Positions 1 through 64,000 of a DNA stretch of 64,000 nucleotides are shown here, piece by piece. Below the pieces are notes generated by a model. That model was given only the letters and a program-made list of their open reading frames with translations, made no database searches and was not told the DNA's origin. Within the stretch, counting starts at the first letter, position 1. Every line of letters begins with the position of its first letter. The DNA comes from Macrostomum lignano (taxonomy: Eukaryota): assembly GCA_002269645.1 (NCBI GenBank), contig NIVC01000648.1, positions 1-64,000 on the forward strand, given 5' to 3'. A program made the position numbers and the translations under genes.

Positions 1-32
1 CTGATACTGGCATGTAAAAAAGCACGTCTACT

Positions 33-290
33 GGCAAAGTCCGGGATATCCCAATCCCGAGGATCCCGGGATTGGCAAAGTCCGGGATATCCCGATCCCG
101 AGAATCCCCGGATTGGCAAAGTCCGGGATATCCGATCCCGAGAATCCCCGGATTGGCAAAGTCCGGGATATCCCGATCCCGAGAATCCCCGGATTGGCAA
201 AGTCCGGGATATCCCGATCCCGAGAATCCCGGGATTGGCAAAGTCCGGGATATCCCGATCCCGAGAATCCCGGGATTGGCAAAACTCGAG
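33..290. repeat. ~41-bp tandem repeat, about 6 copies
   Basis: Unit GGATTGGCAAAGTCCGGGATATCCCGATCCCGAGAATCCCC; GATTGGCAAA recurs at 70, 111, 151, 192, 233 and 274. Confidence 0.95.
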
Positions 291-574
291 ATTTTGTATT
301 CCCTACCTACCACCCGCTCGCCTGCTTCGGCATTTGGCGGCTGTGAATTCGTTGCTCTGCATCGGAATTTGATGAGCAGCTGAACTGGACTGCTCACAGA
401 CTGACTCTGGCTATAAATCCAAAAATTCTTTCCTTTATAATCTGCATCTCCATTTAAAGGATCGACTGTTATTAAATATAAACACTGGACAGTGGCAAAT
501 ATGTCTGCAGTCCCAGTTATCCGAGTATTCCAATTCAATTAATTTAGTCGTATTTCATTCTCATTCCTGCTCTC

Positions 575-1160
575 CCAGTCTCACCCTGCTCTACCAGTCT
601 CACTCCTGCTCTCCAGTCTCACTCCTGCTCTCCCAGTCTCACTCCTGCTCTCCCAGTCTCACCCCTGCTCTCACAGTCTCACCCCAACTCTCCCAGTCTC
701 ACCCCCAGTCTACCAGTCTCACCCAACTCTCAGTCCCACCCCCAGTCTACCAGTCTCACCCCAACTCTCACAGTCTCACCCAACTCTCACAGTCTCATCC
801 CCAGTCTACCAGTCTCACCCCAACTCTCACAGTCTCACCCAACTCTCACAGTCTCATCCCCAGTCTACCAGTCTCACCCCAACTCTCACAGTCTCACCCC
901 CAGTCTACCAGTCTCACCCCAACTCTCAGTCTCAACCCAACTCTCACAATCTCACCCCAACTCTCACAGTCTCACCCCCAGTCTACCAGTCTCACCCCAA
1001 CTCTCAGTCTCAACCCAACTCTCACAATCTCACCCCAACTCTCACAGTCTAACCCCAACTTTCACAGTCTCACCCAACTCTCACAGTCTCACCCCACTCT
1101 ACCAGTCTCACCCGAACTCTCACAGTCTCACCCCAAACTCTCACAATCTCACCCCACTAC
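575..1160. repeat. ~20-bp C/T-rich minisatellite
   Basis: Degenerate units such as CAGTCTCACCCCAACTCTCA and CTCCCAGTCTCACTCCTGCT. Confidence 0.9.
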
Positions 1161-2213
1161 TTAAAAACAATCAGTGTATCTGGTATGGCTCAGAGAAAAA
1201 TAAAGAGGCTTCTATCTGCTATGACTCACCACGCCTTTATTCTCTACTTTACTGTATACATGTACATACAATTTCATTATGCTGTTTCTATAATGCACGA
1301 TAGAAGTAGCTAAAAGCAGAGAGAGCGCGCCGAGCCGAGTCCATGTTCTATAAAAAAAGTATCGAATGACAGGAAACAGAGTAAAGTAGAAAGCAGCGCA
1401 ATACAAGCTGAAAGGCCATGCTTGCAAGCGGTCATGGACCGCTAAAAATAAGTGAATACATGTACCAGTCCAAGATACATGCTAAGAGAAGTCCTTGTCC
1501 TGTACTTGTCTGAGAATTTGTCGAATCACATGACTAGAACTGAAAGGAAATAGTTTTGCTAACACGCTCTGTTTACTTAAATAGCAAATTTCTGAACTTC
1601 TAAACCAGCACAAGCACAGACTAATCTGTGCAAAGGGGGAACTTTCGGTGCGAGCAAACTTCTGCCTTTTTCATGCAACTGTCAGTCACTTCAGTTGGAA
1701 AGAAAGAATAGAAAAGCATCTGCCGTTCTTTAGTGAAACGTTTAGCCCAATGACTAACCGATGAAAGGGAACTAACCAAACTCTGTCCGATACTCATGTC
1801 TAAAAATAGAACCTAGGAGGATTGCCCAAGGCAAAGCAGCGGACTTCCCCTGGCCTTGCCGTGGGCTGCCCATTATTGAGTGTACAGTGTTTGGGTACAC
1901 AATGGAAAATTTGTACAATCCGATAGTCCTCCAGACAAGCCGTCTATAAAAAATTCTCTGACAGCAATACGAAAGCTTTATAACGATAATAAATCAATCA
2001 GGCCAAGAGCTTTACAGACTAACTGAAGAGTCTAAATATCGCAGTGTGCTCTCTAACATTCTTTATAGAATATCGATCGAAGGCCTCTGGTAAGCTACAA
2101 TTACAATAATCGTAAAAGCTTATAAAATATTGATTAACTATAATATTCACTGATACTAAACCCCTGTGTTATCTCAGATCTCTGCAATCAATCATCTAAG
2201 CAAGCTGCAACAG

Positions 2214-2441
2214 ATGAAGCTAAAATTTCTTTCAACAAATTCGGATGCTGTGAAGAAGCAGGAGTCAAAGCCAGCGGCTACTAAATTATCTACAAACAGT
2301 TTATCAGCAGGCAGCAACAGCAGCAGCAGAAGCAGCAGCAGCGGTCAAGTTTATCCCAGCCAAATTGCTCGCTACAGAGCCTTCCCACCTTTCCCAGTAC
2401 CCGTCATGCTCTGGTCGAGCAGAAAATCGAATCCCAGCTGA
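2214..2441 (+). CDS. Small uncharacterised protein, paralog 1 (~75 aa)
   Basis: ATG at 2214 (MKLKFLSTNS...GQVYPSQIARYRAFPPFPVPVMLW...). Acceptor ATCTCAG at 2177 and an upstream GTAAGC donor near 2090 suggest a 5' exon. Shares a motif with the ORF ending at 5154. Confidence 0.55.
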   Translation: MKLKFLSTNSDAVKKQESKPAATKLSTNSLSAGSNSSSRSSSSGQVYPSQIARYRAFPPFPVPVMLWSSRKSNPS

Positions 2442-2814
2442 AAAGAAGTGCATTGTTATTGTTCAACTTCTGTACAACTTCTGAACAATTCAATTGCTAT
2501 ACATGTAGTTCCGTTTCATAGGGTGAATTCATTTTGTGCAACAATAATTGCTTTCCTATTTATTTATCAAAGCATTTTGTTAAAATGCAGCGTTTTTTGA
2601 ACCATTCGTTTCCATGGCCTTTCTGCTTTTATGCCCCTATGTACCCGGTAAACTTATTATGATGCACTCACGGGTTTTGTACAGTTAATTATTGAATTCT
2701 ATGAGCTTGAAATACAGACTCAAATGTAACTAATCACAGTTATGAGAAGTCATATTTGTGATTTTGAGCCTTAATAAATAATTTGGGTGGGGAGTGGGGA
2801 CCTGCGGCCACTAT

Positions 2815-3800
2815 TGAATGACTTGAGGAGGACTGTGACCCCGTTGAATGACTTGGGGAGGACTGTGACCCGTTGAATGACATGGGAGAACTGTGACCCC
2901 GTTGAATGACATGGGGAGAACTGTGACCCCTTTGAATGACCTGGGGAGGACTGTGACCCCGTTGAATGACATGGGGAGAACTGTGACCCCTTTGAATGAC
3001 ATGGGGAGGACTGTGACCCCTTTGAATGACATGGGGAGAACTGTGACCCCGTTGAATGACATGGGGAGAACTGTGACCCCTTTGAATGACATGGGGAGAA
3101 CTGTGACCCCGTTGAATGACATGGGGAGACTGTGACCCCGTTGAATGACATGGGGAGAACTGTGACCCCGTTGAATGACATGGGGAGAACTGTGACCCCG
3201 TTGAATGACATGGGGAGAACTGTGACCCCTTTGAATGACATGGGGAGAACTGTGACCCCGTTGAATGACATGGGGAGAACTGTGACCCCGTTGAATGACA
3301 TGGGGAGAACTGTGACCCCGTTGAATGACATGGGGAGAACTGTGACCCCGTTGAATGACATGGGGAGAACTGTGACCCCGTTGAATGACATGGGGAGGAC
3401 TGTGACCACCATTGAATGACATGGGGAGAACTGTGACCCCGTTGAATGACATGGGGAGAACTGTGACCCCGTTGAATGACATGGGGAGAACTGTGACCCC
3501 GTTGAATGACATGGGGAGAACTGTGACCCCTTTGAATGACATGGGGAGAACTGTGACCCCGTTGAATGACATGGGGAGAACTGTGACCCCGTTGAATGAC
3601 ATGGGGAGGACTGTGACCCCGTTGAATGACATGGGGAGGACTGTGACCACCATTGAATGACATGGGGAGGACTGTGACCACCATTGAATGACATGGGGAG
3701 GACTGTGACCACCATTGAATGACATGGGGAGAACTGTGACCACCATTGAATGACATGGGGAGGACTGTGACCCCTTTTGAATGACCTGGGGAGGACTGTA
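2815..3800. repeat. 30-bp minisatellite, about 32 copies
   Basis: Unit ACTGTGACCCCGTTGAATGACATGGGGAGA, with some 31-bp variants; explains the repetitive ORFs at 2740-3903. Confidence 0.97.
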
Positions 3801-4435
3801 CTGACCCCACTAATTGCCTCTGGATAATTAGGATTACCGCGATCCCTGCTAAAAAAGGGGGCCTGGGGGACTGTGACCCCCTCCTAAATGACTGTGACCT
3901 CACCTCCGCTCAACAAAGTTTTATAAAAACTGTACTGGTAAATTAAACACAATAAACGTGCTCAACAATCAGCAAAGTCGGTTTAACAATTGCGTCTTGT
4001 TGTACTTGAGATCGGCGCAATAATAAACTTGGGCCTCATTGGTCCACTTTGCTCTGATAAGAGCATAATACAAAGGAAGCATTTCAAAGTGTTCGGCAAT
4101 ATACCAGCCCTGACAGTGTTATGAATGGTGGGGGTGGGGGTTGTAGAAGCATTTGTGAAAGAATTGACTGTTTAGCACTCCATTATCAAAGCCCTACCAG
4201 TTCTGCAAGTGGCTTGTACGATTTAAAGGCCGGGGGAAGGGGGGTCTGGCACGGCCTTTCATGTACATATAAATACACATGTGGTAAGCTCAATGTTGCA
4301 AATAAATATATTGAAATTAAAACATTCTTTTCACTGCCAAGGACGCTAGAGGCAAATACCGCGGCATTCTGTACTGCGTAAAATATTCTATTATCTGATA
4401 TTTCAATATTTATGCTGCTTGTAGTTGCTTACGCA

Positions 4436-5154
4436 ATGAACTTTATGGAAAGATTGTATTGCAAAGTTGCTGGTAAGTAGTATATTTATTAATCTTATTA
4501 TTTCAATTCGAGCTTTAGTCACAACCTCAGAAAGGTCTCTTGGCTGCAGGTTATCACAACAGTCTCTTTACTTAAGTATGCAGAGTGTCACAACAGACTC
4601 CTGACTGAAGAATGCAGAGTGTCACAACAGACTCCTGACTGAAGGATACAGAGGGTCACAACAGACTCCTGACTGAAGAATGCAGAGGGTCACAACAGAC
4701 TCCTGACTGAAGGATACAGAGGGTCACAACAGACTCCTGACTGAAGGATACAGAGTGTCACAACAGACTCCTGACTGAAGAATGCAGAGGGTCACAACAG
4801 ACTCCTGACTGAAGGATATAGAGGGTCACAACAGACTCCTGAGTGAAGGATATAGAGGGTCACAACAGACTCCTGACTGAAGAATTCAAAGGGTCACAAC
4901 AGACTCCTGATCCATTTTTATCGATATCAAGCTGCATTTTTGTACATTGTTTCATATTTTCCGCAGATTTCCTCAAAAAGTTCAGACCGAAGGATTCCCA
5001 ATCGAAGACCGTCGAGCCGAGTCTCAAAACTTCAGCAGGTGGTCGAGTTTACTCGCGCCAGATCTCTTCGAAATTCGCCTTTCCACCAGCTCCCGTACCT
5101 GTCGTGTTTAATTGCGATCAGGTGTGGAATCTGCCTTGTCGCAAAGCTGACTGA
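4436..5154 (+). CDS. Small uncharacterised protein, paralog 2 (~74 aa; exons 4436-4472 and 4967-5154)
   Basis: ATG AAC...GCT G|GTAAGT (phase 1) joins TTTTCCGCAG|AT in frame: MNFMERLYCKVADFLKKFRPKDSQ...GRVYSRQISSKFAFPPAPVPVVFNCDQVWNLPCRKAD*. An in-frame ATG also lies at 4412; TATAAATA at about 4268. Confidence 0.65.
4580..4912. repeat. 34-bp intronic minisatellite, about 10 copies
   Basis: Unit GAGTGTCACAACAGACTCCTGACTGAAGAATGCA inside intron 4473-4966. Confidence 0.95.
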
Positions 5155-5989
5155 TGAGCACCAGCTGCCGGTGTGTTATTAACAACTTTTAAAGTGTTTT
5201 AAAATAAAAATGCAAATGTATTTTTAAGCATTTTTTAGGTTATCGACTATTTAGTAGCATGTGCATGCCTGCAGTACTTATAAGTAGTTCATTAATGGTA
5301 ATAAATAAAAGTCCAAATCAACATTCAACAACATTCTAAGATCATTCTAAGATCGCCTACACTGCTCACTACTTATACTTCATTGCCAAATAATTTTATT
5401 GTTTACAAGCCGCAAAGCTTATCGTTCGACAATCGCGCATCAACTTGGACCCCCGTCTCCCAACAGACTAAATAAAGCAAATACAAGAAAAGCTCCGGGA
5501 TATAACGGCCAAAGATTTTTTTCCTATCTTTTAAGAGTATTTTTTGTTGACAAATGAGCCGTCAATTTTTGTTCTTAAAAAACGGAACGTCTTAGTCTTG
5601 TCCTCGTCCTTCTAGAATCTACATCGAACTAGATCTAGCTTAATCGAATAGCATGCAACTACATGTAGGACCTGAAGTTGACAACCACGAATGTTAATTT
5701 AAAAAAAAATAACGAAAGATTTAAATTTCGAAATAGTTTATTGAACGACATGGAGATTCACTGCAAACTTCGAAGTAATCAACGGTCAAACGTACTGTAC
5801 AAATATTCCTGTGCCTACTGTCAGTAGTAAAGATAAAATACTCTAACTGTCTTAAACTACTTTCATTTTAAAAAACTACATTTTTGCAATATTTTGATCT
5901 CTTTAAACTATTTTTAGTACTGTTTTGAAAAAATGCACATTTACATTTTTTAAATTTACTGTGTTTACCACATGTTCGATTACTAATAT

Positions 5990-6400
5990 TTGACAATTAC
6001 ACAAAGTTCCCTTTTATGGAGATCTGCCAGTCAGTCCCATCTTAATTTATTGAACTATGTTGAGCAGAAGGCTGCCAGGATCATTGGTGACTCCTTCAAG
6101 TTTCCATACAGACTTAGCACTCGCAAAACTGTTGGTGGACTTGCTTTTGTCATGGACTTCTGCGGGGTCAGGGGCTCCAGTGAACTTCAGCAGCTCCACC
6201 ATCATTTGGCTACACAGTCACACTGTGGTCTCCGTTCCATCAGCAAAACAGCCCAGCACACCTTTAAGCTTCCTTTGTCTAGAACAGAGCAACAGAAGCG
6301 GTGCTTCATTCCCACTTACTGTAAATTATGAAATGCTCTACCTGCAGCATTAGCTAATCCTGGCATCAAGCCAATCTATTTTAAAGAGCCAGGTGTCTCA
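5990..6400 (+). mobile_element. Decayed 3' end of a CR1/L2/Jockey-like LINE
   Basis: Translation LNYVEQKAARII...LSTRKTVG...LPLSRTEQQKRCFIPTYCKL*NALP resembles the C-terminal 'R..SF.P...LWN.LP' region of these LINE ORF2 proteins; contains a stop. Confidence 0.6.
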
Positions 6401-6479
6401 AAGTTTTTAGGCTTCTCTTTTTCCTTTGTCTTGTTCTCCTTTCATCCCTCTCCCTTAGTCTTTCTTCACTTCCTTTCCT

Positions 6480-8820
6480 GTCGGAGACAATCGCATCGGG
6501 GCTCATCACCAGGGCGTCGAGGTACCAGAAGTCCTCGCACACCGCGATACGGTCTCCATTGGGCAGCGTGAGAATTGAGGCGGTATTCGTGCCCACGTGC
6601 AGCGCCTCCGTCTTGCGAGCGTTCACCAGTAGCCCAACACGGGCACCCTCATTGCAAGGCCTTGTGAGAGCGCGCTGGGCAGCAGCTGGATCGCGGCAGA
6701 GCAGCGCGATGTCGTCAGCATACGCGAGAGCAGGAAGCGAAACAGCAGGGGGAGCTTCGGCGTGGGACCAGCAAGTAGCTGTCATTCTCGTGGAGGGACC
6801 GCCGAAGCACGTATTCCACAACCACGAGGAATTGCAGAGGAGCCAGCGTGTCGCCCAGAAGGACGCCTGAGCTGGTGCCGAACTCTTCTGTGGGGCCGTC
6901 GCTCGACATGACAAAAGCCCTGGAGTCGCGGTAGAGGTCCATCACCGCGCTCACCAGCGCAGCAGGTACGCCATAACGAGATAGAAGCCACGCGATCGCA
7001 GGCCTGGACACCGAGTCAAACGCCTTGCGAAAGTCGACGAAGATGATTGACACGGAGCGCTGGCGGGTCTTTCAGGCCTCGATGACAGAGCGGATGGTGG
7101 CAACCTGCTCGGTGGTGGACCTGCCCGGGCGGAAGCCGCTTTGGAGGCTCAGCAGCAGCGGGCTGAGGCCGGGTTGCGCAGAATCGCGTTCAGCAGCTTC
7201 GGCGTTGTGCATTCCAGCGCGATGCCCCGCTGGTTGTCCAAGCTGGTGGAGGCGCCTTTCTTCGTGATGGAGACAATCTTGGATGTGCGCGATTGCTGAG
7301 GAGCTGAGGCGGTCTCGTTGCCTCCAAGGCTGCAGTGCTTGTTCAGCAGGCAGGTGATGATCGGGGTGAGCTCGGGCAGCTTCAGGACCCTGGGAGGGAT
7401 GGCGTCCACCCCGGCGGCGGCATCAGCTCGCATGGTCCTCAGTGCTCGGTCAACTTCGCCTGCAGTGATGGGGCCGGTGTTGAAGGCGCCTGGCTGGGCT
7501 GGAGCGAAGTCTGGGATTGGCAGAAGAGGCGCAGTTGGAGCGGCCGCGTTGAACACCTAGGTGGCCAGCAGGGCCTTGCAGTGCTCGTTGGAATCAGCGC
7601 CGACGATGGTGTTGGGCCTGGGTTACCTACCAGTCAGCTGGTTGATGGTCCTCCAAGCAGCAATATGGCGGCAGTTGTCAGTTGTGAGTTGGATTTCGCT
7701 CACAGCCTCTTCGATGAAGGCTTCAATCCGATGGGCGTATTGATGTGTTCCTTACTACCAAGTCTTTCTTAGTAATCAAGGAACAATCACTTCTAGCTCT
7801 TTAGCTAGGCAACCCAGTAATCAAATGAAGGTATTTATTACCTCGAGTACTGATCGGTTTATCTCTTCCTGAGAGTTGTTCTCGCTATTAGACCTTCGAA
7901 GTCTTGTATATCGGGCGCCTCTCGTCGGTGTCTGGTCCGGTCCTCTTTGTCCTCAATGACTTCTTGCCGGCCGGTATCTGTAGTTCGGACCAATAGGAAG
8001 CTTCGTATTAACAATGGGTACCCTGCGCCTAACTGCAGTTTAAGCCAAGCCTTCTCCTTCTAGCAGTGCCTCTATGCACTCTAGGTATAGCTCCGGTAAT
8101 CACTGATAGTCTACTAAGATCTATCAGGGTAGTCCTTCTGGAGACTACTGCCAATGGAGTCTCAATAGACTCAAGAGTCTCAACAGACTCTAACTCAACG
8201 CAAGTGAGACGTCTCAACCAACGGGCGCAAATGAGAAAGGCTTACCGCAAGAACTTGAGCGAGTTTAGCTAGGAAGTCCTCTGATGGCTTCCTCTTCGGA
8301 GCTGCTCCTCCTGGAGTCCAAAATCTGAGGCTCCGGTCCGCTCTAGACCACTTGTATTTATAGGCATACGGACCCCCACATGAGGTCAGGTGAGTTCGAC
8401 TTCTCAACTGTCAAAGGGTCACGGTTTGGTTGCTGTCAAACATGGCAGGTTAGAAAGTTACTCCATTGGTTTAGTGTAAAAGCGCAAGATTGGTTACTGC
8501 ATTTGAGTTATTTTTAGTTACATTTGATTTGTTCACATGAGTGCAGGCCGAGTGATGCATCTCACCTGGGGTTTGAGCTGACAAGCGCGGGTCACACGTG
8601 ATTGGGTGATTTCTAAAATTAGCATGCTCGAGATTTCTTCTCTCTTTCTATTGGTTGATTCAAATATATATTTATATATATATCTCCTTATTCATGCTCT
8701 TCATTTTACTACTATATAAGTAGTACATTAACAATTTTAAATAACTTTTCTGGGAGATATATTACTCTACAGTATATGCGCTGCAGCTCGTCTGTGGCAG
8801 CACTGGCCTGGGCGCTGTCA
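6480..8820 (-). mobile_element. RTE-like non-LTR retrotransposon RT region, frameshifted and interrupted by a solo LTR
   Basis: Motifs IFVDFRKAFDSVSR, SGVLLGDTLAPL, LAYADDIALL and RGIALECTTPKLLNAIL lie across several frames. The frame ATDELQRIYAHRIEAFIEEAVSEIQ runs across the LTR empty site at 7740/8776. Confidence 0.9.
7741..8771 (-). mobile_element. Solo LTR (1031 bp), probably Gypsy-type
   Basis: TG...CA termini; 4-bp direct repeat GTAT at 7737-7740 and 8772-8775; removing it restores the RTE frame. Internal TATAAATACAAG and a CGGTAAGC donor-like site on the - strand. Confidence 0.85.
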
Positions 8821-8824
8821 TGGC

Positions 8825-9230
8825 CGTGGAGTGCAGCCTGCACTGCACTGAAGTGCAGCACTGCCTGCAGCAGAAGGTACGCCTGTTCCGCGCGGCCGTC
8901 GAGCCGATCCTGCTGTACGGCATGGAGGCTGTGCCGCTTGACCGAAACGCGAGAGCGAGCCCTGGACGCGCTTTATTGATCGCTGCTGCCCTACGCACTG
9001 GGCGTGCACTACACGGATCGCCTGCCGATCCGCCCCTGAGCGCCACCCTGCGCCGGCGCCATCAGATGCTGCTGGGCCATGTCTACAGACCCAGGGTCGC
9101 GGTGCGCCCGTCCCTCTTGGCCATGCTGCACCGGCCGACCGAGAAATTGCGCCAGGCCTGCACTGCCACTCTAACGGATTGCCTCATCGCTGACTCCCTC
9201 AGGCTGCTGCTGCCTGCCCCTCCCGCCTGT
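8825..9230 (+). mobile_element. 3' part of the RTE-like ORF, in opposite orientation to the RT part
   Basis: KVRLFRAAVEPILLYGMEAVPL is the post-RT 'K.RLF.A.V...LLYG.E' motif of RTE-clade ORFs. Confidence 0.8.
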
Positions 9231-10903
9231 TCTGTGAGCCTCCCTCTGCGTCTTAATCTACAGTGTATATATACTTCCTTCCCCTTTTCCACTTCGTAGG
9301 CATGGGAAACCATTGGTGATATTGGTCTTTGACCACTCCCATGCCCATGGCGAGATATATATTTGGTATATATATCTAATATACGAATCTAATCTAATGT
9401 AATATATATAAAGTAATCTAATATATTAATAAATGAGTCGGATTTTGTAGCTTCAGCTCCCTGGCTCTCTGCTATAAGCGATCGATACATAGGAATCACG
9501 TGATCCGATCTGGATTTCTATGAATGCTACGAATTCGGGTATAAGAGAGGAAGGAGAAAGAGTTCCAGATGCCATTTGTAGAAGTCCATGCTTCAGTCCT
9601 CGCCGGCTCGCTCGGCTCTACGCTCTGCCCCCCCCCCAAACCCCGCTCTACCACAGACCCCCGTCTCGCCCATAGCAACCCTCTCCAATCTCTAACTACC
9701 CCGACGCGTACAGATGTACAGTGTGATAAAAGGAACTCTTACGGAAGTTCCTCTTTGAGTGCACTTTAGAGCACAGACGTGGTTCACTACGCAGTTATTT
9801 CGCCTTGAAGCTTGTCATTAAACAGTGGGTGGCAACAAAGTACAATTCTATTTCCATTCTTGTTTGTATAGAATGGAAGTTCCTCATTGAAAAGTACACT
9901 GTAATGTACATTCATGTATTCAAGTTCCTTCTATGCATGTACGCTTGATGCCCGTACAAACTATTTTACTGTTCCGCTTAAAAAATCGAAAAGGGGAACT
10001 TCCACTCCAAAAGAACGCAAATAGGAAATGCTACGGACTGCTGAATACAGTACTGGAAAATAGCGATTTATTCAAAATAATCACGAAAGCCGATCTTATA
10101 AGTTTTCTGCCTACTATGTCGGATTTTCGTTCAGGTGCTTGGCTTCTACACTCCGCTTTTATTCTATACAATAATAGACGAGGGGTGTCCCAGAAGTAGT
10201 GTCACTTTTGCTTGCTTCCACAAGTATTAATGCGTGTTAAAAAATCATATGCCTTAAAAGTTAACGGCTTATTTTAGCTTTCATGCCACGAAAGTCCGAT
10301 ATTTATAAGTGCTTCCTGCTGTAAGCAGCATACATTTGTTTGCATACCCTTAGCCATAGAAATACACACCGCATTGTGCTTCTATGCTCACTCAGAAGAA
10401 AGCCACAAGTACAGCTGATCAAGCACAGAGTTGCAAGACAGCAGCTGCAAGATTTGTTCCAGTCATGGATCCTAACTTTCACTCTACAGAAGGGCAGAGA
10501 CAGAGACATTCAATCGACTGCCGACTGCCGACCATAGAACTTTGGTCTGTTGTAGTCCGTTAGTCCAACGTCCCAACTATCCACAGAAAAAGTCTGAGCA
10601 TTGGGTCCAGGCTCCAGCCTCCAGCCCATTTTTGTTCCTAGCTTTGTGCGGCATTGCAGAAACCATCCGCTTTAAATCATCAGAATCCCCTAGGCAACGC
10701 GCTTCCGCACACTGTCCCGTGCTATTTTTATATGGCTGCGTACTTAGCCTGTAGTTCCTCGGTACAGAGCGTACACCACTGAATTTATAAATATATAGTT
10801 TAACTCCCTTTCCAGGAAAAATCACTTCCCTTTCTCAGCAAAGCCATTTTCAGGTTAACTGCATTAGATATTGCAGTCTCTGCTAGCTAGGCAATAGAAG
10901 GCA

Positions 10904-13900
10904 ATGTTTTTTTGCATCAATATTCGTGCGTTATCAATACAGGTTGCTAAAAAGGTGCGGCTGTTCCTGATTTCAAATGTCTGGATGCTTTTAACGTAAG
11001 TCTGTGTAAGGAATTAATTAATTAAAGCGATTACATGTAGATAGTGATGGCTTTGTGATGGGAAAATATAACAATAGGAGCTAAAATTATAGGATTGGAC
11101 AGAAAATGGCGTATTGTAAGTTATAATTTTTTATGGTTTTTATTCTATGAAATTTTCTTTATGAGTCATATGTGTCAAAAGAATGTCATACACGCTAGAT
11201 AAAGTAGTCAGAAAAGGTTATGGTCTGCCGGACTTCACTGACTTCACTGGAGGTGTGTGTAAGAGTTCAATGCATTATTTGGCAGCTGCACGAAGAAGCA
11301 CGAAGAAGAGAAAGCCGGCTGACGCACGGGGCCGGAAAAATGAGGTGGGCGCTCTATAGCAAATCAATGGCTCACACTGTGGTTGACCAACAGGCTAATT
11401 CTCAATAAAGTTCTCGATAATTATATATTATCTCATCTGTAGACATCAATTAATTTATTGCAATTTAAATCAATTTATGCATCTGAAGTAGCAATAGTTA
11501 TTGTCACTAAATATTGTTTTACTCAAGAACGACTTAAGTAGAAGGACAGGAAACATCGTTTCCTGGAATTTTTTTGAAGGCCGGTTTTCCGAAAAATACA
11601 CTACGGAGATGTGAAGTTTTCATATAAGGAAGTTTTAATTTCTTCAGCACAACATTTGTTATTGCTTTTGATAGGAGGCAGACCCAACGTTCATATTTTG
11701 AAATGTTGTGCCTTTCTTATTGCTCTATCGATATTAATAAAGCTTTTCGTTTATAAAATCAGGATTCTATGTTCATTTTTTATTCTACGAACATTTCCTG
11801 TACCTAAAAGTCATAAAATGCATTCATTGTACAGCTCGAAATTTTTGGTTTATGAATCTATTTTGTCATTTCTGTTACAAAGATTTGTTAAACAGTCAGC
11901 TAAGAATGATGTTTTAATGGTTTTTAGGCACAAGACACGTGCAGTTGTATATTAGAATAAAAAGTTAATATAGAATTCTAATTTATTTTATTTTTTTCAG
12001 AAAACTGGCCGTCAAAAAATTTCCAACAAACGATGCTTCCCGTCCTACTTAAGTCGTCCTTGGATTTACTGTATTGCTTTGAAAACAATTTTGTACTTTA
12101 ACTACAAACAGTAGCCTAACCTTTGGCTTTCTCTTTTGAATAAGACAGCGCCTAACACAAAGCAGTAATTCCAATATTATAAACTAACATCACATCATGA
12201 GTGACTCATTTTGCATATTCAGATTCTAAATCGTCATGCATTCTAAATTTTATTCAAATTCATTCTTCTGATAAAGTCAATCCAATGAAATTCACTCTTA
12301 AGGATCGAGGCTGCTCACCACTACTGCATCCAGGACAGTATCAAAGCGTTCTCAATGAACGCTGACTCATACCAGCCGGAGACTCTGCTCACCAACCACA
12401 GGGAGGTGAACGGACTCGTCTCATCGCAACGATGCAGCTGGGAGGTGAGGCTGGGCCGCATGACTCAGCCGCTGCAGCTCATGCTGTCGCTTCGGCTCGG
12501 CCACCGCCGACCGGGTGCTGCTGCCAGCGGACCCGGATGTCCGTCTGAGCTGACCGCGGAGCTGCAGGGTGAGCGATTGAGCCACCGGGGACGGTGACAG
12601 CTGCGGCTGTTTAAAATGACTGACAAGCAAGCTCTGCATTGACGCCCTCTGCTTCCCTCATTCAGGATCCGCGTTCGTCAGAAAGTGGACCAACGCGACC
12701 TCGCTGCCAAAAGCGCCTCTGATTGTACCTGTCATGAGAAGGTTGGTGGCGTTTCTGTCCAGTGATCTCGTTTAATATCTCCAATACTAAGTCCAACTCA
12801 TCCGAATCGCTTGAGCAGCTCGCAGCTGCTGACGGTCCGGTTCTCGACGGGCGACTTCGAGACGAGCGCGAGCTGCGGTCGCATCGAGCTGACCATCGCG
12901 GTGGCCAAGAAGGGCTTCTGCGGCAGGCACATGCTGCTGCATCGGGGCCGCTGCCTCTTCATCTCCGACTCGGAGCTGCGGCTGTCGGATCTGAGCGGGA
13001 CTGGAGTTGAGCTGGCTGCGATCTCCGGGAAGGAGCAGCTGTATGAGCTGATGAGGGACAGTGAGTGCTGAGCTGCTGCTCATGCTGGTCATTGCTCATG
13101 GGTACAGTGCTGAGCTGCTGCTCATGCTGGTCATTGCTCATGGATACAGTGCTGAGCTGCTGCTCATGCTGGTCATTGCTCATGAGTACAGGGCTGGGCT
13201 ACTTTACCTCTTTGTTATCACTATCTAATAATATAAGTTCCCACCAATGTATCATTTCACGCATATTTCAGATAAACAGAGACAGCATCGCTACCCATTC
13301 CTTATGCCTCTGGGCCTAAGCAACGTCCCAGTCAGAGTCGGACTGTTCTGCAATGTATCGTCAGGCAGAATGTTTTATCTTGAGAATGCCGCTCGCTCGT
13401 GCTCACCTGCCCTAATCAGCCCCAGAGATGCCCAAGAACTTTATCTTCTGGTTAGGTAAGTGACAACATGGGAAGAGTGCTGCAGTGTGATCGAATCAAT
13501 GCCGTTGAAATTCGCAGAATCATCACAACAGCCCCTTCTGAACCTGCAGGAAGCCAAGACTTTCTGATGTTGCGCAATCATTGGGGTGCGCATCGCTGAC
13601 GTTTGCTGGATTCTCGACTGCTCAACTCAGCTTCTCGAGCTGCAGCTCCTCAGCCAGGTCTCTGCTGAGCTTTCCCGAGAGCCCCTCAAATGAATCTCTT
13701 GCTGCAGGTGCGAACAACTGCCTGAAGAATTTCCTGGACAGAACTTTTAGTCAGCAGTTGCAGGAGAAACAGTTTAGAAATGGCTCTATTGACCTGTTCG
13801 TAGTTATAACCATCGTATGTTTAGTTGCGATGCTCATGGGGATAATAATTAGATATATTTATTACCGTCGGCGAGGTCAATTTAATGCGGAAGGATTCGA

Positions 13901-14030
13901 ACAGCAAAATAGACGGATGAGCACTGGAGAGGTTCCTGCTGCACACTGCGAGATGAAGAGCGAAGGGCACGCGTCTTGTATCGCCAAACACGAATTTGAC
14001 GACTACCAAGTTGAAACAGCTAAAGTCTAA
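10904..14030 (+). CDS. CUB-like + C-type-lectin-like type I membrane protein, copy A (exons 10904-10995 tentative, 12303-12568, 12666-12740, 12819-13060, 13272-13455, 13550-14030)
   Basis: Phase-consistent GT-AG joins. CUB-like C...CSWEV...PKAPLIV..SQLLTVRFSTGD; CTL-like C....GRCLFIS...GVELAAISGKEQL...CASL...SC; TM LFVVITIVCLVAMLMGIIIRYIYY followed by RRR. Exon 1 is a guess and the ends of exons 2-3 are approximate. Confidence 0.75.
13066..13190. repeat. 42-bp minisatellite, 3 units, copy A intron
   Basis: Unit TGCTGAGCTGCTGCTCATGCTGGTCATTGCTCATGGGTACAG directly after the GTGAGT donor. Confidence 0.95.
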
Positions 14031-14189
14031 TTTTAAAGCCGTAAAACAAAGTTATTAGCACGAGGAATGAACTAAACGCTAGGCAAGCCACCCAGACAGT
14101 ACTTTGAATAGTGAGAGATTGGGTCCGTATAAATCGGTGCCAGGATCTATCACAGATGGATAGATTGGCACCATATTGGAGTTTAACCT

Positions 14190-14343
14190 CCATACACGCA
14201 TTTTTTGCGCCCCTAATCTTGATTTTTCTCCCTCTATATGCATTTTTGCGCCCCTAGCTTAAAAATTGGCGCCCTTATACTCGTGCTGGCGCCCCAAACT
14301 TGGACCTCCCTCCCCCCAAAATGAAACTCTAGATCCGCCACTG
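14190..14343 (-). mobile_element. Fragment or end of a MITE-like dispersed repeat
   Basis: Ends in CTAGATCCGCCACTG (reverse complement CAGTGGCGGATCTAG) with repeated GCGCCCC motifs; no second end or TSD found. Confidence 0.35.
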
Positions 14344-14806
14344 GGTAGGGGTATCGTTCTGTCTTTGAAAATAATCCCTAAAAGCTGACACTAAAGTTGT
14401 TGTAGCGCTCTTTGCTCTGTCTCAAGATAATCTACCGTTGACACTAAAATTTCACCAATGCCACCAATTAAGTTGTGCTAGGCGTTGACTTCTCTCTTTA
14501 ACATCCTGAAGACCTGTCACCGAGTTGTCACAGGGTTTTTATTTTTTATGTACTTTTACTAATAGTTCGTGTATAGCTGATAGCTCATTCAGTGTAATCA
14601 GGTCTTACTGGTAAGCCCATGAAGTATTTTCTGGTAGCGTTTGTACTACTAGCATTTACTGGCCTGGAGCGGTTATATGTGGGGCTGTCTACCCTGTTCC
14701 TTTGTTCCTATTTGCTTCTAGCTCTAGGTGATTTACTTCAGACTACTGAGATACGTCTCGTTTCTAAACAGTTCTCAATTCACCCAATTTTGGGTTTTAA
14801 AGGAAA

Positions 14807-16995
14807 TGACATCTGTTTAATTGCCTCGATCACTGAACATGCAATACAAATTTTTATTTCACTGTTTTTAATTTACTCTTTCTCTGGTCGTTTTAATTGC
14901 TAATATTCGTGCTCTTTGTCTTCTTGCGTCTTTGTCTGCACTGTGTAATGACCTAAATAAAACTTTTTTTGTAAACGAATAAACAATGCTTATTCAGACG
15001 TAAAATATACATAAATGTATATCAAGTATATCAGGTATCAGTACATGTATTGCATTTTTTGTCAAAAAGTAACAGTGCAATATCTATCTTAGAGATTTTC
15101 TGTGTACCTTTTTTCACGCATATATTACATATTTTATCCTCTTACGTAGCTTTTTAATGAATGCATGGTATAATGAATGGCATCATTAAAGCATTTTAAA
15201 TTTCACGCTTTTTTCTGTCAAACTGTGAAATAGTGAAAATGGTAAATGCAATATGTCATTTATTATTCAGCAATCCCTTCTGCGAGAGTTTCCCATGCAA
15301 AATATAACAAATGATAAACGCTTGCTTTTTGCATGCTTGTCATGACATCTGTTTAATTGCCTCGATCACTGAACATGCAATAGAAATTTTTATTTTGCTG
15401 TTTTTTTATTAATATTTTTTCTGGTCGTTTTACTCGTAGTTGCTAATATTCGTGCTTTTTGTCTTTTTTGTCTTTGTATGCATTGGGTAATGACCTAAAC
15501 AAAACTTTCTCGTAAACGAATTAAACAATGCTTATTCAGACGTAAAATATACATAAATGTATGCTAAGCAACATTGAAAAGTCGCCATCACAGAAGATTC
15601 GGTCTGTGGTCGCCACTTTTGAGAGTGCAGGTTAAAGTCTCTCAATCTTGCGAGTGACGCAACTCAGGTACGCCGCGGCAGACTCGAGTTGAGGAATGAA
15701 GTGGGGGGAGCGGTGTGCGAAGGTTAAACGGATTAAAGCTACCCCGATCAGTTTTCTCACATCTTTTATTTCAGAATAGTCCAAGAGAAATTGCTCAGTA
15801 GCGAATAGAGTGGCTGTAGGGATCTCCAGATAAGATACAAAGTAGACTACTATAAGTAGCAACATAAAGATGCAAAAAACCTGAACGCTAAAAACTGCAA
15901 ATTGTCACACGATCTATTTTTAAGACCACGAAAGCAACAAGTGACCATCTTTTGCAACATTTAAATTTAGAACTCCGAATATGGTATCGGCGCTTAAAGC
16001 TAATGTATTCCATAGGGGTCAATTTCCAAAGCGCTAAACTGTCACCTACTAAAAATAATCTGTTGTTCAAGAATTTTTCCTATAAATACAAGCCAAAATC
16101 CGAGCTAAAAATCTCAGACTCGGAGCAGCCTCTGTAGATCTTGGAGCTTGCTGGAACAGCTAAGCGAGGCTACATCTCTGAGGAACTACCTACCGTTCGG
16201 TAAGCTCTTGTTCGAGCCTTTGTTATTGAATTGATTTTTTGAGAGCGATTTATTGCCGGCCGTTACTGTTCAGTTGATTTCACTGAGACTATTGAATTTG
16301 AGGCCTCCAATTTTCCTAAGGGATTGGATAGGATCTGCGGACCGATTCCGATACCCTTAGAGGATTATCGAGTTGATTGATTTGGTTATCCTAGATTAAC
16401 CGATAGGAGCACACGACTCCGATTCTGTTAATTCTAGAAGAAGACGCCCCTCTTGGAGGACCTCGTTATTATTACAGAAAGTAGATTTTATTTTAAGGGC
16501 GTATCGTAGATATTGATTACTGAGTTTAAGGCCTGTATTGATTTGCGTTCGAGAAATGCTGCGACGTCGATTTTATTGTTACGCTCTCACCTTCGGCCGA
16601 TTCTAGACTTCAAGAAGACTACCCCGGGAGGAACAGCTCTACGGAGACGAGCTCTACAGACGCGCGCGACAAAGAAGAGGAACCCGCAACAGTAAGTGAT
16701 CACTGACTTTGTTCCCAGGCTTAAGTGTCTGGAAGTGGGAGTTTTCGGGAGACTGATCACCTCCCGAATCAACTCTTCATCAGTACATGTATTGCATTTT
16801 TTGTCAAAAAGTAACAGTGCAATATCTATCTTAGAGATTTGCTGTGTACCTTTTTTCACGCATTTATTATTATTACATATTTTATCCTCTTACGTAGCTT
16901 TTTAATGAATGCATGGCGTAATGAATGGCATGATTAAAGCATTTTAAATTTCACGCCTCTTTTCTGCGAAACTGTAAATTGGTAAAAAATGGTAA
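14807..16995. repeat. Local direct duplication of ~450 bp (14807-15250; second copy split as 15342-15560 and 16783-16995)
   Basis: ATGACATCTGTTTAATTGCCTCGATCACTGAACATGC occurs at ~14807 and ~15342; GTACATGTATTGCATTTTTTGTCAAAAAGTAACAGTGC occurs at ~15041 and ~16783. Confidence 0.85.
15558..16782 (+). mobile_element. LTR-like insert (~1.2 kb) related to the solo LTR at 7741-8771
   Basis: Starts TGTA and ends CATCA; shares TATAAATACAAG...CTCAGA...GGAGCAGC...GAGGA...CGGTAAGC in the same order as the - strand of 7741-8771. No TSD found. Confidence 0.45.
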
Positions 16996-18359
16996 ATTTC
17001 TGATACGGCAACAGAGTGAAAGCAATTTTAATATTTCACTATTTCATACAAGTATCACTCAGCAAGTGCTGTACATCTTGTGAATTGTAGACTGGTGGAG
17101 CCTTTTTAGGCAACCTGTTCAATTTCCGCTAGAACTGGCTGTACTCGTAGATAATGCAAGAAGTGAAAACACAATAAAATAGAAGAAAGAATTTTCGGCA
17201 TGTTTGAAATTTGTCATCAAACTGTGAGAGTGAAGAAGTCAGCTGTGTCAAGTTATTTTTTTAATTACGCCTAAGAACAGAATAAGGAACAGGACTGAAA
17301 TGGACACCGACCCGCGGTTGCAGCGAGGAGACGGAGGAGACGGCCCATTCCGCTAGCACCTGGTGGCCAAAAACTTCCACAGAAGTGATGTCGTTAAGGC
17401 GTAACCTGTCGGTCTCGCCTGCAGTGCCGTTCTCCTCACCAATAAGAGCTTCATGGCTCTTGTCAGCTCTCTTCACTTCTCTCCTCTCTACTCTCAGCTC
17501 TCTCCCACTCTCCCCTCTCCCGTCTAAGTAGCACTGTGCTGAGATCAGATCATTTGACAGCATCTCTGATTGGCTAGCTAATTCGCTGAACAATAACTGC
17601 ATCTGAAAGTTCGAATAACAGTTTCGCATTGAGCATCACGCACGCACAGGGCATCGAACTCATAGATACAGAAGAGTCTCAATAACAATAACTAAAGTTG
17701 TATAAGTATTAAATTAGCTGAATTAGATGTTTAAGGCAGAAACAGATTCTTCGAGTTTACCATATGTATGATTTTATTGTCTCGAGATAAAAAATTGGAG
17801 CTACAGTAGTATGAGACAAACCTGCTTGTATGTTCGCCTGTCCTCATTGACAATTATCATCGAGTTGTTGCATGTTAATCTTCTATTTCGAAATTGGAAT
17901 ATAGTGGCAGCAGACTACTCATTAGTAGGAACACTAAGCATTGACTAATGTAGGGATAATCTATTGATCTATCAATCTGAGAAGAGCGATCTGTAGGTTC
18001 TATGCATTCAATACTACTATAGCAATTGAATGAAATTGCAGATCAAAATCATTAATTGGCGTTCACCACTATAGCAAGCCATAGCAATGCCGTACTATTG
18101 TCGTACGGAGGCCACAATAGTTTCAATCGTTGTACTCCTTAACCCAGAACTGCATTTGCATACCAGACTGGATACTGGTTACCAGTGCCCACTTACTCGA
18201 TAAAGTCGAGTGCAAGCTACCCATATTCTACTCGATTTGCATAACTGTGACATCTGAAACTACATGGAGGAGTGACATATAGGTTTTTATTTTTTCAAGC
18301 GTTATAGAGTCCACTAGCCAAGCTTGATGGATTGCTTTGGCTGAAACATCCGCCACGCA

Positions 18360-21066
18360 ATGACCTGGAGCTGGCTGCTTCTCACAGCTCCAGCGTTTGT
18401 CAGCCTCTTCATCATCAACTGCGAGGCTGCTCACCACTACTGCATCCAGGACAGCATCAAAGCGTTCTCAATGAACGCTGACTCAGACCAGCCTGAGACT
18501 CTGCTCACCAACCACAGGGAGGTGAACGGACTCGTCTCATCGCAGCGATGCAGCTGGGAGGTGAGTCTGGGCCGCATGACTCAGCCGCTGCAGCTCATGC
18601 TGTCGCTTCGTCTCGGCCACCGTCGACCAAGTGCTGCTGCCAGTGGACCCGGATGTCCGTCTGAGCTGACCGCGGAGCTGAAGGGTGAGTTATAGGGGCT
18701 CCGCAGCATTGATGGCAGCGACACGGAAGCAATCAGTATCAAATTAGGAATTAGGAGGCGGGCCTGCGAGAATTGCCACCTCAACTGAATAGCTTCTGTA
18801 GGGTGCCAGCTGCATAGGCACAAGTGAAGAGGCTACGATAGTCAGTGAACCATTCTGACGAACCTTCTTGTTTTTCTTCTTTGCCGTAGCCGTCATTTCT
18901 TCCTTCTTCTTGCCTTGAATACAGATATCTCCCTTCTGCCACGTCTGATGTCAGTAATATTCGAGCTTTGTCTGTTAAACGATCTCCTCCACATGTTCTG
19001 GTTCCTATCCCTATACCTCCTCCATTTTTCTCGGAAACCAGACATTTGCCTTTTTCTCTTTTCATGAAATCCTTTGCACTCTTATGGAGCATTTCATTTC
19101 AAATGCTTTGAATGTCTCCACACTTCTCTTCCCCAGAGTTCAGCTCTCGCAACCACAGAGCAGTGTTACTCAAATGACCGCCTTTGTTAAGTTCATCAAG
19201 CATATCATTGAGCTGGTTGCGACGCCAATTCGAATTCTGATCGCTTCCTCCGATGTCCCATTCTCCGTGATGATTGATCACAAATATTAAGATTTCTTCA
19301 CGTGTTTTTTGACGACGCTTAGTAGATACTCATTCAGAAAAATCCACGTATCTCCGTAGGAGACAGCTGAGAGCTTCATTTTGCAGACTCTCGCAGACGA
19401 GACAAGGAGTGCAGTGCAATATCGATTGATCGTATATCGATAGTTAGAAAACTTTTCACAGAAGCAATATTTTTGCAAAGCAAAATCAATGAATTTTAAA
19501 GCACGTAATTAAAGAAATTGACTTCATATCGACTATTCACCGCGTAAAGATACGGAGTTGCGCAAGACCTGGAGAAATGGAATGAATCTTCCAAAGGCTC
19601 CATTGATCGTGTCAGTAATGCACAAGTGAGTTTCATAGCGTGGTTTTTCAATGCACTCCAGAGCTCGTAAGGATGTCTACATGCACAAACTCTTCAACAG
19701 CTCGCAGCTGCTGACGGTCCGGTTCTCGACGGGCGACTCCGTGCCGAGCGCGAGCTGCGGTCGCATCGAGCTGACCATCGCGGTGGCCAAGAAGGGCTTC
19801 TGCGGCAGGCACATGCTGCTGCATCGGGGCCGCTGCCTCTTCATCTCCGACTCGGAGCTGCGGCTGTCGGATCTGAGCGGGACTGGAGTTGAGCTGGCTG
19901 CGATCTCCGGGACGGAGCAGCTGGATGAGCTGATGAGGGACAGTGAGTGCTGAGCTGCTGCTCATGCTGGTCATTGCTCATGGGTACAGTGCTGAGCTGC
20001 TGCTCATGCTGGTCATTGCTCATGGGTACAGTGCTGAGCTGCTGCTCATGCTGGTCATTGCTCATGGGTACAGTGCTGAGCTGCTGCTCATGCTGGTCAT
20101 TGCTCATGGGTACAGTGCTGAGCTGCTGCTATTCTCAATTTCAGACGAACGCAGGGCCAAACAATACCCATTTCTCAAGCCGCTGAACTTGAGCAAACAA
20201 GCAAGAGTGGGAGTTGTTCGCTGTTCCGCCTCAAAGACTTTTTCTGTCCATTTCAACTCCACCAGCGGCGTGTGCTCACGGGAACGTTTCAACTCAACTG
20301 CCGTTTCAGATCTGGCAGTTAAAGGGTGAGCAGTTTTTTTCTCTATTTATTGATATAACAGTAAATAATTAACCTAGTCATAGGTTGAACACTCGCTCAC
20401 TGACTTGAAACGATCAAGCAGAATGATAAATGATTACATGTACATCCCTGCTTTTCACTGCCTGTAGAAATCTCACTGCCGATACTCGGTGCACAGCCTT
20501 GCAAGCTGATCCTGAAGGCAGAGCCGCGCTGCACAGCTGCTCATGCAGAGCGAAGATGCTTTCACTGCTCAGCTTCAGCGAGACTCCAGTCGGTTCAGAG
20601 TCGGGCAAAGTGAGAACAAAAAACTGTTGGCTACATGTACATCACTTACGAGTATGTGGGGCAAACTCTATCCACAGAACTCCACCGATCTCCCGGACAA
20701 CTGGCAAATCTGGACAGAAGTTAATCGTCGCTTTCCTGATCGCGCTGTACATAACTTTTGCTATCAGTAGTGTGTGCATGTGCCACTCAAGAATCCGCAA
20801 GGTTGGTTTACAGTACTTGTTTTGTGTCCATAATTATGCTTTTATTTATATTCTTCTAGCTCAGCTTGCAAAGACAGATATTGACAAGTCTTTATTTGAA
20901 TCTTCCGTTTCAGATGATCCGATCTGGACTGAAACAGGTGCAGAGGGTGGGTCAAGGCTCTGACTTTGCTGCTGCTGCTGCTGCTGCTAAAAACGAGCCC
21001 CAGTTGCATACTCATATTTTTATAGAAAGGCTGTTTACTCCGTACAGCCCTCTTTCTGAGGTGTAA
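18360..21066 (+). CDS. CUB-like + CTL-like type I membrane protein, copy B (exons 18360-18684, 19550-19625, 19701-19942, 20145-20325, 20468-20801, 20865-20937, 21026-21066)
   Basis: Signal peptide MTWSWLLLTAPAFVSLFIINCEA; all joins phase-consistent; TM LIVAFLIALYITFAISSVCMC. The tail ends ...PIWTETERLFTPYSPLSEV* if the 20938-21025 intron is used, otherwise it stops at 20963. Confidence 0.8.
19948..20130. repeat. 42-bp minisatellite, ~4.4 units, copy B intron
   Basis: Same unit as 13066-13190; fills almost the whole intron 19943-20144. Confidence 0.95.
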
Positions 21067-22567
21067 CTTGAGTACGCTTCGTATCTTTTCATATTTTTAT
21101 AGAGAGGCTGTTTACTCCGTACAGCCCTCTTTCTGAGGTGTAACTTGAGTACGCTTCGTATCTTTTCATATTTTTATAGAAAGGCTGTTTACTCCGTACA
21201 GCCCTCTTTCTGAGGTGTAACTTGAGTACGCTTCGTATCTTTTCATATTTTTATAGAAAGGCTGTTTACTCCGCACAGCCCTCTTTCTGAGGTGTAACTT
21301 GAGTACGCTTCGTATCTTTTCATATTTTTATAGAAAGGCTGTTTACTCCGTACAGCCCTCTTTCTGAGGTGTAACTTGAGTACGCTTCGTATCTTTTCAT
21401 ATTTTTATAGAAAGGCTGTTTACTCCGTACAGCCCTCTTTCTGAGGTGTAACTTGAGTACGCTTCGTATCTTTTCATATTTTTATAGAAAGGCTGTTTAC
21501 TCCGTACAGCCCTCTTTCTGAGGTGTAACTTGAGTACGCTTCGTATCTTTTCATATTTTTATAGAAAGGCTGTTTACTCCGCACAGCCCTCTTTCTGAGG
21601 TGTAACTTGAGTACGCTTCGTATCTTTTCATATTTTTATAGAAAGGCTGTTTACTCCGTACAGCCCTCTTTCTGAGGTGTAACTTGAGTACGCTTCGTAT
21701 CTTTTCATATTTTTATAGAAAGGCTGTTTACTCCGTACAGCCCTCTTTCTGAGGTGTAACTTGAGTACGCTTCGTATCTTTTCATATTTTTATAGAAAGA
21801 CTGTTTACTCCGCACAGCCCTCTTTCTGAGGTGTAACTTTTGTACGCTTCGTATCTTTTCATATTTTTATAGAAAGACTGTTTACTCCGCACAGCCCTCT
21901 TTCTGAGGTGTAACTTGTGTACGCTTCGTATCTTTTCATATTTTTATAGAAAGGCTGTTTGCACTGCACAGCCCTCTTTCTGAGGTGTAACTTGAGTACG
22001 CTTCGTATCTTTTCATATTTTTATAGAAAGGCTGTTTGCACTGCACAGCCCTCTTTCTGAGGTGTAACTTTTGTACCCCTTGTATTTTTGCCTATGTTTT
22101 ACAGAACGCTGTTTACTCCGTACAGCCCTCTTTCTGAGGTGTAACTTTTGTACCCCTTGTATTTTTGCCTATGTTTTACAGAACGCTGTTTACTCCGTAC
22201 AGCCCTCTTTCTGAGGTGTAACTTTTGTACCCCTTGTATTTTTGCCTATGTTTTACAGAACGCTGTTTACTCCGTACAGCCCTCTTTCTGAGGTGTAACT
22301 TTTGTACCCCTTGTATTTTTGCCTATGTTTTACAGAACGCTGTTTACTCCGTACAGCCCTCTTTCTGAGGTGTAACTTTTGTACCCCTTGTATTTTTGCC
22401 TATGTTTTACAGAACGCTGTTTACTCCGTACAGCCCTCTTTCTGAGGTGTAACTTTTGTACCCCTTGTATTTTTGCCTATGTTTTACAGAACGCTGTTTA
22501 CTCCGTACAGCCCTCTTTCTGAGGTGTAACTTGTGTACGCTTTGTATGTTTTGCGTATTTTTTACAG
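21010..22567 (+). repeat. 77-bp tandem array (20 units), each an acceptor plus a copy of the terminal exon of gene B
   Basis: Acceptor G at 21025, 21102, 21179 and so on to 22026 (14 units, TTTTTATAG|AAAGGCTGTTTACTCCGTACAGCCCTCTTTCTGAGGTGTAA), then six variant units from 22104 to 22489 (TTTTACAG|AACGCTG). Confidence 0.9.
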
Positions 22568-23204
22568 AATTTACTTTATAACCAAGGATAGGATTTTCGC
22601 ACTTTGGACAAACTACTGATATCATTGCTAGTTGAGTTCTTGTGCTAAGTTGTGACGTTGACAGTTCCTTTGTCTCCCCAGTTCTTCAGCTGGTATTCGC
22701 TGGGAATATTTAATGTGTATTTTGGTTTGTTCAATGGGTTGTACTTTTATGTTTGCTGAAGGTGGTTGGCAATACTTTATTTAACTTTTTAAATTTTGTG
22801 GCTTGGGAGGTGATGTCTCTTGGGAGCTCGGCTGTTGTAGTCTTGCAGAATGGAATCTGTGTTACAGCGGAAGACGCTATGAGAAACTTGTCCTGCATTT
22901 GAAATTCGAATTGATATCGTTGAATTTTCATGCTGTCTGAATCGGTAAATGTGACGATAGAAGGCTGGACCGGCCCTGGTACTCAAGGAGATTTTGTCGA
23001 CAATATTACTCGTGTAATTAAGTAGTTACCGGTGGACGTATAGAGAAAGCGTTCAATAATTTTAGCTTAAACTAGCAATTCGCCCTCCCCGTTGGGGGCC
23101 AACAAAAAGAAGAATAAATATTTTTGAATAAAATGCATGTCGCTTCTGAACTGTCAGTCTTAACATCTCAGCAATTCCACTGTAAGTCTTGACATCGCAG
23201 TGAT

Positions 23205-23643
23205 TCCCCCCTAAGCCTTGACATCTCATCAATTCCCCCCTAAGCCTTGACATCTCAGCAATTCCCCCCTAAGCCTTGACATCTCAGCAATTCCCCCTAA
23301 GCCTTGACATCGCATCAATTCCCCCTAAGCCTTGACATCTCATCAATTCCCCCCTAAGCCTTGACATCGCATCAATTCCCCCCCCCCCTAAGCCTTGACA
23401 TCTCATCAATTCCCCCCTAAGCCTTGACATCTTATCAATTCCCCCTAAGCCTTGACATCTCATCAATTCCCCCTAAGCCTTGACATCGCATCAATTCCCC
23501 CCCCTAAGCCTTGACATCTCATCAATTCCCCATAAGCCTTGACATCTCATCAATTCCCCATAAGCCTTGACATCGCAGCAATTCCCCCTAAGCCTTGACA
23601 TCTCAGCAATTCCCCCTAAGCTCTGACATCGCAGCAATTCCCA
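23205..23643. repeat. ~29-bp minisatellite, about 15 copies
   Basis: Unit (C)nTAAGCCTTGACATCTCATCAATT with a variable C run. Confidence 0.95.
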
Positions 23644-25008
23644 AATTAATCGTTTATGTTCGACATAATGTTTCTTTTATTTTTGAAATTATGCTTCTTT
23701 CATGTTGTCATCTTTTGATAATTGTACCGCTAAATTAAACTGCACTTATGGATGAATTTCATGTAAATATTTTATAGTACAGTGAGAGTCATCTGCTACG
23801 AAAAGTTGTGCCACATTTTTTTCACGTTTCACGCTGTGTAAGTCAGTGATTCAACCCAGCATCAGTAGCTGATTGAAAGCGGAAGTGCACCATAGAGGGC
23901 TGCGCTAATGACTCACTTGTACTCACATGGAATAGTGACTCCAAATACGTAGAACAGGGAGCTGGTCTGTGCAATCAGCGCGATGTTGATTTTTACCTGT
24001 CTTAAGGCCGTCCCCTGTCCCCCTCTCCTTAGGCTCAACCGAAGGTATCTTTTCTCACCACTTTTATCGCTCAGGCAGTGAAAACGCTGAGCACTTTGTC
24101 TGCCACTACCGGGTGGTCTTCACCAGGCCAGACTCACTCAAGTCTGGCCAAACCCGGTTCTCTCCGATGTTCGCAGGCCCAAGAAAATACCGCTGCTCAC
24201 CCGGTACCTCTAGGATGCAATGACCCCCCCCCCCTGAGCGACATCACTTCGATGGTAGCTATCTGTCGTCAGGGGCTCGCGAAACGGGTGTTCTAGATTA
24301 TTCTGCAGCTGGTGCCCCCTACAGCTAAGACAAGCCAAGCCAAGTCCACCTGTCTACAAATCCCCACACATGACCAACTCTGTGCAGTGCATGCAGTGTA
24401 TGACATAGCCTACGACACTGTCAAGTGCATTCGTTTGTTTGTAGAAAGACGGTTTTTGGTACTGTCATAGGCTACACTCTCCTGAAAGCACTACTCAGAA
24501 AATTTACACTGTACACTGTAGCTAGCAATGGACTGACTAAAGATGGAAACAATAACGTGCTCTGCTAGCAGGCATTACAGCGCCCGCGCAAAACAGTTGA
24601 TTGTCTCTCTGCCAGACACCTCCGACAGAAGACGGAAAGGCAGCGCAGTGGGCATTATCTGAAAAGTGCGCGCATCAGGTAGGGATTCAGAGCTGTATGT
24701 ATCGCATTTCTTGGAATATTTCAGCCGACATCAGATTGGTGTTTGAATTCTGAGGGTGTAATTTTCTATCGGCACTGGCCAAAACCCTGCGGAATTCAAA
24801 TTAGCACAAGTCTTTAGAGTCTCAGATTTTGTTGTTATAATACACATTTGATTGCTTTTTAACTTTTAAAAATAGCTTTATAGTTGTCAACTGTCATTTT
24901 AATTAGTCTGCAAATATACGAGCTATAGCATTAGCTGATTAGTTGATTAGGTAATTAGTTAATTAGTTTTGCAATTTTTCAGTCGCATTTTATTAAAATC
25001 TGCTTCAG

Positions 25009-28000
25009 ATGTGCAGCAAACAGCTGCTTGCATTTCTCCTGCTCATCGCGGTATCTCAGACTCCAATTCGAGGGTAAGTAAGCTAAGCACTTGGCTCTCA
25101 ATGTAATGTGAGCAATACGACCAGTGAGGATTGCATTATTATGGTGTGGGATTGGCAAAAATTGCTTTGGAAATGGGGAGGCACTTGTATCGAACTGCTA
25201 GCGTTATTTTTCTAATGTATAAAGTATGATGTAAAAAAAATAAAAGAAAAGAAGGCCTTCATAGCTAATGGAATTTGAAGTTTGTTCTTTTTTAATTATT
25301 AACACTGGCTTCCTTGACAGCCAACCAGATTTGCTGCTTAGATCTGATCCATAAAGAACGTGCCATACATGTTATCCACCTTCATGCTTGCGCACTAACT
25401 GTTCCCCATTCAGGACACTCGCTGAGCGGCACCAGTGCCACAGCTCAGGACACCTGCTGCAACTGAGGGACGGTGAGACGGAAACCCTGGACACACTCAA
25501 CAGGGATCAGAGCGAGCTGACTGCATCGCAGACCTGCCTATGGGAAGTGAAACCGCCGGCCAACCTGATCGAGCCGGGCAATTTCATCTTGAATATCGCT
25601 CGGAAAAGAGGCGGGTCTGAGGCGGCGATGCCCGATGGCAATCCACCGAGCTGCGATTGGAGCCTCACGGTGGAATTGACAGGCAAGCTGGATTCAAGGT
25701 CATGGCGGAGGTCAAAAGTGAATATTATGAGTATTAATAGCTCAGTTATGGATTGCACTTTGCAGGATCCAGCTTCAGCAAGGCGTGGCACGACCGGGAC
25801 CTGCCGCCGAAGGCACCCTTGGTAGTCCCTGTGACCAACAGGTATGGTTCTGATTTTGAATTTAAAAAGCAGCTGGTGGCCTCTTGACTAGTTTATGTAA
25901 CATTGCGCTGACTGACTGTGTTGGTCCGGTGTGTTTCTGTCCTGCAGCTCGCAGCTGCTGACGGTCCGGTTCTCGACGGGCGACTTCAAGCCGAGCGCAA
26001 GCTGCGGTCGCATCGAGCTGACCATCGCGGTGGCCAAGAAGGGCTTCTGCGGCAGGCACATGCTGCTGCATCGGGGCCGCTGCCTCTTCATCTCCGACTC
26101 GGAGCTGCGGCTGTCGGATCTGAGCGGGACTGGAGTTGAGCTGGCTGCGATCTCCGGGACGGAGCAGCTGCATGAGCTGATGAGGGACAGTGAGTGCTGA
26201 GCTGCTGCTCATGCCGGTCATTGCTCATGGGTACAGTGCTGAGCTGCTGCTCATTCTGGTCATTGCTCAAGTGTACAGTTTATAACCGCCGTTATTTCAG
26301 ATGATGACAGAACGAACGCGCACCCATTCATCAGACCCTTAAACCTGACCAGACCTGTGAGAGTGGCGGTGTTTCGTTGCAACAAAATCATTCAATGGAC
26401 GCAGGTTGCACAGACAGTGAGCTCCAGTTTGTGCGTGATCGGGAATTTCAGCACGACTGGGGCTGCTCAGGAGTCCTTTACTCGACGGTTCGTTGCTTTT
26501 CGTTCCATAGACGTACAGGGCTATGATTTTAAGTTCACGCTAAAGACTGTATCTTGAGTCCTTGGCTACCTGAGCAATTCCCATTGAGTCCTTGATTACC
26601 TGAGCGATTCCCATTGAGTCCTTGGCTACCTGAGCGATTCCCATTGAGTCCTTGGCTACCTGAGCGATTCCCATTGAGTCCTTGGCTACCTGAGCGATTC
26701 CCATTGAGTCCTTGGCTACCTGAGCGATTCCCATTGAGTCCTTGATTACCTGAGCGATTCCCATTGAGTCCTTGGCTACCTGAGCGATTCCCAATGAGTC
26801 CTCGATTACCTGAGCGATTCCCATTGAGTCCTTGGCTACCACCTGAGCGATTCCCATTGAGTCCTTGGCTACCTGAGCGATTCCCAATGAGTCCTTGATT
26901 ACCTGAGCGATTCCCATTGAGTCCTTGGCTACCTGAGCGATTCCCATTGAGTCCTTGGCTACCTGAGCGATTCCCATTGAGTCCTTGATTACCTGAGCGA
27001 TTCCCATTGAGTCCTTGGCTACCTGAGCGATTCCCAATGAGTCCTCGATTACCTGAGCGATTCCCATTGAGTCCTTGGCTACCACCTGAGCGATTCCCAT
27101 TGAGTCCTTGGCTACCTGAGCGATTCCCAATGAGTCCTTGATTACCTGAGCGATTCCCATTGAGTCCTTGGCTACCTGAGCGATTCCCAATGAGTCCTCG
27201 ATTACCTGAGCGATTCCCATTGAGTCCTTGGCTACCACCTGAGCGATTCCCATTGAGTCCTTGGCTACCTGAGCGATTCCCAATGAGTCCTTGGCTACCT
27301 GAGCGATTCCCATTGAGTCCTTGGCTACCTGAGCGATTCCCATTGAGTCCTTGGCTACCTGAGCGATTCCCAATGAGTCCTTGGCTACCTGAGCGATTCC
27401 CATTGAGTCCTTGGCTACCTGAGCGATTCCTATTGAGTCCTTGGCTACCTGAGCGATTCCTATTGAGTCCTTGGCTACCTGAGCGATTCCCATTGAGTCC
27501 TTGGCTACCTGAGCGATTCCTATTGAGTCCTTGGCTACCTGAGCGATTCCCATTGAGTCCTTGGCTACCTGAGTGATTCCCATTGAGTCCTTGGCTACCT
27601 GAGCGATTCCCATTGAGTCCTTGGCTACCTGAGCGATTCCCAATGAGTCCTTGGCTACCTGAGCGATTCCCATTGAGTCCTTGGCTACCTGAGCGATTCC
27701 CAATGAGTCCTTGGCTACCTGAGCGATTCCCATTGAGTCCTTGGCTACCTGAGCGATTCCTATTGAGTCCTTGGCTACCTGAGCGATTCCCATTGAGTCC
27801 TTGGCTACCTGAGTGATTCCCATTGAGTCCTTGGCTACCTGAGCGATTCCCAATGAGTCCTTGGTTACCTGAGCGATTCCCAATGAGTCCTTGGCTACCT
27901 GAGCGATTCCTATTGAGTCCTTGGCTACCTGAGCGATTCCTGGCTGTTCTTGGCAGTCCTTGGCTGTTTAAGAAAATGTAAACACCATATTACCTAATTA

Positions 28001-28434
28001 ATCATTCCAGGAACCAGTCCATTTCATCACAGGTAGACTGCGCATCAATCAGTGCTGAACCTGACGATTCGGAGAAACTAAAATTGTCATTCATTGACTG
28101 CGACCAGCCGCAGCACCTGTTGCTGAGCTTCCTAATTGAGCCAATCAATCAAGATTTGCAACACAACTCCAACTGCTTGGAATCCACAATAACCGGCTGT
28201 AAAGATTTGAGCATGCATGTGATTTTTAAAGAATCAACTGATAAAGAAACGGACAGTTCAGATAAAACTGATCTGATAGCTTTATTTGTGTCTGTGACAG
28301 CCTCACTGCTAGTGTCGGCCGTGATTCTGGTAGTTGCTGTTAAATTTTTTATTTTTAAGCGACAAGGACCTCGTCGCAAATCTAGAAGGTCCAAACCCTT
28401 TGATTCATTGTCTGGAATCCCTTTAAGATCTTAG
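25009..28434 (+). CDS. CUB-like + CTL-like type I membrane protein, copy C (exons 25009-25073, 25414-25682, 25766-25841, 25948-26189, 26301-26487, 28011-28434)
   Basis: Signal peptide MCSKQLLAFLLLIAVSQTPIRG; CLWEV and SCDWSLTVELT CUB-like motifs; the shared 242-nt exon; TM LIALFVSVTASLLVSAVILVVAVKFFIF. Requires a GC donor at 25683. Confidence 0.75.
26195..26275. repeat. 42-bp minisatellite, 2 units, copy C intron
   Basis: Same unit and same intron position as in copies A, B and D. Confidence 0.9.
26554..27940. repeat. 30-bp minisatellite, about 46 copies, in intron 5 of copy C
   Basis: Unit GAGTCCTTGGCTACCTGAGCGATTCCCATT; source of the spurious (MGIAQVAKDS)n ORF. Confidence 0.97.
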
Positions 28435-28989
28435 TTGTTGAAATTAAATCACACTATGTTTGTTCTGGAAAGAGACTATCGGTGCCATATGAAAAAGTAT
28501 GGTGAGTACCTGACTTACCTGAGTTACCTGACTGCTAAAACTGACGTCATCACAATTTATTTGTGATGACGTCAGTTGTGATGACGTCATACAATTTTGT
28601 TTTGCGTATTTTTTAGAACGGCTGTTCACTCCGTCAGCCCTCTGTCTGAAGTGTAACTTTTGTACGCTTTGTATTTTTTGCGTGCTAACAAGTTCATTAC
28701 TGCAAGCATTATTAATGAACGCTACCCGCCAGATCTAGAACTGCGCCCAACCTAAGTACCGTGTTTTCCCATAAGATCATAACCTCCGAAACCACCCCAA
28801 CCTGATTCGATTGTTTGTCTTCTATCAGTTTTATGTGATTATTATACTACTAACATCCATGTTTAAGAGAAAATACAAATAATTGAATAATCGGCCAGTT
28901 CGTCATCGATCACAATCAAGCTTCTACGTGTTCGTCACTAATTTGCGTACATGTAGCAGCCCGTTAGCACGCGAACTCAATTACGTCAG

Positions 28990-30504
28990 ATCAAATATTC
29001 GTCACAAAGTGGAATGTGTGTTACAGCAGAAGACGCTACGGAGGTGCACCCTTGGTAGTCCCTGTGACCAACAGGTATTATTCTGATTTTGCATTTAAAA
29101 GCAGCTGGTGGCCTCTTGACTAGTTTATGTAACATTGCCTGACTGACTGTGTTGGTCCGATGTGTTTCTGTCCTGCAGCTCGCAGCTGCTGACGGTCCGG
29201 TTCTCGACGGGCGACTTCGAGCCGAGCGCGAGCTGCGGTCGTATCGAGCTGACCATCGCGGTGGCCAAGAAGGGCTTCTGCGGCAGGCACATGCTGCTGC
29301 ATCGGGGCCGCTGCCTCTTCATCTCCGACTCGGAGCTGCGGCTGTCGGATCTGAGCGGAACTGGAGTTGAGCTGGCTGCGATCTCCGGGACGGAGCAGCT
29401 GGATGAGCTGATGAGGGACAGTGAGTGCTGAGCTGCTGCTCATGCTGGTCATTGCTCATGGGTACAGTGCTGAGCTGCTGCTCATGCTGGTCATTGCTCA
29501 TGGGTACAGTACTGAGCTGCTGCTCATGCTGGTCATTGCTCATGGGTACAGTGCTGAGCTGCTGCTCATGCTGGTCATTGCTCATGGGTACAGTGCTGAA
29601 AAAATATGTAACAGAGAGAGTGAGTAAAAACGCAAATCGCAAAGCACACGGTAACCCAAAAGTTCTCATGCTGTTTTGTGCTCATACAGATATTTTGTGC
29701 TCATACTGATGTTTTGTGCTCATACTGATGTTTTGTGCTCATACTGATGTTTTGTGCTCATACTGATGTTTTGTGTTCATACTGACGCATTGCAGATGCT
29801 CTTGAAGATGCCACTGGATTCGAGCAGATGCCTGAGATTCGGAGTTTTTCGCTGCTCTGATTCGGTTCAGCCTTATGTTTGGGACTCAAACTGCAAACGA
29901 ATTTCTGCAGCGCAGTTATATTTACGATTTGAAAACCCGAGTCAGGAATCAAGGTAAGGCTCGGAAATCTCGAGGTTACATTTACACACGATAAATTTAC
30001 GTGTATGCCTTCGACAGTATACTGCTTTCATCTATGTTGCCAATTTGCTCTGACTTCAGATCTGAGCCGTCAACCCTCCAGTGCGGCTCTCTGAAGATTG
30101 GTAGCAGTAAAACTCTGGAGCTCGCGTTTTCGGATTGTAGCACCCCTATGAGATCCCTGCTGAGCTTTGCCAACCCGGCACCTGTCAGTATGGGCTCAAA
30201 GGAATTGAACCAGTGCATTTTAACATTGACCAAGTTCTGCCGAAATGCATCAACAATAAGTGCTTCAAATTCTAAAGAGTCAGCCAGCAACAGTCTTCTT
30301 TTTGAAGTACCCATGTCGATAATTACAATTCTGATTATTTTGTCATTCTTTTTTGTTGTATTTTGTACTCGTCGGAGGCGTTTAACTCGGAGCCAATTCA
30401 ACAATATTTTAAATTACGTTTGGTGCGGAAGATGCAGACAGTTGAATCCACGCGCATCTATTAATTCCGTCGCTGCCATATTTGACAGGAGCAGGCGGAA
30501 GTGA
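28990..30504 (+). CDS. CUB/CTL-like membrane protein, copy D, 5'-incomplete or pseudogenised (exons 28990-29074, 29179-29420, 29796-29953, 30060-30504)
   Basis: Contains the shared 242-nt exon, the CGSL...LAFSDC...RSLLSF motif and TM IITILIILSFFFVVFC followed by RRRR. No signal-peptide or CUB exon found upstream, and the phases of 29420 (phase 1) and 29796 (phase 0) do not match. Confidence 0.55.
29426..29785. repeat. 42-bp minisatellite (4 units, 29426-29598) followed by a 19-bp repeat (~29670-29785)
   Basis: 42-bp unit as in the other copies; 19-bp unit CTCATACTGATGTTTTGTG. Confidence 0.9.
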
Positions 30505-32399
30505 AAGCAATTTCTTAATCTGTTTTGTTTACTATCAATAATATTTATCATTTCTTTTTAGTTTCATCCTGTCTGGCCTAAAATCGCTTACCTAAATACT
30601 TAAAAAACGGCTAAGCGTTCCAGTCATTTGCCATATATTTTATTTATTCCGCGCGCCGGTTTCTGTATTAGTTTTAGTGTTTAGTTTAGTTCTGTATTTT
30701 CCAATGCCGCCCAATTCTGTCCTGTCACTCCACAGTCACCGAGTGGCCTCTATTATTTTATTATCATTATTATTTTTTACAAGGGTTGTTCGGGCAAACA
30801 GAGAGTAGTCAAGCTTATGTTTTGGGTACCAATATGAAGCCTCAGGGCATGCAGTTGCATTCTAGGTTGCGTCAGGTTTTTGATAAATTTTGCTAGAATA
30901 TTTCTATTGTGTCTCTTTCTTCTTCTCATTCGGTAAAATACTTTTACTTATTTTTTTGCAGTAAGGTTTTAATAAGTCGAAACTTTATTAGAGAGAATCT
31001 GTTAAAATTTATCACGGAGAGCTCTATAAAAGTTCCAGATGTACTTAAACAAAAATGATGATTATTATTATTAAAATATCAAAACAGAGATTTATTCAGT
31101 ACCGGGCCTCCAATAGAAAATCGCCCAGACTCCATCATCTCGAGGCTATAGTCGCGGACCCAGTTTACAGTGAGGCTAAAATGAATGGCGAAAACACTAA
31201 GCTTGTAGTTTTGAACTAGAATTTATGAGAACACTGGTGACAAAGAGCTGAAGATATCTGCAAAGTTGGTCATTTTTACCACAGCTTCAAATGGTGCTAC
31301 TCAGCCATACCTGTCTCAGTTTAAATTAGCAAACCATAAACTGGGCTGCAAAACAATGAGGACTGTGAGACCAAAGATTCCTTACGAGAACAGGACCGTG
31401 CCCAAAGTGCCATGTGATGGTAGAAAATGAGGTTTAATTATTGAATATTATTATTGACTACACCTGCCATAACGGGCAGATGTCAAACCGACAGCTCAGC
31501 CGCAGCTATTGCGCGGCGCATCTGAAGGCTGCGTACGGCTGTTCAGTCCAAGGACTGGGGGGGGGGTCACCACACACATATCCTTAATTACCCCAGCACT
31601 GCTTGGTGAAGAGGGAGCGGGTTGGGCGTAGGAAGCGAGTCATCCGATGAGTCATCTGGATGAGGGACCTGGATATCCAGGGTCGGGATCTGAGTACATC
31701 CGCGCACTAGGGGTAAATGACATGTTAAAAAATTAGAGGGTCTTCGATTCGCTGTCACGTCTGGACTTTTGACAGCCCACAATACGGCATAAAGTGCTTC
31801 AATAGCATCCTATATATTTGAAGTATTGCATTAAAACATTAAAATTGCATTGTACTGGCGTATTAGCGAAAAAATCAAAACGAATACTTAAACGAAGATA
31901 TGTCGCCACTATAGAGACAATACTGAGAATGGACTACTTTCCATATATGGTAGTGCTCAACTGCTCATATTTCATTGACTGTTGGTGGTGTAAGATAAAG
32001 TGAGGCATTTACATAGACCAGTTTGTGTGTACCTATTATTAATAAAACTTTACTCCGCGTCAGAACCACAAAATCTCAGCAGTAAATATTGAAATACAAC
32101 GACGTTAGCGAACGCAGTTGCAAATGCTCACTACTACTATTAGTATTACCAAAGAAATGGTATAAACAAGTAAAATGGGTGACATATTGCATAACGTTTT
32201 AACAATTATTGCACCAGAAAAACCAACCCACGCTTGTTTATAAAAGTACAAAGCCGAAATAACCTTTCTCGAGAGTACAAACAATATTATTGATATGAGT
32301 TGTGGATCACAATACACACTATATATGTACATGCGCATTTAAAAATTATTTAATGATATCTATAAGTTATAATAATATGATAAAAGTGCATTAAAAACG

Positions 32400-32770
32400 A
32401 ATAAAGTACACGGTTCTTTCCTAAAAAGGTTAAAAGTACACACCGCGTTCATAAATACGAAAGTACAAACCACTCAAATATTAAAGTACACTCTGTTCCT
32501 AACTACAAAAGTACAACCCACTATTGAATAGTAAAGTACACTCCGCTCATAACTACAAAAGTACAACCCGCTATAGGACTTTAAAGTACACTCCGCTCCT
32601 AACTATAAAAGTACAACCCGCTCTTAAATATTAAAGTACACTTCGCTATAAAATGTTTGAGGTACGTAGCGTTATAAGAATAAAAGTACAATCCACAGAA
32701 ATGACAAAAGTGCAATCGAATTAAAGTACACCTTGCTCGAGGCAATAAAAGTACATAAAAAAGTGCAAGC
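32400..32770. repeat. Degenerate array of AAAGTACA motifs (~22-26 bp spacing)
   Basis: About 15 AAAGTACA(C/A) motifs; the central part alternates two subunits (TTAAAGTACACTCCGCTC and CAAAAGTACAACCCGCT). Confidence 0.75.
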
Positions 32771-32834
32771 ATTAAAACTATCTGAGACGAGAATTTATCG
32801 AGCTCAACGCTATCAACAGCCAGCCAGTCAGCAT

Positions 32835-35627
32835 TTATCCAACAACAAACTGCTTATAATCTTTAATCCGCTTTAACTGACACCGGATCCCCTTCACCAA
32901 ATCCGTGGGCTGCAATACCAGACTGATCTCCTGGCCGTGAGCATTCAATCGCAGTGCCACCTCTTTCGGCTCCGGCCAGAGACTCAGCGGCCGGCCATTG
33001 ACCTCGGTAATAGTCCAGGTGCAAAAATTGGCGTCGTCAACAGCGCCAGTGGTTCGATAAGCCAAGCCGTGAGCAGCGGCCAGGCCGTCCTGCTGCACGT
33101 GACAGATCTCGGCCTTGTGGCCGACAGTCTGCAGGCCCAGCGACTGGCCGTCCAAGCGTTGGACGCTGAAGGCTTTGCCGTACGGCAGGCGGCGCAGGCG
33201 GAGGGCGACGCGGTCGAAGGCGCCGTGCAGAATCCGGCGGAGCTGATCCAGCGACTCGATTGGGAAGCCATCGACTGAGATCACCTGTGGCGGGGAGGGG
33301 CGGAGGTGGGCTAAGGTTTCAGGGAGGGTTTTGAGGGTTCAGTGACGGGTTTAGTGAGGGTTCAGTGACGGGTTTAGTGAGGGTTCAGGGACGGATTTAA
33401 TGAGGCTTCAGGGACGGATTTAATGAGGCTTCAGGGACGGATTTAATGAGGCTTCAGGGACGGATTTAATGAGGGTTCAGGGACGGTTTCAATGAGGTTC
33501 AGGGACGGATTTAAAGAGGGTATTTAATAACGATATATTAGCTTCGGCAAGAAGCGAACCTCATCTCCCACATGCAGACAGGAGTGCAGCCTGGTGGCCT
33601 GCCTGGTCCAGCCGGCAATCCAGAAGCGGTCGCTGGCGCACTGCACAATGGCCACATTGTCCAGCAGGTCGGCACTCTTGCACATAACTGCAACCCGCCA
33701 GGGTAAAGAATCTGGCGCTTCAATCGTTCAACAGCCGAGCTCAGCGGCGTCAGGCGGGGCCCGCCGGGCAGCGGGTTCACGTAGAACCGGCCATTGTCGG
33801 TCTCTTCAACCGCCACGTCGGTTTTCGGCTCGAAGAATCCGGCCAGAGGAATCGGCCGGAGCTCCCGACGGAACGTGGGCGGATCCGGGTTGGGCCGGTG
33901 CACCCCGGCGACCGAGCGGAACCGCTTGGTGCGCAGCGCGCCCAGGCCGTCCCAGTCTTCCAGTTCGCGGTACTTCTTCTCTAACAGGGCGTAGGCTGCG
34001 GGATCCAGACTGGCCAGCTCGCTGGGGCCCGCCAAGTTGGCGGCGGCGGCGGCCGGAGCGGCTTCGTTCAGCTCCTGGCGCAGCTGGGCCACCGCGGACC
34101 GGCCCTGAGCAGCTTCGATGCGCTGCTCAACTCGGCGCAGCTCGATCAGAATCTCGTTGGTTGCGCTGGAGGCGGCAGCAGCGTTGTTGCTGCCGTTGCC
34201 ATTAGCAACGGAACAGCAGGCGGCCGCGTCCTCCTCGGTCTCGTCGTCGGTGGTTTCGTACACCTCTGCGGCGGCGCTGTCATCAAAGGTGCCGTAGATG
34301 TTGTCGGGCTTCTGCCGGCCGGAGTATTGCGCCAGGTTGCGGTTCAGGACGTCCGACCAGTCGGCTGGGGGCGTGAATGAGATGAATGATAGGGTAGGGA
34401 GTTGGGCGTAAATGAGGTGGGTGATAGGGTAGGTAGTTGGGCGTGAATGAGGTGGGTGATAGGGTAGGTAGTTGGGCGTGAATGAGGTGGGTGATAGGGT
34501 AGGGAGTTGGGCGTGAATGAGGTGAATGCTAGGGTAGGGAGTTGGGCGTGAATGAGGTGAATGATAGGGTAGGGAGTTGGGCGTGAATGAGGTGGGTGAT
34601 AGGGTAGGGAGTTGGGCGTGAATGAGGTGGGTGATAGGGTAGGGATTTGGGCGTGAATGAGATGAATGATAGGGTAGGGAGTTGGGCGTGAATGAGATGA
34701 ATGATAGGGTAGGGATTTCGGCGTGAATGAGATGAATGATAGGGTAGGGATTTGGGCGTGAATGAGGGTGGGTGACAGGGTTGGTAAGTTGGGCGTGAAT
34801 GAAGGTAGGTGATAGGGTATGGAGTTGGGCGTGAATGAGATGGGTGATCGGGTATGGAGTTGGGCGTGAATGAGGTGGGTGATCGGGTAGGGAGTTGAGC
34901 GTGAATGAGGTGGGTGATAGGGTAGGGAGTTGGGCGTGAATGAGGTGGGTGATAGGGTAGGGAGTTGGGCGTGGATGAGGTGGGTGATAGGGTATGGAGT
35001 TGGGCGTGAACGAGGTGGGTGATCGGGTATGGAGTTGGGCGTGAATGAGGTGGGTGATAGGGTACAGTTGGGCGTGAATGAGGTGGGTGATAGGGTATGG
35101 AGTTGGGCGTGAATGAGGTGGGTGATCGGGTATGGAGTTGGGCGTGAATGAGGTGGGTGATAGGGTACAGTTGGGCGTGAATGAGGTGGGTGATAAATTT
35201 GGGATTGGTCGTGAATGAAGCTAGAATGAAACGGTGCAGTGAGAAGTGAACAAAAGTGAGCACAAGCAGCCAGAAGCTCACCAGCATCAGTCTCAGAGTC
35301 GGCAGTGAGTGTGAGCACCCGATCAGCCAGGGTGAGCATGAAGCTGGTCACATCGCTAGGAGATCGAATCACCTGGCGGCAGCCGCGCAAATCAAACGAA
35401 TTGATTGGCGCCTCAGTCCTGGCCGAGTTCGAGTCCTCGTAGTATTCGAGCGAGGGCAGGCCGCCGAATATGAGGAACACGAACCAGCGCCTGGTGGGTC
35501 TGTGCAGCAGTGAGATGGACTTCAAGCCGGAACCACCGCCTCCGCTGCTAGCGCCGTTTGCGCCGCCGTTGTAAGCCGAGGTCTGCTTCTTCAGGTAGCC
35601 AGCCTTGATGGTGATTTGCTGGTTCAT
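32835..35627 (-). CDS. PH domain + tandem PDZ-domain protein (exons 35627-35282, 34364-33560, 33284-32835), with an apparent 1-nt frameshift near 33690
   Basis: PH: IKAGYLKK...RRWFVFL...LEYYED...FDLRGC...SETDA|ADWSDVL. PDZ: LHVGDE|VISVDG, and LGL...EI..V...GLAA..GL...ITEVNGRPL. Exon 2 is 805 nt, one base short of phase consistency. Confidence 0.8.
33330..33520. repeat. ~23-bp intronic minisatellite
   Basis: Unit GGGACGGATTTAATGAGGCTTCA. Confidence 0.85.
34375..35195. repeat. 35-bp G-rich intronic minisatellite, about 23 copies
   Basis: Unit GGGTGATAGGGTAGGGAGTTGGGCGTGAATGAGGT in intron 1 of the PH-PDZ gene. Confidence 0.95.
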
Positions 35628-35777
35628 TGCTGCTCTTTGCTTGCAGAAGAGCACTTCCCTCTGGAGGGTGGACCAACTGCTGCAGTTGCTAGGGTTGGAA
35701 TGTATGGGCTACGGATTCCAGCTGTCAATTATATTCTGAAACCAATTGATTGGTGTTGGAAAAAGGGTGTTCAAACA

Positions 35778-36190
35778 TAGCTTGAATGGTTATTCAGATA
35801 CAGCTTGAATGGGTATTCAGATACAGCTTGAATGGGTATTCAGATACAGCTTGAATGGGTATTCAGATACAGCTTGAATGAGTAATCAGATACAGCTTGA
35901 ATGGTTATTCAGATACAGCTTGAATGAGTAATCAGATACAGCTTGAAGGGGTATTCAGATACAGCTTGAATGGGTATTCAGATACAGCTTGAATGGGTAT
36001 TCAGATACAGCTTGAAGGGGTATTCAGATACAGCCTGAAGGGGTATCCAGATACAGCTTGAATGGGTATTCAGATACAGCTTGAATGGGTATTCAGATAC
36101 AGCTTGAAGGGGTATTCAGATACAGCCTGAAGGGGTATTCAGATACAGCTTGAATGGGTATTCAGACACAGCTTGAATGAGTAATCAGAT
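35778..36190. repeat. 23-bp minisatellite, about 18 copies
   Basis: Unit TTCAGATACAGCTTGAATGGGTA, upstream of the PH-PDZ start codon. Confidence 0.95.
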
Positions 36191-36959
36191 AAAATTCAAA
36201 TGGGTCAATAATTCTAAGAAACGCAAAATTCTAAGAAAAGTCTTGAAAAAATCACGCTAAACGAATTACCATATAAACAAGAAAGCATAATTACTAACGT
36301 AATAGTACCTTTTTATGATGCGAAGTCAGAAGATTTTAACGGCGAATTCAGAAGAAAGGCGAAATCTTTTAAAAGTCTTGTCTGTTTTGATATTGGCCTA
36401 CTACGAGCCGTAATATCGTTCAATTAATAGCTGGATATATATATAAGCTTGAAGCAGAGAAAGCCAAAAGCCAACAGGAAATCTCTTGTCCCCTGTATTC
36501 TATTGCAATCTATTAAAGCTGGCTAAAACTAAAACTAAAACTAAAAGATAGAAGGAAGGCGCACAAGCTAGAAGCACTTATCAAGATAACGCAGGGCCTG
36601 CAGTGCTGTATTAGTCAGTTCAGCTAAAGTCAGATGCACAGGCGGGTTAGCGACAAGGGAGTGAGAGACAGAGTGGTTCAAAATCTTTCATACAGTGCAG
36701 ATTCGGTGTTTATGCTATGCTATACTAGGTCATGTATATAATTTATGCATCAGCCAATGCTGATGCAAGGGTGGGGTCTGCACACCAGAATAAATATTAC
36801 GTAGCAACAACCTCGCAAAATAGAGAATTTCACACACAGACTTTAAGGTAAGTGGGTAGATGCAAGCGAGGAAAGGGTTACAGATACGGGAGCGAGGCAG
36901 GGGTACGGGTGGGTTGGGGTGATTGGAGAGAAAGAGAGATCGAAAATCAGAGACAGACA

Positions 36960-37820
36960 GACAGAAATAGAAGAGTTAGAGAAAGGTAGAGTGGGAGAGG
37001 GAGGGGAGGGGAGGAGGGAGAGGGGAGTGGGGAGGGAGAGAGAGAGAGGGGAGTGGGAGGGAGAGGGGGAGTGGGGAGGGAAAGAGAGGGGAGTGGTAGG
37101 AGAGAGGGGAGTGGGAAGGAGAGAGAGGGGAGTTGAAGGGAGAGAGGGGAGTTGGAGGGTGAGAGGGGAGTGGGGAGCGAGAGAGAGGGGAGTGGGAGAG
37201 TGAGAAAGGGTGAGAGAGAGGGGAGTAGGAGAGTGAAGTAGGGGGAGAGAGGGGAGTGGAAGAGAGAGGGGAGTGGGAGGGAGAGAAGGGGGAGTGGGAG
37301 GGTGAGAGAGGGGAGTTGGAGGGAGAGAGGGAGTGGGAGGGTAAGAGATGCGAGTGGGAGAGGGGAGTTGGAGGGAGAGAGGGAGTGGGAGGGTAAGAGA
37401 TGCGAGTGGGAGAGAGAGGGGAGTTGGAGAGAGAGAGGGAGTGGGAGGGTAAGAGATGCGAGTGGGAGAGAGAGGGGAGTTGGAGGGAGAGAGGGAGTGG
37501 GAGGGTAAGAGATGCGAGTGGGAGAGAGAGGGGAGTTGGAGGGAGAGAGGGAGTGGGAGGGTAAGAGATGCGAGTGGGAGAGAGAGGGGAGTTGGAGGGA
37601 GAGAGGGAGTGGGAGGGTAAGAGATGCGAGTGGGAGAGAGAGGGGAGTTGGAGGGAGAGAGGGAGTGGGAGGGTAAGAGATGCGAGTGGGAGAGAGAGGG
37701 GAGTTGGAGGGAGAGAGGGAGTGGGAGGGTAAGAGATGCGAGTGGGAGAGAGAGGGGAGTTGGAGAGAGAGAGGGAGTGGGAGGGTAAGAGATGCGAGTG
37801 GGAGAGAGAGGGGAGTTGGA
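36960..37820. repeat. Polypurine (GA-rich) tract ending in a 56-bp minisatellite
   Basis: Unit GGGAGGGTAAGAGATGCGAGTGGGAGAGAGAGGGGAGTTGGAGGGAGAGAGGGAGT, about 8 copies from 37330. Confidence 0.9.
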
Positions 37821-38609
37821 AAGAGATATGCAGAGAGATTCAAGAAACAAACTTGCAGCCCAGACGCCGCTTTCAATTCCGAAATCGCATCTCAAGTGAG
37901 CAGTTTTCACACAACAACTCATTACAGGCCATATTTCAACAGGAGCTGCAGGGGTGGAGCTGTGTAATCAGCAATTCCCCTAGCAATGGCAGAGTTTCAG
38001 AAGCCAATTTGCACTCTTGAAGCAATAAAAGAAAGGCAAACCCTCTAGACACTAAAATAAACCAAACATAGGAAAAAATATAGAAGCAGAAAAACCACCA
38101 TTTGAGCATAGTAAAACCTTCAAAACAGTCCCGGTTTGAGTATATTTCTACCAACAAAGGTATACAACAACTTTTATGATCAATAAACTTCAGGACGGAT
38201 TTCTAATTGTTGAGATTCGCAAAAACACTTTATAAAAGTATAAATAAAGCTGGTAAAAAAACTCTGATAGAGAAATACTTCAATCTAGTTAGGAAGCAGT
38301 CCATAAGTTTTTTATTAAGAAATTTCACTTTAAGCTGGGAGAAAAAATACGACAAATCAACAAGTGTCAGAAAATAATAGAAATTTTCAAGGAATTTGTA
38401 AAAACGGACAGCGAAAATTTGCTGAGAATTAACAATAACAGTTATTTGGAGCAGAATGGAATATAAAGTGCACACAGCACTCCATCACGCCTAGCACCTA
38501 AAGTCACCTTGTTTTTTTACTTTGTAATTGGTTCAATTTGCGATTTTTTATTATTTTTACTTGGGGAAGAAAGGGGAGACTTAGAGACGAGATTAGGGGC
38601 ATAGGATAG

Positions 38610-38970
38610 GGTGAATAGAGAGGCAGTGAGCAGAGATAGAAGAGAGAGGAGAGAGGAGAGAGCGGAGATGTGAGAGAGAGAGAGAGAGGATAGAGGGGGA
38701 GAGAGCGGAGATGTGAGAGAGAGAGAGGATAGAGGGGGAGAGAGCGGAGATGTGAGAGAGAGAGAGAGGATAGAGGGGGAGAGAGCGGAGAGGTGAGAGA
38801 GAGAGAGAGGATAGAGGGGGAGAGAGCGGAGATGTGAGAGAGAGAGAGAGAGGATAGAAGGGGAGAGAGCGAAGATGGGGGAGGGAGGGTAGAGGTGGAG
38901 AGAGTGATGGGGGAGGGAGGGTAGAGGTGGAGAGAGTGATGGGGGAGGGAGGGTAGAGGGGGAGAGTGGA
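38610..38970. repeat. Second GA-rich tract with ~40-bp degenerate units
   Basis: Units like GAGAGCGGAGATGTGAGAGAGAGAGAGGATAGAGGGG. Confidence 0.85.
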
Positions 38971-39104
38971 GAGCAAAGCTAAGAGACAAGAGAAGCAAGC
39001 AATAGACAGATGAAGCATAGAAATGAATAGCCGAAAATCCAATAAATCAAGGTGCCAGATTAACAGTAACGCATACGAAATTAAGGCAACATAAAATTTT
39101 TTAA

Positions 39105-42100
39105 TCAATCATCCCCTTCCTCTCCAGCCTCTTCCTCTTCATTGACTTCATCATTATTCTCTTCCTCGGCCTCAGCCTCTGCGTCATCAGCTGCTTGTGC
39201 ATCGCCAACCTCCTCGGCCACCGTAGTCAGCGGAGCCTCTTCGAGTCGTTGCAGGCGAGCGCGAAGCTGTTCAACATCCTCTAGACGGAGCAGCTGCTCT
39301 ACCAGGTCCGGCGTGAGCTTGAGCAGCGCCTCGGCTGACAGGGCTGGGAGTGACAGCGACTGCAGGCGGTCGCGAAGCTGCTCGACGCCTGGGTGAGAAT
39401 TGTTTAAATAGAGTGAACTGCTCAACTATCTGAAATAAGCTCCTGAGTGATCTGGAGTGAACTTCTAAGCGATCTAGAGTGAACTTCTAAGCGATCTAGA
39501 GTGAACTTCTAAGCGATCTAGAGTGAACTTCCAAGCGATCTAGAGTGAACTTCTAAGCGATCTATAGTGAACTTCTAAGCGATCTAGAGTAAACTTTTAA
39601 GCGATCTAGAGTGAACTTCTAAGCGATCTAGAGTGAACTTCTAAGCGATCTAGAATGAACTTCTAAGCGATCTAGAATGAACTTCTAAGCGATCTAGAAT
39701 GAACTTCTAAGCGATCTAGAATTAACTTCTAAGCAATCTAGAGTGAACTTCTAAGTGATCTGGAGTGAACTTCTAAGCGATCTAGAATGAACTTCTAAGC
39801 GATCTAGAGTGAACTTCTAACCGATCTATAATAAACTTCTAAGCGATCTAGAGTGAAATTCTAAGCAATCTAGAGTGAAATTCTAAGCGATCTAGAGTGA
39901 ACTTCTAAGCGATCTAGAGTGAACTTCTAAGCAATCTAGAGTGAACTTCTAAGTGATCTGGAGTGAACTTCTAAGCGATCTAGAATGAACTTCTAAGCGA
40001 TCTAGAGTGAGGTTCTAACCGATCTAGAATGAACTTCTAAGCGATCTAGAGTGAACTTCTAAGCAATCTAGAGTGAAATTGTAAGCGATCTAGAGTGAAC
40101 TCTAAGCGATCTAGAATGAACTTCTAACCGATCTAGAATGAACTTTTAAGCGATCTAGAATGAACTTCTAAGCGATCTAGAATGAACTTCTAAGCGATCT
40201 AGAGTGAACTTCTAAGCGATCTAGAGTTAACTTTTAAGCGATCTAGAATGAACTTCTAAGCGATCTAGAATGAACTTCTAACCGATCTACAAAATGAACT
40301 TCTTAAACTACTTTCAAGATGCGCAGAATAAAGTTATCTATTCAGTATCCAGTGTATCTCAATTGCACTTCTACAACCATAGACAACCATATAAAAGTGC
40401 ATTCTGTGTAACATCACCCCAGAAACTCACTAGCCATGTCAACCGGAGTCTGCGACGGAACTTTCTGACCGTCGTCCAAGGCGATCTCGAGGTCGCCGCC
40501 GATGTCGACGCTCTCCTCGACGACGGGCTCCGGCGTGGGCGGCTTTGGTGGAGGGAACACCAGCAGGTAGTCGCGCTGGGCGGCCTGGATTGCGGGGTCG
40601 ATGATTGTCTGGCTACACAATTTTACTACTGAATACGTACGGGTCATGGCATTTAATTATTTACACTACTTTAATTAGACAAGGTGAGTTCTTCGACTCG
40701 ACTCAGTCAGTGCGACCACAGAGAATTTTCAAAATAATAGCAGAGCAATATTTTAAGGTTTATGTGCAATTACTGTTGCATAATAAATGGCGAAAAGTTT
40801 ACTTAATTTCACTAGGATATTGGAAAGACCGACTGACGCCAAAATGGGTGTCATTACTAAAAGGCTGTCCAGTGTGAAATCCGAAAGTTTGTGTTTCTCT
40901 GCTTTGATGTACCTTTTAAGCCGTGTTTAATATTTAAACTTTTGCGATTTGCGCGTTAATTCCATTTTTTCTGGCTCGTAACCTCTATAATTTTCTAAAA
41001 GGCTTTATCTGCCGAGCCGCTAGTAATACAATTTTGGGAGTAACTCTATGTACTGCACACACACACACTTACACGTGTATACAGTAAATAACCTGCTGAT
41101 GATAAAATAAAATTCACCGTCACAATAATTGTCATTTTTAGACGTTCAACAATAGACCCCGACAAAGGCCTTTATGCGGCCGAAATATTCGTGGTATCGA
41201 AAGCTTGACCTTCCCACTTCTTCAATTTTCCGAATGCGCGGTTATAGCTGGAAATGTCTAACTGCTTGTTCATATCTGTCTATTTATATATCTATCTATT
41301 AGCACCATTGACACGATCGAAAACATGATGGACAGCAGCACAAGAGCCTGCATTCCCAGAGTTATTCCTTGTACGGACAGGTATACAAATATTGTATACG
41401 AACTTCGCACGGTTCTCTCAAACCATGCACAAGGGTTGGACACTTGCTGCGTACACTCGATCACGCTCTCTAAAGGAAATTTACTGTCCTTTAAAGCTGT
41501 CTGCCCTCACTGATGGCATTGATAAATCCAATGTGCGACGGGGCTCACCACAAATTTATAAATAAACTCACAATATATTTTAGTCCCTACTTGCAGTATG
41601 TTTTCATTTTTTGCTTTTCATTTTCGTGTTTTCGCGTATTTTTCGTCTTGGCTGTGTAACTTACGATTAGAGCTGCTACTGAGTGAGTCGTCTTTTTATT
41701 CCTCTTCCTACCCCGTGGACCAGTCAGCTTGTTTTTTTCTTCGGTTGCCCGAGAATTTCGAGGCACAACCGCACTTGGCACAACTCCGAAAGAGAATTTT
41801 CTGAGCAATATAATCAGCAACGTCAAAACACTCATACCGGAGCACATCAGCATCGTTCGCGGCCAAACCACAGACTTCCAGACGCTGATCTACGAGCGTA
41901 CCAACAATGGGACTGGTCTTGGAACAACCGCCGTAACAACGATGTACCGCACCGTACTCGGGATAAGACTAGTCGTGAAAATGTTAAACCTCGCCGCAAC
42001 CGCAACAAACCTCGCAGGATTAAGAATCGCAACGTCGAGACGTGATTCTCGACGAAATAAAGATAGCCCTTATGCTCCTGTTACTAAGGCTCTACCGACT

Positions 42101-45100
42101 AGTGCAGCCTAAAGTCTCACCCAGTCAAGAAACTCTTAAGGTCTGTCCATCACTTGGACAACTGGCGTATGTGCCGAAAAGCGTTCACAAGAAAGCCGAG
42201 CAGAAAGAAACGCTCATCCGAACAGCTATGCCGACCGATGGACCATCAACGCGTTAAAGAAAACGCGGCGACCTGGAAAAGCAGAAAGCAAGATTCAATG
42301 GAGAGCCACTACGAGCTTTGCATGCTAAAAACTGCGTACGAGCTACAGTACGAGCTACATATGAAAGAGCCAATCCCATGTCGGACGTTAAGGCTGTGAT
42401 CCTGTTACCATGGGACCAGGCTCTTCTAAGGCAATTTGAAGAGCTTATCGACAAGCAGCTGACCACAACTATCAACCACTGTGGCAAAAGCCTTTCCAAA
42501 ATCGAAGGTCTACACGATAGATCAAATTAGTTGCTGCCGATGCACCTGACAAATATCTGTGAGCAGCGGAAAACAGATACCGGTACAGCAAAGCAGATAA
42601 TTTTTTTTTGGGCTGCTGTGTCACTTTAAACAACGAAGACAAGAGGAAGAGATTACCCTAATCGATCTACTTCAAAGCGCACGGATTCCCAACAATGATT
42701 GAACCCAAATTCATTTTATCCAAAGCAGACATTCAAAGGTATGAAATCTCTGTTTCTTCGCTACTCCATCTTTGAAGATGACTTTGATCAGGCCAGCAAC
42801 AACCTAAATGTGCATTCTAAAAAAAGCAGGGTCATTCAATCCCTTCGATCGACATTTTTTTCTGTGGAATTTCGGCTTCCAAGACTGCGGTAGCCGAGAC
42901 TGTGAGTTATGCGAGACTGTGAAAAAGGCGGAGCAATCAAGGTCAGACTCCAGCCTCACTTGAGCGATATCAGGCTCGCTAAGGACAACCGTGTTAGCAG
43001 GAATTTTTGCTCTTCCAATCACTGCTTTGGTAATTTACGCATCATGGGCCTCTGGTACCTCAGCATCGAGAATGAGACCAGCAAAGAAGCCTATCGCAAA
43101 CGCAGGATCGTGGAACAGAAAATCATCTCCCGCTGAGCACGCAGTCATCATGCACAAGGGTTGCACACTGTATCTGCGTTCACTCGATTACACTTTTGAG
43201 AACATTTTCTGCCCCTGAAAAATTCCTGCCCTCACTGATGGCATTGATTAAGCTTTTCAGAGTGGGCGGCAATGCAGCAATACTGTGCGACGGGGCCCAC
43301 CACAACTTAACACAAAATATCTAGTCCCCAACTACAGTATATTTCAGTAGATTTTCGCTTGATTTTGTTACACATGCAGAGAACCCCGACTAAGGCCAGC
43401 TCATTGCCGAAATATCGGTTCAGTACATTTATATTTTTCGTCTGTAACAGTCTTTGTGATTTTTCTCGTTTAAGTTAAGCTTAGAGCTGCTATACTGTTT
43501 GGGTGGTCTTATCTATCTATCTATCTACCATTTTTACTCAACGACGCTGTTCAGCGCACCCTTTTAAAGCTGGTATATAAATATTAAGGTTATGATAAAG
43601 TAGCTTCACTGCCAATATAATTGTTGTTTTTATACCCTTAAAATAAACCATAATGAGCATGAGCACTAATATCTACTACTACTAAGAATACTACTACTAC
43701 TTTTCTACTATTAGTCTACTACTGAACGGCAGTGCCCAGTTGCCTGTGACCAGGGGCTGGACGGACGGCGGTCTGTGACCAGACACCGCTAACTGCGACT
43801 CGTGGCCTGACTCAATTTAATTACTGTTATGCATTTACATCTAATTATTTACACTTCTTTATGAAGTCAAAGTTCTCAGTGCTCTATATCAATTTAATAT
43901 CAGTGTTTTTGAAATACCTTCTTGTTGGGATATACTTTTCAAGCTGCTTAGTCATTCATTTCTTTGATTTAAACCTGTTTTTCTATAGCTCCTCACATCT
44001 ATATTTATTGTGCAAGGCTTTAGCGCCCCAACCAACCAGAGTGCTTCAATTTACTCTTTTCATTTACTTTCTGTACAAATTTTTACTCAAAAATGCTCAG
44101 CGCTCCCCTTCAAAGCTGGTATATACATAATTTTATGGTAAATAATTTCACTGCCAATATTTGTTGTTTTTAGACCCTAAAAATAAACCTTTAAGAAGGC
44201 TAGGATCTGACCGAAATAGATCGGCTTAATCAATCATCTTTATCAAAAAAGTATTCCTACTCTGCGTGCGTGGTTTTGCTTTGACATTCGTCTATCTATC
44301 TATATATCTATCTCTATCAATCTACCGGTAGGTTATGCCTACCAATAGCCGCACCTGGCATAACTCTAAAAAACTAGCAAACAAATCCAAAAAGTGACCG
44401 ACGCCAGCAAGACCGTAACCAGCCGGGTGGCCTTGGCAACAGATCCCGAAATGAATAATCTACTGGTTACGCTCGGGGCATAAACTGGCATGGGCCTAAT
44501 CGTGAATATCGCCGCACTACAGACCATAGAACTCGTGATCACGATCATCTTGAGCCTCGCCGTTACACCCGTCATGATCCACGTGATGACAACCGCCGTG
44601 GTTCCCGCAGCGACGGTTGCCGGCCTCCCCGAGGCCCTCGCGCCGACACCCGTCAAGAAGCTCACCAGGGGACTCCCGAGGTCAACAGAAGCCGCACGAG
44701 TTGCCCGCCTTGTTAAGCAACTCTTCCGAGCGGCGCAGCACTTGGAGAACTGGCGAGTTGTCCCGAGTGGGGTGCACCGCAAAACCGAACAGCTGAAAAA
44801 CTTTATTCGGCCGGCCCTTAATACCGAAGCGACGCAACAATGCGTGCATGACAAGCCTTGACATGGGAGCTGAGCACCCAGGATACAATGGAGAACCCTT
44901 ATGAGCTATGCCTTTTACCGCTTGTCAGCCGAAATCGAGGATGCCAGCAAGGAGGTCGACACGAGTCAGCTGCAAACGAGCTGGCGTGTTGGGTTCCGCT
45001 GGACATCGCAAGACGGATGCGATCAGGCATCCCCACCTGCAGGCAGCAATGGTGCTCTCAATGAACATCTATCTACTGCTGAGCCGCACACGTCCACCAT

Positions 45101-48100
45101 CACTATCGACGACTCACAATCGCAGGGTAGAGTCACCAGCACTGGACAGTATTGGCCTTGAGGACAGTGTTCACTTAACAGCAGCCTCCGACCAAGAGTC
45201 CATCCTGCAGGACCGACCCGCCTGTGCCCAGGAACCCAAAGTAGGCGCGGACTGTCCTCAGTCACCACAGGCTAGCGCGCACCCCTCCAAAGCTCGTATA
45301 TAAATATTAAAGTTATGATAAAATAAGTTCACTGCCAAAATAATCGAAATAATCAAAATAATTTGGGCTTTATACCCAAAATGAATCCTAAAGAAGGCCA
45401 GGTTCAGGCCGAAATATCGGTCGATTTAAATAAGTTCGATTTGACTTATCATTAAGAGAATTCGACTCTGAGTGCGTGGCTTTACTTTGGCATTCGGTTA
45501 TATCTTCTCCCGCGACCAGTGCTTGGTTTTCTCTCGGTGTGCCGTCTACTCACCCCGCTAAAAATCAACTCATGACCAAAATGAGCACAAGCGCTAATAT
45601 TTACAGCTGATACTACTAGACGTTCGAGCCTACTATGACTACGATTACGACGTTGAAGACTACTACTACTATACTCTACTACTACTACTACCACTACTGT
45701 TACTACTACTATTAATCTGCAATCGATCGGCAGTGCCCAGGGGCTGTGCAGGCGGCGGTCTGTGACCAGACGCCGACAACTGCGACTCATGGCCTGACTG
45801 GCTACTTCAAATAACCTCTACTAGTACGACTCTACTATCACTACGACTAGGACTACTACTACTACTGCAACTAATACAGATGATCGGCAGTGCCCAGTCG
45901 CTTGTGTCCAGGGGCTGTGCAGGCGGCGGTCTGTGACCAGACGCCGCCAACTGCGACTCGTGGCCTGACTGGCTTCTCGTTCTCAATTACTGTTGATGTA
46001 TTTGCATTTAATTATTTACAATACTTTAAGCAATCCAAGTTCTCAGTGCTCTTTATCAATTTAAGTTGTGTTTTCGTAATAAATTTTGTCGTACTAGTCA
46101 AGATGCTTAGTCATTCACTTTTTTCTAAATCAGTTTTTCTGTAGCTTCTCACATTTATTTTTGTTATTATCCAAGGCTTTAAAGCTGCAACCAATCAGCC
46201 TGCTTCAATTCATCCTTTTTATTTTAAGTACACATTTTAATCAACGCTGCTCAGCTCACCCCTCTAAAGCTCGTATATAAATATTAAAGTTATGATAAAA
46301 TAAGTTTACTGGCAAAATAATCGTTGTTCTTATACCCCAAAAATAAAGCCTGAAGAAGGCCAGGATCTGGCCGAAATATCGGTCGATTTAAATACGTTCG
46401 ATTTGACTAATCATTAAACCACTACAAGACTGGCTTTGCCTGCTCGCATACCCGTTCCCGACGGCTTGGTCCGAAGTCGGGCCATAGACAAATTAGACTA
46501 ATTTTCTTAGTCTAACTTTCACAGCCGTAGACGTCGGGAGCTGTTAAAGTCAAATGCATTCCATAGAGTTCTAGCATAGAGTTTCCAAGATCCATTCAAA
46601 CTAATCGTTTATCAACAAAACCGGAGTCAGCTGATTCGTCTAGCTATTACTCAACTGCTGACGAGGCCGTTGATGAGTTTGAAGATGAGGTAGAGAACCC
46701 AGGAGTCGAACACGTTGGTGAGTGGCACATGGTTCAAGCTGACACTGATAATCGACCATCAGCCTTGCCTTAATTCCTCGGTACCCCCGGTGCACGACCT
46801 GATTGGCATTCTCCACATGCTGCGGATGGAAACGAAGAAGCTTTCCTGAAGCTATTTCTGACGGATCAACTGTTTGAAGATACTAGCCGATGGACCAACG
46901 CAAAAGCTTGGAAGATCTTTCAGGAGGCAGAGACTCGGGATGCTGTACCGAAGCTGGTGTTAAACTGGCGTGATTGCTCCACTAATGAAGCTCGAAAGTT
47001 GGTGGGCATTGTGCTTGCTGCTCATGGGAGTCGACAAGAAGCCAGAAATAGCCAGCTACTGGTCAACCGACCTGATCTTTCACTGCCCGTTTCTTTCCAA
47101 GCCTTTCTCTCTATCAAGAGACCGATTTAAGCAGCTCCTGTCGTGTCTCCGTTTCTACGACTGCTCCGAGGCTTTAGGTGCTGGTCCATTGGCAAAGATG
47201 GAGCCCTTTCTCGATCGTGTGAGGCAACTCTGCAGCAATAACTACATGCCCCGACAGCGACTTTCAATTGATGAGACGCTGGTGCTTTACAAAGGGAGAG
47301 TTGCTTTCAAGCAATATATCCCGTCGAAGCGAAACAAGTATGGTATAAAGCTGTACTGCCTCTGCGAGACTGAGAGTTCATATTTATGGAACTTCGTCAT
47401 ACACACGTCTCCTGAGGTTAATCAACAGTTTGGTGAAGGACTCGGATGTCAAGGCTTGAGTATGAGCGAGAGTTGTGGCAGAGCTGTGCCGCGGTCTCCT
47501 CTATCTCGGACATCATGTGTTCACTGATAGTTGGTTTACATCACGCCGGCTCGCCGATTGGTTGCTGCAACACGATACGCTGCTGACCGGGACGGTGCGG
47601 AAGGATCGCGGCATTCCCGCTGATTTGCAGGCTGTCAACATCCACCCAACTTCATCTGCATTCGCACGTTCAGGTGACCTCTTAGCGTGTAAATTTGTCG
47701 ACAGGAAGCAAAGCGGCACCAAGACCCTGTATTTGCTGGACACGGCGGGCAAGGCAGAATGCATTCAGGTTCAACGCAACCGTCGCGGTGGTGCAATGCA
47801 GGTGGTGCAAAAGCCTGCTAGCGTGCTTGCCTATTCTTCCAGTATGGGCGGGATTGACCATTTGGACGCCTCAATGCATCCGTATCTCGCAAACCGAAAG
47901 AGCATGCGCTGGTTCCACAAGCTGGGATTTCATCTTCTTGCGATGCTTGTGCGGAACTCGTGGGTGATCTACCGACAGTCAGGTGGCACAAAGACCTTTC
48001 TGCAGTTTCTGAGGCTGGTAATAAAGAGTCTTGTGGAGGACACTGGGGTTGCCAGGAGACGTGGACCTACACCAGGTGGTGCTGGCGCTCTTGCTATTGG

Positions 48101-50383
48101 CGGAGGAGATGGTGCTGACGCCCATTCACCAAGCAAGGCTCCAAGATTCGGAGACCAGGTCCGACCACGCAAAAGATGTCGTGTGTGCTATGCAGCTGGC
48201 CAGGTCAAGAAGACTATATTCGTTTGCGAAGCCTGCCCGGGAGTTCCAGCCCTTTTCCTAGGTGCCTGTTTTTCACACTGGCACTCGCACTAACTATTAG
48301 CTATTAGCTTTATTACCTTTAAACCATTAGATGAATCAAAACCGTTATTACGTAATCGGATTTTTGTTGATGTTAATGTTCGTTATTCACTGAATTGTTA
48401 TGCGTTGCATTATTCGTGTGATTTTTTTCGGCTCTATTGCAGCCTAATGCAAGTGCATGTACCACAGTTCTGAGTCTCCTATTCAGGCACAATCCCTTAA
48501 CTGGCCGTTCCCTTTCATCACCTGCCCACATGTACCAAACCACCTACCTAACTACCTACCTACCTACTCATTGTACCATCCTGCTTACTCGTATCTTACA
48601 GATGCTCCAGTGTTTACATCTGTTCCTACTTGGAAATTGTCCCTTATAAGTAATGTAATTAGACTATTCCGGCTTTATTGGGAACAAGCTTACTTCGTAC
48701 AAGCAATTTTTACAGTTTTGTTGAAAACCTCTACAGTAGTTTTATTATAAAGGAGTTATAAATATTACAGGTATGACATATATAATCTAATAATTCTCTT
48801 TTTTTCGTCATCTACTATTTGCAACCTTCTTAGACACTGACCCGAAATCGGGCCATTCCCGTCGGGAACGGGTGTGCTGAGATGATGATTGATTTGCCAT
48901 AGAATTTTACAAACGCGCAGCCGTTCGCTTCGGTGCTGGCGGGATGACCCGAAATCGGGCCATCCACCCGCTCATGGTTAAGAGAATCCGACTCTGAGTG
49001 CGTGGCTTTACTTCAGGTGTCCCAAATTTATTTAGATTACTGCTGCTATTTGAAGAGTGAACTATAGCTACAGCTGTCAGCGCACCACATGCTACCATAG
49101 ACAGTACCGAAGACGCACAAGAGATTTAAGTATCACTGCACCCTCTCTTGCGCATCACTAATAGATTTTTATAGCTCAGTTTTGCCTACTGCAACGCCAG
49201 TGCAAAAACGAATGGAGCCTAGCAAAGAAAACTTTAGATTTTACGCATGGACGCGGCAGCAGCTTGGAATCAGTGCTCAACAGTGCTTTGAAGAGTTGTC
49301 TTCCGTATATGGCAGTGGAGCTCCATGCCGTGCAACTGTATTTAATTATTTCAAGGCAGCCACCGCTGATGCCAAGACCGGCCCCACTAAAGGAGCAGGC
49401 GACTGCCCGAGTGCCAGCGGTGCCGGGAGACCTCGATCAACTCGAACACCAGAGATGATCAGCGATGCGCGTGTTCTTCGATCCAAAAGTGTCAGTACGG
49501 ACCCTTGCTGACTGGCTGGAGGTTGACAAGTCAACGGTGCATCGAATTTTGAGAGAAGACCTGGAGCTGCGTTGTGTCACATCGGTATGGGTGCGGCGGG
49601 TGCCCCATCACCTCGCCAAGGCCAACAAACAGGCTAGGGTGGCATGTGCCAGAAACATCCGCAGCGTGTTTCAGAGTGAAGGAATCAACATCATAGATAA
49701 GTTGGTCACCCAAGATGAGTCCTGGATCTGCCCTGCAAAATGAGCAACAGATGCTGGCTGTCGAAGGGGGAGCCCAGGTGGTGAGAAGATGCATGACAAA
49801 CAAGAAGACTCTGCTTGTTGCAGCCTTCACCCCCAGCAAAAGGTTTTCATTTGAAACAACCAAACCAGGACAGTCAGTGGATGCGGAGTTCATTGTCAAC
49901 TTCGTTCAGCGAACCGGAAATCTCTGGCGATCTTTAAGAAGTCAACCGATTCATCTTGATCAGGTGATCTGGCAGTGGGACAACGCCCGGCCTCACACAG
50001 CTGCAGCAACTCAACATTTCATGGAGAAACGAGGCATCTGATTGCTGCACCAGGCACCGCACAGTCCAGATTTTAATCTTTGTGACCGTTTTTTGTTTTC
50101 TTGGCTGAAGCGAGACTTCGAGCATCGCCAGTTTGGGAACCATGTTGAAGTGCAACAGGCGACGTTGCAGTGGGCAAGGGGTCTGGAGATTGAGAGCCTG
50201 CAGCAGGAGTTGCATCGACTTTGGGATCACTGCGACGCTGTTATTCAATGCCAAGGAGATTACGTCACTGACTGATGGTTTGTTTTGTTGCTGCAGTTGA
50301 TATTGTTAAATTTAGCGAGAAGTCTAAATAAATTTGGGACACCCGAAGTACTTTGAAATTCGGCTATCTATCTATCTATCCAT

Positions 50384-50442
<59 letters not shown>

Positions 50443-53400
50443 CCTACCTACCTATCTATCTACCTACCTATCTATCTACCTACCTACCTATCTATCTACC
50501 TACCTATCTATCTACCTACCTATCTATCTACCTACCTATCTACCTACCTATCTATCTACCTATATATCTATCTATCTACCTACCTATCTATCTACCTACC
50601 TATCTACCTACCTATCTATCTATCTATTCTGCACCTCACCTCAGCCAGCTGAGCCAGTCGCTGGACGGATTCCTCGGACAAGTCGACATCTTCGACAACG
50701 GACCAGGCGCCTTTCGGCTGGAATCGGACGGGAAAGCTGAACACCCGACCGGGCGGGATGCCGTACCAGCCTGCGAGATTTCGGTAAGAGGGGTCGGGTT
50801 GTGTGTTTAGACACAGGTCAGATCGCTGGCTTAGTAGTTGACTAAGTTAAGTTGAGTTGGCCGCGATTAGTACGTTGCAGTCAATAGGCTCAGACAGTCT
50901 CACCCTCGGACACAACTCCTAACGAGTAGATCTCGTTGCCAGAGCCGCCCAGCCACCAGTTGCGTACCGTGTCAGCTGTGGCCTGAGCAGTGCTCAGCGC
51001 AGCCGATCGTGGCCCAGTTCCGCCTAGCAACAGATTGTTATCCTGTCGCTGACGCATTGTTTTAGGAAACTCCTGATTGAGCCATTTCTTATCCCAAACT
51101 GTGTCCAGCACAGGCTGGTTGTAGCTGTCCGGTCCCGTGATTGACCCGTCGTAGTAGTGCACCCGGGCCCGGCTCAGGTCCACCAGGTTCTCCCCGGCCG
51201 GGTCGCCCCAAACTATCAGGTCAACCACGCTGGACGGCAGCACCTGGATAGGGTAACAAGCGATGGAGACTAAATGTATAGGTCACTCAGTTCATCGGAC
51301 AGTAGGTCACTCAGTTTATCGGACAGTAGGTCACTCAGTTTATCGGACAGTAGGTCACTCAGTTTATCGGACAGTAGGTCACTCAGTTTATCGGACAGTA
51401 GGTCACTCAGTTTATCGGACAGTAGGTCACTCAGTTCATCGGACAGTAGGTCACTCAGTTTATCGGACAGTAGGTCACTCAGTTTATCGGACAGTAGGTC
51501 ACTCAGTTTATCGGACAGTAGGTCACTCAGTTTATCGGACAGTAGGTCACTCAGTTTATCGGACAGTAGGTCACTCAGTTTATCGGACAGTAGGTCACTC
51601 AGTTTATCGGACAGTAAGTCACTCCGTTCATCAGACAGAAAATAGATCACTCCATTAATCAGAATCAAAAGGAAATTCTCCGTGCAGTTTTTGAGACTGT
51701 AGGCCCCCCTTTAATAATTAGAACAAAGGGCATTCATCCTAAAAGCCCAAAATCTACACTGACCTTCATATGTCCCGCCAGTGCGCCCTTGGCCTGCCGC
51801 TCCAGCAACCGACCGGCAGCGGCCACATTTCTGGCCGGCAAGCGCGGACAGGCGTCCAGCAGCACCCGGGCGCCGAAGTTGACAGGCCCGCGGCCGGCAA
51901 GCAGCACCTTCAGCCGGCGACTGCATTCGGCCGCGTTCAACCAGTCGGCGTAGCGTCGATAAACTGCAGCGGCGGCCGACAGCCAGTCGACACGGGCGGC
52001 CAGCTCGGCGGCCGAGGCGGCTGCATCGGCGTCCGATTTGTCCGGCTTCGTTGGCGAGTCGCCTTCGGCCGGTGAAGCCTCCGTCGCCGTCGCCGCCTTT
52101 TTGTCTTCCTCGCCGTCCGTTGCCGACTCCTGCGGCGACGGCGGCTTCAAGAGGACGTCGTCAAGCAGCAGCAGGATGTCTGCGGCGGCTGCGGCCTCCT
52201 GGAAGTTGGCGGTGGCCCGGATGCTGCGCACCAGCGGATGGGCCAAGTCGAAGGCCTCCATCACCAGGCCCTGATGAAGGGTTCGGGAGCAGCAATGCGT
52301 AACATAATTATCTTGCAAATAATTAGACAGCATTTTCAAGGCATAAACTGAGGATCTGGGAGGCAAGCCCAGCAACTGAGGATCTGGGAGGGTGGCCCAG
52401 CAACTGAGGATCTGGCAGGCTGGCCCAGCAACTGAGGATCTGGGAGGCTGGCCCAGCAACTGAGGATCTGGCAGGCTGGCCCAGCAACTGAGGATCTGGG
52501 AGGCTGGCCCAGCAACTGAGGATCTGGCAGGCTGGCCCAGCAACTGAGGATCTGGGAGGCTGGCCCAGCAACTGAGGATCTGGGAGGATGACGGTGACCC
52601 AGCCAGTAGGTAAACAGACAGGCGCACGGACCTCCAGCTCCTCCGCATCAGCTACATCGCAGTCGAACAGTGTGAAAGCCAGCTCAGTGCTCCGTCCGAA
52701 CACGGAGCCGTCCATGAGCAGCGGCAGCAGCTGGTAGGCGGTGGGGCTCGCCGAGGCCGTCACTAGCACCTGCAGTGGCCTAGATAGCGAGCGCAGGTGA
52801 GCCTCTTCGGCGTCCAGCTCCGATTTGTAGCGCGAGTTGTCCTTGGCAACCGCGAGCATCTCCGGGCTCAACATCGATGATTCGGCATCGTAGTAGGCTG
52901 CGAATTGGCGCATGCGCAGGGAAGGGGGCAGTAGATGAAGGTGAAATGGAGTAGTAGACAGGTGAAATGAGGTAGTAGACAGGTGAAATGAGGTAGTAGA
53001 CAGGTGAAATGAGGTAGTAGACAGGTGAAATAGGGATAGTAGACACAGGTGAAAAAGGGTTAGTTGACACAGATGAAACAGGGGTAGTAGACACAGATGA
53101 AACAGGGGTAGTAGACACAGATGAAACAGGGGTAGTAGACACAGATGAAACAGGGGTAGTAGACACAGGTGAAACAGGGGTAGTAGACACAGATGAAACA
53201 GGGGTAGTAGACACAGATGAAACAGGGGTAGTAGACACAGATGAAACAGGGGTAGTAGACACAGGTGAAACAGGGGTAGTAGACACAGGTGAAGCAGGGG
53301 TAGTAGACACGGATGAAACAGGTTAGTAAACTATTTAACACCAAGGCAGTTTCCGCTCACCCTTAGCAAACTCTTGAAACTCATTAGCGCCGCCAATTAG

Positions 53401-56400
53401 TACACCTTTGCCGCCTTGATTGACAAGTTCGCGCCAAATAATTGGTGAACGTTGATGACGCCAACCGCGCTCGCGACAGCAATGACGCGACCAGTCCTGA
53501 TGACGGATTGACAGCTTAGCTGTGTAAAAACATTTCAAATTAGCAAACAGTATGGCAATAAAAAACAGTACAAAACACACTTACAGGCCAATCATTGGCA
53601 GTTCGAACAATTTTATGCAGCTTAAAACTGGGCAAATTTTTGGCCAAATTGTCTGCAAGCAACTCCACTTTGGCAAAGTAGGGACAATCGGCCGAGCCTA
53701 TGATTAATAATTAAGATGGTGAGAAAATATGGATTTATTAATTTAAGAATATCAACTATAGGTAGGCTAAATTCTCAACAATATATCCAAATTTCAACCT
53801 TAAGTATCATCATATAATAATCAATTTATTTTTTTTAAATTAAAATTAAAGTTTAAGGAAAGGAATTAATATTAAATATTTATGTTCTTGACAAGGCTTA
53901 TAGTTCTTCATGGCCATAATTTGGGCTTAAAATATATGCTACAACAAGTCATGTCTTTCTTAGATCATCTTGTGCCAAAAGTACATTTTATAAAATTTGT
54001 GCTAACAGAAAAAATAAGAATCTATGAAGAGTCTAGAAAACAAATTAATTTACTAGAATTTCTTACAAATTGGAAGATAAATTCCAGTTGCCTCCATTAG
54101 GTGGAGACTAGAAAAAATCTAAAAGGGACCAAATAATTTTTTGGCAAAATACAGAGCCATCCCCTCTACCCCTATTGGGTCTTTACCCTCTCTAATTTGC
54201 CCCCCCCTTGCAACAAATTTCTAGTTGCGCTAGTAAACTTCTAAGTCTATATTCTCTAGAAGTTAAGAAGGGGTTATAGCCTAGTTGTTACATAGAAGCA
54301 GTGTTGGGCACTTCTGTTACTGAGTAACTTGCAAATGGTAACGCAAGTTACTTTTTCGTAAAGCATTCCTTACGCAAGTTACTTTTTTATTTTAGTAACG
54401 GAGTAATGGTAAGTTACTCAAATTTCAGAAGTCCATTACAGTTACTTTGCAACAATCGCAATATTTAAATTTAAAACTGAAATGCTTAGCTATTATGCCA
54501 GTTGTCACATGTTTTTTGCATTTTTCATTCCTAAATTCAAAATTAAGTGAATAGTATCATATGGTATTGTGCTTAATTAATGAAGAAATACTTGAAACAT
54601 GTTTTACTTTGTTAATTTCGGTAAAATATTTTTGCCTTTTATTTTCGTTACTAAAATTTTCAAGTTTGATTCAAACAAACAACCAAAGAAAGAAATTCAT
54701 CTGTAGCCTCCACAAGTCCCTCCACTGGCACTGTAGTACACTACACCATTTTATACAGTTCTATTTATTTTACTCTATTGAATTATTGATATTCGTTTAT
54801 TTTATCATTTATAATTTTAATTATTGATTGCCATTGCCCATTGGTCCTTCTACTTGCCTCACATTGTGTCGCCAATTCCTCTCTGTCTGTTAATTGGTTA
54901 ATCCCAATGCCCAATGGCAAATTTCACTAACAACAATGTGAAAAAATGTGCAATGTGAAAAAAGCAGAAAATTTTGTTAATAACATGGGTAACAGAAGTG
55001 AGTAACGGACAGTAACTTAAAAGTTACCAGGTTTTTGTCTAAAGTTACTAGGCTAACATAAGTTACTTTTTAAAAATTGGTAACTTAAGTTACAGTAACG
55101 CAAGTTACTTTTTTGAATAACTTGCCCAACACTGCATAGAAGTAGCATTGCTATAGGATTTACCTTACCATAGGGAATTCCTATATATTCTAGAATATTT
55201 AATTTTCTACACACATGCTAGCAGAAAGTTATTGAACATGATGAAGATTCCATTTTGGATTGATAACTTCATACAAAAGATCTTATAATTATATTAAATA
55301 AACTTGTAAGACATATAAAAAATTCCCAACAATTAGATAATATGTTTAAGAGTTTATAATTGCCTAAATGTTTACTACAATATTTTTATTGAATTAAATA
55401 TTGAATTAAATATTAAATATTGAATTATTAAATGAATTATTAATTATTATGAATTATTAAATGAATTAAATATTGAATTGAATATTGAATTGAATTATTG
55501 AATATTTTTATTGAATTAGCCTTGATCCTAGGCTATCGATTAGCTGTTTGACAATAAACAGCTTGTCAAAAAGATTTTATGGTTGTTAATATAAATATAA
55601 GGTAAATTAAATAAGCCAAAAAAATCTAAATAATAGTTATCACTTCATATGGCAATAACTGATATAGTGATACTTAATAGTAGCTTAGCTTATAATATAG
55701 ACAATATATTAATTCTAGAGCCATTGTAAGTTATGTCTCAAAGACAAGATACCTCAGTAGTTAGTGTTAATTTTAAACCAAGGATTGGCAACTTTTGGCC
55801 TCAATGCTAGATGCTTAGATCTAGCCCCGAAAAGCTTTCTAATCCTATCCCAAGGCCCTTGATGATCTAGAATTGTATCTGTCCCTAGGCTTTCACCCCA
55901 CCTTCTCTCTCACTCTCACTTTTTATCCTTATTATGTATTGAAAACAAAGTCTAGAAACAAAACAAGAACAAAAATTGTTGAGATTGGAATAAACCATGA
56001 ATCTATAATACAACTGTCGTTTTTCATTTTATTTTATTGGAATCTGAGGCAAGCCCTTAAAAATTGGCTTTTTGGCCCTTGCTCTAAAAAGGTTCAGGTT
56101 GCCAATCTCTGTTTCTGATTTAAACCTAGTCCTAAGCTAATATTTTTAAAAAAGGTTAATTTTAATAAAAGATAAATATATACCATTATTATTAAAAGAA
56201 CTAGACTTTGGTTGAGATTTGAAAAAAAAATTCCAGGATTAAAATAGAAACAACATAACAGAATAATCTGGGTTCAGCATCTTATCAGAAAGACATGGCA
56301 CCATACATTTTAGCTTGCCTTAGACTTAGTACATTCAATTCAAATTACCTAATTAAAATTCTTAAAATGATTAAACCACTGAGAAAATACAATTGATTAT

Positions 56401-56587
56401 AATGCTGCATAAAATTATTAAAGAAACATTAGCTAAAGTTTTGAAATTACTATATAATTTAAATACAAAGTACAATCTAATAATGTCGAGAAGAAAATCT
56501 GAACTAAATGCAGAATAATGCCGCGCCATCTATAAAAAACTAAAGTGAAGTAATCTATTACTTACCAGCAATGACAATTTTTGCCAT
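39105..56587 (-). CDS. MDH1B: Malate dehydrogenase 1B-like protein (exons 56587-56566, 53697-53585, 53496-53361, 52897-52632, 52270-51764, 51243-50904, 50770-50640; probable terminal exons 40584-40431 and 39388-39105)
   Basis: MAKIVIAG|[15 protein letters not shown]...[24 protein letters not shown]...[10 protein letters not shown]...LIVWGD...YSLGVVSEG|[13 protein letters not shown] matches remembered MDH1B motifs; every join is phase-consistent. The link of the last two exons across a 10-kb intron is inferred. Confidence 0.9.
39455..40295. repeat. 22-bp minisatellite, about 38 copies
   Basis: Unit GAACTTCTAAGCGATCTAGAGT in intron 39389-40430. Confidence 0.97.
41090..41560 (+). mobile_element. 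Diverged Penelope-like 3' fragment with a degenerate hammerhead motif
   Basis: [19 protein letters not shown] resembles the GIY-YIG C-terminal 'WI..L.T..P.GLN' motif; homologous to 43130-43310; GGCC-N7-GGCC-GAAA at 41167-41185. Confidence 0.6.
41590..43420 (+). mobile_element. Decayed, internally deleted Penelope-like (Neptune-type) retroelement
   Basis: R-rich N-terminus; [15 protein letters not shown]; RT-thumb-like YFK...[16 protein letters not shown]; GIY-YIG C-terminal half [25 protein letters not shown]...[11 protein letters not shown]; multiple stops and frameshifts. Confidence 0.75.
43510..44330 (+). mobile_element. Non-coding Penelope pseudo-LTR / retrozyme-like unit
   Basis: 43730-44230 is similar to 45885-46410 (CGGCAGTGCCCAG...GGCGGTCTGTGACCAGAC...AAAGCTGGTATATA); ends in a degenerate hammerhead and a TATC tail. 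Confidence 0.7.
44340..45500 (+). mobile_element. Second, truncated Penelope-like copy with a pLTR tail
   Basis: [28 protein letters not shown] is homologous to ~42150-42240; followed by the pLTR (AAAGCTCGTATATAAATATTAAAG..., hammerhead, GACTCTGAGTGCGTGG). Confidence 0.65.
45381..45428 (+). ncRNA. Minimal type I hammerhead ribozyme motif with a mutated core (CUAAAGA)
   Basis: TGAATC-CTAAAGA-A-GGCC-AGGTTCA-GGCC-GAAA-TATCG-GTC-GATTTA; stem I TGAATC/GATTTA pairs fully with one G-U. Confidence 0.65.
45720..46417 (+). mobile_element. Retrozyme-like pLTR unit, continued at 48982-49010 and 50351-50365 after two transposon insertions
   Basis: Similar to 43730-44230; its tail matches the uninterrupted copy at 45400-45500. 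Confidence 0.7.
46344..46390 (+). ncRNA. Minimal type I hammerhead ribozyme with an intact core
   Basis: TAAAGC-CTGAAGA-A-GGCCAG-GAT-CTGGCC-GAAA-TATCG-GTC-GATTTA: CUGANGA core, 6-bp stem II, GAAA, GUC triplet at 46382-46384; stem I 5 of 6 pairs. Confidence 0.75.
46418..48977 (+). mobile_element. piggyBac DNA transposon (2560 bp), TTAA TSD
   Basis: TTAA at 46414-46417 and 48978-48981; an empty-site homolog at ~45440-45480; inverted subterminal match CCCGTTCCCGACGG at ~46452 and ~48858-48872. Confidence 0.92.
46800..48293 (+). pseudogene. piggyBac (PGBD4-like) transposase, frameshifted near 47010 and 47470
   Basis: FLKLFLTD..F....WTN; [13 protein letters not shown]; [12 protein letters not shown]; FTDSWFTS; MGGIDHLD; C-terminal CRVC...CEAC...C..WH cysteine-rich domain. 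Confidence 0.9.
49011..50348 (+). mobile_element. mariner (DD34D) transposon, 1338 bp, inactive transposase (~49213-50275)
   Basis: 26-bp TIR CTTCAGGTGTCCCAAATTTATTTAGA (1 mismatch); TA TSD at 49009-49010 and 50349-50350; motifs [15 protein letters not shown] and HSPDFNLCD with 34-residue spacing; internal stops and frameshifts. Confidence 0.95.
50364..50627. repeat. (TATC)n/(TACC)n compound microsatellite
   Basis: Read directly; continues the pLTR tail after the mariner. Confidence 0.97.
51278..51625. repeat. 24-bp intronic minisatellite, about 14 copies
   Basis: Unit CGGACAGTAGGTCACTCAGTTTAT. Confidence 0.97.
52345..52585. repeat. 28-bp intronic minisatellite, about 8-9 copies, same family as 60748-61590
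   Basis: Unit AACTGAGGATCTGGGAGGCTGGCCCAGC. Confidence 0.97.
52935..53325. repeat. 22/24-bp intronic minisatellite
   Basis: Units CAGATGAAACAGGGGTAGTAGACA and CAGGTGAAATGAGGTAGTAGA. Confidence 0.95.
54299..55134. mobile_element. hAT-superfamily MITE (836 bp)
   Basis: TIR CAGTGTTGGGCA / TGCCCAACACTG; 8-bp TSD CATAGAAG at 54291-54298 and 55135-55142; subterminal GTAAC/GTTAC motifs; no ORF. Confidence 0.93.
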
Positions 56588-57968
56588 CGAGTCTTAGTAT
56601 CTGTAGTCGTCTCAGACGGGTGTAAATAATTATTTCTAAGCCCAAACCTAAAGCTTTGCTGCCTTCGCAAAACCGTGCAGCGAAAACTTTTTCTAAGAAA
56701 CGGTTACTATGCATTTAAAATTAAAAACTTATTAAAACACACAATAGCTTGATAACACAGCTTTTGATATGCCAGTAACTACAAAACTTTGTTTATAACT
56801 GTATAAAATTATTTAAAAGTTTAGACACAACTATCTAAAATAGGTTTACTTTCTAGGATATTTAAGTACATATTTAAGGGCGACATCAATATTTAACATT
56901 TAACGTGATGTCCAGATATCTGGGTACATACGAATGAATAGTCGCATGTCAATCGAATTCTATTCAAACTCAAATTGATATTTCATCAATCTACAAACAG
57001 TTTCTACTTCCTTTCCACTTTGTTATGGCCGATTTAAACGAACACACTTCTAGGCAGTCTACATAACATGTATGAGGCTTCAAATATCTCGGGCACTAGA
57101 TCGGCTGTTGCTACAAATATTTAGCACTTAAAGAGCTCCACGCATTGATAAACTGATTTGATGACTCTCTAATTCTCTTGGTTAAATCAAGAATACCAAA
57201 GTGAAACTGTGATTTTTAAGTGAGTTCCGACTTTCCTGACAATATAGGAGATACACATATATTTAAAATTAAAAAAGTTTTAGTAGTAATAATAATTGAT
57301 CACTCAAACAAATACAACATTTAACATACACATTACTTGCTATAAACTATTTGTATAGAGGCAAGGCACGACTGACACAGGAATTAGCAAGTTAAAAATG
57401 TCTAAATAATCGACAGTTATTTTATCTCGATATGCATTACCACCTCTGTACTGGAGATCAAACAGGTAGATAAACTAAAAATGTATAGTGGGGCGCGCAA
57501 TGACGCGGTGATATTTATTTAAAAATCGCATCAACAATTTGAATCTGAGTGTAGCTGACTAATAAATCGATCGTCAGAAAATAGTGATATGCTGACGGAT
57601 TGATAGCAAAAATTTAAGGTGATAATAGTATAACAACGATAAGAATTAACGTGAACAGGTAAAATCAAAACAGAACTGTTTAAAACCTAATCAGCAAGGC
57701 TTTTGAGTACGAACTGATACAAGGACTTCATAACAGGCAAACAGAACGCGTAATTAAAATTGCGGAAGAAGCAGATCTGTTGAATAGCAATCAATGCATT
57801 TAATAGTAATTTAGGGAATGCAGTTTATTTTTACTCCTAAAATTTAAACTTAAAAATCCCAGGGTACTTTCATAAGATCGGGATTCTAAGATTTCATATT
57901 ATAATTCTTAGATCCAATATTAGGATTCTTAGATCCCATATCGGGATTCTTAGATTTCTACCGGACCA

Positions 57969-59231
57969 CTAAGGCATATTGCAGTTAGCATCCCGCTCCA
58001 GCAGAGGTTTAGCCAGTTCCCTAAAATCGCGCACAAACCAATCCGCCCCAGCAACCACCTGGGCCCGTTCCACGTTGCCACCGAAGCCGACAAACAGATC
58101 GCACTCGCTTCTGGCCTCCATATCGGTAACCCCGTCGCCAATCATAGCCACAGATCGATAGCCAAGATCTACGCGCAGGTGTTTAACTGCGGCCGCTTTG
58201 CCGCCACTCCGGCAGGTGAAACAGGACCGATCATGGCCCAGAAACTCGCCAGTGCTCTCGTCAAATAAAAGCCGATTTGAGATCAGCCGATTGTCTGGCA
58301 GGGTGAGAGCTGTCAGTACGGGCTTGACGAGGTCACTCACGCCGCCAGTTATCAGGTAGACTCGTTTGTTGCGCTGCTCCAACAGTTGCACAAGATTTCT
58401 AAATTGTTTTTTTAATGGAAAATGGACTACTAAATTGCTTACTTACAGTAGGAAAAAGCAGAAAATATGGAGAATCAGGCAGAATAATTACATTTAAATC
58501 TTTGGCGTAGACGTTATCAGCTAATTAAATCACTGTTGGGGCAGGTGTTATTTAGCCAATTAAATCATTCCTGGGGGCAGGTGTTATCAGCCAATCAAAT
58601 CACTGTTGGGAAAGGTGTTAGCAGCTAATCAAATCACTGTTGGGCAGGTGTTATCAGCCAATCAAATCACTGTTGGGGCGTGTTTGTAGCCAATTAAATC
58701 ACTGTTGTGGTAGATGTTATTAGCCAATTAACTCACTGTTAAGGGCAGGTGTTATCAGCTAATTAAATCTCTGTTAGGACAGGTATTATCAGTCAACTAA
58801 ACCACTGTAGGCGCAGGTGTTAGGCCTGAAATAAAAGCATTACGTCAAATATAATCAAATATAAAGTCTTACACAACATTCGGAGTAAGCTTTGGCGGAT
58901 GCTGACTAACAAACTGGTCCAATTTCTGTCGAGTAAGTCCCATCATGCTTAATCGGGCTTCGAACGATTCTTCAAATGTCATGTCTCCGTTCATGGCTTT
59001 GTTAGTGCTGCGATGGTGAAATAACGGGCACACTTATTAAGATACATGTACAGCAAACTATTAGAACCCCCACAAAACAACAACTCACAGCGCTTTGACT
59101 TTGTCAGCAACGCCGCAAAATTCGGCCAAATTATCGAGCCCTTCGTCGACGCAAACTGTCGAGTCAACGTCGAAACAGACGCAATCAGCGCCTAGCCAGG
59201 CTTGGAGAACGGAGGGCGACGGCTGAGACAT
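57969..59231 (-). CDS. PSPH: Phosphoserine phosphatase, HAD family (exons 59231-59089, 59007-58873, 58398-57969)
   Basis: CFDVDSTV (DxDxT), AMNGDMTFEES, LITGG, SGGK, MIGDGVTDMEA and FVGFGGNV; phase-consistent joins. The start codon may lie further upstream. Confidence 0.95.
58515..58820. repeat. Degenerate ~35-bp intronic repeat
   Basis: Units like AAATCACTGTTGGGCAGGTGTTATCAGCCAAT. Confidence 0.85.
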
Positions 59232-59344
59232 TGCGGTTGGAGGATCTTCGAGTATGCAAGACTGCTTGTGCGACACTGGATTGACCAAAACCACTTTATG
59301 CCTGGAACGTATGACAGCCAGTGATGTTGACCGACGCAATTATC

Positions 59345-59600
59345 AGGTTGGTTTAAGGAGGGATTCTCAGGGTGGTTAAGAGGCCATTCTCAGCTAGTTT
59401 AAAGGGCGATTCTCAGCTAGTTTAAGGTTTGATTCTCAGGTAGTTTAAAGGGTGATTATCAGGTAGTTTAAGGTTTGATTCTCAGGTAGTTTAAAGGGTG
59501 ATTATCAGGTAGTTTAAAGGGCGATTCTAAGGTAGGTTAGATGATTCTCAGCTAGTTTAAAGGGCGATTCTAAGGTAGTTTTTAAAGGGCGATTCTCATG
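59345..59600. repeat. Degenerate ~23-bp repeat upstream of PSPH
   Basis: Units like GATTCTCAGGTAGTTTAAAGGGT. Confidence 0.8.
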
Positions 59601-60379
59601 GTGGTTTGAGTAGGGCTGGCGATTTTGAAAGATAACTCTGATAACATAATATAAAATAACCTTTTCTAGGTATAGATATCTCAAGTCTAAGTATCAGTAG
59701 AGTATTAGGTGAGTTTATTATTTCTCAGAACAGATTTGATCAATAAAATTCATTCAGCAAAACGAAATATAAAGTGGATAACTGACTGTACTAGATTACA
59801 CTTAAGTAAACAAAATTAATTGCATCATGAAACGTTAATTGTAGGAAGACAAAAGCAGTATCTTGAGTGCAATAGACTTGAAATATATACTCTTACAGAG
59901 CTGACACATTTAAACTAATTATTATAATACTAAAAAACAAATATAAGAAAGCAAAACAAAAAGTATGAGCTTTCACCAAATAGACAAGATAGCTCAGAAA
60001 TGACTGCAAATAACGCATTTATCGCCAGATGTCTAATGCAATACTAAATTTAGCCATAAAGAAATCACCCTGGCTACTTTTGAGTAGCAAAATAAGCAAA
60101 AGACGCACCAGCAGAAGGAACACAAGCGACCGCTTAAAAGAAGGAATGCGTCTTTCACAATTAGGAGTATAACAAATATTAGTTTAAACTACGAAATACA
60201 AGACTTATAGTTGTATTGGAAGCCAAGAAAATACTAATAAAACAATGCCATCCGAATTTAGAGCCATTTTGGTAAATTAGATTACTGTTAAAAAATAAAT
60301 GTAAATACAATTACGTTGCTATCGAAAATAAGCAAAAACGGACTCAAAACGACTCTCACAGCTGTTCTACACCTGCTAT

Positions 60380-62029
<1,650 letters not shown>

Positions 62030-62114
62030 TCATCATTTAAGTTCAGCTGGACATGCTCCAGATCCCTTGTAGCCTTCTCAGAAGATGCTTTTAGCCCCAG
62101 TTTTTCACATCCAA

Positions 62115-64000
62115 ATTTACCCCTTGCCTGATTTCACACCCTACTTTACCCCCCCCCCCACCCACTGCCTGATTTCACACACTACTTAACCCCCCCCACT
62201 GCCTGATTTCACACCCTTCTTTACCCCCCACTGCCTGATTTCACACCCTACTTTACCCCCCACTGCCTGATTTCACACCCTTCTTTACCCCCCACTGCCT
62301 GATTTCACACCCTACTTTACCCCCCACTGCCTGATTTCACACCCTTCTTTACCCCCCCCACTGCCTGATTTCACACCCTACTTTACCCCCCCACCCACTG
62401 CCTGATTTCACACACTACTTTACCCCCCCCCCACTGCCTGATTTCACACCCTTCTTTACCCCCACTGCCTGATTTCACACCCTACTTTACCCCCACTGCC
62501 TGATTTCACACCCTTCTTTACCCCCAACTGCCTGATTTCACACCCTACTTTACCCCCCACTGCCTGATTTCACACCCTACTTTACCCCCACTGCCTGATT
62601 TCACACCCTTCTTTACCCCCCACTGCCTGATTTCACACCCTACTTTACCCCCACTGCCTGATTTCACACCCTTCTTTACCCCCCACTGCCTGATTTCACA
62701 CCCTACTTTACCCCCCCCCCACCCACTGCCTGATTTCACACACTACTTTACCCCCCCCCACTGCCTGATTTCACACCCTTCTTTACCCCACCCCACTACC
62801 TGATTTCACACCCTTCTTTACCCTCCCTCTAACTGCCTGATTTCACACCCTTCTTTACCCTCCCTCTTACTGCCTGATTTCACACCCTACTTTACCCCCC
62901 CACCCACTGCCTGATTTCACACCCTACTTTACCCCCCCCCCACTGCCTGATTTCACACCCTTCTTTACCCCCCCACTGCCTGATTCACCCCTTCTTTACC
63001 CCCCACTGCCTGATTTCACACCCTACTTAACCCCCTGACTGCCTGATTTCACACCCTACTTTACCCCCCCCCACCCACTGCCTGATTTCACACACTACTT
63101 TACCCCCACCCCACTGCCTGATTTCACACCCTACTTTACCCCACCCCACTGCCTGATTTCACACCCTTCTTTACCCCCCCCCCACTGCCTGATTTCACAC
63201 CCTTCTTTACCCTCCCTCTAACTGCCTGATTTCACACCCTTCTTTACCCTCCCTCTTACTGCCTGATTTCACACCCTTCTTTACCCCACCCCACTGCCTG
63301 ATTTCACACCCTTCTTTACCCCCCCCCCACTGCCTGATTTCACACCCTTCTTTACCCCACCCGACTACCTGATTTCACACCCTTCTTTACCCCCCCCACT
63401 GCCTGATTTCACACCCTTCTTTACCCCCCCACTGCCTGATTTCACACCCTTCTTTACCCCCCCCCCACTGCCTGATTTCACACCCTTCTTTACCCTCCCT
63501 CTAACTGCCTGATTTCACACCCTTCTTTTACCCCCCTAACTGCCTGATTTTACACCCTTCTTTACCCCCCCACTGCCTGATTTTACACCCTTCTTTACCC
63601 CCCCACTGCCTGATTTTACACCCTTCTTTACCCCCCACTGCCTGATTTCACACCCTTCTTTACCCCCCACTGCCTGATTTCACACCCTTCTTTACCCCCC
63701 CCCTAACTGCCTGATTCCACACCCTTCTTTTACCCCCTAACTGCCTGATTTCACACCCTTCTTTACCCCCCACTGCCTGATTTCACACCCTTCTTTACCC
63801 CCCCCTAACTGCCTGATTCCACACCCTTCTTTTACCCCCTAACTGCCTGATTTCACACCCTTCTTTACCCCCCTAACTGCCTGATTTTACACCCTTCTTT
63901 ACCCCCCCACTGCCTGATTTCACACCCTTCTTTACCCCCCCCCCTAACTGCCTGATTCCACACCCTTCTTTTACCCCCTAACTGCCTGATTTCACACCCT
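62115..64000. repeat. ~31-33-bp C-rich minisatellite running off the end of the window
   Basis: Unit CACTGCCTGATTTCACACCCTTCTTTA(C)n with a variable C run. Confidence 0.97.

What the first reader, a model, noticed from the sequence alone, without database searches (positions are those of the whole stretch)
12819..29420. One 242-nt exon is homogenised across four otherwise highly diverged paralogs
Seen: exons 12819-13060, 19701-19942, 25948-26189 and 29179-29420 have the same length and differ by only about 5 substitutions per pair (counted by eye). Most changes are amino-acid changes at three spots: FET/SVP/FKP/FEP, K/T and Y/D/H. Flanking exons share only scattered residues. Inference: exon-restricted gene conversion or exon shuffling keeps the CUB-CTL junction constant while the rest of the ectodomain diversifies, a constant/variable design like that of immune or recognition receptor families.
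Basis: partly seen in the sequence, partly recalled or inferred. Interest (0 to 1): 0.8.

Follow-up and report, generated by a model that had tools for sequence, protein, structure and literature searches.

The report
One exon kept identical by gene conversion
In a flatworm (Macrostomum lignano) cluster of old, very different membrane-protein genes, one 242-base exon and the short repeat array next to it are kept about 98% identical by DNA copying between the genes; this is a clear new example of a known process, not a new mechanism.

Summary
The four 242-nt exons have canonical splice sites and differ at 4-5 positions per pair.

- **Contrast with the rest of the genes:** exon-3 dS is 0-0.05. 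Exons 2, 4 and 5 have saturated synonymous sites and 22-50% amino-acid identity.
- **Organism and genes:** Macrostomum lignano. Three complete tandem genes and one truncated copy belong to a lineage-specific single-pass membrane-protein family.
- **Domains:** neither CUB nor C-type lectin is detectable.
- **Tract limits:** the identity is not exon-restricted. It starts at the acceptor and runs through a 42-nt minisatellite that begins at the donor.

Two further cluster copies from an independent PacBio assembly show the same pattern. Exon-3 divergence stays at 2-3% whether the flanks differ by 0.75% or 7%. GC3 is 0.88-0.90, against 0.42-0.64 in other exons and in relatives that are not homogenised. 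Informative sites are mutually incompatible.

Recurrent inter-paralog gene conversion ("merohomogenization") explains this best. The same segment is also a recombination joint. One related locus has two genes with 94% identical 5' halves and unrelated 3' halves that switch there, and another gene is truncated there.

Amino-acid changes cluster in five codons. The immune-receptor-like "constant/variable" reading is untested. This is a new member of a known kind, of moderate interest.

The parts
10904..14030 (+). Unit 1 gene, complete, 446 aa. Exons: 10904-10995 (start codon and signal-peptide-like stretch), 12303-12568, 12666-12741, 12819-13060 (homogenised exon 3), 13272-13455, 13550-14030 (transmembrane helix, tail, stop).
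   Evidence: Splice sites and a single open frame. Exon 0 was located with database protein P0007.
12819..13060 (+). Exon 3, copy 1 (FET, K, Y variants).
13064..13200 (+). 42-nt minisatellite, 3.3 copies, starting at the donor site of intron 3. It is part of the homogenised tract.
   Evidence: TRF; alignment of flanks.
12306..12573 (+). Second homogenised tract, shared only with unit 2 (18422-18689): the mature part of exon 1, 96% identical, dS 0.12.
18360..20963 (+). Unit 2 gene, complete, 439 aa. Exons: 18360-18684 (signal peptide fused to exon 1), 19550-19625, 19701-19942 (exon 3), 20145-20325, 20468-20963.
19701..19942 (+). Exon 3, copy 2 (SVP, T, D).
19946..20130 (+). 42-nt minisatellite, 4.4 copies.
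25009..28434 (+). Unit 3 gene, complete, 420 aa. Exons: 25009-25073 (signal peptide; the ATG directly follows an AG), 25414-25682 (GC donor, conserved in three copies), 25766-25841, 25948-26189 (exon 3), 26301-26487, 28011-28434.
25948..26189 (+). Exon 3, copy 3 (FKP, T, H).
26193..26279 (+). 42-nt minisatellite, 2.1 copies.
29046..30504 (+). Unit 4, a 5'-truncated copy. Parts: relic of the last 30 nt of exon 2 plus intron 2 (29046-29178, shared with unit 3), exon 3 (29179-29420), exon 4 (29796-29953), exon 5 (30060-30504). There is no exon 0 or exon 1. A 5-nt deletion between 29806 and 29807, relative to the L001 counterpart, shifts the frame to a stop at 29858-29860.
29179..29420 (+). Exon 3, copy 4. 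Its protein equals the consensus of all ten genomic copies.
29424..29599 (+). 42-nt minisatellite, 4.2 copies.

Best explanation
The window holds a tandem cluster of genes from a Macrostomum lignano-specific family of single-pass membrane proteins. The layout is a signal peptide, a beta-rich N-terminal domain, a cysteine-containing middle region, a transmembrane helix and a short tail. The paralogs are old, since their synonymous sites are saturated. One segment of about 330-430 bp is repeatedly copied between them by non-reciprocal homologous recombination (interlocus gene conversion, with occasional unequal crossing-over). This segment consists of exon 3 and the 42-nt minisatellite that starts at its donor site. 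All copies therefore behave as one sequence pool that sits about 2-3% apart. Shown here: the tract limits, the DNA-level nature of the identity, its decoupling from flank divergence, the GC3 peak, and the recombinant and truncated genes whose joints lie at this segment. Inferred: the minisatellite is the recombinogenic element that starts or sustains the exchanges; the tract stops at the acceptor because intron 2 offers no homology; most codons of the exon are under purifying selection while five codons tolerate or favour change. The practical result is that the segment is a fixed joint at which different 5' halves (N-terminal domain) and 3' halves (membrane-proximal region, transmembrane helix, tail) are recombined among cluster members.
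For: (1) DNA-level identity. dS is 0-0.05 in exon 3 against saturated synonymous sites in exons 2, 4 and 5. The identity continues through the intronic 42-nt array and stops at its end, and upstream it starts at the acceptor. All other segments align like shuffled sequence. (2) Independent replication. Two further cluster copies from PacBio assembly GCA_002269645.1 (L001 and L002) have the same exon and array in 6 more complete copies and 1 partial copy, each with its own variants and array length. (3) Decoupling. Exon-3 divergence is 2.1-3.3% whether the flanks differ by 0.75% (W_u2/B_u2, excess, Fisher p = 0.0014, Poisson p = 0.0006) or by 6.6-7.3% (deficit, p = 0.004 and 0.0017). Counterpart copies differ as much as paralogs do. 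(4) Reticulation. 9 of 15 informative site pairs fail the four-gamete test, and B_u2 carries the unit-1-type FET patch. (5) GC-biased conversion signature. GC3 is 0.88-0.90 in exon 3, 0.42-0.61 in exons 4-5, and 0.58-0.64 in the exon-3 equivalents of two family members that are not homogenised. (6) Recombination joints at the segment. L001 gene u3a is an intact 401-aa ORF that joins unit-3-type exons 0-3 to a fifth, unrelated 3' half after a 9.6-copy array. L002 unit 2 breaks off right after its array, before a copia-type element. (7) Exon 3 is not uniquely conserved in the wider family, and distant members lack the array at the donor. (8) Selection within the exon. There are 10 synonymous and 14 nonsynonymous steps, and 11 of the nonsynonymous steps fall in codons 13-15, 71 and 75 (clustering p = 0.0025).
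Against: No second species or population sample was available. 'Paralogs more alike than orthologs' is therefore shown only between subgenome or haplotype copies of one inbred line. The post-split signals (excess in W_u2/B_u2, four-gamete failures) rest on few sites, two of which have three states. They could be inflated if short-read polishing mixed reads among near-identical copies. The variation is star-like, with no cluster-specific fixed variants, which also fits a single older homogenisation followed by independent mutation. The role of the minisatellite is circumstantial. It folds no better than shuffled DNA, introns of this genome are full of minisatellites anyway, and only two rearrangement joints were seen. 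Expression and function of the genes are unknown.
Confidence: 0.8

Rival explanations
1. A single past event, not an ongoing process. Exon 3 plus the array spread once through the cluster, by a burst of conversion or unequal crossovers before the three cluster copies separated. Each copy has since simply accumulated its own mutations.
For: The variation is star-like. All pairs differ by a similar 1.7-3.7%, and there are no cluster-specific fixed variants. Exon-3 divergence is of the same order as the flank divergence between the window and L001.
Against: W_u2 and B_u2 differ 4.5-fold more in exon 3 than in 2.9 kb of flanks (p = 0.0014), and 5 of the 8 differences are states found in other paralogs. 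9 of 15 site pairs are incompatible. A GC3 of 0.9 against 0.6 in relatives needs many rounds of biased conversion. A first-time conversion between paralogs with no remaining homology is mechanistically unlikely.
Confidence: 0.12
2. Selection for a shared function drives the pattern. Conversion supplies the variants, but homogenised copies are favoured because the exon encodes a common interface (a shared ligand, co-receptor or oligomerisation surface), as in paired receptors. The five variable codons would be specificity residues. This concerns the cause and is compatible with the mechanism above.
For: Outside the five hot codons the exon has 3 nonsynonymous against 10 synonymous steps. The hot codons are multi-allelic and clustered. 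The exon contains family-wide invariant residues (C182, L202, A203). There is a precedent in KLRC and CEACAM receptors (PMC2832619).
Against: The start of exon 4 is at least as conserved across the family, yet it is not homogenised. A 5'-truncated copy, frameshifted in this window, keeps a consensus exon 3. Neighbouring units in another cluster (P0009) are only about 65% alike in the equivalent region by my own estimate from the sequences. No functional data exist.
Confidence: 0.25
3. Purifying selection alone keeps the exon identical, with no DNA exchange.
For: The exon is coding and partly constrained.
Against: Synonymous sites are as conserved as nonsynonymous ones (dS 0-0.05) while they are saturated in the neighbouring exons. 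The identity includes 87-185 nt of intron. Distant family members are only about 25-45% identical in this region.
Confidence: 0.02
4. Assembly or polishing artefact, meaning collapsed, chimeric or cross-polished repeats.
For: Near-identical 0.4-kb repeats can attract mis-mapped short reads during polishing, which could create some of the mosaic single-base variants.
Against: Each copy lies between unique, unalignable flanks, in phase with its own gene. Each has its own variants and its own array length. The same arrangement recurs on two other contigs of a long-read assembly. Polishing cannot create 242-430 nt of identity between unrelated sequences.
Confidence: 0.03
5. The identical exon is a splicing hub. 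Read-through transcripts join exons 0-2 of one unit to exon 3 and the 3' exons of a downstream unit, giving combinatorial proteins. This would include use of the truncated unit 4 as an alternative 3' end of unit 3.
For: Unit 4 lacks its own 5' exons, lies 745 bp after unit 3's stop, and is intact from exon 3 onward in L001. Phases are compatible. Database models P0001, P0002 and P0006 join exons of different units.
Against: Those models have non-canonical joints or are what transcript assemblers produce at identical exons. Every complete unit has its own start, transmembrane helix and stop. No transcript data were available here.
Confidence: 0.05

Closest known systems
Merohomogenization of ligand-binding-domain exons in paired leukocyte receptors (KLRC/NKG2, KLRI, KLRB, PIR; Immunogenetics 2011, PMC3210942)
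   Same: Concerted evolution is restricted to part of a gene within a tandem cluster. The patches are a few hundred nucleotides long and cover one exon plus short intron flanks. Synonymous and non-coding sites are included, the pattern is patchy, and it is attributed to gene conversion while the rest of the genes stay distinct.
   Different: Here the organism is a flatworm and the family is an uncharacterised orphan one. The remainder of the genes is far more diverged (saturated). The tract is a single exon bounded on one side by the acceptor and on the other by a minisatellite. No opposing signalling motifs or shared ligand are known. No between-species comparison was possible.
Concerted evolution of the N-domain exon in CEACAM paired and decoy receptors (PMC2832619, PMC7042247, PMC11646289)
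   Same: One extracellular-domain exon is kept similar between paralogs by gene conversion while other exons diverge. Some members escape homogenisation.
   Different: Those are immunoglobulin-fold receptors with known pathogen ligands. Selection for shared binding is documented there and is not documented here.
Human fetal globin genes HBG1/HBG2, where the conversion tract ends at a simple-sequence repeat in intron 2 proposed as a recombination hotspot (Slightom, Blechl and Smithies 1980; from my own knowledge, not checked here)
   Same: A conversion tract between tandem paralogs has one edge at an intronic tandem repeat, which is suspected to promote the exchange.
   Different: That case involves two recently duplicated, globally similar genes and a dinucleotide repeat. 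This case involves four to five anciently diverged genes and a 42-nt minisatellite abutting the donor site.
Minisatellite-associated germline conversion with co-conversion of flanking DNA (human MS32 and similar loci, Jeffreys and colleagues, 1990s; from my own knowledge)
   Same: Arrays vary in copy number between copies, and exchange extends into the adjacent unique sequence on one side.
   Different: Those events are mostly allelic. Here the exchange would be between paralogous loci, and no direct mutation data exist.
Hybrid genes and domain shuffling by non-allelic recombination in receptor clusters (KIR, opsin OPN1LW/MW, glycophorin, RHD/RHCE; from my own knowledge)
   Same: Recombinant genes combine the 5' half of one paralog with the 3' half of another. 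Gene content differs between haplotypes.
   Different: In those clusters the paralogs are similar along their whole length. Here the only shared homology available for the exchange is the exon 3 plus array segment.
Constant exons shared by splicing (clustered protocadherins, UGT1A; from my own knowledge)
   Same: Variable parts are combined with an invariant part.
   Different: Those loci have one physical set of constant exons used by all variable exons. Here every gene carries its own physical copy, so constancy is kept by recombination, not by splicing.

Membership tests
Partial-gene concerted evolution by gene conversion (merohomogenization) | One segment of tandem paralogs is far more similar than the rest of the genes. 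| tested here: met
   Exon 3 is 97.9-98.3% identical in the window. Exons 2, 4 and 5 have 22-50% aa identity and saturated pS. Other segments align like shuffled sequence.
Partial-gene concerted evolution by gene conversion (merohomogenization) | The similarity includes synonymous sites and adjacent non-coding DNA. | tested here: met
   dS is 0-0.05. The identity runs through 87-185 nt of intron 3, and for units 3 and 4 through intron 2.
Partial-gene concerted evolution by gene conversion (merohomogenization) | Homogenisation continued after lineages split, so that paralogs are as close as or closer than orthologs in the tract only. | tested here: inconclusive
   Between three cluster copies of one genome, exon-3 divergence is independent of flank divergence, and counterparts differ as much as paralogs. 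No second species was available, and polishing cross-talk cannot be excluded for single sites.
Partial-gene concerted evolution by gene conversion (merohomogenization) | Patchy, mosaic sharing of variants between paralogs. | tested here: met
   9 of 15 informative site pairs are incompatible. B_u2 carries the unit-1 FET patch. Two of the sites have three states, which weakens the count.
Paired (activating/inhibitory) receptors | Shared ligand-binding domain combined with tails of opposite signalling function. | not testable with these tools
   The tails differ between units, but I did not scan them for signalling motifs, and no ligand is known.
CUB domain (Pfam PF00431) | Significant match to the CUB profile. 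| tested here: not met
   No Pfam hit at E <= 10 for units 1-3 or at E <= 1 for ten distant relatives. UniProt automatic names for family members are mutually inconsistent.
CUB domain (Pfam PF00431) | CUB-type beta-sandwich fold. | tested here: inconclusive
   The AlphaFold2 fragment model is all-beta but low confidence (pLDDT 57.6). Foldseek returned only weak generic beta-sandwich matches, TM <= 0.41.
C-type lectin-like domain (Pfam PF00059) | Significant match to the Lectin_C profile or a solved CTLD. | tested here: not met
   There is no Pfam hit and no PDB sequence-profile hit below E = 0.1. The full-length model has pLDDT 39. The motif resemblance (C..W..f.g.CY.fS ... LAsI.s.eE) is recalled from memory and is only a lead.
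Alternative-exon or shared-constant-exon loci (Dscam, protocadherin, UGT1A) | One transcription unit in which variable exons are spliced to a single shared constant exon set. | tested here: not met
   Each complete unit has its own start codon, its own exon 3, its own transmembrane exon and its own stop.
Mobile element carrying an exon | Copies at unrelated sites, not tied to one gene family. | tested here: not met
   All 10 complete copies and 1 partial copy sit at the same position and phase in homologous genes. No protein outside the family contains the sequence. Terminal repeats and target-site duplications were not searched for.

The most novel reading that the evidence does not exclude
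The identical exon plus array is not just a by-product of recombination. It would be a maintained 'joint' that lets a germline-encoded surface-receptor family re-assort N-terminal (recognition) halves and C-terminal (membrane and tail) halves by recombination between cluster members, with five hypervariable residues inside the constant piece. That would be a modular, recombination-based diversification system in a flatworm, functionally comparable to paired-receptor or KIR-type clusters of vertebrates.
Probability: 0.15. Interest if true: 0.7.

Novelty: new member of a known kind. Interest (0 to 1): 0.42.

Why it matters
Four points make this useful.

- **A clean natural example of local conversion:** gene conversion holds about 0.4 kb of DNA constant for as long as it takes the surrounding gene to diverge to saturation. 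The tract has sharply defined edges and a local GC3 signature. That makes it a convenient system for measuring ectopic conversion and GC bias in a flatworm that can be bred and made transgenic.
- **A practical warning for M. lignano genomics:** the identical exon plausibly produces chimeric gene models (P0001, P0002 and P0006 join exons of different units). It will also confound short-read mapping, expression estimates and RNAi specificity for this family.
- **Rapid structural turnover:** cluster content differs between the subgenome copies of this neopolyploid through gain, loss, truncation and recombinant genes.
- **A possible new receptor class:** if the family proves to be a recognition-receptor family, the pattern would extend 'merohomogenization' beyond vertebrate immune receptors.

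Tried and rejected
- **Pfam** on the three gene models and on ten distant relatives found no CUB, no Lectin_C and nothing else credible.
- **Profile search of PDB sequences** found nothing below E = 0.1.
- **AlphaFold2.** The single-sequence fragment gave pLDDT 57.6 and the six-sequence full-length run gave pLDDT 39. Foldseek on the fragment returned only noise. The domain question stays open.
I worked around this by putting X at the split junction codons.
- **Rfam** on the whole window found no RNA family.
- **Folding the array as single-stranded DNA** gave z = 0.5, so there is no special structure.
- **Literature search for the gene identifiers** found nothing. No paper was found on gene conversion in this family.
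- **A classical GENECONV run** was not done. When all sequences are homogenised in the same stretch there are almost no polymorphic sites inside it, so that test has no power. I used per-segment divergence, Fisher tests against flanks, and four-gamete tests instead.
- **Hypothesis that L001 u3a is unit-3 5' plus unit-2 3'** was rejected, because no unit-2-type exons 4-5 are present.
- **Hypothesis that L001 u3a is truncated** was also rejected, because it has its own distinct exons 4 and 5.
- **Hypothesis that unit 1 lacks a start** was rejected, because exon 0 was found 1.3 kb upstream.
- **A first all-against-all ORF comparison** was swamped by minisatellites and had to be redone.

Full report
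**1. The observation**

BLAST of the exon against the window finds exactly these four copies. Each copy follows an AG and precedes GTGAGT.

**2. Organism and genes**

I assembled gene models by hand from splice sites, paralog similarity and database proteins.

- Unit 1 (10904-14030), unit 2 (18360-20963) and unit 3 (25009-28434) each read as one open frame of 446, 439 and 420 aa.
- Each has an N-terminal hydrophobic signal-like stretch and a transmembrane stretch followed by basic residues in the last exon.
- Intron phases are the same in all units. Unit 3 uses a GC donor in its second intron (after exon 1), and that donor is conserved in three copies.
- Unit 4 (29046-30504) has no exon 0 or exon 1, and only the last 30 nt of exon 2. 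In this window a 5-nt deletion (between 29806 and 29807) shifts the frame to a stop at 29858-29860. The counterpart in another locus reads through in frame.

The only homologs among 5.8 billion clustered proteins, and among 1.84 billion representatives searched with a family profile, are from Macrostomum lignano. The family is lineage-specific as far as these databases go.

Pfam finds no domain in the three models at E <= 10, or in ten distant relatives at E <= 1. A profile search of PDB sequences finds nothing. AlphaFold2 gives only a low-confidence all-beta N-terminal domain and the transmembrane helix. Foldseek returns noise. UniProt's automatic names for family members contradict each other (CUB, ZP, MHD, FHA, Ricin-B). 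The label 'CUB-CTL junction' is therefore unsupported. The motif resemblance to the start of a C-type lectin-like domain is only a lead.

**3. How unusual exon 3 is**

| Segment | Comparison | Result |
|---|---|---|
| Exon 3 | all six paralog pairs | dS 0-0.05, dN 0.01-0.03 |
| Exons 2, 4, 5 | paralog pairs | pS 0.59-0.92 (saturated), 22-50% aa identity |
| Exon 3 | nucleotide alignment vs shuffled | z = 6.5-9.1 |
| Exon 1 | units 1 and 2 only | z = 6.6 |
| Every other exon and intron | nucleotide alignment vs shuffled | indistinguishable from shuffled (|z| <= 2.3) |

Exon 1 of units 1 and 2 is thus a second, smaller homogenised patch (12306-12573 vs 18422-18689, 96%, dS 0.12).

**4. Anatomy of the tract**

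The identity is not limited to the exon.

- Downstream it continues through a 42-nt minisatellite. The array begins at the donor site and has 3.3, 4.4, 2.1 and 4.2 copies in units 1-4. The similarity ends where the array ends.
- Upstream it begins at the acceptor, because intron 2 is specific to each lineage.
- Only units 3 and 4 also share intron 2 and the last 30 nt of exon 2.

Identity at synonymous sites and in intron DNA rules out purifying selection as the sole cause.

**5. Other copies of the cluster**

Two database proteins led to two other loci in the PacBio assembly GCA_002269645.1.

- L001 is colinear with window 15247-37545 at about 95-97%.
- L002 is colinear with window 12166-20055 at 91-98%.

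M. lignano is a neopolyploid reported to have three subgenomes (PMC10733133), which fits three cluster copies. Together they give ten complete exon-3 copies and one partial copy. All sit at the same position and phase, and each has its own variants and array length (2 to 9.6 copies). This makes an assembly artefact very unlikely.

**6. Evidence for recurrent exchange**

(a) Counterpart genes in different cluster copies differ in exon 3 by 5-8 nt. Most paralog pairs differ by 4-9 nt, and pairs involving the indel-bearing copy B_u1 by 10-15.

(b) Exon-3 divergence stays at 2.1-3.3% whatever the flanks do.

| Pair | Flank divergence | Exon-3 divergence | Test |
|---|---|---|---|
| W_u2 vs B_u2 | 0.75% | 3.3% | Fisher p = 0.0014; Poisson p = 0.0006 |
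| W_u2 vs A_u2 | 6.6% | 2.1% | p = 0.004 |
| W_u1 vs B_u1 | 7.3% | 2.1% | p = 0.0017 |

(c) Five of the eight W_u2/B_u2 differences are states present in other paralogs. B_u2 carries the unit-1-type FET patch.

(d) 9 of 15 pairs of informative sites fail the four-gamete test. Two of the six sites have three states, which weakens that count.

(e) GC3 is 0.88-0.90 in exon 3 against 0.42-0.61 in exons 4-5 of the same genes. In two distant family members that are not homogenised, the equivalent exon has GC3 0.58-0.64, like its neighbours. This is what GC-biased gene conversion predicts for a tract converted many times.

One caveat applies. Single-base mosaic patterns among near-identical repeats can be affected by short-read polishing, so (c) and (d) need read-level confirmation. 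Points (a), (b) and (e) and the basic contrast do not depend on this.

**7. The segment is also a recombination joint**

- In L001 there are two unit-3-type genes. Their exons 0-3 are 205/217 aa identical.
- After a 9.6-copy array, the first one (u3a) continues with an exon 4 and an exon 5 that match none of units 1-4 and are absent from the window and from L002. They carry the family motifs, a transmembrane helix and a stop, and they give an intact 401-aa frame with canonical splice sites.
- In L002, unit 2 breaks off directly after its 2.5-copy array. It is followed by sequence like the 3' flank of a unit-1-type gene and a copia-type retroelement.
- The L002 unit-1 gene has a unit-2-type exon 2 between unit-1-type neighbours.

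The cluster is thus a mosaic that exchanges segments. The exon 3 plus array segment is the one piece of homology common to all members. Two structural breakpoints coincide with it.

**8. Why this exon?**

In the wider family the exon-3 region contains conserved residues, but so does the start of exon 4, which is not homogenised. Distant members keep the same exon boundaries and phase but have no array at the donor. Two neighbouring units within P0009 are only about 65% alike in this region by my own estimate from the sequences. Functional constraint alone does not single out exon 3.

The feature that is specific to this cluster is the abutting minisatellite. I infer that the array promotes or sustains ectopic exchange, and that the tract ends at the acceptor because intron 2 provides no homology. 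This step is inferred, not shown. The array has no special predicted DNA structure, and minisatellites are common in this genome's introns.

**9. Selection inside the exon**

Across ten copies there are 22 variable columns and 24 mutational steps, of which 10 are synonymous and 14 nonsynonymous. Eleven of the nonsynonymous steps fall in five codons (13, 14, 15, 71, 75). Two nucleotide positions have three states, and the clustering is significant (p = 0.0025). The remaining 75 codons show 3 nonsynonymous against 10 synonymous steps. The exon is therefore a constrained scaffold with a few hypervariable residues. Whether those residues are specificity determinants or mutational hot spots cannot be told here.

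Between cluster copies, exon 1 shows purifying selection (dN/dS 0.15-0.31), while exon 4 runs at or above 1 on small counts.

**10. Comparison with what is known**

The closest described phenomenon is 'merohomogenization'. [quoted passage not shown] CEACAM N-domain exons behave likewise (PMC2832619, PMC7042247).

From my own knowledge, the fetal globin conversion tract bounded by an intronic simple repeat, minisatellite-associated co-conversion, and hybrid genes in KIR or opsin clusters are mechanistic relatives.

The present case differs in several respects:

- the host is a flatworm;
- the family is an orphan one;
- the divergence of the rest of the genes is extreme;
- the tract is one exon plus an abutting minisatellite.

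It is not a shared-constant-exon locus of the protocadherin or UGT1A type, because every gene has its own copy.

**11. Verdict**

Conversion and shuffling hold. The 'exon-restricted' claim and the 'CUB-CTL' label do not. The receptor-design idea is untested.
- This is a new member of a known kind, of moderate interest.
- It has practical relevance for annotation and expression work in M. lignano, where the identical exon plausibly yields chimeric gene models.

Noticed in passing
window 2796-3808, 21012-22562, 23159-23642, 26554-27940, 34369-35218, 39409-40303, 51279-51663, 52346-52590, 60743-61589, 62103-64000: The window is unusually rich in long minisatellite arrays (for example 77 nt x 20, 30 nt x 46, 28 nt x 17). 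Several lie in introns or between the cluster genes. The 28-nt-spaced arrays at 52346-52590 and 60743-61589 are about 95% alike. L004 14263-15397 also holds a 28-nt array, which I did not compare with them.
   Followed up: partly
window 34001-40000 and 62001-64000: GC skew is very strong (+0.43 to +0.58 at 34-38 kb, and -0.75 at 62-64 kb). It coincides with tandem-repeat arrays.
   Followed up: no
window 34347-35708 (- strand); L001 22526-25494 (- strand): A PH-domain gene lies on the minus strand just downstream of the cluster (Pfam PH, E = 2.5e-6). Part of it overlaps a coding-frame tandem repeat (34369-35218).
   Followed up: partly
window 25683 (and L001 9930, 15627): The intron after exon 1 of the unit-3-type genes uses a GC donor (CAG|gcaag) at the position where units 1 and 2 have GT. 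It is conserved in all three unit-3-type copies, so it is probably a genuine GC-AG intron.
   Followed up: partly
window 25003-25011: The start codon of unit 3 directly follows an acceptor-like 'cttcag'. This would suit spliced-leader trans-splicing, which is known in this species. No transcript data were checked.
   Followed up: no
L002 17853-19399: A copia-type LTR retrotransposon gag / pre-integrase region (Retrotran_gag_2 E = 2e-43, zf-CCHC, gag_pre-integrs) sits about 0.7 kb downstream of the point where L002 unit 2 is truncated.
   Followed up: yes
window 8745-9296 (+): A GC-rich open frame contains '...EPILLYGMEAV...', which reminded me of the tail of a non-LTR retrotransposon reverse transcriptase. 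Pfam found nothing at E <= 0.01.
   Followed up: partly
Database proteins P0001, P0002, P0004, P0006: Public gene models for this family are chimeric or truncated. P0001 joins exons of units 1, 2 and 3. Three models splice exon 3 to the unit-3 exon-5 acceptor out of frame ('...ELMRD-RTSP(S/F)HHR*'), which could be an artefact or a real soluble isoform that lacks the transmembrane helix.
   Followed up: partly
window 26301-26487 vs L001 16288-16470: Exon 4 of unit 3 is 100% identical between the window and L001, although the surrounding unit differs by about 5%. This is a local anomaly that I did not explain.
   Followed up: no
L001 10908-11535: A fifth type of 3' gene half (exons 4-5, with a transmembrane helix) is present only in locus L001. 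The window has no counterpart between units 2 and 3, so gene content differs between cluster copies.
   Followed up: yes

Follow-up and report, generated by a model that had tools for sequence, protein, structure and literature searches.

A 77-bp minisatellite that may have been seeded across the stop codon of a membrane-protein gene in Macrostomum lignano

Can a minisatellite at the end of a gene serve as a store of alternative last exons, or are its copies passive offshoots of the exon from which they arose? The question is raised by positions 1 to 64,000 of contig NIVC01000648.1 in the Macrostomum lignano assembly GCA_002269645.1, a stretch of 64,000 nucleotides that we refer to as the window. 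It contains four tandem paralogues for single-pass membrane proteins, one of which, gene B, is followed by an array of 77-bp units. The initial annotation of this DNA had described the array as a terminal exon amplified 20-fold with a 3' splice site of its own, which could act either as a bank of alternative last exons or as an inert 3' UTR repeat seeded from the last exon. The array has the following extent.

21012-22562, plus strand: 77-bp minisatellite of 20.1 copies, with proximal units to 22067, distal units at 22068-22529 and then a partial last spacer.

TRF reported a period of 77, 97% matches, no indels and a score of 2423, and a 36-nt core pattern was matched 18 times at ≤3 mismatches, against 0 matches expected. 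The array is arranged head to tail and its unit falls within the 10-100 bp size range of minisatellites. Cutting it in register gave 20 units of 77 nt, all of the form ...AG/AAAGGCTG...GTGTAA with stops at 21064 + 77n, in agreement with the copy number first proposed. Minisatellites make up 23% of the window, in 32 arrays, and simple plus tandem repeats account for 15% of the M. lignano genome (PMC5730564).

Two types of units could be distinguished. Units 1-14, the proximal type, read TTTTTATAG/A(A/G)AG(G/A)CTG and encode the Tyr tail ERLFTPYSPLSEV in 8 of 14 cases (units 1-3, 5-7, 9 and 10), the His tail ERLFTPHSPLSEV in four (units 4, 8, 11 and 12) and the Ala-Leu-His tail ERLFALHSPLSEV in two (units 13 and 14), each followed by a stop. 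The distal type, units 15-20, consists of six identical copies that read TTTTACAG/AACGCTG and are 1 base shorter after the AG, which is made up by one extra spacer base. The unit cut thus upholds the earlier statements that 14 units keep acceptor, frame and stop and that six distal units have an exon start shorter by 1 nt. The strings quoted in support were also recovered, namely ACAG/GTGCAG with its GT at 20938-20939, the AG at 21024-21025, the exon start at 21026 and the TGA at 20961-20963. The individual units cited as examples exist, but their positions were 1 nt off, the exon starts being at 21257, 21565, 21950 and 22027. A long protein encoded by the repeat itself was rejected, since each unit contains a stop in all forward frames and no minus-strand ORF within the array exceeds 53 aa.

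The retention of AG, frame and stop in 14 units, together with the three peptide variants, speaks for a working bank of alternative terminal exons, in which the 20938 donor or another phase-1 donor would be joined to various repeat AGs, thereby switching a YxxL/PDZ-type tail. However, only 8 distinct variable sites were found among the proximal units, and the probability that all of these miss the 5 critical bases is 0.57, so that the retention is no more than what 97% identity predicts and carries no evidential weight. The same peptide is moreover repeated in 8 of the 14 units, distinct substitutions are equally divided between synonymous (3) and non-synonymous (3), and a phase-1 donor would be out of frame with 6 of the 20 units. 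A splice site with a compatible frame in every copy, as in arrays of alternative exons, is therefore not seen here. The variants are also arranged in blocks, with six identical distal units, a Y-Y-Y-H pattern that occurs twice and the pairs 11-12 and 13-14, as expected from unequal exchange. We consider a working exon bank very unlikely.

The gene upstream of the array was reconstructed as five exons, with the annotated proteins P0001 and P0002 as points of comparison.

18361-18686, plus strand: gene B exon 1, with the ATG, an N-terminus resembling a signal peptide and the start of a CUB-like region; phase-1 donor G/GTGAGT.
19550-19625, plus strand: gene B exon 2 (DTELRKTWRNGMNLPKAPLIVSVMH), with donor AA/GTGAGT; P0001 aligns, and the phases fit exons 1 and 3.
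19701-19942, plus strand: gene B exon 3, with donor A/GTGAGT and 96-99% identity among the four paralogues.
20145-20325, plus strand: gene B exon 4 (ERRAKQYPF...DLAVK), with donor GG/GTGAGC and a 100% match to P0002 residues 1-60.
20468-20801, plus strand: gene B exon 5, with the transmembrane (TM) helix LIVAFLIALYITFAISSVCMC followed by HSRIRK; 99% match to P0001.

Exon 5 ends in the phase-0 donor AAG/GTTGGT (20801/20802) and contains an alternative phase-0 donor, AAA/GTGAGA at 20609/20610, which is the site used by P0002. The donor of exon 3 runs into a 42-bp intronic minisatellite at 19946-20130; this array begins inside the donor and represents a second exon-edge case in gene B.

The product of gene B is a type-I membrane protein, and its family, the protein matches of which were from M. 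lignano, is specific to this species and tandemly duplicated. A tblastn search with P0001/P0002 matched exon 1 at 18471-18686, and both proteins are named CUB-domain proteins in UniRef, though the Pfam CUB model gave no match. No Pfam family was detected at E ≤ 1 with our first gene-B model, a refined 436-aa model produced only a sub-threshold match to Frag1 at E ≤ 10, and the TM exons of paralogues A and C yielded nothing significant. A C-x-W-E-V ... LTVRFSTGD pattern was seen by eye in the sequence. P0001 is a chimera of A, B and C and P0002 a chimera of B and C, and the annotation in this gene cluster is thus plainly unreliable.

Whether the first repeat unit is an exon of its own depends on how gene B continues after the TM exon, for which two features are central.

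20914-21066, plus strand: proposed last coding exon, MIRSGLKQVQRVGQGSDFAAAAAAAKNEPQLHTHIFIERLFTPYSPLSEV followed by a stop; contiguous, with acceptor ccgtttcag/ATG, its last 55 nt being the first repeat unit.
20938-21025, plus strand: 88-nt intron of the initial annotation, from CAG/GTGCAG to TTTTTATAG/; coding, with a (GCT)7 run, in the contiguous model, and P0002 reads through the equivalent sequence.

The frame that ends in SPLSEV and a stop can be read from 20860 through to the TAA at 21064-21066 without interruption or intron, and the acceptor ccgtttcag/ATG (20913/20914) fits the phase-0 donor of the TM exon at 20801/20802. Since the same C-terminus is reached in this way, a separate mini-exon with its own 3' splice site is not needed. 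Both acceptor and frame are kept in the homeologous locus L001 and are used by P0002, which runs straight through the equivalent of the 20938 donor; read-through at this site had been set out beforehand as evidence against the splice. P0002 itself departs from the exon behind the Ala run and does not extend into the 77-nt unit. In B, 68 codons without a stop precede the first TAA in the SPLSEV frame; in gene E of locus L001 the count is 86, and the frame there crosses sequence that has no relation to that of B. ORFs at least this long make up only 4.2% and 2.5%, respectively, of the stop-to-stop ORFs in those sequences. A net 6-nt difference between B and E just 5' of the AG and a 12-nt difference between B and B' in the GCT run are both in-frame. 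Taken from open frames, phases and one annotated homeologue, the most likely structure is a contiguous last exon at 20914-21066. The first repeat element overlaps the predicted coding end, with the start of the array at 21012 lying inside the open frame 20860-21063, a putative CDS.

The same tail could also be produced by one real splice, in which an exon at 20865-20937 is joined to the first repeat AG at 21025 via the 88-nt intron while the 19 downstream AGs stay silent, much like the F7 case discussed below. The phases are compatible throughout (phase-0 TM donor, 20864/20865, phase-1 donor at 20938, then AA AGG), the window and L001 both have the GT and the AG, and the acceptor has a good T-tract. 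Yet GTGCAG, without +4A and +5G, is the weakest donor in gene B, the annotation-supported donors of which are all GTGAG(T/C/A), and it is read through in P0002. In gene E, the GTs in the distal tail of the TM exon (T/GTACAT and T/GTACTT) would create a TAA when joined to AA, and the open upstream frames of B and E would be left as coincidences. A single splice is in our judgement distinctly unlikely, and the objections to the donor hold for the exon bank too.

Another reading is that the unit is never translated. Gene B would then use the site at 20864/20865 and end in DDPIWTETGAEGGSRL with the stop at 20961-20963, or elsewhere, the array would be a purely non-coding minisatellite, in the 3' UTR or between genes, and its 13-codon ORFs would be coincidental. 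This second acceptor, ctcag/CTT, is also conserved and phase-compatible, and it yields the frame of the initial annotation, which runs without a stop up to 20960 in the window and in L001 alike. The substitutions between these two favour neither frame, each having 1 synonymous to 3 non-synonymous changes. Among 5.8 billion protein clusters, none had three 5-residue words in common with a 59-aa query bearing the tail, so that no annotation to date treats the tail as translated, and exact matching against assemblies found no record for the last-exon ORF of 50 aa or for P0001 and P0002. The annotated protein of paralogue C ends in the TM exon, and a copy of the unit is located further downstream.

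28597-28683, plus strand: unit homologue downstream of paralogue C, about 1.2 copy, with 84-87% identity to the B units and a 1-nt deletion (ccgtcagcc).

This copy is frameshifted, lacks an upstream ORF (the ORF in the SPLSEV frame has 23 codons only) and lies beyond an ATTAAA, and the conservation of the unit is undiminished past the stop codon, all of which would suit a non-coding unit. On the other hand, long SPLSEV frames in two genes with unrelated upstream sequence and in-frame indels in B/E and B/B' argue for translation, as do the two B-versus-C substitutions within SPLSEV, which are both synonymous. P0002, the only transcript-derived model of the exon, takes the other acceptor and frame. 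We regard an untranslated unit as unlikely, if deserving of some weight. The 84-87% nucleotide identity of the unit between B and C far exceeds the conservation of the neighbouring exons, at about 30% amino acid identity, so that gene conversion or constraint is needed as an explanation.

To place the array among its relatives, we compared copy numbers per locus within GCA_002269645.1. The flanks of the homeologous loci are 92-98% identical, and the number of copies is about 1.2 in C and in C', 2.1 in B', 8.6 in E and 20.1 in B, these being homeologous or paralogous loci and not alleles of different individuals. Copy number thus varies between homologous loci, as in a VNTR, and the 2.1 copies of B' against the 20.1 of B differ from the conserved number and order that mark arrays of alternative exons in related loci or species. 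In the array of gene E, TATAG has been replaced by TACAT in 5 of about 9 units, with loss of the AG. The loss of AG in these five units, the frameshift in six B units and the variants that avoid neither AG nor stop (P = 0.57) indicate that the copies are not under selection. The proposed bank of alternative last exons is difficult to reconcile with these data. A search with an nhmmer profile of the unit in the window, L001 and L002 found no decayed copies behind paralogues A and D. Locus L002 departs from the window just after the 42-bp minisatellite and is uninformative for the array.

The sequence that follows the array is shared by B, B' and E.

22563-23158, plus strand: unique 3' flank with about 90-93% identity with B' and E, ending in a double AATAAA.

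The two hexamers, at 23113-23118 and 23127-23132, are kept in B, B' and E and lie approximately 550 nt past the array, and no AATAAA or ATTAAA occurs between 20900 and 23113. The pair is the probable poly(A) signal of gene B, and since it is located beyond the array, the whole array would sit inside the 3' UTR.

The 77-nt block could in that case act in cis as an RNA element of the 3' UTR, such as a GGCUGU/ACAGCC hairpin, amplified to tune mRNA stability or localisation. It is the only alignable 3' sequence common to B, C and E, 4 of the 6 variable sites of the exon part are placed in the hairpin loop, and the proximal unit folds with z = -2.4. However, the E-major units and the first unit of E have a disrupted hairpin, with z dropping to -0.2, and z values of single units range from -0.2 to -2.4 with no consistent structure; the value of -4.7 for a three-unit fold is caused by pairing between repeats. 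Rfam searches of 18000-30000 gave sub-threshold chance matches only and none in the array, and copy number is unconstrained. We assign this reading a very small probability. No selector or docking-type structure of the kind that would serve an exon bank was evident in the folds.

The evidence favours the second option of the initial annotation, an inert 3' UTR repeat seeded from the last exon. In our estimate the chances are somewhat better than even that the array is an ordinary VNTR derived from the 3' end of the last coding exon of gene B, with only the first unit translated and the other copies passive in the 3' UTR; the array with its variants, the open frame and the homologous loci with their copy numbers are directly observed, and the use of the splice sites and poly(A) site and the slippage mechanism are what we infer. 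The ancestral 77-nt segment would comprise 13 final codons with their stop, plus 36 nt of 3' UTR, and the acceptor-like TTTTTATAG/AA would simply be the codons ATT TTT ATA GAA. Two T-rich motifs of similar sequence flank the putative ancestral segment, TATTTTTATAG on its upstream side and, 77 nt further downstream, TATTTTTTACAG, and slippage or unequal exchange between these may have generated the first duplication. The 2.1 units of B' may represent a surviving early duplication state, and later unequal exchange would have amplified blocks into the 14 proximal and 6 identical distal units. The 19 copies after the first would lie between the stop at 21064 and the AATAAA at 23113/23127, presumably adding to the 3' UTR, which would grow from about 0.7 to about 2.1 kb, and their AG sites would be silent pseudo-acceptors at most.

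The predicted tail follows the TM helix and HSRIRK. A class I PDZ-binding C-terminus has the form X-S/T-X-hydrophobic-COOH, which the terminal S-E-V fits, and YSPL fits the general YxxPhi pattern, two points in favour of a switchable tail. The ITIM is [S/I/V/L]xYxx[I/V/L] and the ITSM is TxYxx[V/I]. The resemblance of TxYxxL to these motifs, as first suggested, is partial: TPYSPL has T at -2 as in an ITSM and L at +3 as in an ITIM, and strictly fits neither consensus, only the looser YxxPhi.

A comparable system is the 37-bp VNTR in intron 7 of human F7, which is copy-number polymorphic and in which repeated splice sites that are functional in principle stay silent (Borensztajn et al. 2006, PMC1557585). 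In both cases the first element spans an exon boundary and a splicing or coding signal is repeated in identical context. Whereas F7 repeats a 5' splice site at an internal exon-intron junction, in gene B it is the final 13 codons with their stop and an AG resembling an acceptor that recur, at the 3' end of the gene, and here silence is presumed. The 40-bp VNTR of human SLC6A3/DAT1 is a 3' UTR minisatellite. Like such VNTRs, the gene B array has units of tens of bp between the stop and the putative poly(A) signal, and copy number alters the length of the UTR; unlike them, its unit includes the stop codon and coding sequence, each copy being a look-alike mini-ORF, and the variation seen here is among homeologous and paralogous loci and not among individuals. 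Arrays of alternative exons are known from the Dscam1 exon clusters and from the alternative 3' exons of Drosophila lola and mod(mdg4). Tandem exon duplications give rise to mutually exclusive or alternative exons (Ivanov & Pervouchine 2022, PMC9013439), and head-to-tail exon copies with flanking splice signals are what the exon-bank reading would require. In those arrays, frame and splice sites are kept in every copy, divergence has taken place under selection, and there is conservation between species as well as transcript support. The copies in gene B, in contrast, are near-identical, a third are frameshifted, the sister array tolerates units without the AG, and the number of copies is unstable.

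If, and only if, the repeat acceptors are used, the array would provide a new way of diversifying a signalling tail, its length and composition setting the ratio of Tyr, His and Ala-Leu-His tails through rapidly evolving VNTR-encoded terminal exons, a prospect that we consider highly improbable. An ordinary VNTR seeded across the stop codon involves no new biological mechanism. Such arrays produce look-alike exons that mislead readers and gene predictors alike, which calls for caution in annotation, and this one would give a natural setting in which to study how 3' splice sites are chosen, as a mirror image of F7. If the favoured reading is true, gene B would be a clean and datable case of the birth of a minisatellite at an exon edge, with the 1-, 2-, 9- and 20-copy stages all surviving within one gene family.

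The array lies 3' of gene B, a single-pass membrane-protein gene placed second in a plus-strand tandem of four paralogues (A to D). All four have a signal-peptide exon and a near-invariant exon 3, with a 42-bp minisatellite in the intron after it; their exon 4 is divergent, and the transmembrane (TM) exon carries a tail that is short and basic. The gene B model matches four M. lignano proteins, and two contigs of GCA_002269645.1 align to the unique flanks at 92-98%. A Pfam search of the gene models gave no match, despite the UniRef name 'CUB domain-containing' for two of them. Exon boundaries were placed using annotated proteins and phase; the TM exon closes with a phase-0 donor (AAG/GTTGGT).

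Exons of gene B (support: annotated proteins, phase)
18361-18686, + strand, exon 1
19550-19625, + strand, exon 2
19701-19942, + strand, exon 3
20145-20325, + strand, exon 4
20468-20801, + strand, exon 5 (TM)

Two public models for this cluster (window 12355-28221) are chimeric: P0001 combines A exons 1-2, B exons 3-5 and C exons 4-5, while P0002 combines B exons 4-6 with C exons 1-3. P0001 comes from this very locus, and its chimeric make-up shows that the annotation is poor here. The chimeras are either polycistronic precursors or artefacts of multi-mapping between paralogues that are nearly identical. For the M. lignano genome, 39% trans-spliced genes and 7% polycistronic precursor transcripts have been published (PMC5730564). 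The ATG of gene C directly follows an acceptor (ctgcttcag/ATG, 25008/25009), as a trans-splice site would have. Exon 3 and its adjoining array are 96-99% identical among A-D (12810-13200, 19692-20082, 25944-26279, 29175-29560), whereas exons 4 and 5 show only ~30% protein identity, which points to gene conversion or to a hotspot of recombination.

TRF identified a single array at 21012-22562 (period 77, 20.1 copies, 97% matches, no indels), and cutting in register after every TAA yielded 20 units of exactly 77 nt, as the initial annotation had described. A 36-nt core occurs 18 times at ≤3 mismatches against 0 expected. Units 1-14 (proximal) read ...CATATTTTTATAG/AAAGGCTGTTTACTCCGTACAGCCCTCTTTCTGAGGTGTAA; eight of them encode the tail ERLFTPYSPLSEV plus stop, units 4, 8, 11 and 12 a ...TPH... 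tail and units 13 and 14 an ...ALH... tail. The six distal units (15-20) are mutually identical, differ from the proximal ones in their spacer and, reading TTTTACAG/AACGCTG, have one base fewer 3' of the AG, also in agreement with the earlier description, whose quoted units exist but were placed 1 nt off. The retention of acceptor, frame and stop across the proximal units is what recent amplification predicts, because these 14 units contain just 8 distinct variable sites, the probability that none falls on the AG or stop is 0.57, and the 6 sites in the exon part are 3 synonymous and 3 non-synonymous. An ORF search of both strands found no long ORF across the array.

The initial annotation proposed splicing from a GT donor at 20938 to the AG of the first unit. 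The donor, the AG (21024-21025) and the read-through stop (20961-20963) are all present, but the donor, GTGCAG, lacks +4A and +5G, whereas the annotation-supported donors in gene B are all GTGAG(T/C/A). Two acceptors lie 3' of the TM exon, both kept in the homeologous copy. One, ctcag/CTT (20864/20865), leads into the originally proposed frame, ...LAKTDIDKSLFESSVSDDPIWTET. The other, ccgtttcag/ATG (20913/20914), gives MIRSGLKQVQRVGQGSDFAAAAAAAKNEPQLHTHIFIERLFTPYSPLSEV in a frame that runs uninterrupted into the first unit and ends at its TAA, so that the proposed C-terminus is obtained without an intron. In such a contiguous exon the 'acceptor' TTTTTATAG/AA would be the codons ATT TTT ATA GAA. 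P0002, a transcript-derived model of a homeologous copy, joins ...SESGK (donor AAA/GTGAGA, 20609/20610 in the window) to MFRSGPIMVQRAGQDSDFAAAAAAK...; the 20913/20914 acceptor and frame are therefore used and the position equivalent to 20938 is read straight across, which argues against that donor, with the caveat that this B-C chimera exits the exon 5' of the unit.

Also in favour of the contiguous exon, the SPLSEV frame is open for 68 codons before the first unit in gene B and for 86 in gene E (homeologous locus L001), whose TM exon and upstream sequence are unrelated to B; stop-to-stop ORFs that long make up 4.2% and 2.5%, respectively. Between B and E there is a net length difference of 6 nt directly 5' of the AG, and between B and its L001 counterpart B' one of 12 nt inside a GCT run; both keep the frame. 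Against the contiguous exon stand the poor annotation, substitutions between the window and L001 that do not separate the frames (1 synonymous to 3 non-synonymous in either), and a search of 5.8 billion protein clusters in which none had three 5-residue words in common with a 59-aa query that included the tail.

Neither AATAAA nor ATTAAA occurs between 20900 and 23113. A double AATAAA (AAGAATAAATATTTTTGAATAAAATG; 23113 and 23127, window 23113-23132) follows ~550 nt 3' of the array and is kept at the equivalent relative position in B' and E (L001 6946-6965 and 12929-12948). Because these first, conserved poly(A)-type signals come after the array, the 3' UTR most likely extends from 21067 to ~23150, with the array inside. 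The double signal sits just 5' of a 28/29-bp minisatellite (23159-23642). Rfam gave no match within the array, and single-unit folds were unremarkable and inconsistent (z -0.2 to -2.4); the z of -4.7 for a multi-unit fold reflects repeat-repeat pairing.

Genes of the B, C and E types are the only ones followed by the unit.

Copies of the 77-nt unit
Window 21012-22562, gene B, 20.1 copies, 14 proximal and 6 distal
L001 6243-6408, gene B', 2.1 copies, one proximal-type and one distal-type
L001 11712-12372, gene E, 8.6 copies, AG gone in five because TATAG changed to TACATAAAG
Window 28597-28683, gene C, ~1.2 copies, 1-nt deletion, no upstream ORF
L001 ~17543-17646, gene C', ~1.2 copies, same features as C

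The gene C unit lies 3' of an ATTAAA that itself follows the annotated stop. Just 5' of it is a 15-bp direct repeat with a CRE-like palindrome (TGACGTCA; 28561-28589), which has only sub-threshold miRNA-family matches in Rfam. Gene E is itself chimeric: exons 1-3 are C-like and the array is B-like, while the 3' half is its own. The homeologous locus L002 also has a chimera, with a B-like 5' half and then unrelated sequence.

In the single-copy architecture, similar T-rich motifs, TATTTTTATAG and TATTTTTTACAG, flank the unit 77 nt apart, a classic substrate on which the first duplication would arise by slippage. At its end, the proximal spacer resembles the flank before the array and the distal one the flank after it, which explains the two unit types without selection.

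Minisatellites make up 23% of the window (32 arrays, periods 8 to 168 bp), above the published genome-wide 15% for simple and tandem repeats (PMC5730564). A 28-bp unit (AACTGAGGATCTGGGAGGCTGGCCCAGC) forms two arrays ~8 kb apart (52346-52587 and 60743-61589; 92-96% mutual identity), and a 46-copy minisatellite in a gene C intron (26554-27940), whose 30-bp period is divisible by 3, for that reason produces spurious minus-strand frames of 475-484 aa. The 42-bp minisatellite starts within the exon-3 donor in all four paralogues (GGGACA/GTGAGTGCTGAG...), each unit carrying a diverged copy of the exon-3 end and a pseudo-donor, CA/GTGCTG.

The 42-bp intronic minisatellites
Window 13064-13200, gene A
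Window 19946-20130, gene B
Window 26193-26279, gene C
Window 29424-29599, gene D

A functional set of alternative last exons, as hypothesized in the initial annotation, would resemble the tandem exon duplication arrays (PMC9013439). Those have frame and splice sites in every copy and a conserved array, features that the gene B array lacks, and we consider such a set unlikely; the inert 3' UTR seeded from the last exon, also raised there, is favoured. The closest described case is the human F7 intron-7 VNTR, a 37-bp repeat whose first element straddles the exon 7/intron 7 boundary, so that identical pseudo-donors come after the donor and stay silent (PMC1557585). The F7 repeat copies a donor, whereas the signals copied in the gene B array are the stop, the final codons and an AG that resembles an acceptor. 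Taken together, the readings that treat the copies as non-functional passengers are highly probable, and the likeliest of them is an ordinary VNTR seeded across the gene B stop codon, its further copies sitting passively in the 3' UTR. It would join the exon-3 array, directly analogous to F7 IVS7, as one of two exon-edge-seeded VNTRs in these genes.

What the first reader, a model, noticed from the sequence alone, without database searches (positions are those of the whole stretch)
41158..46390. Five hammerhead-ribozyme motifs in a Penelope/retrozyme tandem inside a host intron
Seen: GGCC-N7-GGCC-GAAAT cassettes at ~41158, 43385, 44189, 45387 and 46350. The last has an intact CTGAAGA core, a 6-bp stem II and a GUC site; the fourth has a fully paired stem I but a G-to-A core change; the others are more decayed. 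Known: Penelope-like elements and their non-autonomous retrozymes carry minimal type I hammerheads with very short stem III that can cleave as dimers. Inference: a head-to-tail array of 0.5-1.9-kb units, antisense to MDH1B, that could produce self-cleaved or circular RNAs; units 4 and 5 might complement each other.
Basis: partly seen in the sequence, partly recalled or inferred. Interest (0 to 1): 0.78.

Follow-up and report, generated by a model that had tools for sequence, protein, structure and literature searches.

The report
Decayed hammerhead relics in retroelement cluster
A cluster of old, broken copies of a Penelope-type mobile element sits inside an intron of the MDH1B gene, and each copy carries the remains of a small self-cutting RNA motif, an ordinary finding in animal genomes that is unlikely to be active today.

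Summary
The five cassettes are real and homologous. Only three match GGCC-N7-GGCC-GAAAT exactly (41167, 45396, 46358). Only the last (c5, 46350-46384) keeps the hammerhead core CUGANGA...GAAA with a 6-bp helix II.

c5 shows the published hallmarks of Penelope-like "minimal" hammerheads: an extra base after A9, a G10.1-C11.1 pair, a long helix II and a UA palindrome at 15.2/16.2. A match this good appeared in 0 of 300 random windows.

Against current activity:
- No Rfam hammerhead model detects c5.
- Its helix I is broken.
- Its predicted fold is a competing hairpin.
- The five copies show no significant covariation.
- The cleavage site is ambiguous (AUC 46378-80 or GUC 46382-84).

Each cassette lies in a pseudo-LTR module: TATA-like box, hammerhead, then (CTAT)n. 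These modules join six head-to-tail units. Two units carry a decayed orphan ORF, two are non-coding, and none has RT or endonuclease. The array extends to 50627 and is interrupted by a piggyBac and a mariner. It lies antisense in an MDH1B intron.

Verdict: these are fossil copies of RT-less, Penelope-derived (retrozyme-like) elements with hammerhead relics. This is a new member of a known kind, of low interest.

The parts
41159..41195 (+). Cassette c1. Decayed hammerhead motif: core CCGACAA (U4C, G8A), extra A, GGCC-N7-GGCC (4 bp), GAAA-UA-UU.
43381..43421 (+). Cassette c2. Core CCGACTA (U4C, G8U) and a broken helix II (GGCC...TGCC). Helix I is an intact 5 bp, GAACC/GGUUC, under the GAAA-UA-UC| (AUC) reading.
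44190..44230 (+). Cassette c3. Core TTTAAGA (C3U, G5U), helix II GGCT...GACC with one mismatch and one wobble, and a 2-nt insertion (GAAA-UAGA-UC).
45379..45428 (+). Cassette c4. Core CTAAAGA (G5A, which inactivates), helix II 4 bp. Helix I is 6 bp under the GUC reading and 3 bp under the AUC reading.
46341..46390 (+). Cassette c5. Intact core CUGAAGA (46350-56), extra A (46357), helix II GGCCAG-GAU-CUGGCC (46358-72), GAAA (46373-76). Candidate cleavage is after C46380 (AUC, minimal reading) or after C46384 (GUC). Helix I is broken at position 2.2 (G). A competing hairpin GGCCGA/UCGGUC spans 46369-46384.
46235..46417 (+). Alpha-type pseudo-LTR module of unit E, first part. It holds a TATA-like box TATATAAATATT (46274-46285) about 65-75 nt upstream of c5. 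Homologous modules lie at 41043-41302 (c1), 43530-43650 (cX, hammerhead part missing), 44079-44326 (c3) and 45263-45510 (c4).
41303..43530 (+). Unit B. It comprises a 5' beta-type pLTR copy (about 41400-41700, lacking the ~55-nt hammerhead cassette), a decayed orphan ORF (about 41730-43130), and a 3' beta-type pLTR (43140-43530) with c2 and a (CTAT)n tract.
44327..45277 (+). Unit D body. A decayed orphan ORF homologous to the unit B ORF. Mismatches between the two concentrate at third codon positions (p=2e-4). It has no Pfam domain and no homologue in the protein collections.
43650..44079 (+). Unit C body. Non-coding, 76% identical to the unit E body, with an (ACT)n tract.
45510..46235 (+). 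Unit E body. Non-coding, with an (ACT)n tract and an internal ~140-bp duplication (45666-45806 and 45832-45977). It is flanked by the c4 and c5 pLTRs.
46418..48977 (+). Nested piggyBac-type DNA transposon with frameshifts, flanked by TTAA (46414-17 and 48978-81). It interrupts the c5 pLTR 30 nt after the motif.
49011..50348 (+). Nested mariner-type DNA transposon with stop codons. It has 33-nt terminal inverted repeats and a TA duplication, and it also interrupts the c5 pLTR.
50349..50627 (+). End of the c5 pLTR plus a (CTAT)n microsatellite (50364-50627). Equivalent (CTAT)n tracts follow every cassette by about 90 nt, at 41280-41302, 43510-43530, 44279-44326, with a remnant near 45499.
50641..50795 (-). 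Host MDH1B exon (...[14 protein letters not shown]...LAQLAE) ending in a GT donor. The intron that holds the array starts here and runs towards lower coordinates.
50893..51243 (-). Host MDH1B exon region carrying the Ldh_1_C domain.

Best explanation
The interval is part of a roughly 9.6-kb pile-up (41043-50627) of six head-to-tail copies of RT-less retroelements. The copies are long dead. They sit on the + strand inside an intron of MDH1B, antisense to the gene.

Every copy ends in the same pseudo-LTR module. The module has a TATA-like box, then about 65-75 nt later a minimal type I hammerhead of the kind described in Penelope-like elements, then about 90 nt, then a (CTAT)n tract at the junction with the next unit.

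Inferred life cycle of the once-active family:
- Transcription started in a pLTR and ran through the tandem.
- The minimal hammerheads may have cut the multimeric RNA, pairing as dimers through the AUAU segment or helped by protein.
- A Penelope-type RT/endonuclease supplied in trans copied the RNA back into the microsatellite or into earlier copies. This would produce the 5'-truncated partial tandems seen here.

Present state of the copies:
- Four of the five motifs have core mutations that inactivate the ribozyme.
- The fifth (c5) keeps the core and helix II but has lost helix I pairing.
- c5 is predicted to fold into a competing hairpin.

Self-cleavage or circular RNA from this locus is therefore unlikely.

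Shown here: the sequence anatomy, the homology between units, the absence of RT/EN, the nested transposons and the host gene. Inferred: promoter use, ancestral cleavage, mobilisation in trans.
For: Hallmarks of the motif:
- c5 and the consensus of the copies carry every hallmark listed for PLE minimal hammerheads in PMC4209133: CUGANGA, an extra base between A9 and G10.1 (A in 5 of 5), G10.1-C11.1 (5 of 5), helix II of 6 bp, GAAA, and a UA palindrome at 15.2/16.2.
- A match of this quality occurred in 0 of 300 random windows.

Independent support from other genomes:
- The pattern CTGANGANGGCC-N5-9-GGCCGAAATATC retrieved 20 metagenome loci.
- Most of them have a compensating 4-6 bp helix I of differing sequence.
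- One (L007) lies about 100 nt downstream of a GIY-YIG endonuclease ORF with the GVYRIPCGDCAQCYIGET motif.

Architecture:
- There are direct pLTR repeats around bodies.
- The units are head-to-tail and differ in their 5' extent.
- A (CTAT)n tract lies at every junction.
- This matches the PLE traits in PMC8557442: 5' truncation, partial tandems, hammerheads near 3' ends, and a microsatellite bias.

Decay:
- Core mutations are present in c1-c4.
- Copies are 76-95% identical to each other.
- The ORFs are frameshifted.
- The nested piggyBac and mariner have clean TTAA and TA duplications, and joining their flanks restores the pLTR.

Folding:
- The hammerhead-compatible fold of c5 scores -3.5 or -8.4 kcal/mol against an MFE of -16.8.
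- The metagenome yardsticks keep helices I and II in their MFE folds.
Against: - No reverse transcriptase or GIY-YIG domain lies anywhere in 41000-46420. The Penelope link therefore rests on the motif type and the architecture only.
- No Rfam hammerhead model scores the cassettes, even in a 101-nt search.
- The five copies show no significant covariation under either reading.
- c1 and c2 share a non-consensus core (CCGAC, U4C). An inactive version may have been propagated.
- The upstream pLTR of unit B and the cX module lack the cassette altogether. The cassette was therefore not needed for those copies to be made.
- No other copies of the family could be retrieved, because the genome is not in the accessible collections.
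Confidence: 0.7

Rival explanations
1. One reading: c5 is still a working hammerhead, alone or paired with c4. The c4-c5 unit (about 960 nt) is released as self-cleaved or circular RNA antisense to MDH1B, as in an active retrozyme.
For: - The c5 core, helix II and GAAA are intact.
- Under the GUC reading, helix I has 5 of 6 pairs and helix III has 2 bp.
- The c4 and c5 pLTRs are 95.5% identical downstream of the motif, so they may be the two ends of one insertion.
- A TATA-like box is conserved upstream.
- PLE hammerheads are known to need dimers or protein (PMC4209133, PMC11167929).
Against: - c4 has G5A in the core, so at most one of the two sites needed to release a unit could be cut.
- c5 has a G.A or G.G mismatch at position 1.2/2.2, next to the core.
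- Its hammerhead-compatible fold is 8-13 kcal/mol above the MFE, which sequesters the 3' strand of helix II and the cleavage site.
- A dimeric helix III would be only AUAU/AUAU, formed between sites 962 nt apart.
- Rfam finds nothing.
- A piggyBac sits 30 nt downstream of c5.
- Even intact PLE minimal hammerheads cleave poorly in vitro.
Confidence: 0.1
2. The hammerhead resemblance is coincidental or vestigial at the level of the whole family. On this view, the conserved feature is a pair of overlapping hairpins (GGCC...GGCC and CCGA-AAUA-UCGG) in the 3' region of a non-Penelope retroposon, for example a LINE-dependent element with a (CTAT)n tail. These hairpins would serve as a recognition site for a reverse transcriptase, not as a ribozyme.
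For: - There is no RT/EN to tie the array to PLEs.
- There is no Rfam hit and no covariation.
- The CCGA...UCGG hairpin is kept in all five copies and dominates the predicted folds.
- c1 and c2 share a non-consensus core.
- Every unit ends in a microsatellite, as many LINE and SINE families do.
- A LINE-type RT fragment is present elsewhere in the window (6384-7053).
Against: - The inferred ancestral core is CUGANGA. G5 is supported by c1, c2 and c5; G8 by c3-c5; U4 by c3-c5.
- The extra base after A9, the G10.1-C11.1 pair and the UA palindrome are specific, independently published PLE hammerhead traits.
- The chance expectation is 0 in 300 windows.
- The same motif class sits next to a PLE endonuclease ORF in L007.
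- pLTR-body-pLTR units are typical of PLEs, not of LINEs or SINEs.
- No tRNA-like head is present.
Confidence: 0.12
3. The units with ORFs (B and D) are internally deleted autonomous Penelope elements. Their orphan ORF would be the poorly conserved N-terminal nucleic-acid-binding or coiled-coil part of the PLE polyprotein. The array would then be an ordinary degraded PLE tandem rather than a distinct non-autonomous family.
For: - The ORF starts just after the hammerhead and (CTAT)n, which is where PLE ORFs start relative to the hammerhead (PMC11167929).
- It has arginine-rich and helical stretches.
- It carries a coding signature.
- PLE N-termini are weakly conserved, which would explain the failed searches.
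Against: - No similarity to any protein was found in three word-indexed searches and one exhaustive HMMER search.
- There is no trace of RT or EN even as fragments.
- Two independent units would both have had to lose the same 2-kb part.
Confidence: 0.3

Closest known systems
Minimal type I hammerheads of Penelope-like elements (Cervera & De la Pena 2014, PMC4209133; dimeric small variants)
   Same: - CUGANGA core with an unpaired base between A9 and G10.1.
- G10.1-C11.1 pair.
- Long helix II (6 bp) and short helix I.
- No real helix III, with a palindromic UA at 15.2/16.2.
- Located in a direct repeat (pLTR) near the 3' end of the unit.
- Many decayed single copies.
   Different: - No RT/GIY-YIG ORF is associated within the window.
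- Only one of the five copies keeps the core, and that copy lacks a paired helix I.
- A built-in competing hairpin (GGCCGA/UCGGUC) dominates the predicted fold.
Penelope-like elements (Penelope/Poseidon, Neptune and related clades; PMC8557442, PMC11167929)
   Same: - Head-to-tail partial tandems forming pseudo-LTRs.
- Variable 5' extent of the copies.
- Hammerhead near the pLTR-ORF junction.
- Association with a microsatellite.
- A promoter-like element in the pLTR.
   Different: - The units are 0.8-2.2 kb, against about 3-4 kb for full PLEs.
- They encode either nothing or an orphan ORF, with no telomerase-like RT and no GIY-YIG endonuclease.
Metazoan non-LTR retrozymes (PMC7229834; bioRxiv 10.64898/2026.07.22.740005)
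   Same: - Non-autonomous and hammerhead-bearing.
- Head-to-tail arrangement.
- Proposed to derive from PLE pLTRs and to depend on PLEs.
- The two non-coding units have hammerhead-to-hammerhead spacings of 804 and 962 nt, inside the 51-972 bp range given in the 2026 preprint.
   Different: - Classical retrozymes are homogeneous 150-450 bp tandem repeats.
- They carry canonical type I hammerheads with loop 1-loop 2 contacts.
- They are expressed as circular RNAs.
- Here the units are heterogeneous, interleaved with ORF-bearing units, the hammerheads are of the minimal type and mutated, and no expression data exist.

Membership tests
Hammerhead ribozyme (type I) | Conserved core C3-U4-G5-A6-N7-G8-A9 ... 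G12-A13-A14, an A15.1-U16.1 pair, and H17 at the cleavage site | tested here: met
   Met by c5 only (CUGAAGA...GAAA...UC). c1-c4 each carry 1-2 core substitutions: U4C+G8A, U4C+G8U, C3U+G5U, and G5A.
Hammerhead ribozyme (type I) | Three helices around the core (I, II, III) | tested here: inconclusive
   - Helix II is 6 bp in c5.
- Helix I in c5 is 1 bp, then a mismatch, then 4 bp (GUC reading), or 1+1 bp (AUC reading).
- Helix I is 6 bp in c4 and 5 bp in c2, but under different readings.
- Helix III is absent or 2 bp.

Hammerhead ribozyme (type I) | Recognised by the curated covariance models (Rfam Hammerhead_1 and related families) | tested here: not met
   No hit at gathering score, at E<=10 on 7.5 kb, or on 101 nt around c5. 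Minimal PLE variants are not modelled in Rfam, so this is only weak evidence against.
Hammerhead ribozyme (type I) | Compensatory base changes in the helices among copies | tested here: inconclusive
   With five copies, the covariation score was reached by 152-195 of 500 shuffles, and 73-75% of cells were paired. There are too few copies to decide.
Hammerhead ribozyme (type I) | Site-specific self-cleavage giving 2',3'-cyclic phosphate and 5'-OH ends | not testable with these tools
   This needs transcription assays or RNA end mapping.
PLE minimal hammerhead (Cervera & De la Pena 2014) | Unpaired nucleotide between A9 and G10.1, plus a G10.1-C11.1 pair | tested here: met
   An A is present at this position and G-C at 10.1/11.1 in all five cassettes.
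PLE minimal hammerhead (Cervera & De la Pena 2014) | Long helix II (6-8 bp) and short helix I (4-5 bp) | tested here: inconclusive
   Helix II is 6 bp in c5 and 4 bp in c1 and c4. Helix I is 5 bp in c2, 3 bp in c4 and 1 bp in c5 under the AUC reading.
PLE minimal hammerhead (Cervera & De la Pena 2014) | Palindromic 15.2-16.2 (or loop 3) that allows a dimeric helix III | tested here: met
   GAAA-UA-UC or GAAA-UA-UU is present in c1, c2, c4 and c5 (AUAU is self-complementary). c3 has a 2-nt insertion. This holds only under the AUC reading; under the GUC reading the segment AUAUCGGU is not palindromic.
PLE minimal hammerhead (Cervera & De la Pena 2014) | Located in the pLTR of an element that encodes RT and GIY-YIG endonuclease | tested here: not met
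   pLTR-like repeats are present. No RT or EN domain was found in the array: unit B was scanned in all three + frames, unit D in two of three, the rest of 41000-46420 in one + frame, and all three - frames across the interval.
Penelope-like element | Single ORF with a telomerase-like RT and (in EN+ clades) a GIY-YIG endonuclease | tested here: not met
   Pfam scans of the translated array found nothing. The ORFs of units B and D have no homologues.
Penelope-like element | Partial tandem or pseudo-LTR organisation, with 5'-truncated copies and a microsatellite association | tested here: met
   Six head-to-tail units share a 3' module and differ in their 5' extent, with (CTAT)n at each junction.
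Metazoan non-LTR retrozyme | Homogeneous short tandem repeats (about 150-450 bp), each carrying a canonical type I hammerhead with loop-loop contacts | tested here: not met
   The spacings are 2227, 804, 1198 and 962 nt. The units are of different composition, the hammerheads are of the minimal type, and Tandem Repeats Finder reports no array with such a period.
Metazoan non-LTR retrozyme | Expression as self-cleaved, circularised RNA | not testable with these tools

The most novel reading that the evidence does not exclude
The array represents an undescribed non-autonomous, Penelope-derived family with these properties:
- Its members carry their own orphan protein gene, with no RT or EN, between hammerhead-bearing pLTRs.
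- The minimal hammerhead has a built-in competing hairpin that acts as a conformational switch.
- c5 retains enough activity, as a dimer or with protein help, to process an intronic antisense transcript of MDH1B.
Probability: 0.06. Interest if true: 0.5.

Novelty: new member of a known kind. Interest (0 to 1): 0.2.

Why it matters
[quoted passage not shown] Another decayed cluster therefore adds little.

Three minor points are worth keeping:
- It is a clean example in which the hammerhead cassette is present in some pLTR copies and precisely absent from others. This fits published doubts that the ribozyme is needed for transposition.
- An orphan ORF with a coding signature travels with this pLTR.
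- It gives an annotation warning. The locus looks like a ribozyme array but is best treated as transposon fossils inside an MDH1B intron.

Tried and rejected
- **Rfam searches.** I ran the whole window at gathering score, 7.5 kb at E<=10, and 101 nt around c5. No hammerhead was found.
- **Strict descriptor.** Requiring a contiguous helix I of at least 4 bp gave 0 hits. c5 appears only when helix I is relaxed.
- **More copies in the window.** An nhmmer profile of the pLTR found none beyond the known six plus the 48974-49014 continuation.
- **Identifying the ORF of units B and D.** Pfam found nothing, two word-indexed protein searches found nothing, and an exhaustive HMMER search of 1.84 billion representatives found nothing.
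- **Reaching the source genome.** The piggyBac ORF is not on record. The MDH1B exon has no hit in the protein collection. The organism stays unknown, and no genome-wide copies could be collected.
- **Covariation.** Counts on the five cassettes under both cleavage-site readings are not distinguishable from shuffles.
- **SINE idea.** A tRNA-derived SINE is rejected because no tRNA-like sequence is present.
- **Last MDH1B exon.** The candidate at 40607-40417(-) could not be confirmed by similarity.
- **Self-correction.** My first view was that (CTAT)n is simply a 3' tail of independent insertions. I revised this after finding a degenerate copy of the tract inside the 5' pLTR of unit B. I now describe it as the junction element between tandem units.

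Full report
**Observation**

Their cores start at 41159, 43386, 44190, 45388 and 46350, and they align with one another together with about 110 nt upstream and 90 nt downstream (A1; A4).

- The literal motif GGCC-N7-GGCC-GAAAT occurs three times (41167, 45396, 46358) against none in 100 shuffles.
- The second cassette reads GGCC-N7-TGCC. The third reads GGCT-N7-GACC.
- The cores read CCGACAA (c1), CCGACTA (c2), TTTAAGA (c3), CTAAAGA (c4) and CTGAAGA (c5).
- Only c5 therefore keeps the hammerhead consensus CUGANGA. It is followed by an extra A, a 6-bp helix II (GGCCAG-GAU-CUGGCC) and GAAA.
- Cassette spacing is 2227, 804, 1198 and 962 nt.

**Is c5 more than chance?**

I wrote a descriptor requiring the core, an optional one-base bulge, helix II of at least 4 bp, and GAAA.

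- It hits only c5 in both strands of the 64 kb.
- First-order Markov windows give 0.1 hits each.
- With helix II of at least 6 bp plus GAAA-NN-UH, 0 of 300 windows had a hit.

Several results point the other way.

- Rfam's hammerhead models do not see any cassette at gathering score, at E<=10 on 7.5 kb, or on 101 nt around c5.
- A descriptor that demands a contiguous helix I of at least 4 bp finds nothing.

**Comparison with the literature**

Cervera and De la Pena (PMC4209133) define the minimal hammerheads of Penelope-like elements (PLEs) by these traits:

- an unpaired base between A9 and G10.1
- a conserved G10.1-C11.1 pair
- a long helix II (6-8 bp)
- a short helix I (4-5 bp, or 2 bp in D. 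virilis)
- no helix III, or a tiny one, with a palindromic 15.2-16.2 so that two copies can pair
- poor cleavage in vitro

How the cassettes compare:

- All five have the extra A and the G-C pair.
- c5 has the 6-bp helix II.
- Four of the five read GAAA-UA-U(C/U), where AUAU is self-complementary.

The two readings compete:

| Cassette | Helix I, AUC reading | Helix I, GUC reading |
|---|---|---|
| c2 | 5 bp (GAACC/GGUUC) | 0 |
| c3 | 2+3 bp | not applicable |
| c4 | 3 bp | 6 bp |
| c5 | 1+1 bp | 1+4 bp |

c4 and c5 carry a 15-nt duplication (TCGATTTAAATAAGT | TCGATTTGAC) just after the motif. This duplication may have created the GUC-reading helix secondarily. That is inference from the sequence.

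Pair counts on the five copies show no significant covariation for either reading. Five copies are too few to decide.

**Independent yardstick**

Scanning JGI metagenome contigs with CTGANGANGGCC-N5-9-GGCCGAAATATC returned 20 loci. This pattern fixes the core, the outer helix II and GAAAUAUC, and leaves helix I free.

- Three loci (L009, L010, L017) are canonical hammerheads with a long helix III.
- Most of the others lie on ORF-poor, eukaryote-like contigs. They read GAAA-UAUC-UA| or GAAA-CAUG-UC|, followed by a 4-6 bp helix I whose sequence differs from locus to locus. They are therefore genuine hammerheads.
- L007 has two inverted minimal motifs (GAAA-UA-UC|GC). One lies about 100 nt downstream of an ORF ending in a GIY-YIG endonuclease with the PLE-typical GVYRIPCGDCAQCYIGET motif.

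The motif class is therefore real and PLE-associated elsewhere.

In these yardsticks the minimum-free-energy fold keeps helices I and II. c5 behaves differently:

- Its hammerhead-compatible fold scores -3.5 (GUC) or -8.4 (AUC) kcal/mol.
- Its MFE fold scores -16.8 kcal/mol. In that fold the 3' strand of helix II pairs with the cleavage-site region (GGCCGA-AAUA-UCGGUC).

**Architecture**

Self-comparison and alignments resolve six head-to-tail units on the + strand.

| Unit | Coordinates | Content |
|---|---|---|
| A | 41043-41302 | Only a 3' module, with c1 |
| B | 41303-43530 | 5' beta-type pLTR copy, about 1.4-kb decayed ORF, 3' beta pLTR with c2 |
| C | 43530-44326 | Half pLTR without the hammerhead (cX), non-coding body, pLTR with c3 |
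| D | 44327-45510 | About 0.95-kb decayed ORF, pLTR with c4 |
| E | 45510-50627 | Non-coding body 76% identical to that of C, pLTR with c5 |

- Each pLTR holds a well conserved TATA-like box (TATATAAATATT at 46274-85 and 45297-308) about 65-75 nt upstream of the motif.
- Each pLTR ends about 90 nt after the motif in (CTAT)n (41280, 43510, 44279, a remnant near 45499, and 50364-50627).
- In the upstream pLTR copy of unit B, the ~55 nt that contain the whole cassette, including both helix I strands, are missing.
- In cX the module stops exactly where the core would start.

- A piggyBac (46418-48977) carries DDE_Tnp_1_7 and zf-Tnp_2 and is flanked by a TTAA duplication.
- A mariner (49011-50348) carries HTH_48 and DDE_3. 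It has 33-nt inverted repeats and a TA duplication.
- Joining the flanks of both elements gives a sequence 95.5% identical over 67 ungapped nt to the c4 pLTR.

**Coding content**

- No RT, GIY-YIG or any other Pfam domain was found in 41000-46420. Unit B was scanned in all three + frames, unit D in two of three, the rest of the interval in one + frame, and the whole interval in all three - frames.
- The bodies of B and D are homologous.
- Their mismatches fall preferentially on third codon positions: 31 of 51, against 18 and 11 of 51 (p=2e-4).
- The phase switches where D has a 1-nt deletion.
- A real protein gene therefore once existed here.
- It matches nothing in three word-indexed searches or in an exhaustive HMMER search of 1.84 billion representatives.
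- It may be the poorly conserved N-terminal part of a PLE protein, or a family-specific gene. I cannot tell which.

**Host gene**

- Minus-strand exons at 51243-50893 and 50795-50641 best match 'Putative malate dehydrogenase 1B' (9fqr_Xq, E=4e-28). Cytoplasmic MDH1 scores 3.5e-15.
- The second exon ends in a GT donor 9-14 nt from the (CTAT)n tract.
- The match ends at residue 447 of 522. At least one more coding exon must therefore lie at lower coordinates, and the array is most likely intronic.
- An in-phase candidate exon at 40607-40417(-) could not be confirmed by similarity.

**Mechanism and verdict**

The best-supported reading is a fossil pile of RT-less, Penelope-derived elements. They resemble retrozymes in being non-autonomous and hammerhead-bearing, but they are not the homogeneous short tandem repeats that define animal retrozymes (PMC7229834). 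The 2026 preprint that derives retrozymes from PLE pLTRs makes the two labels overlap.

In the living family, the pLTR promoter, read-through of tandems, hammerhead processing and trans-mobilisation by a PLE enzyme are all inferred, not shown.

Two things fit published evidence that the ribozyme is dispensable for PLE insertion (PMC11167929; PMC8557442). One is the precise absence of the cassette from two modules. The other is the shared non-consensus core of c1 and c2.

Today four motifs are dead by core mutation. c5 has an intact core but no sound helix I and an unfavourable fold. Pairing c4 with c5 could at best cut one site, because in a double hammerhead each core cuts the partner's site and the c4 core is G5A. 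A unit-length or circular RNA is therefore not expected.

I put about 0.7 on this explanation and 0.1 on residual activity of c5. I put about 0.12 on the motif being a non-ribozyme structural element of a non-Penelope retroposon.

**Novelty**

This is a new member of a known kind, and interest is low. The organism could not be identified and no genome-wide copies could be reached. It is listed as the decisive next step.

Noticed in passing
window 46418-48977: A degraded piggyBac-type transposon (DDE_Tnp_1_7 plus a C-terminal zinc finger, with frameshifts) is inserted at a TTAA 30 nt after cassette c5. Subterminal 19-nt inverted repeats lie at 46446-46464 and 48859-48877.
   Followed up: yes
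window 49011-50348: A degraded mariner-type transposon (HTH_48 plus DDE_3, 33-nt terminal inverted repeats, TA duplication) is inserted in the same pLTR. Joining the flanks restores the pLTR sequence.
   Followed up: yes
window 41730-43130 and 44330-45277: Two homologous decayed ORFs show an excess of third-codon-position substitutions but have no detectable relative in any protein collection searched. This is an orphan gene carried by the hammerhead-bearing elements.
   Followed up: partly
window 41590-41640 versus 43370-43430; window 43640-43660: The hammerhead cassette is precisely absent, helix I strand to helix I strand, from the upstream pLTR copy of unit B. The cX module breaks off exactly at core position C3. 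The cause is unknown; it could be deletion over a folded RNA during reverse transcription, or later acquisition of the cassette.
   Followed up: partly
window 41159-41165 and 43386-43392: c1 and c2 share the non-consensus core start CCGAC (U4 to C), although their flanking pLTRs belong to different subfamilies. Either an inactive core was propagated or the changes arose in parallel.
   Followed up: no
window 50364-50627: A 264-bp (CTAT)n/(CTAC)n microsatellite begins only 9-14 nt inside the intron from the putative GT donor of the MDH1B exon at 50795-50641(-).
   Followed up: partly
window 39449-40289; 51279-51638; 38615-38966: Three repeat arrays flank the transposon pile inside or near MDH1B introns: a 22-bp minisatellite (38 copies, 91% matches), a 24-bp minisatellite (15 copies, 97%), and AG-rich 41/82-bp and 32-bp arrays.
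   Followed up: no
window 52300-53310 and 60713-61692 (minus-strand ORFs): The same minisatellite is present at two places about 8 kb apart. In one frame it reads [28 protein letters not shown]. Other long repeat-generated ORFs lie at 2740-3903, 26540-27883, 34344-35654 and 36843-37922.
   Followed up: no
window 6384-7556 (minus strand): A fragmented LINE-type reverse transcriptase (RVT_1, YADD motif). It is unrelated to the hammerhead elements.
   Followed up: partly
window 57972-58391 (minus strand): An exon-like ORF with a HAD-hydrolase domain, resembling phosphoserine phosphatase. This is a neighbouring host gene.
   Followed up: partly
L007 (metagenome contig Ga0182011_10240342), 561-660 and the opposite strand: Two inverted minimal hammerheads (GAAA-UA-UC/UU) flank the end of a GIY-YIG endonuclease ORF, an example of a Penelope-like element end. 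L002 and L016 also carry two motifs on opposite strands.
   Followed up: partly
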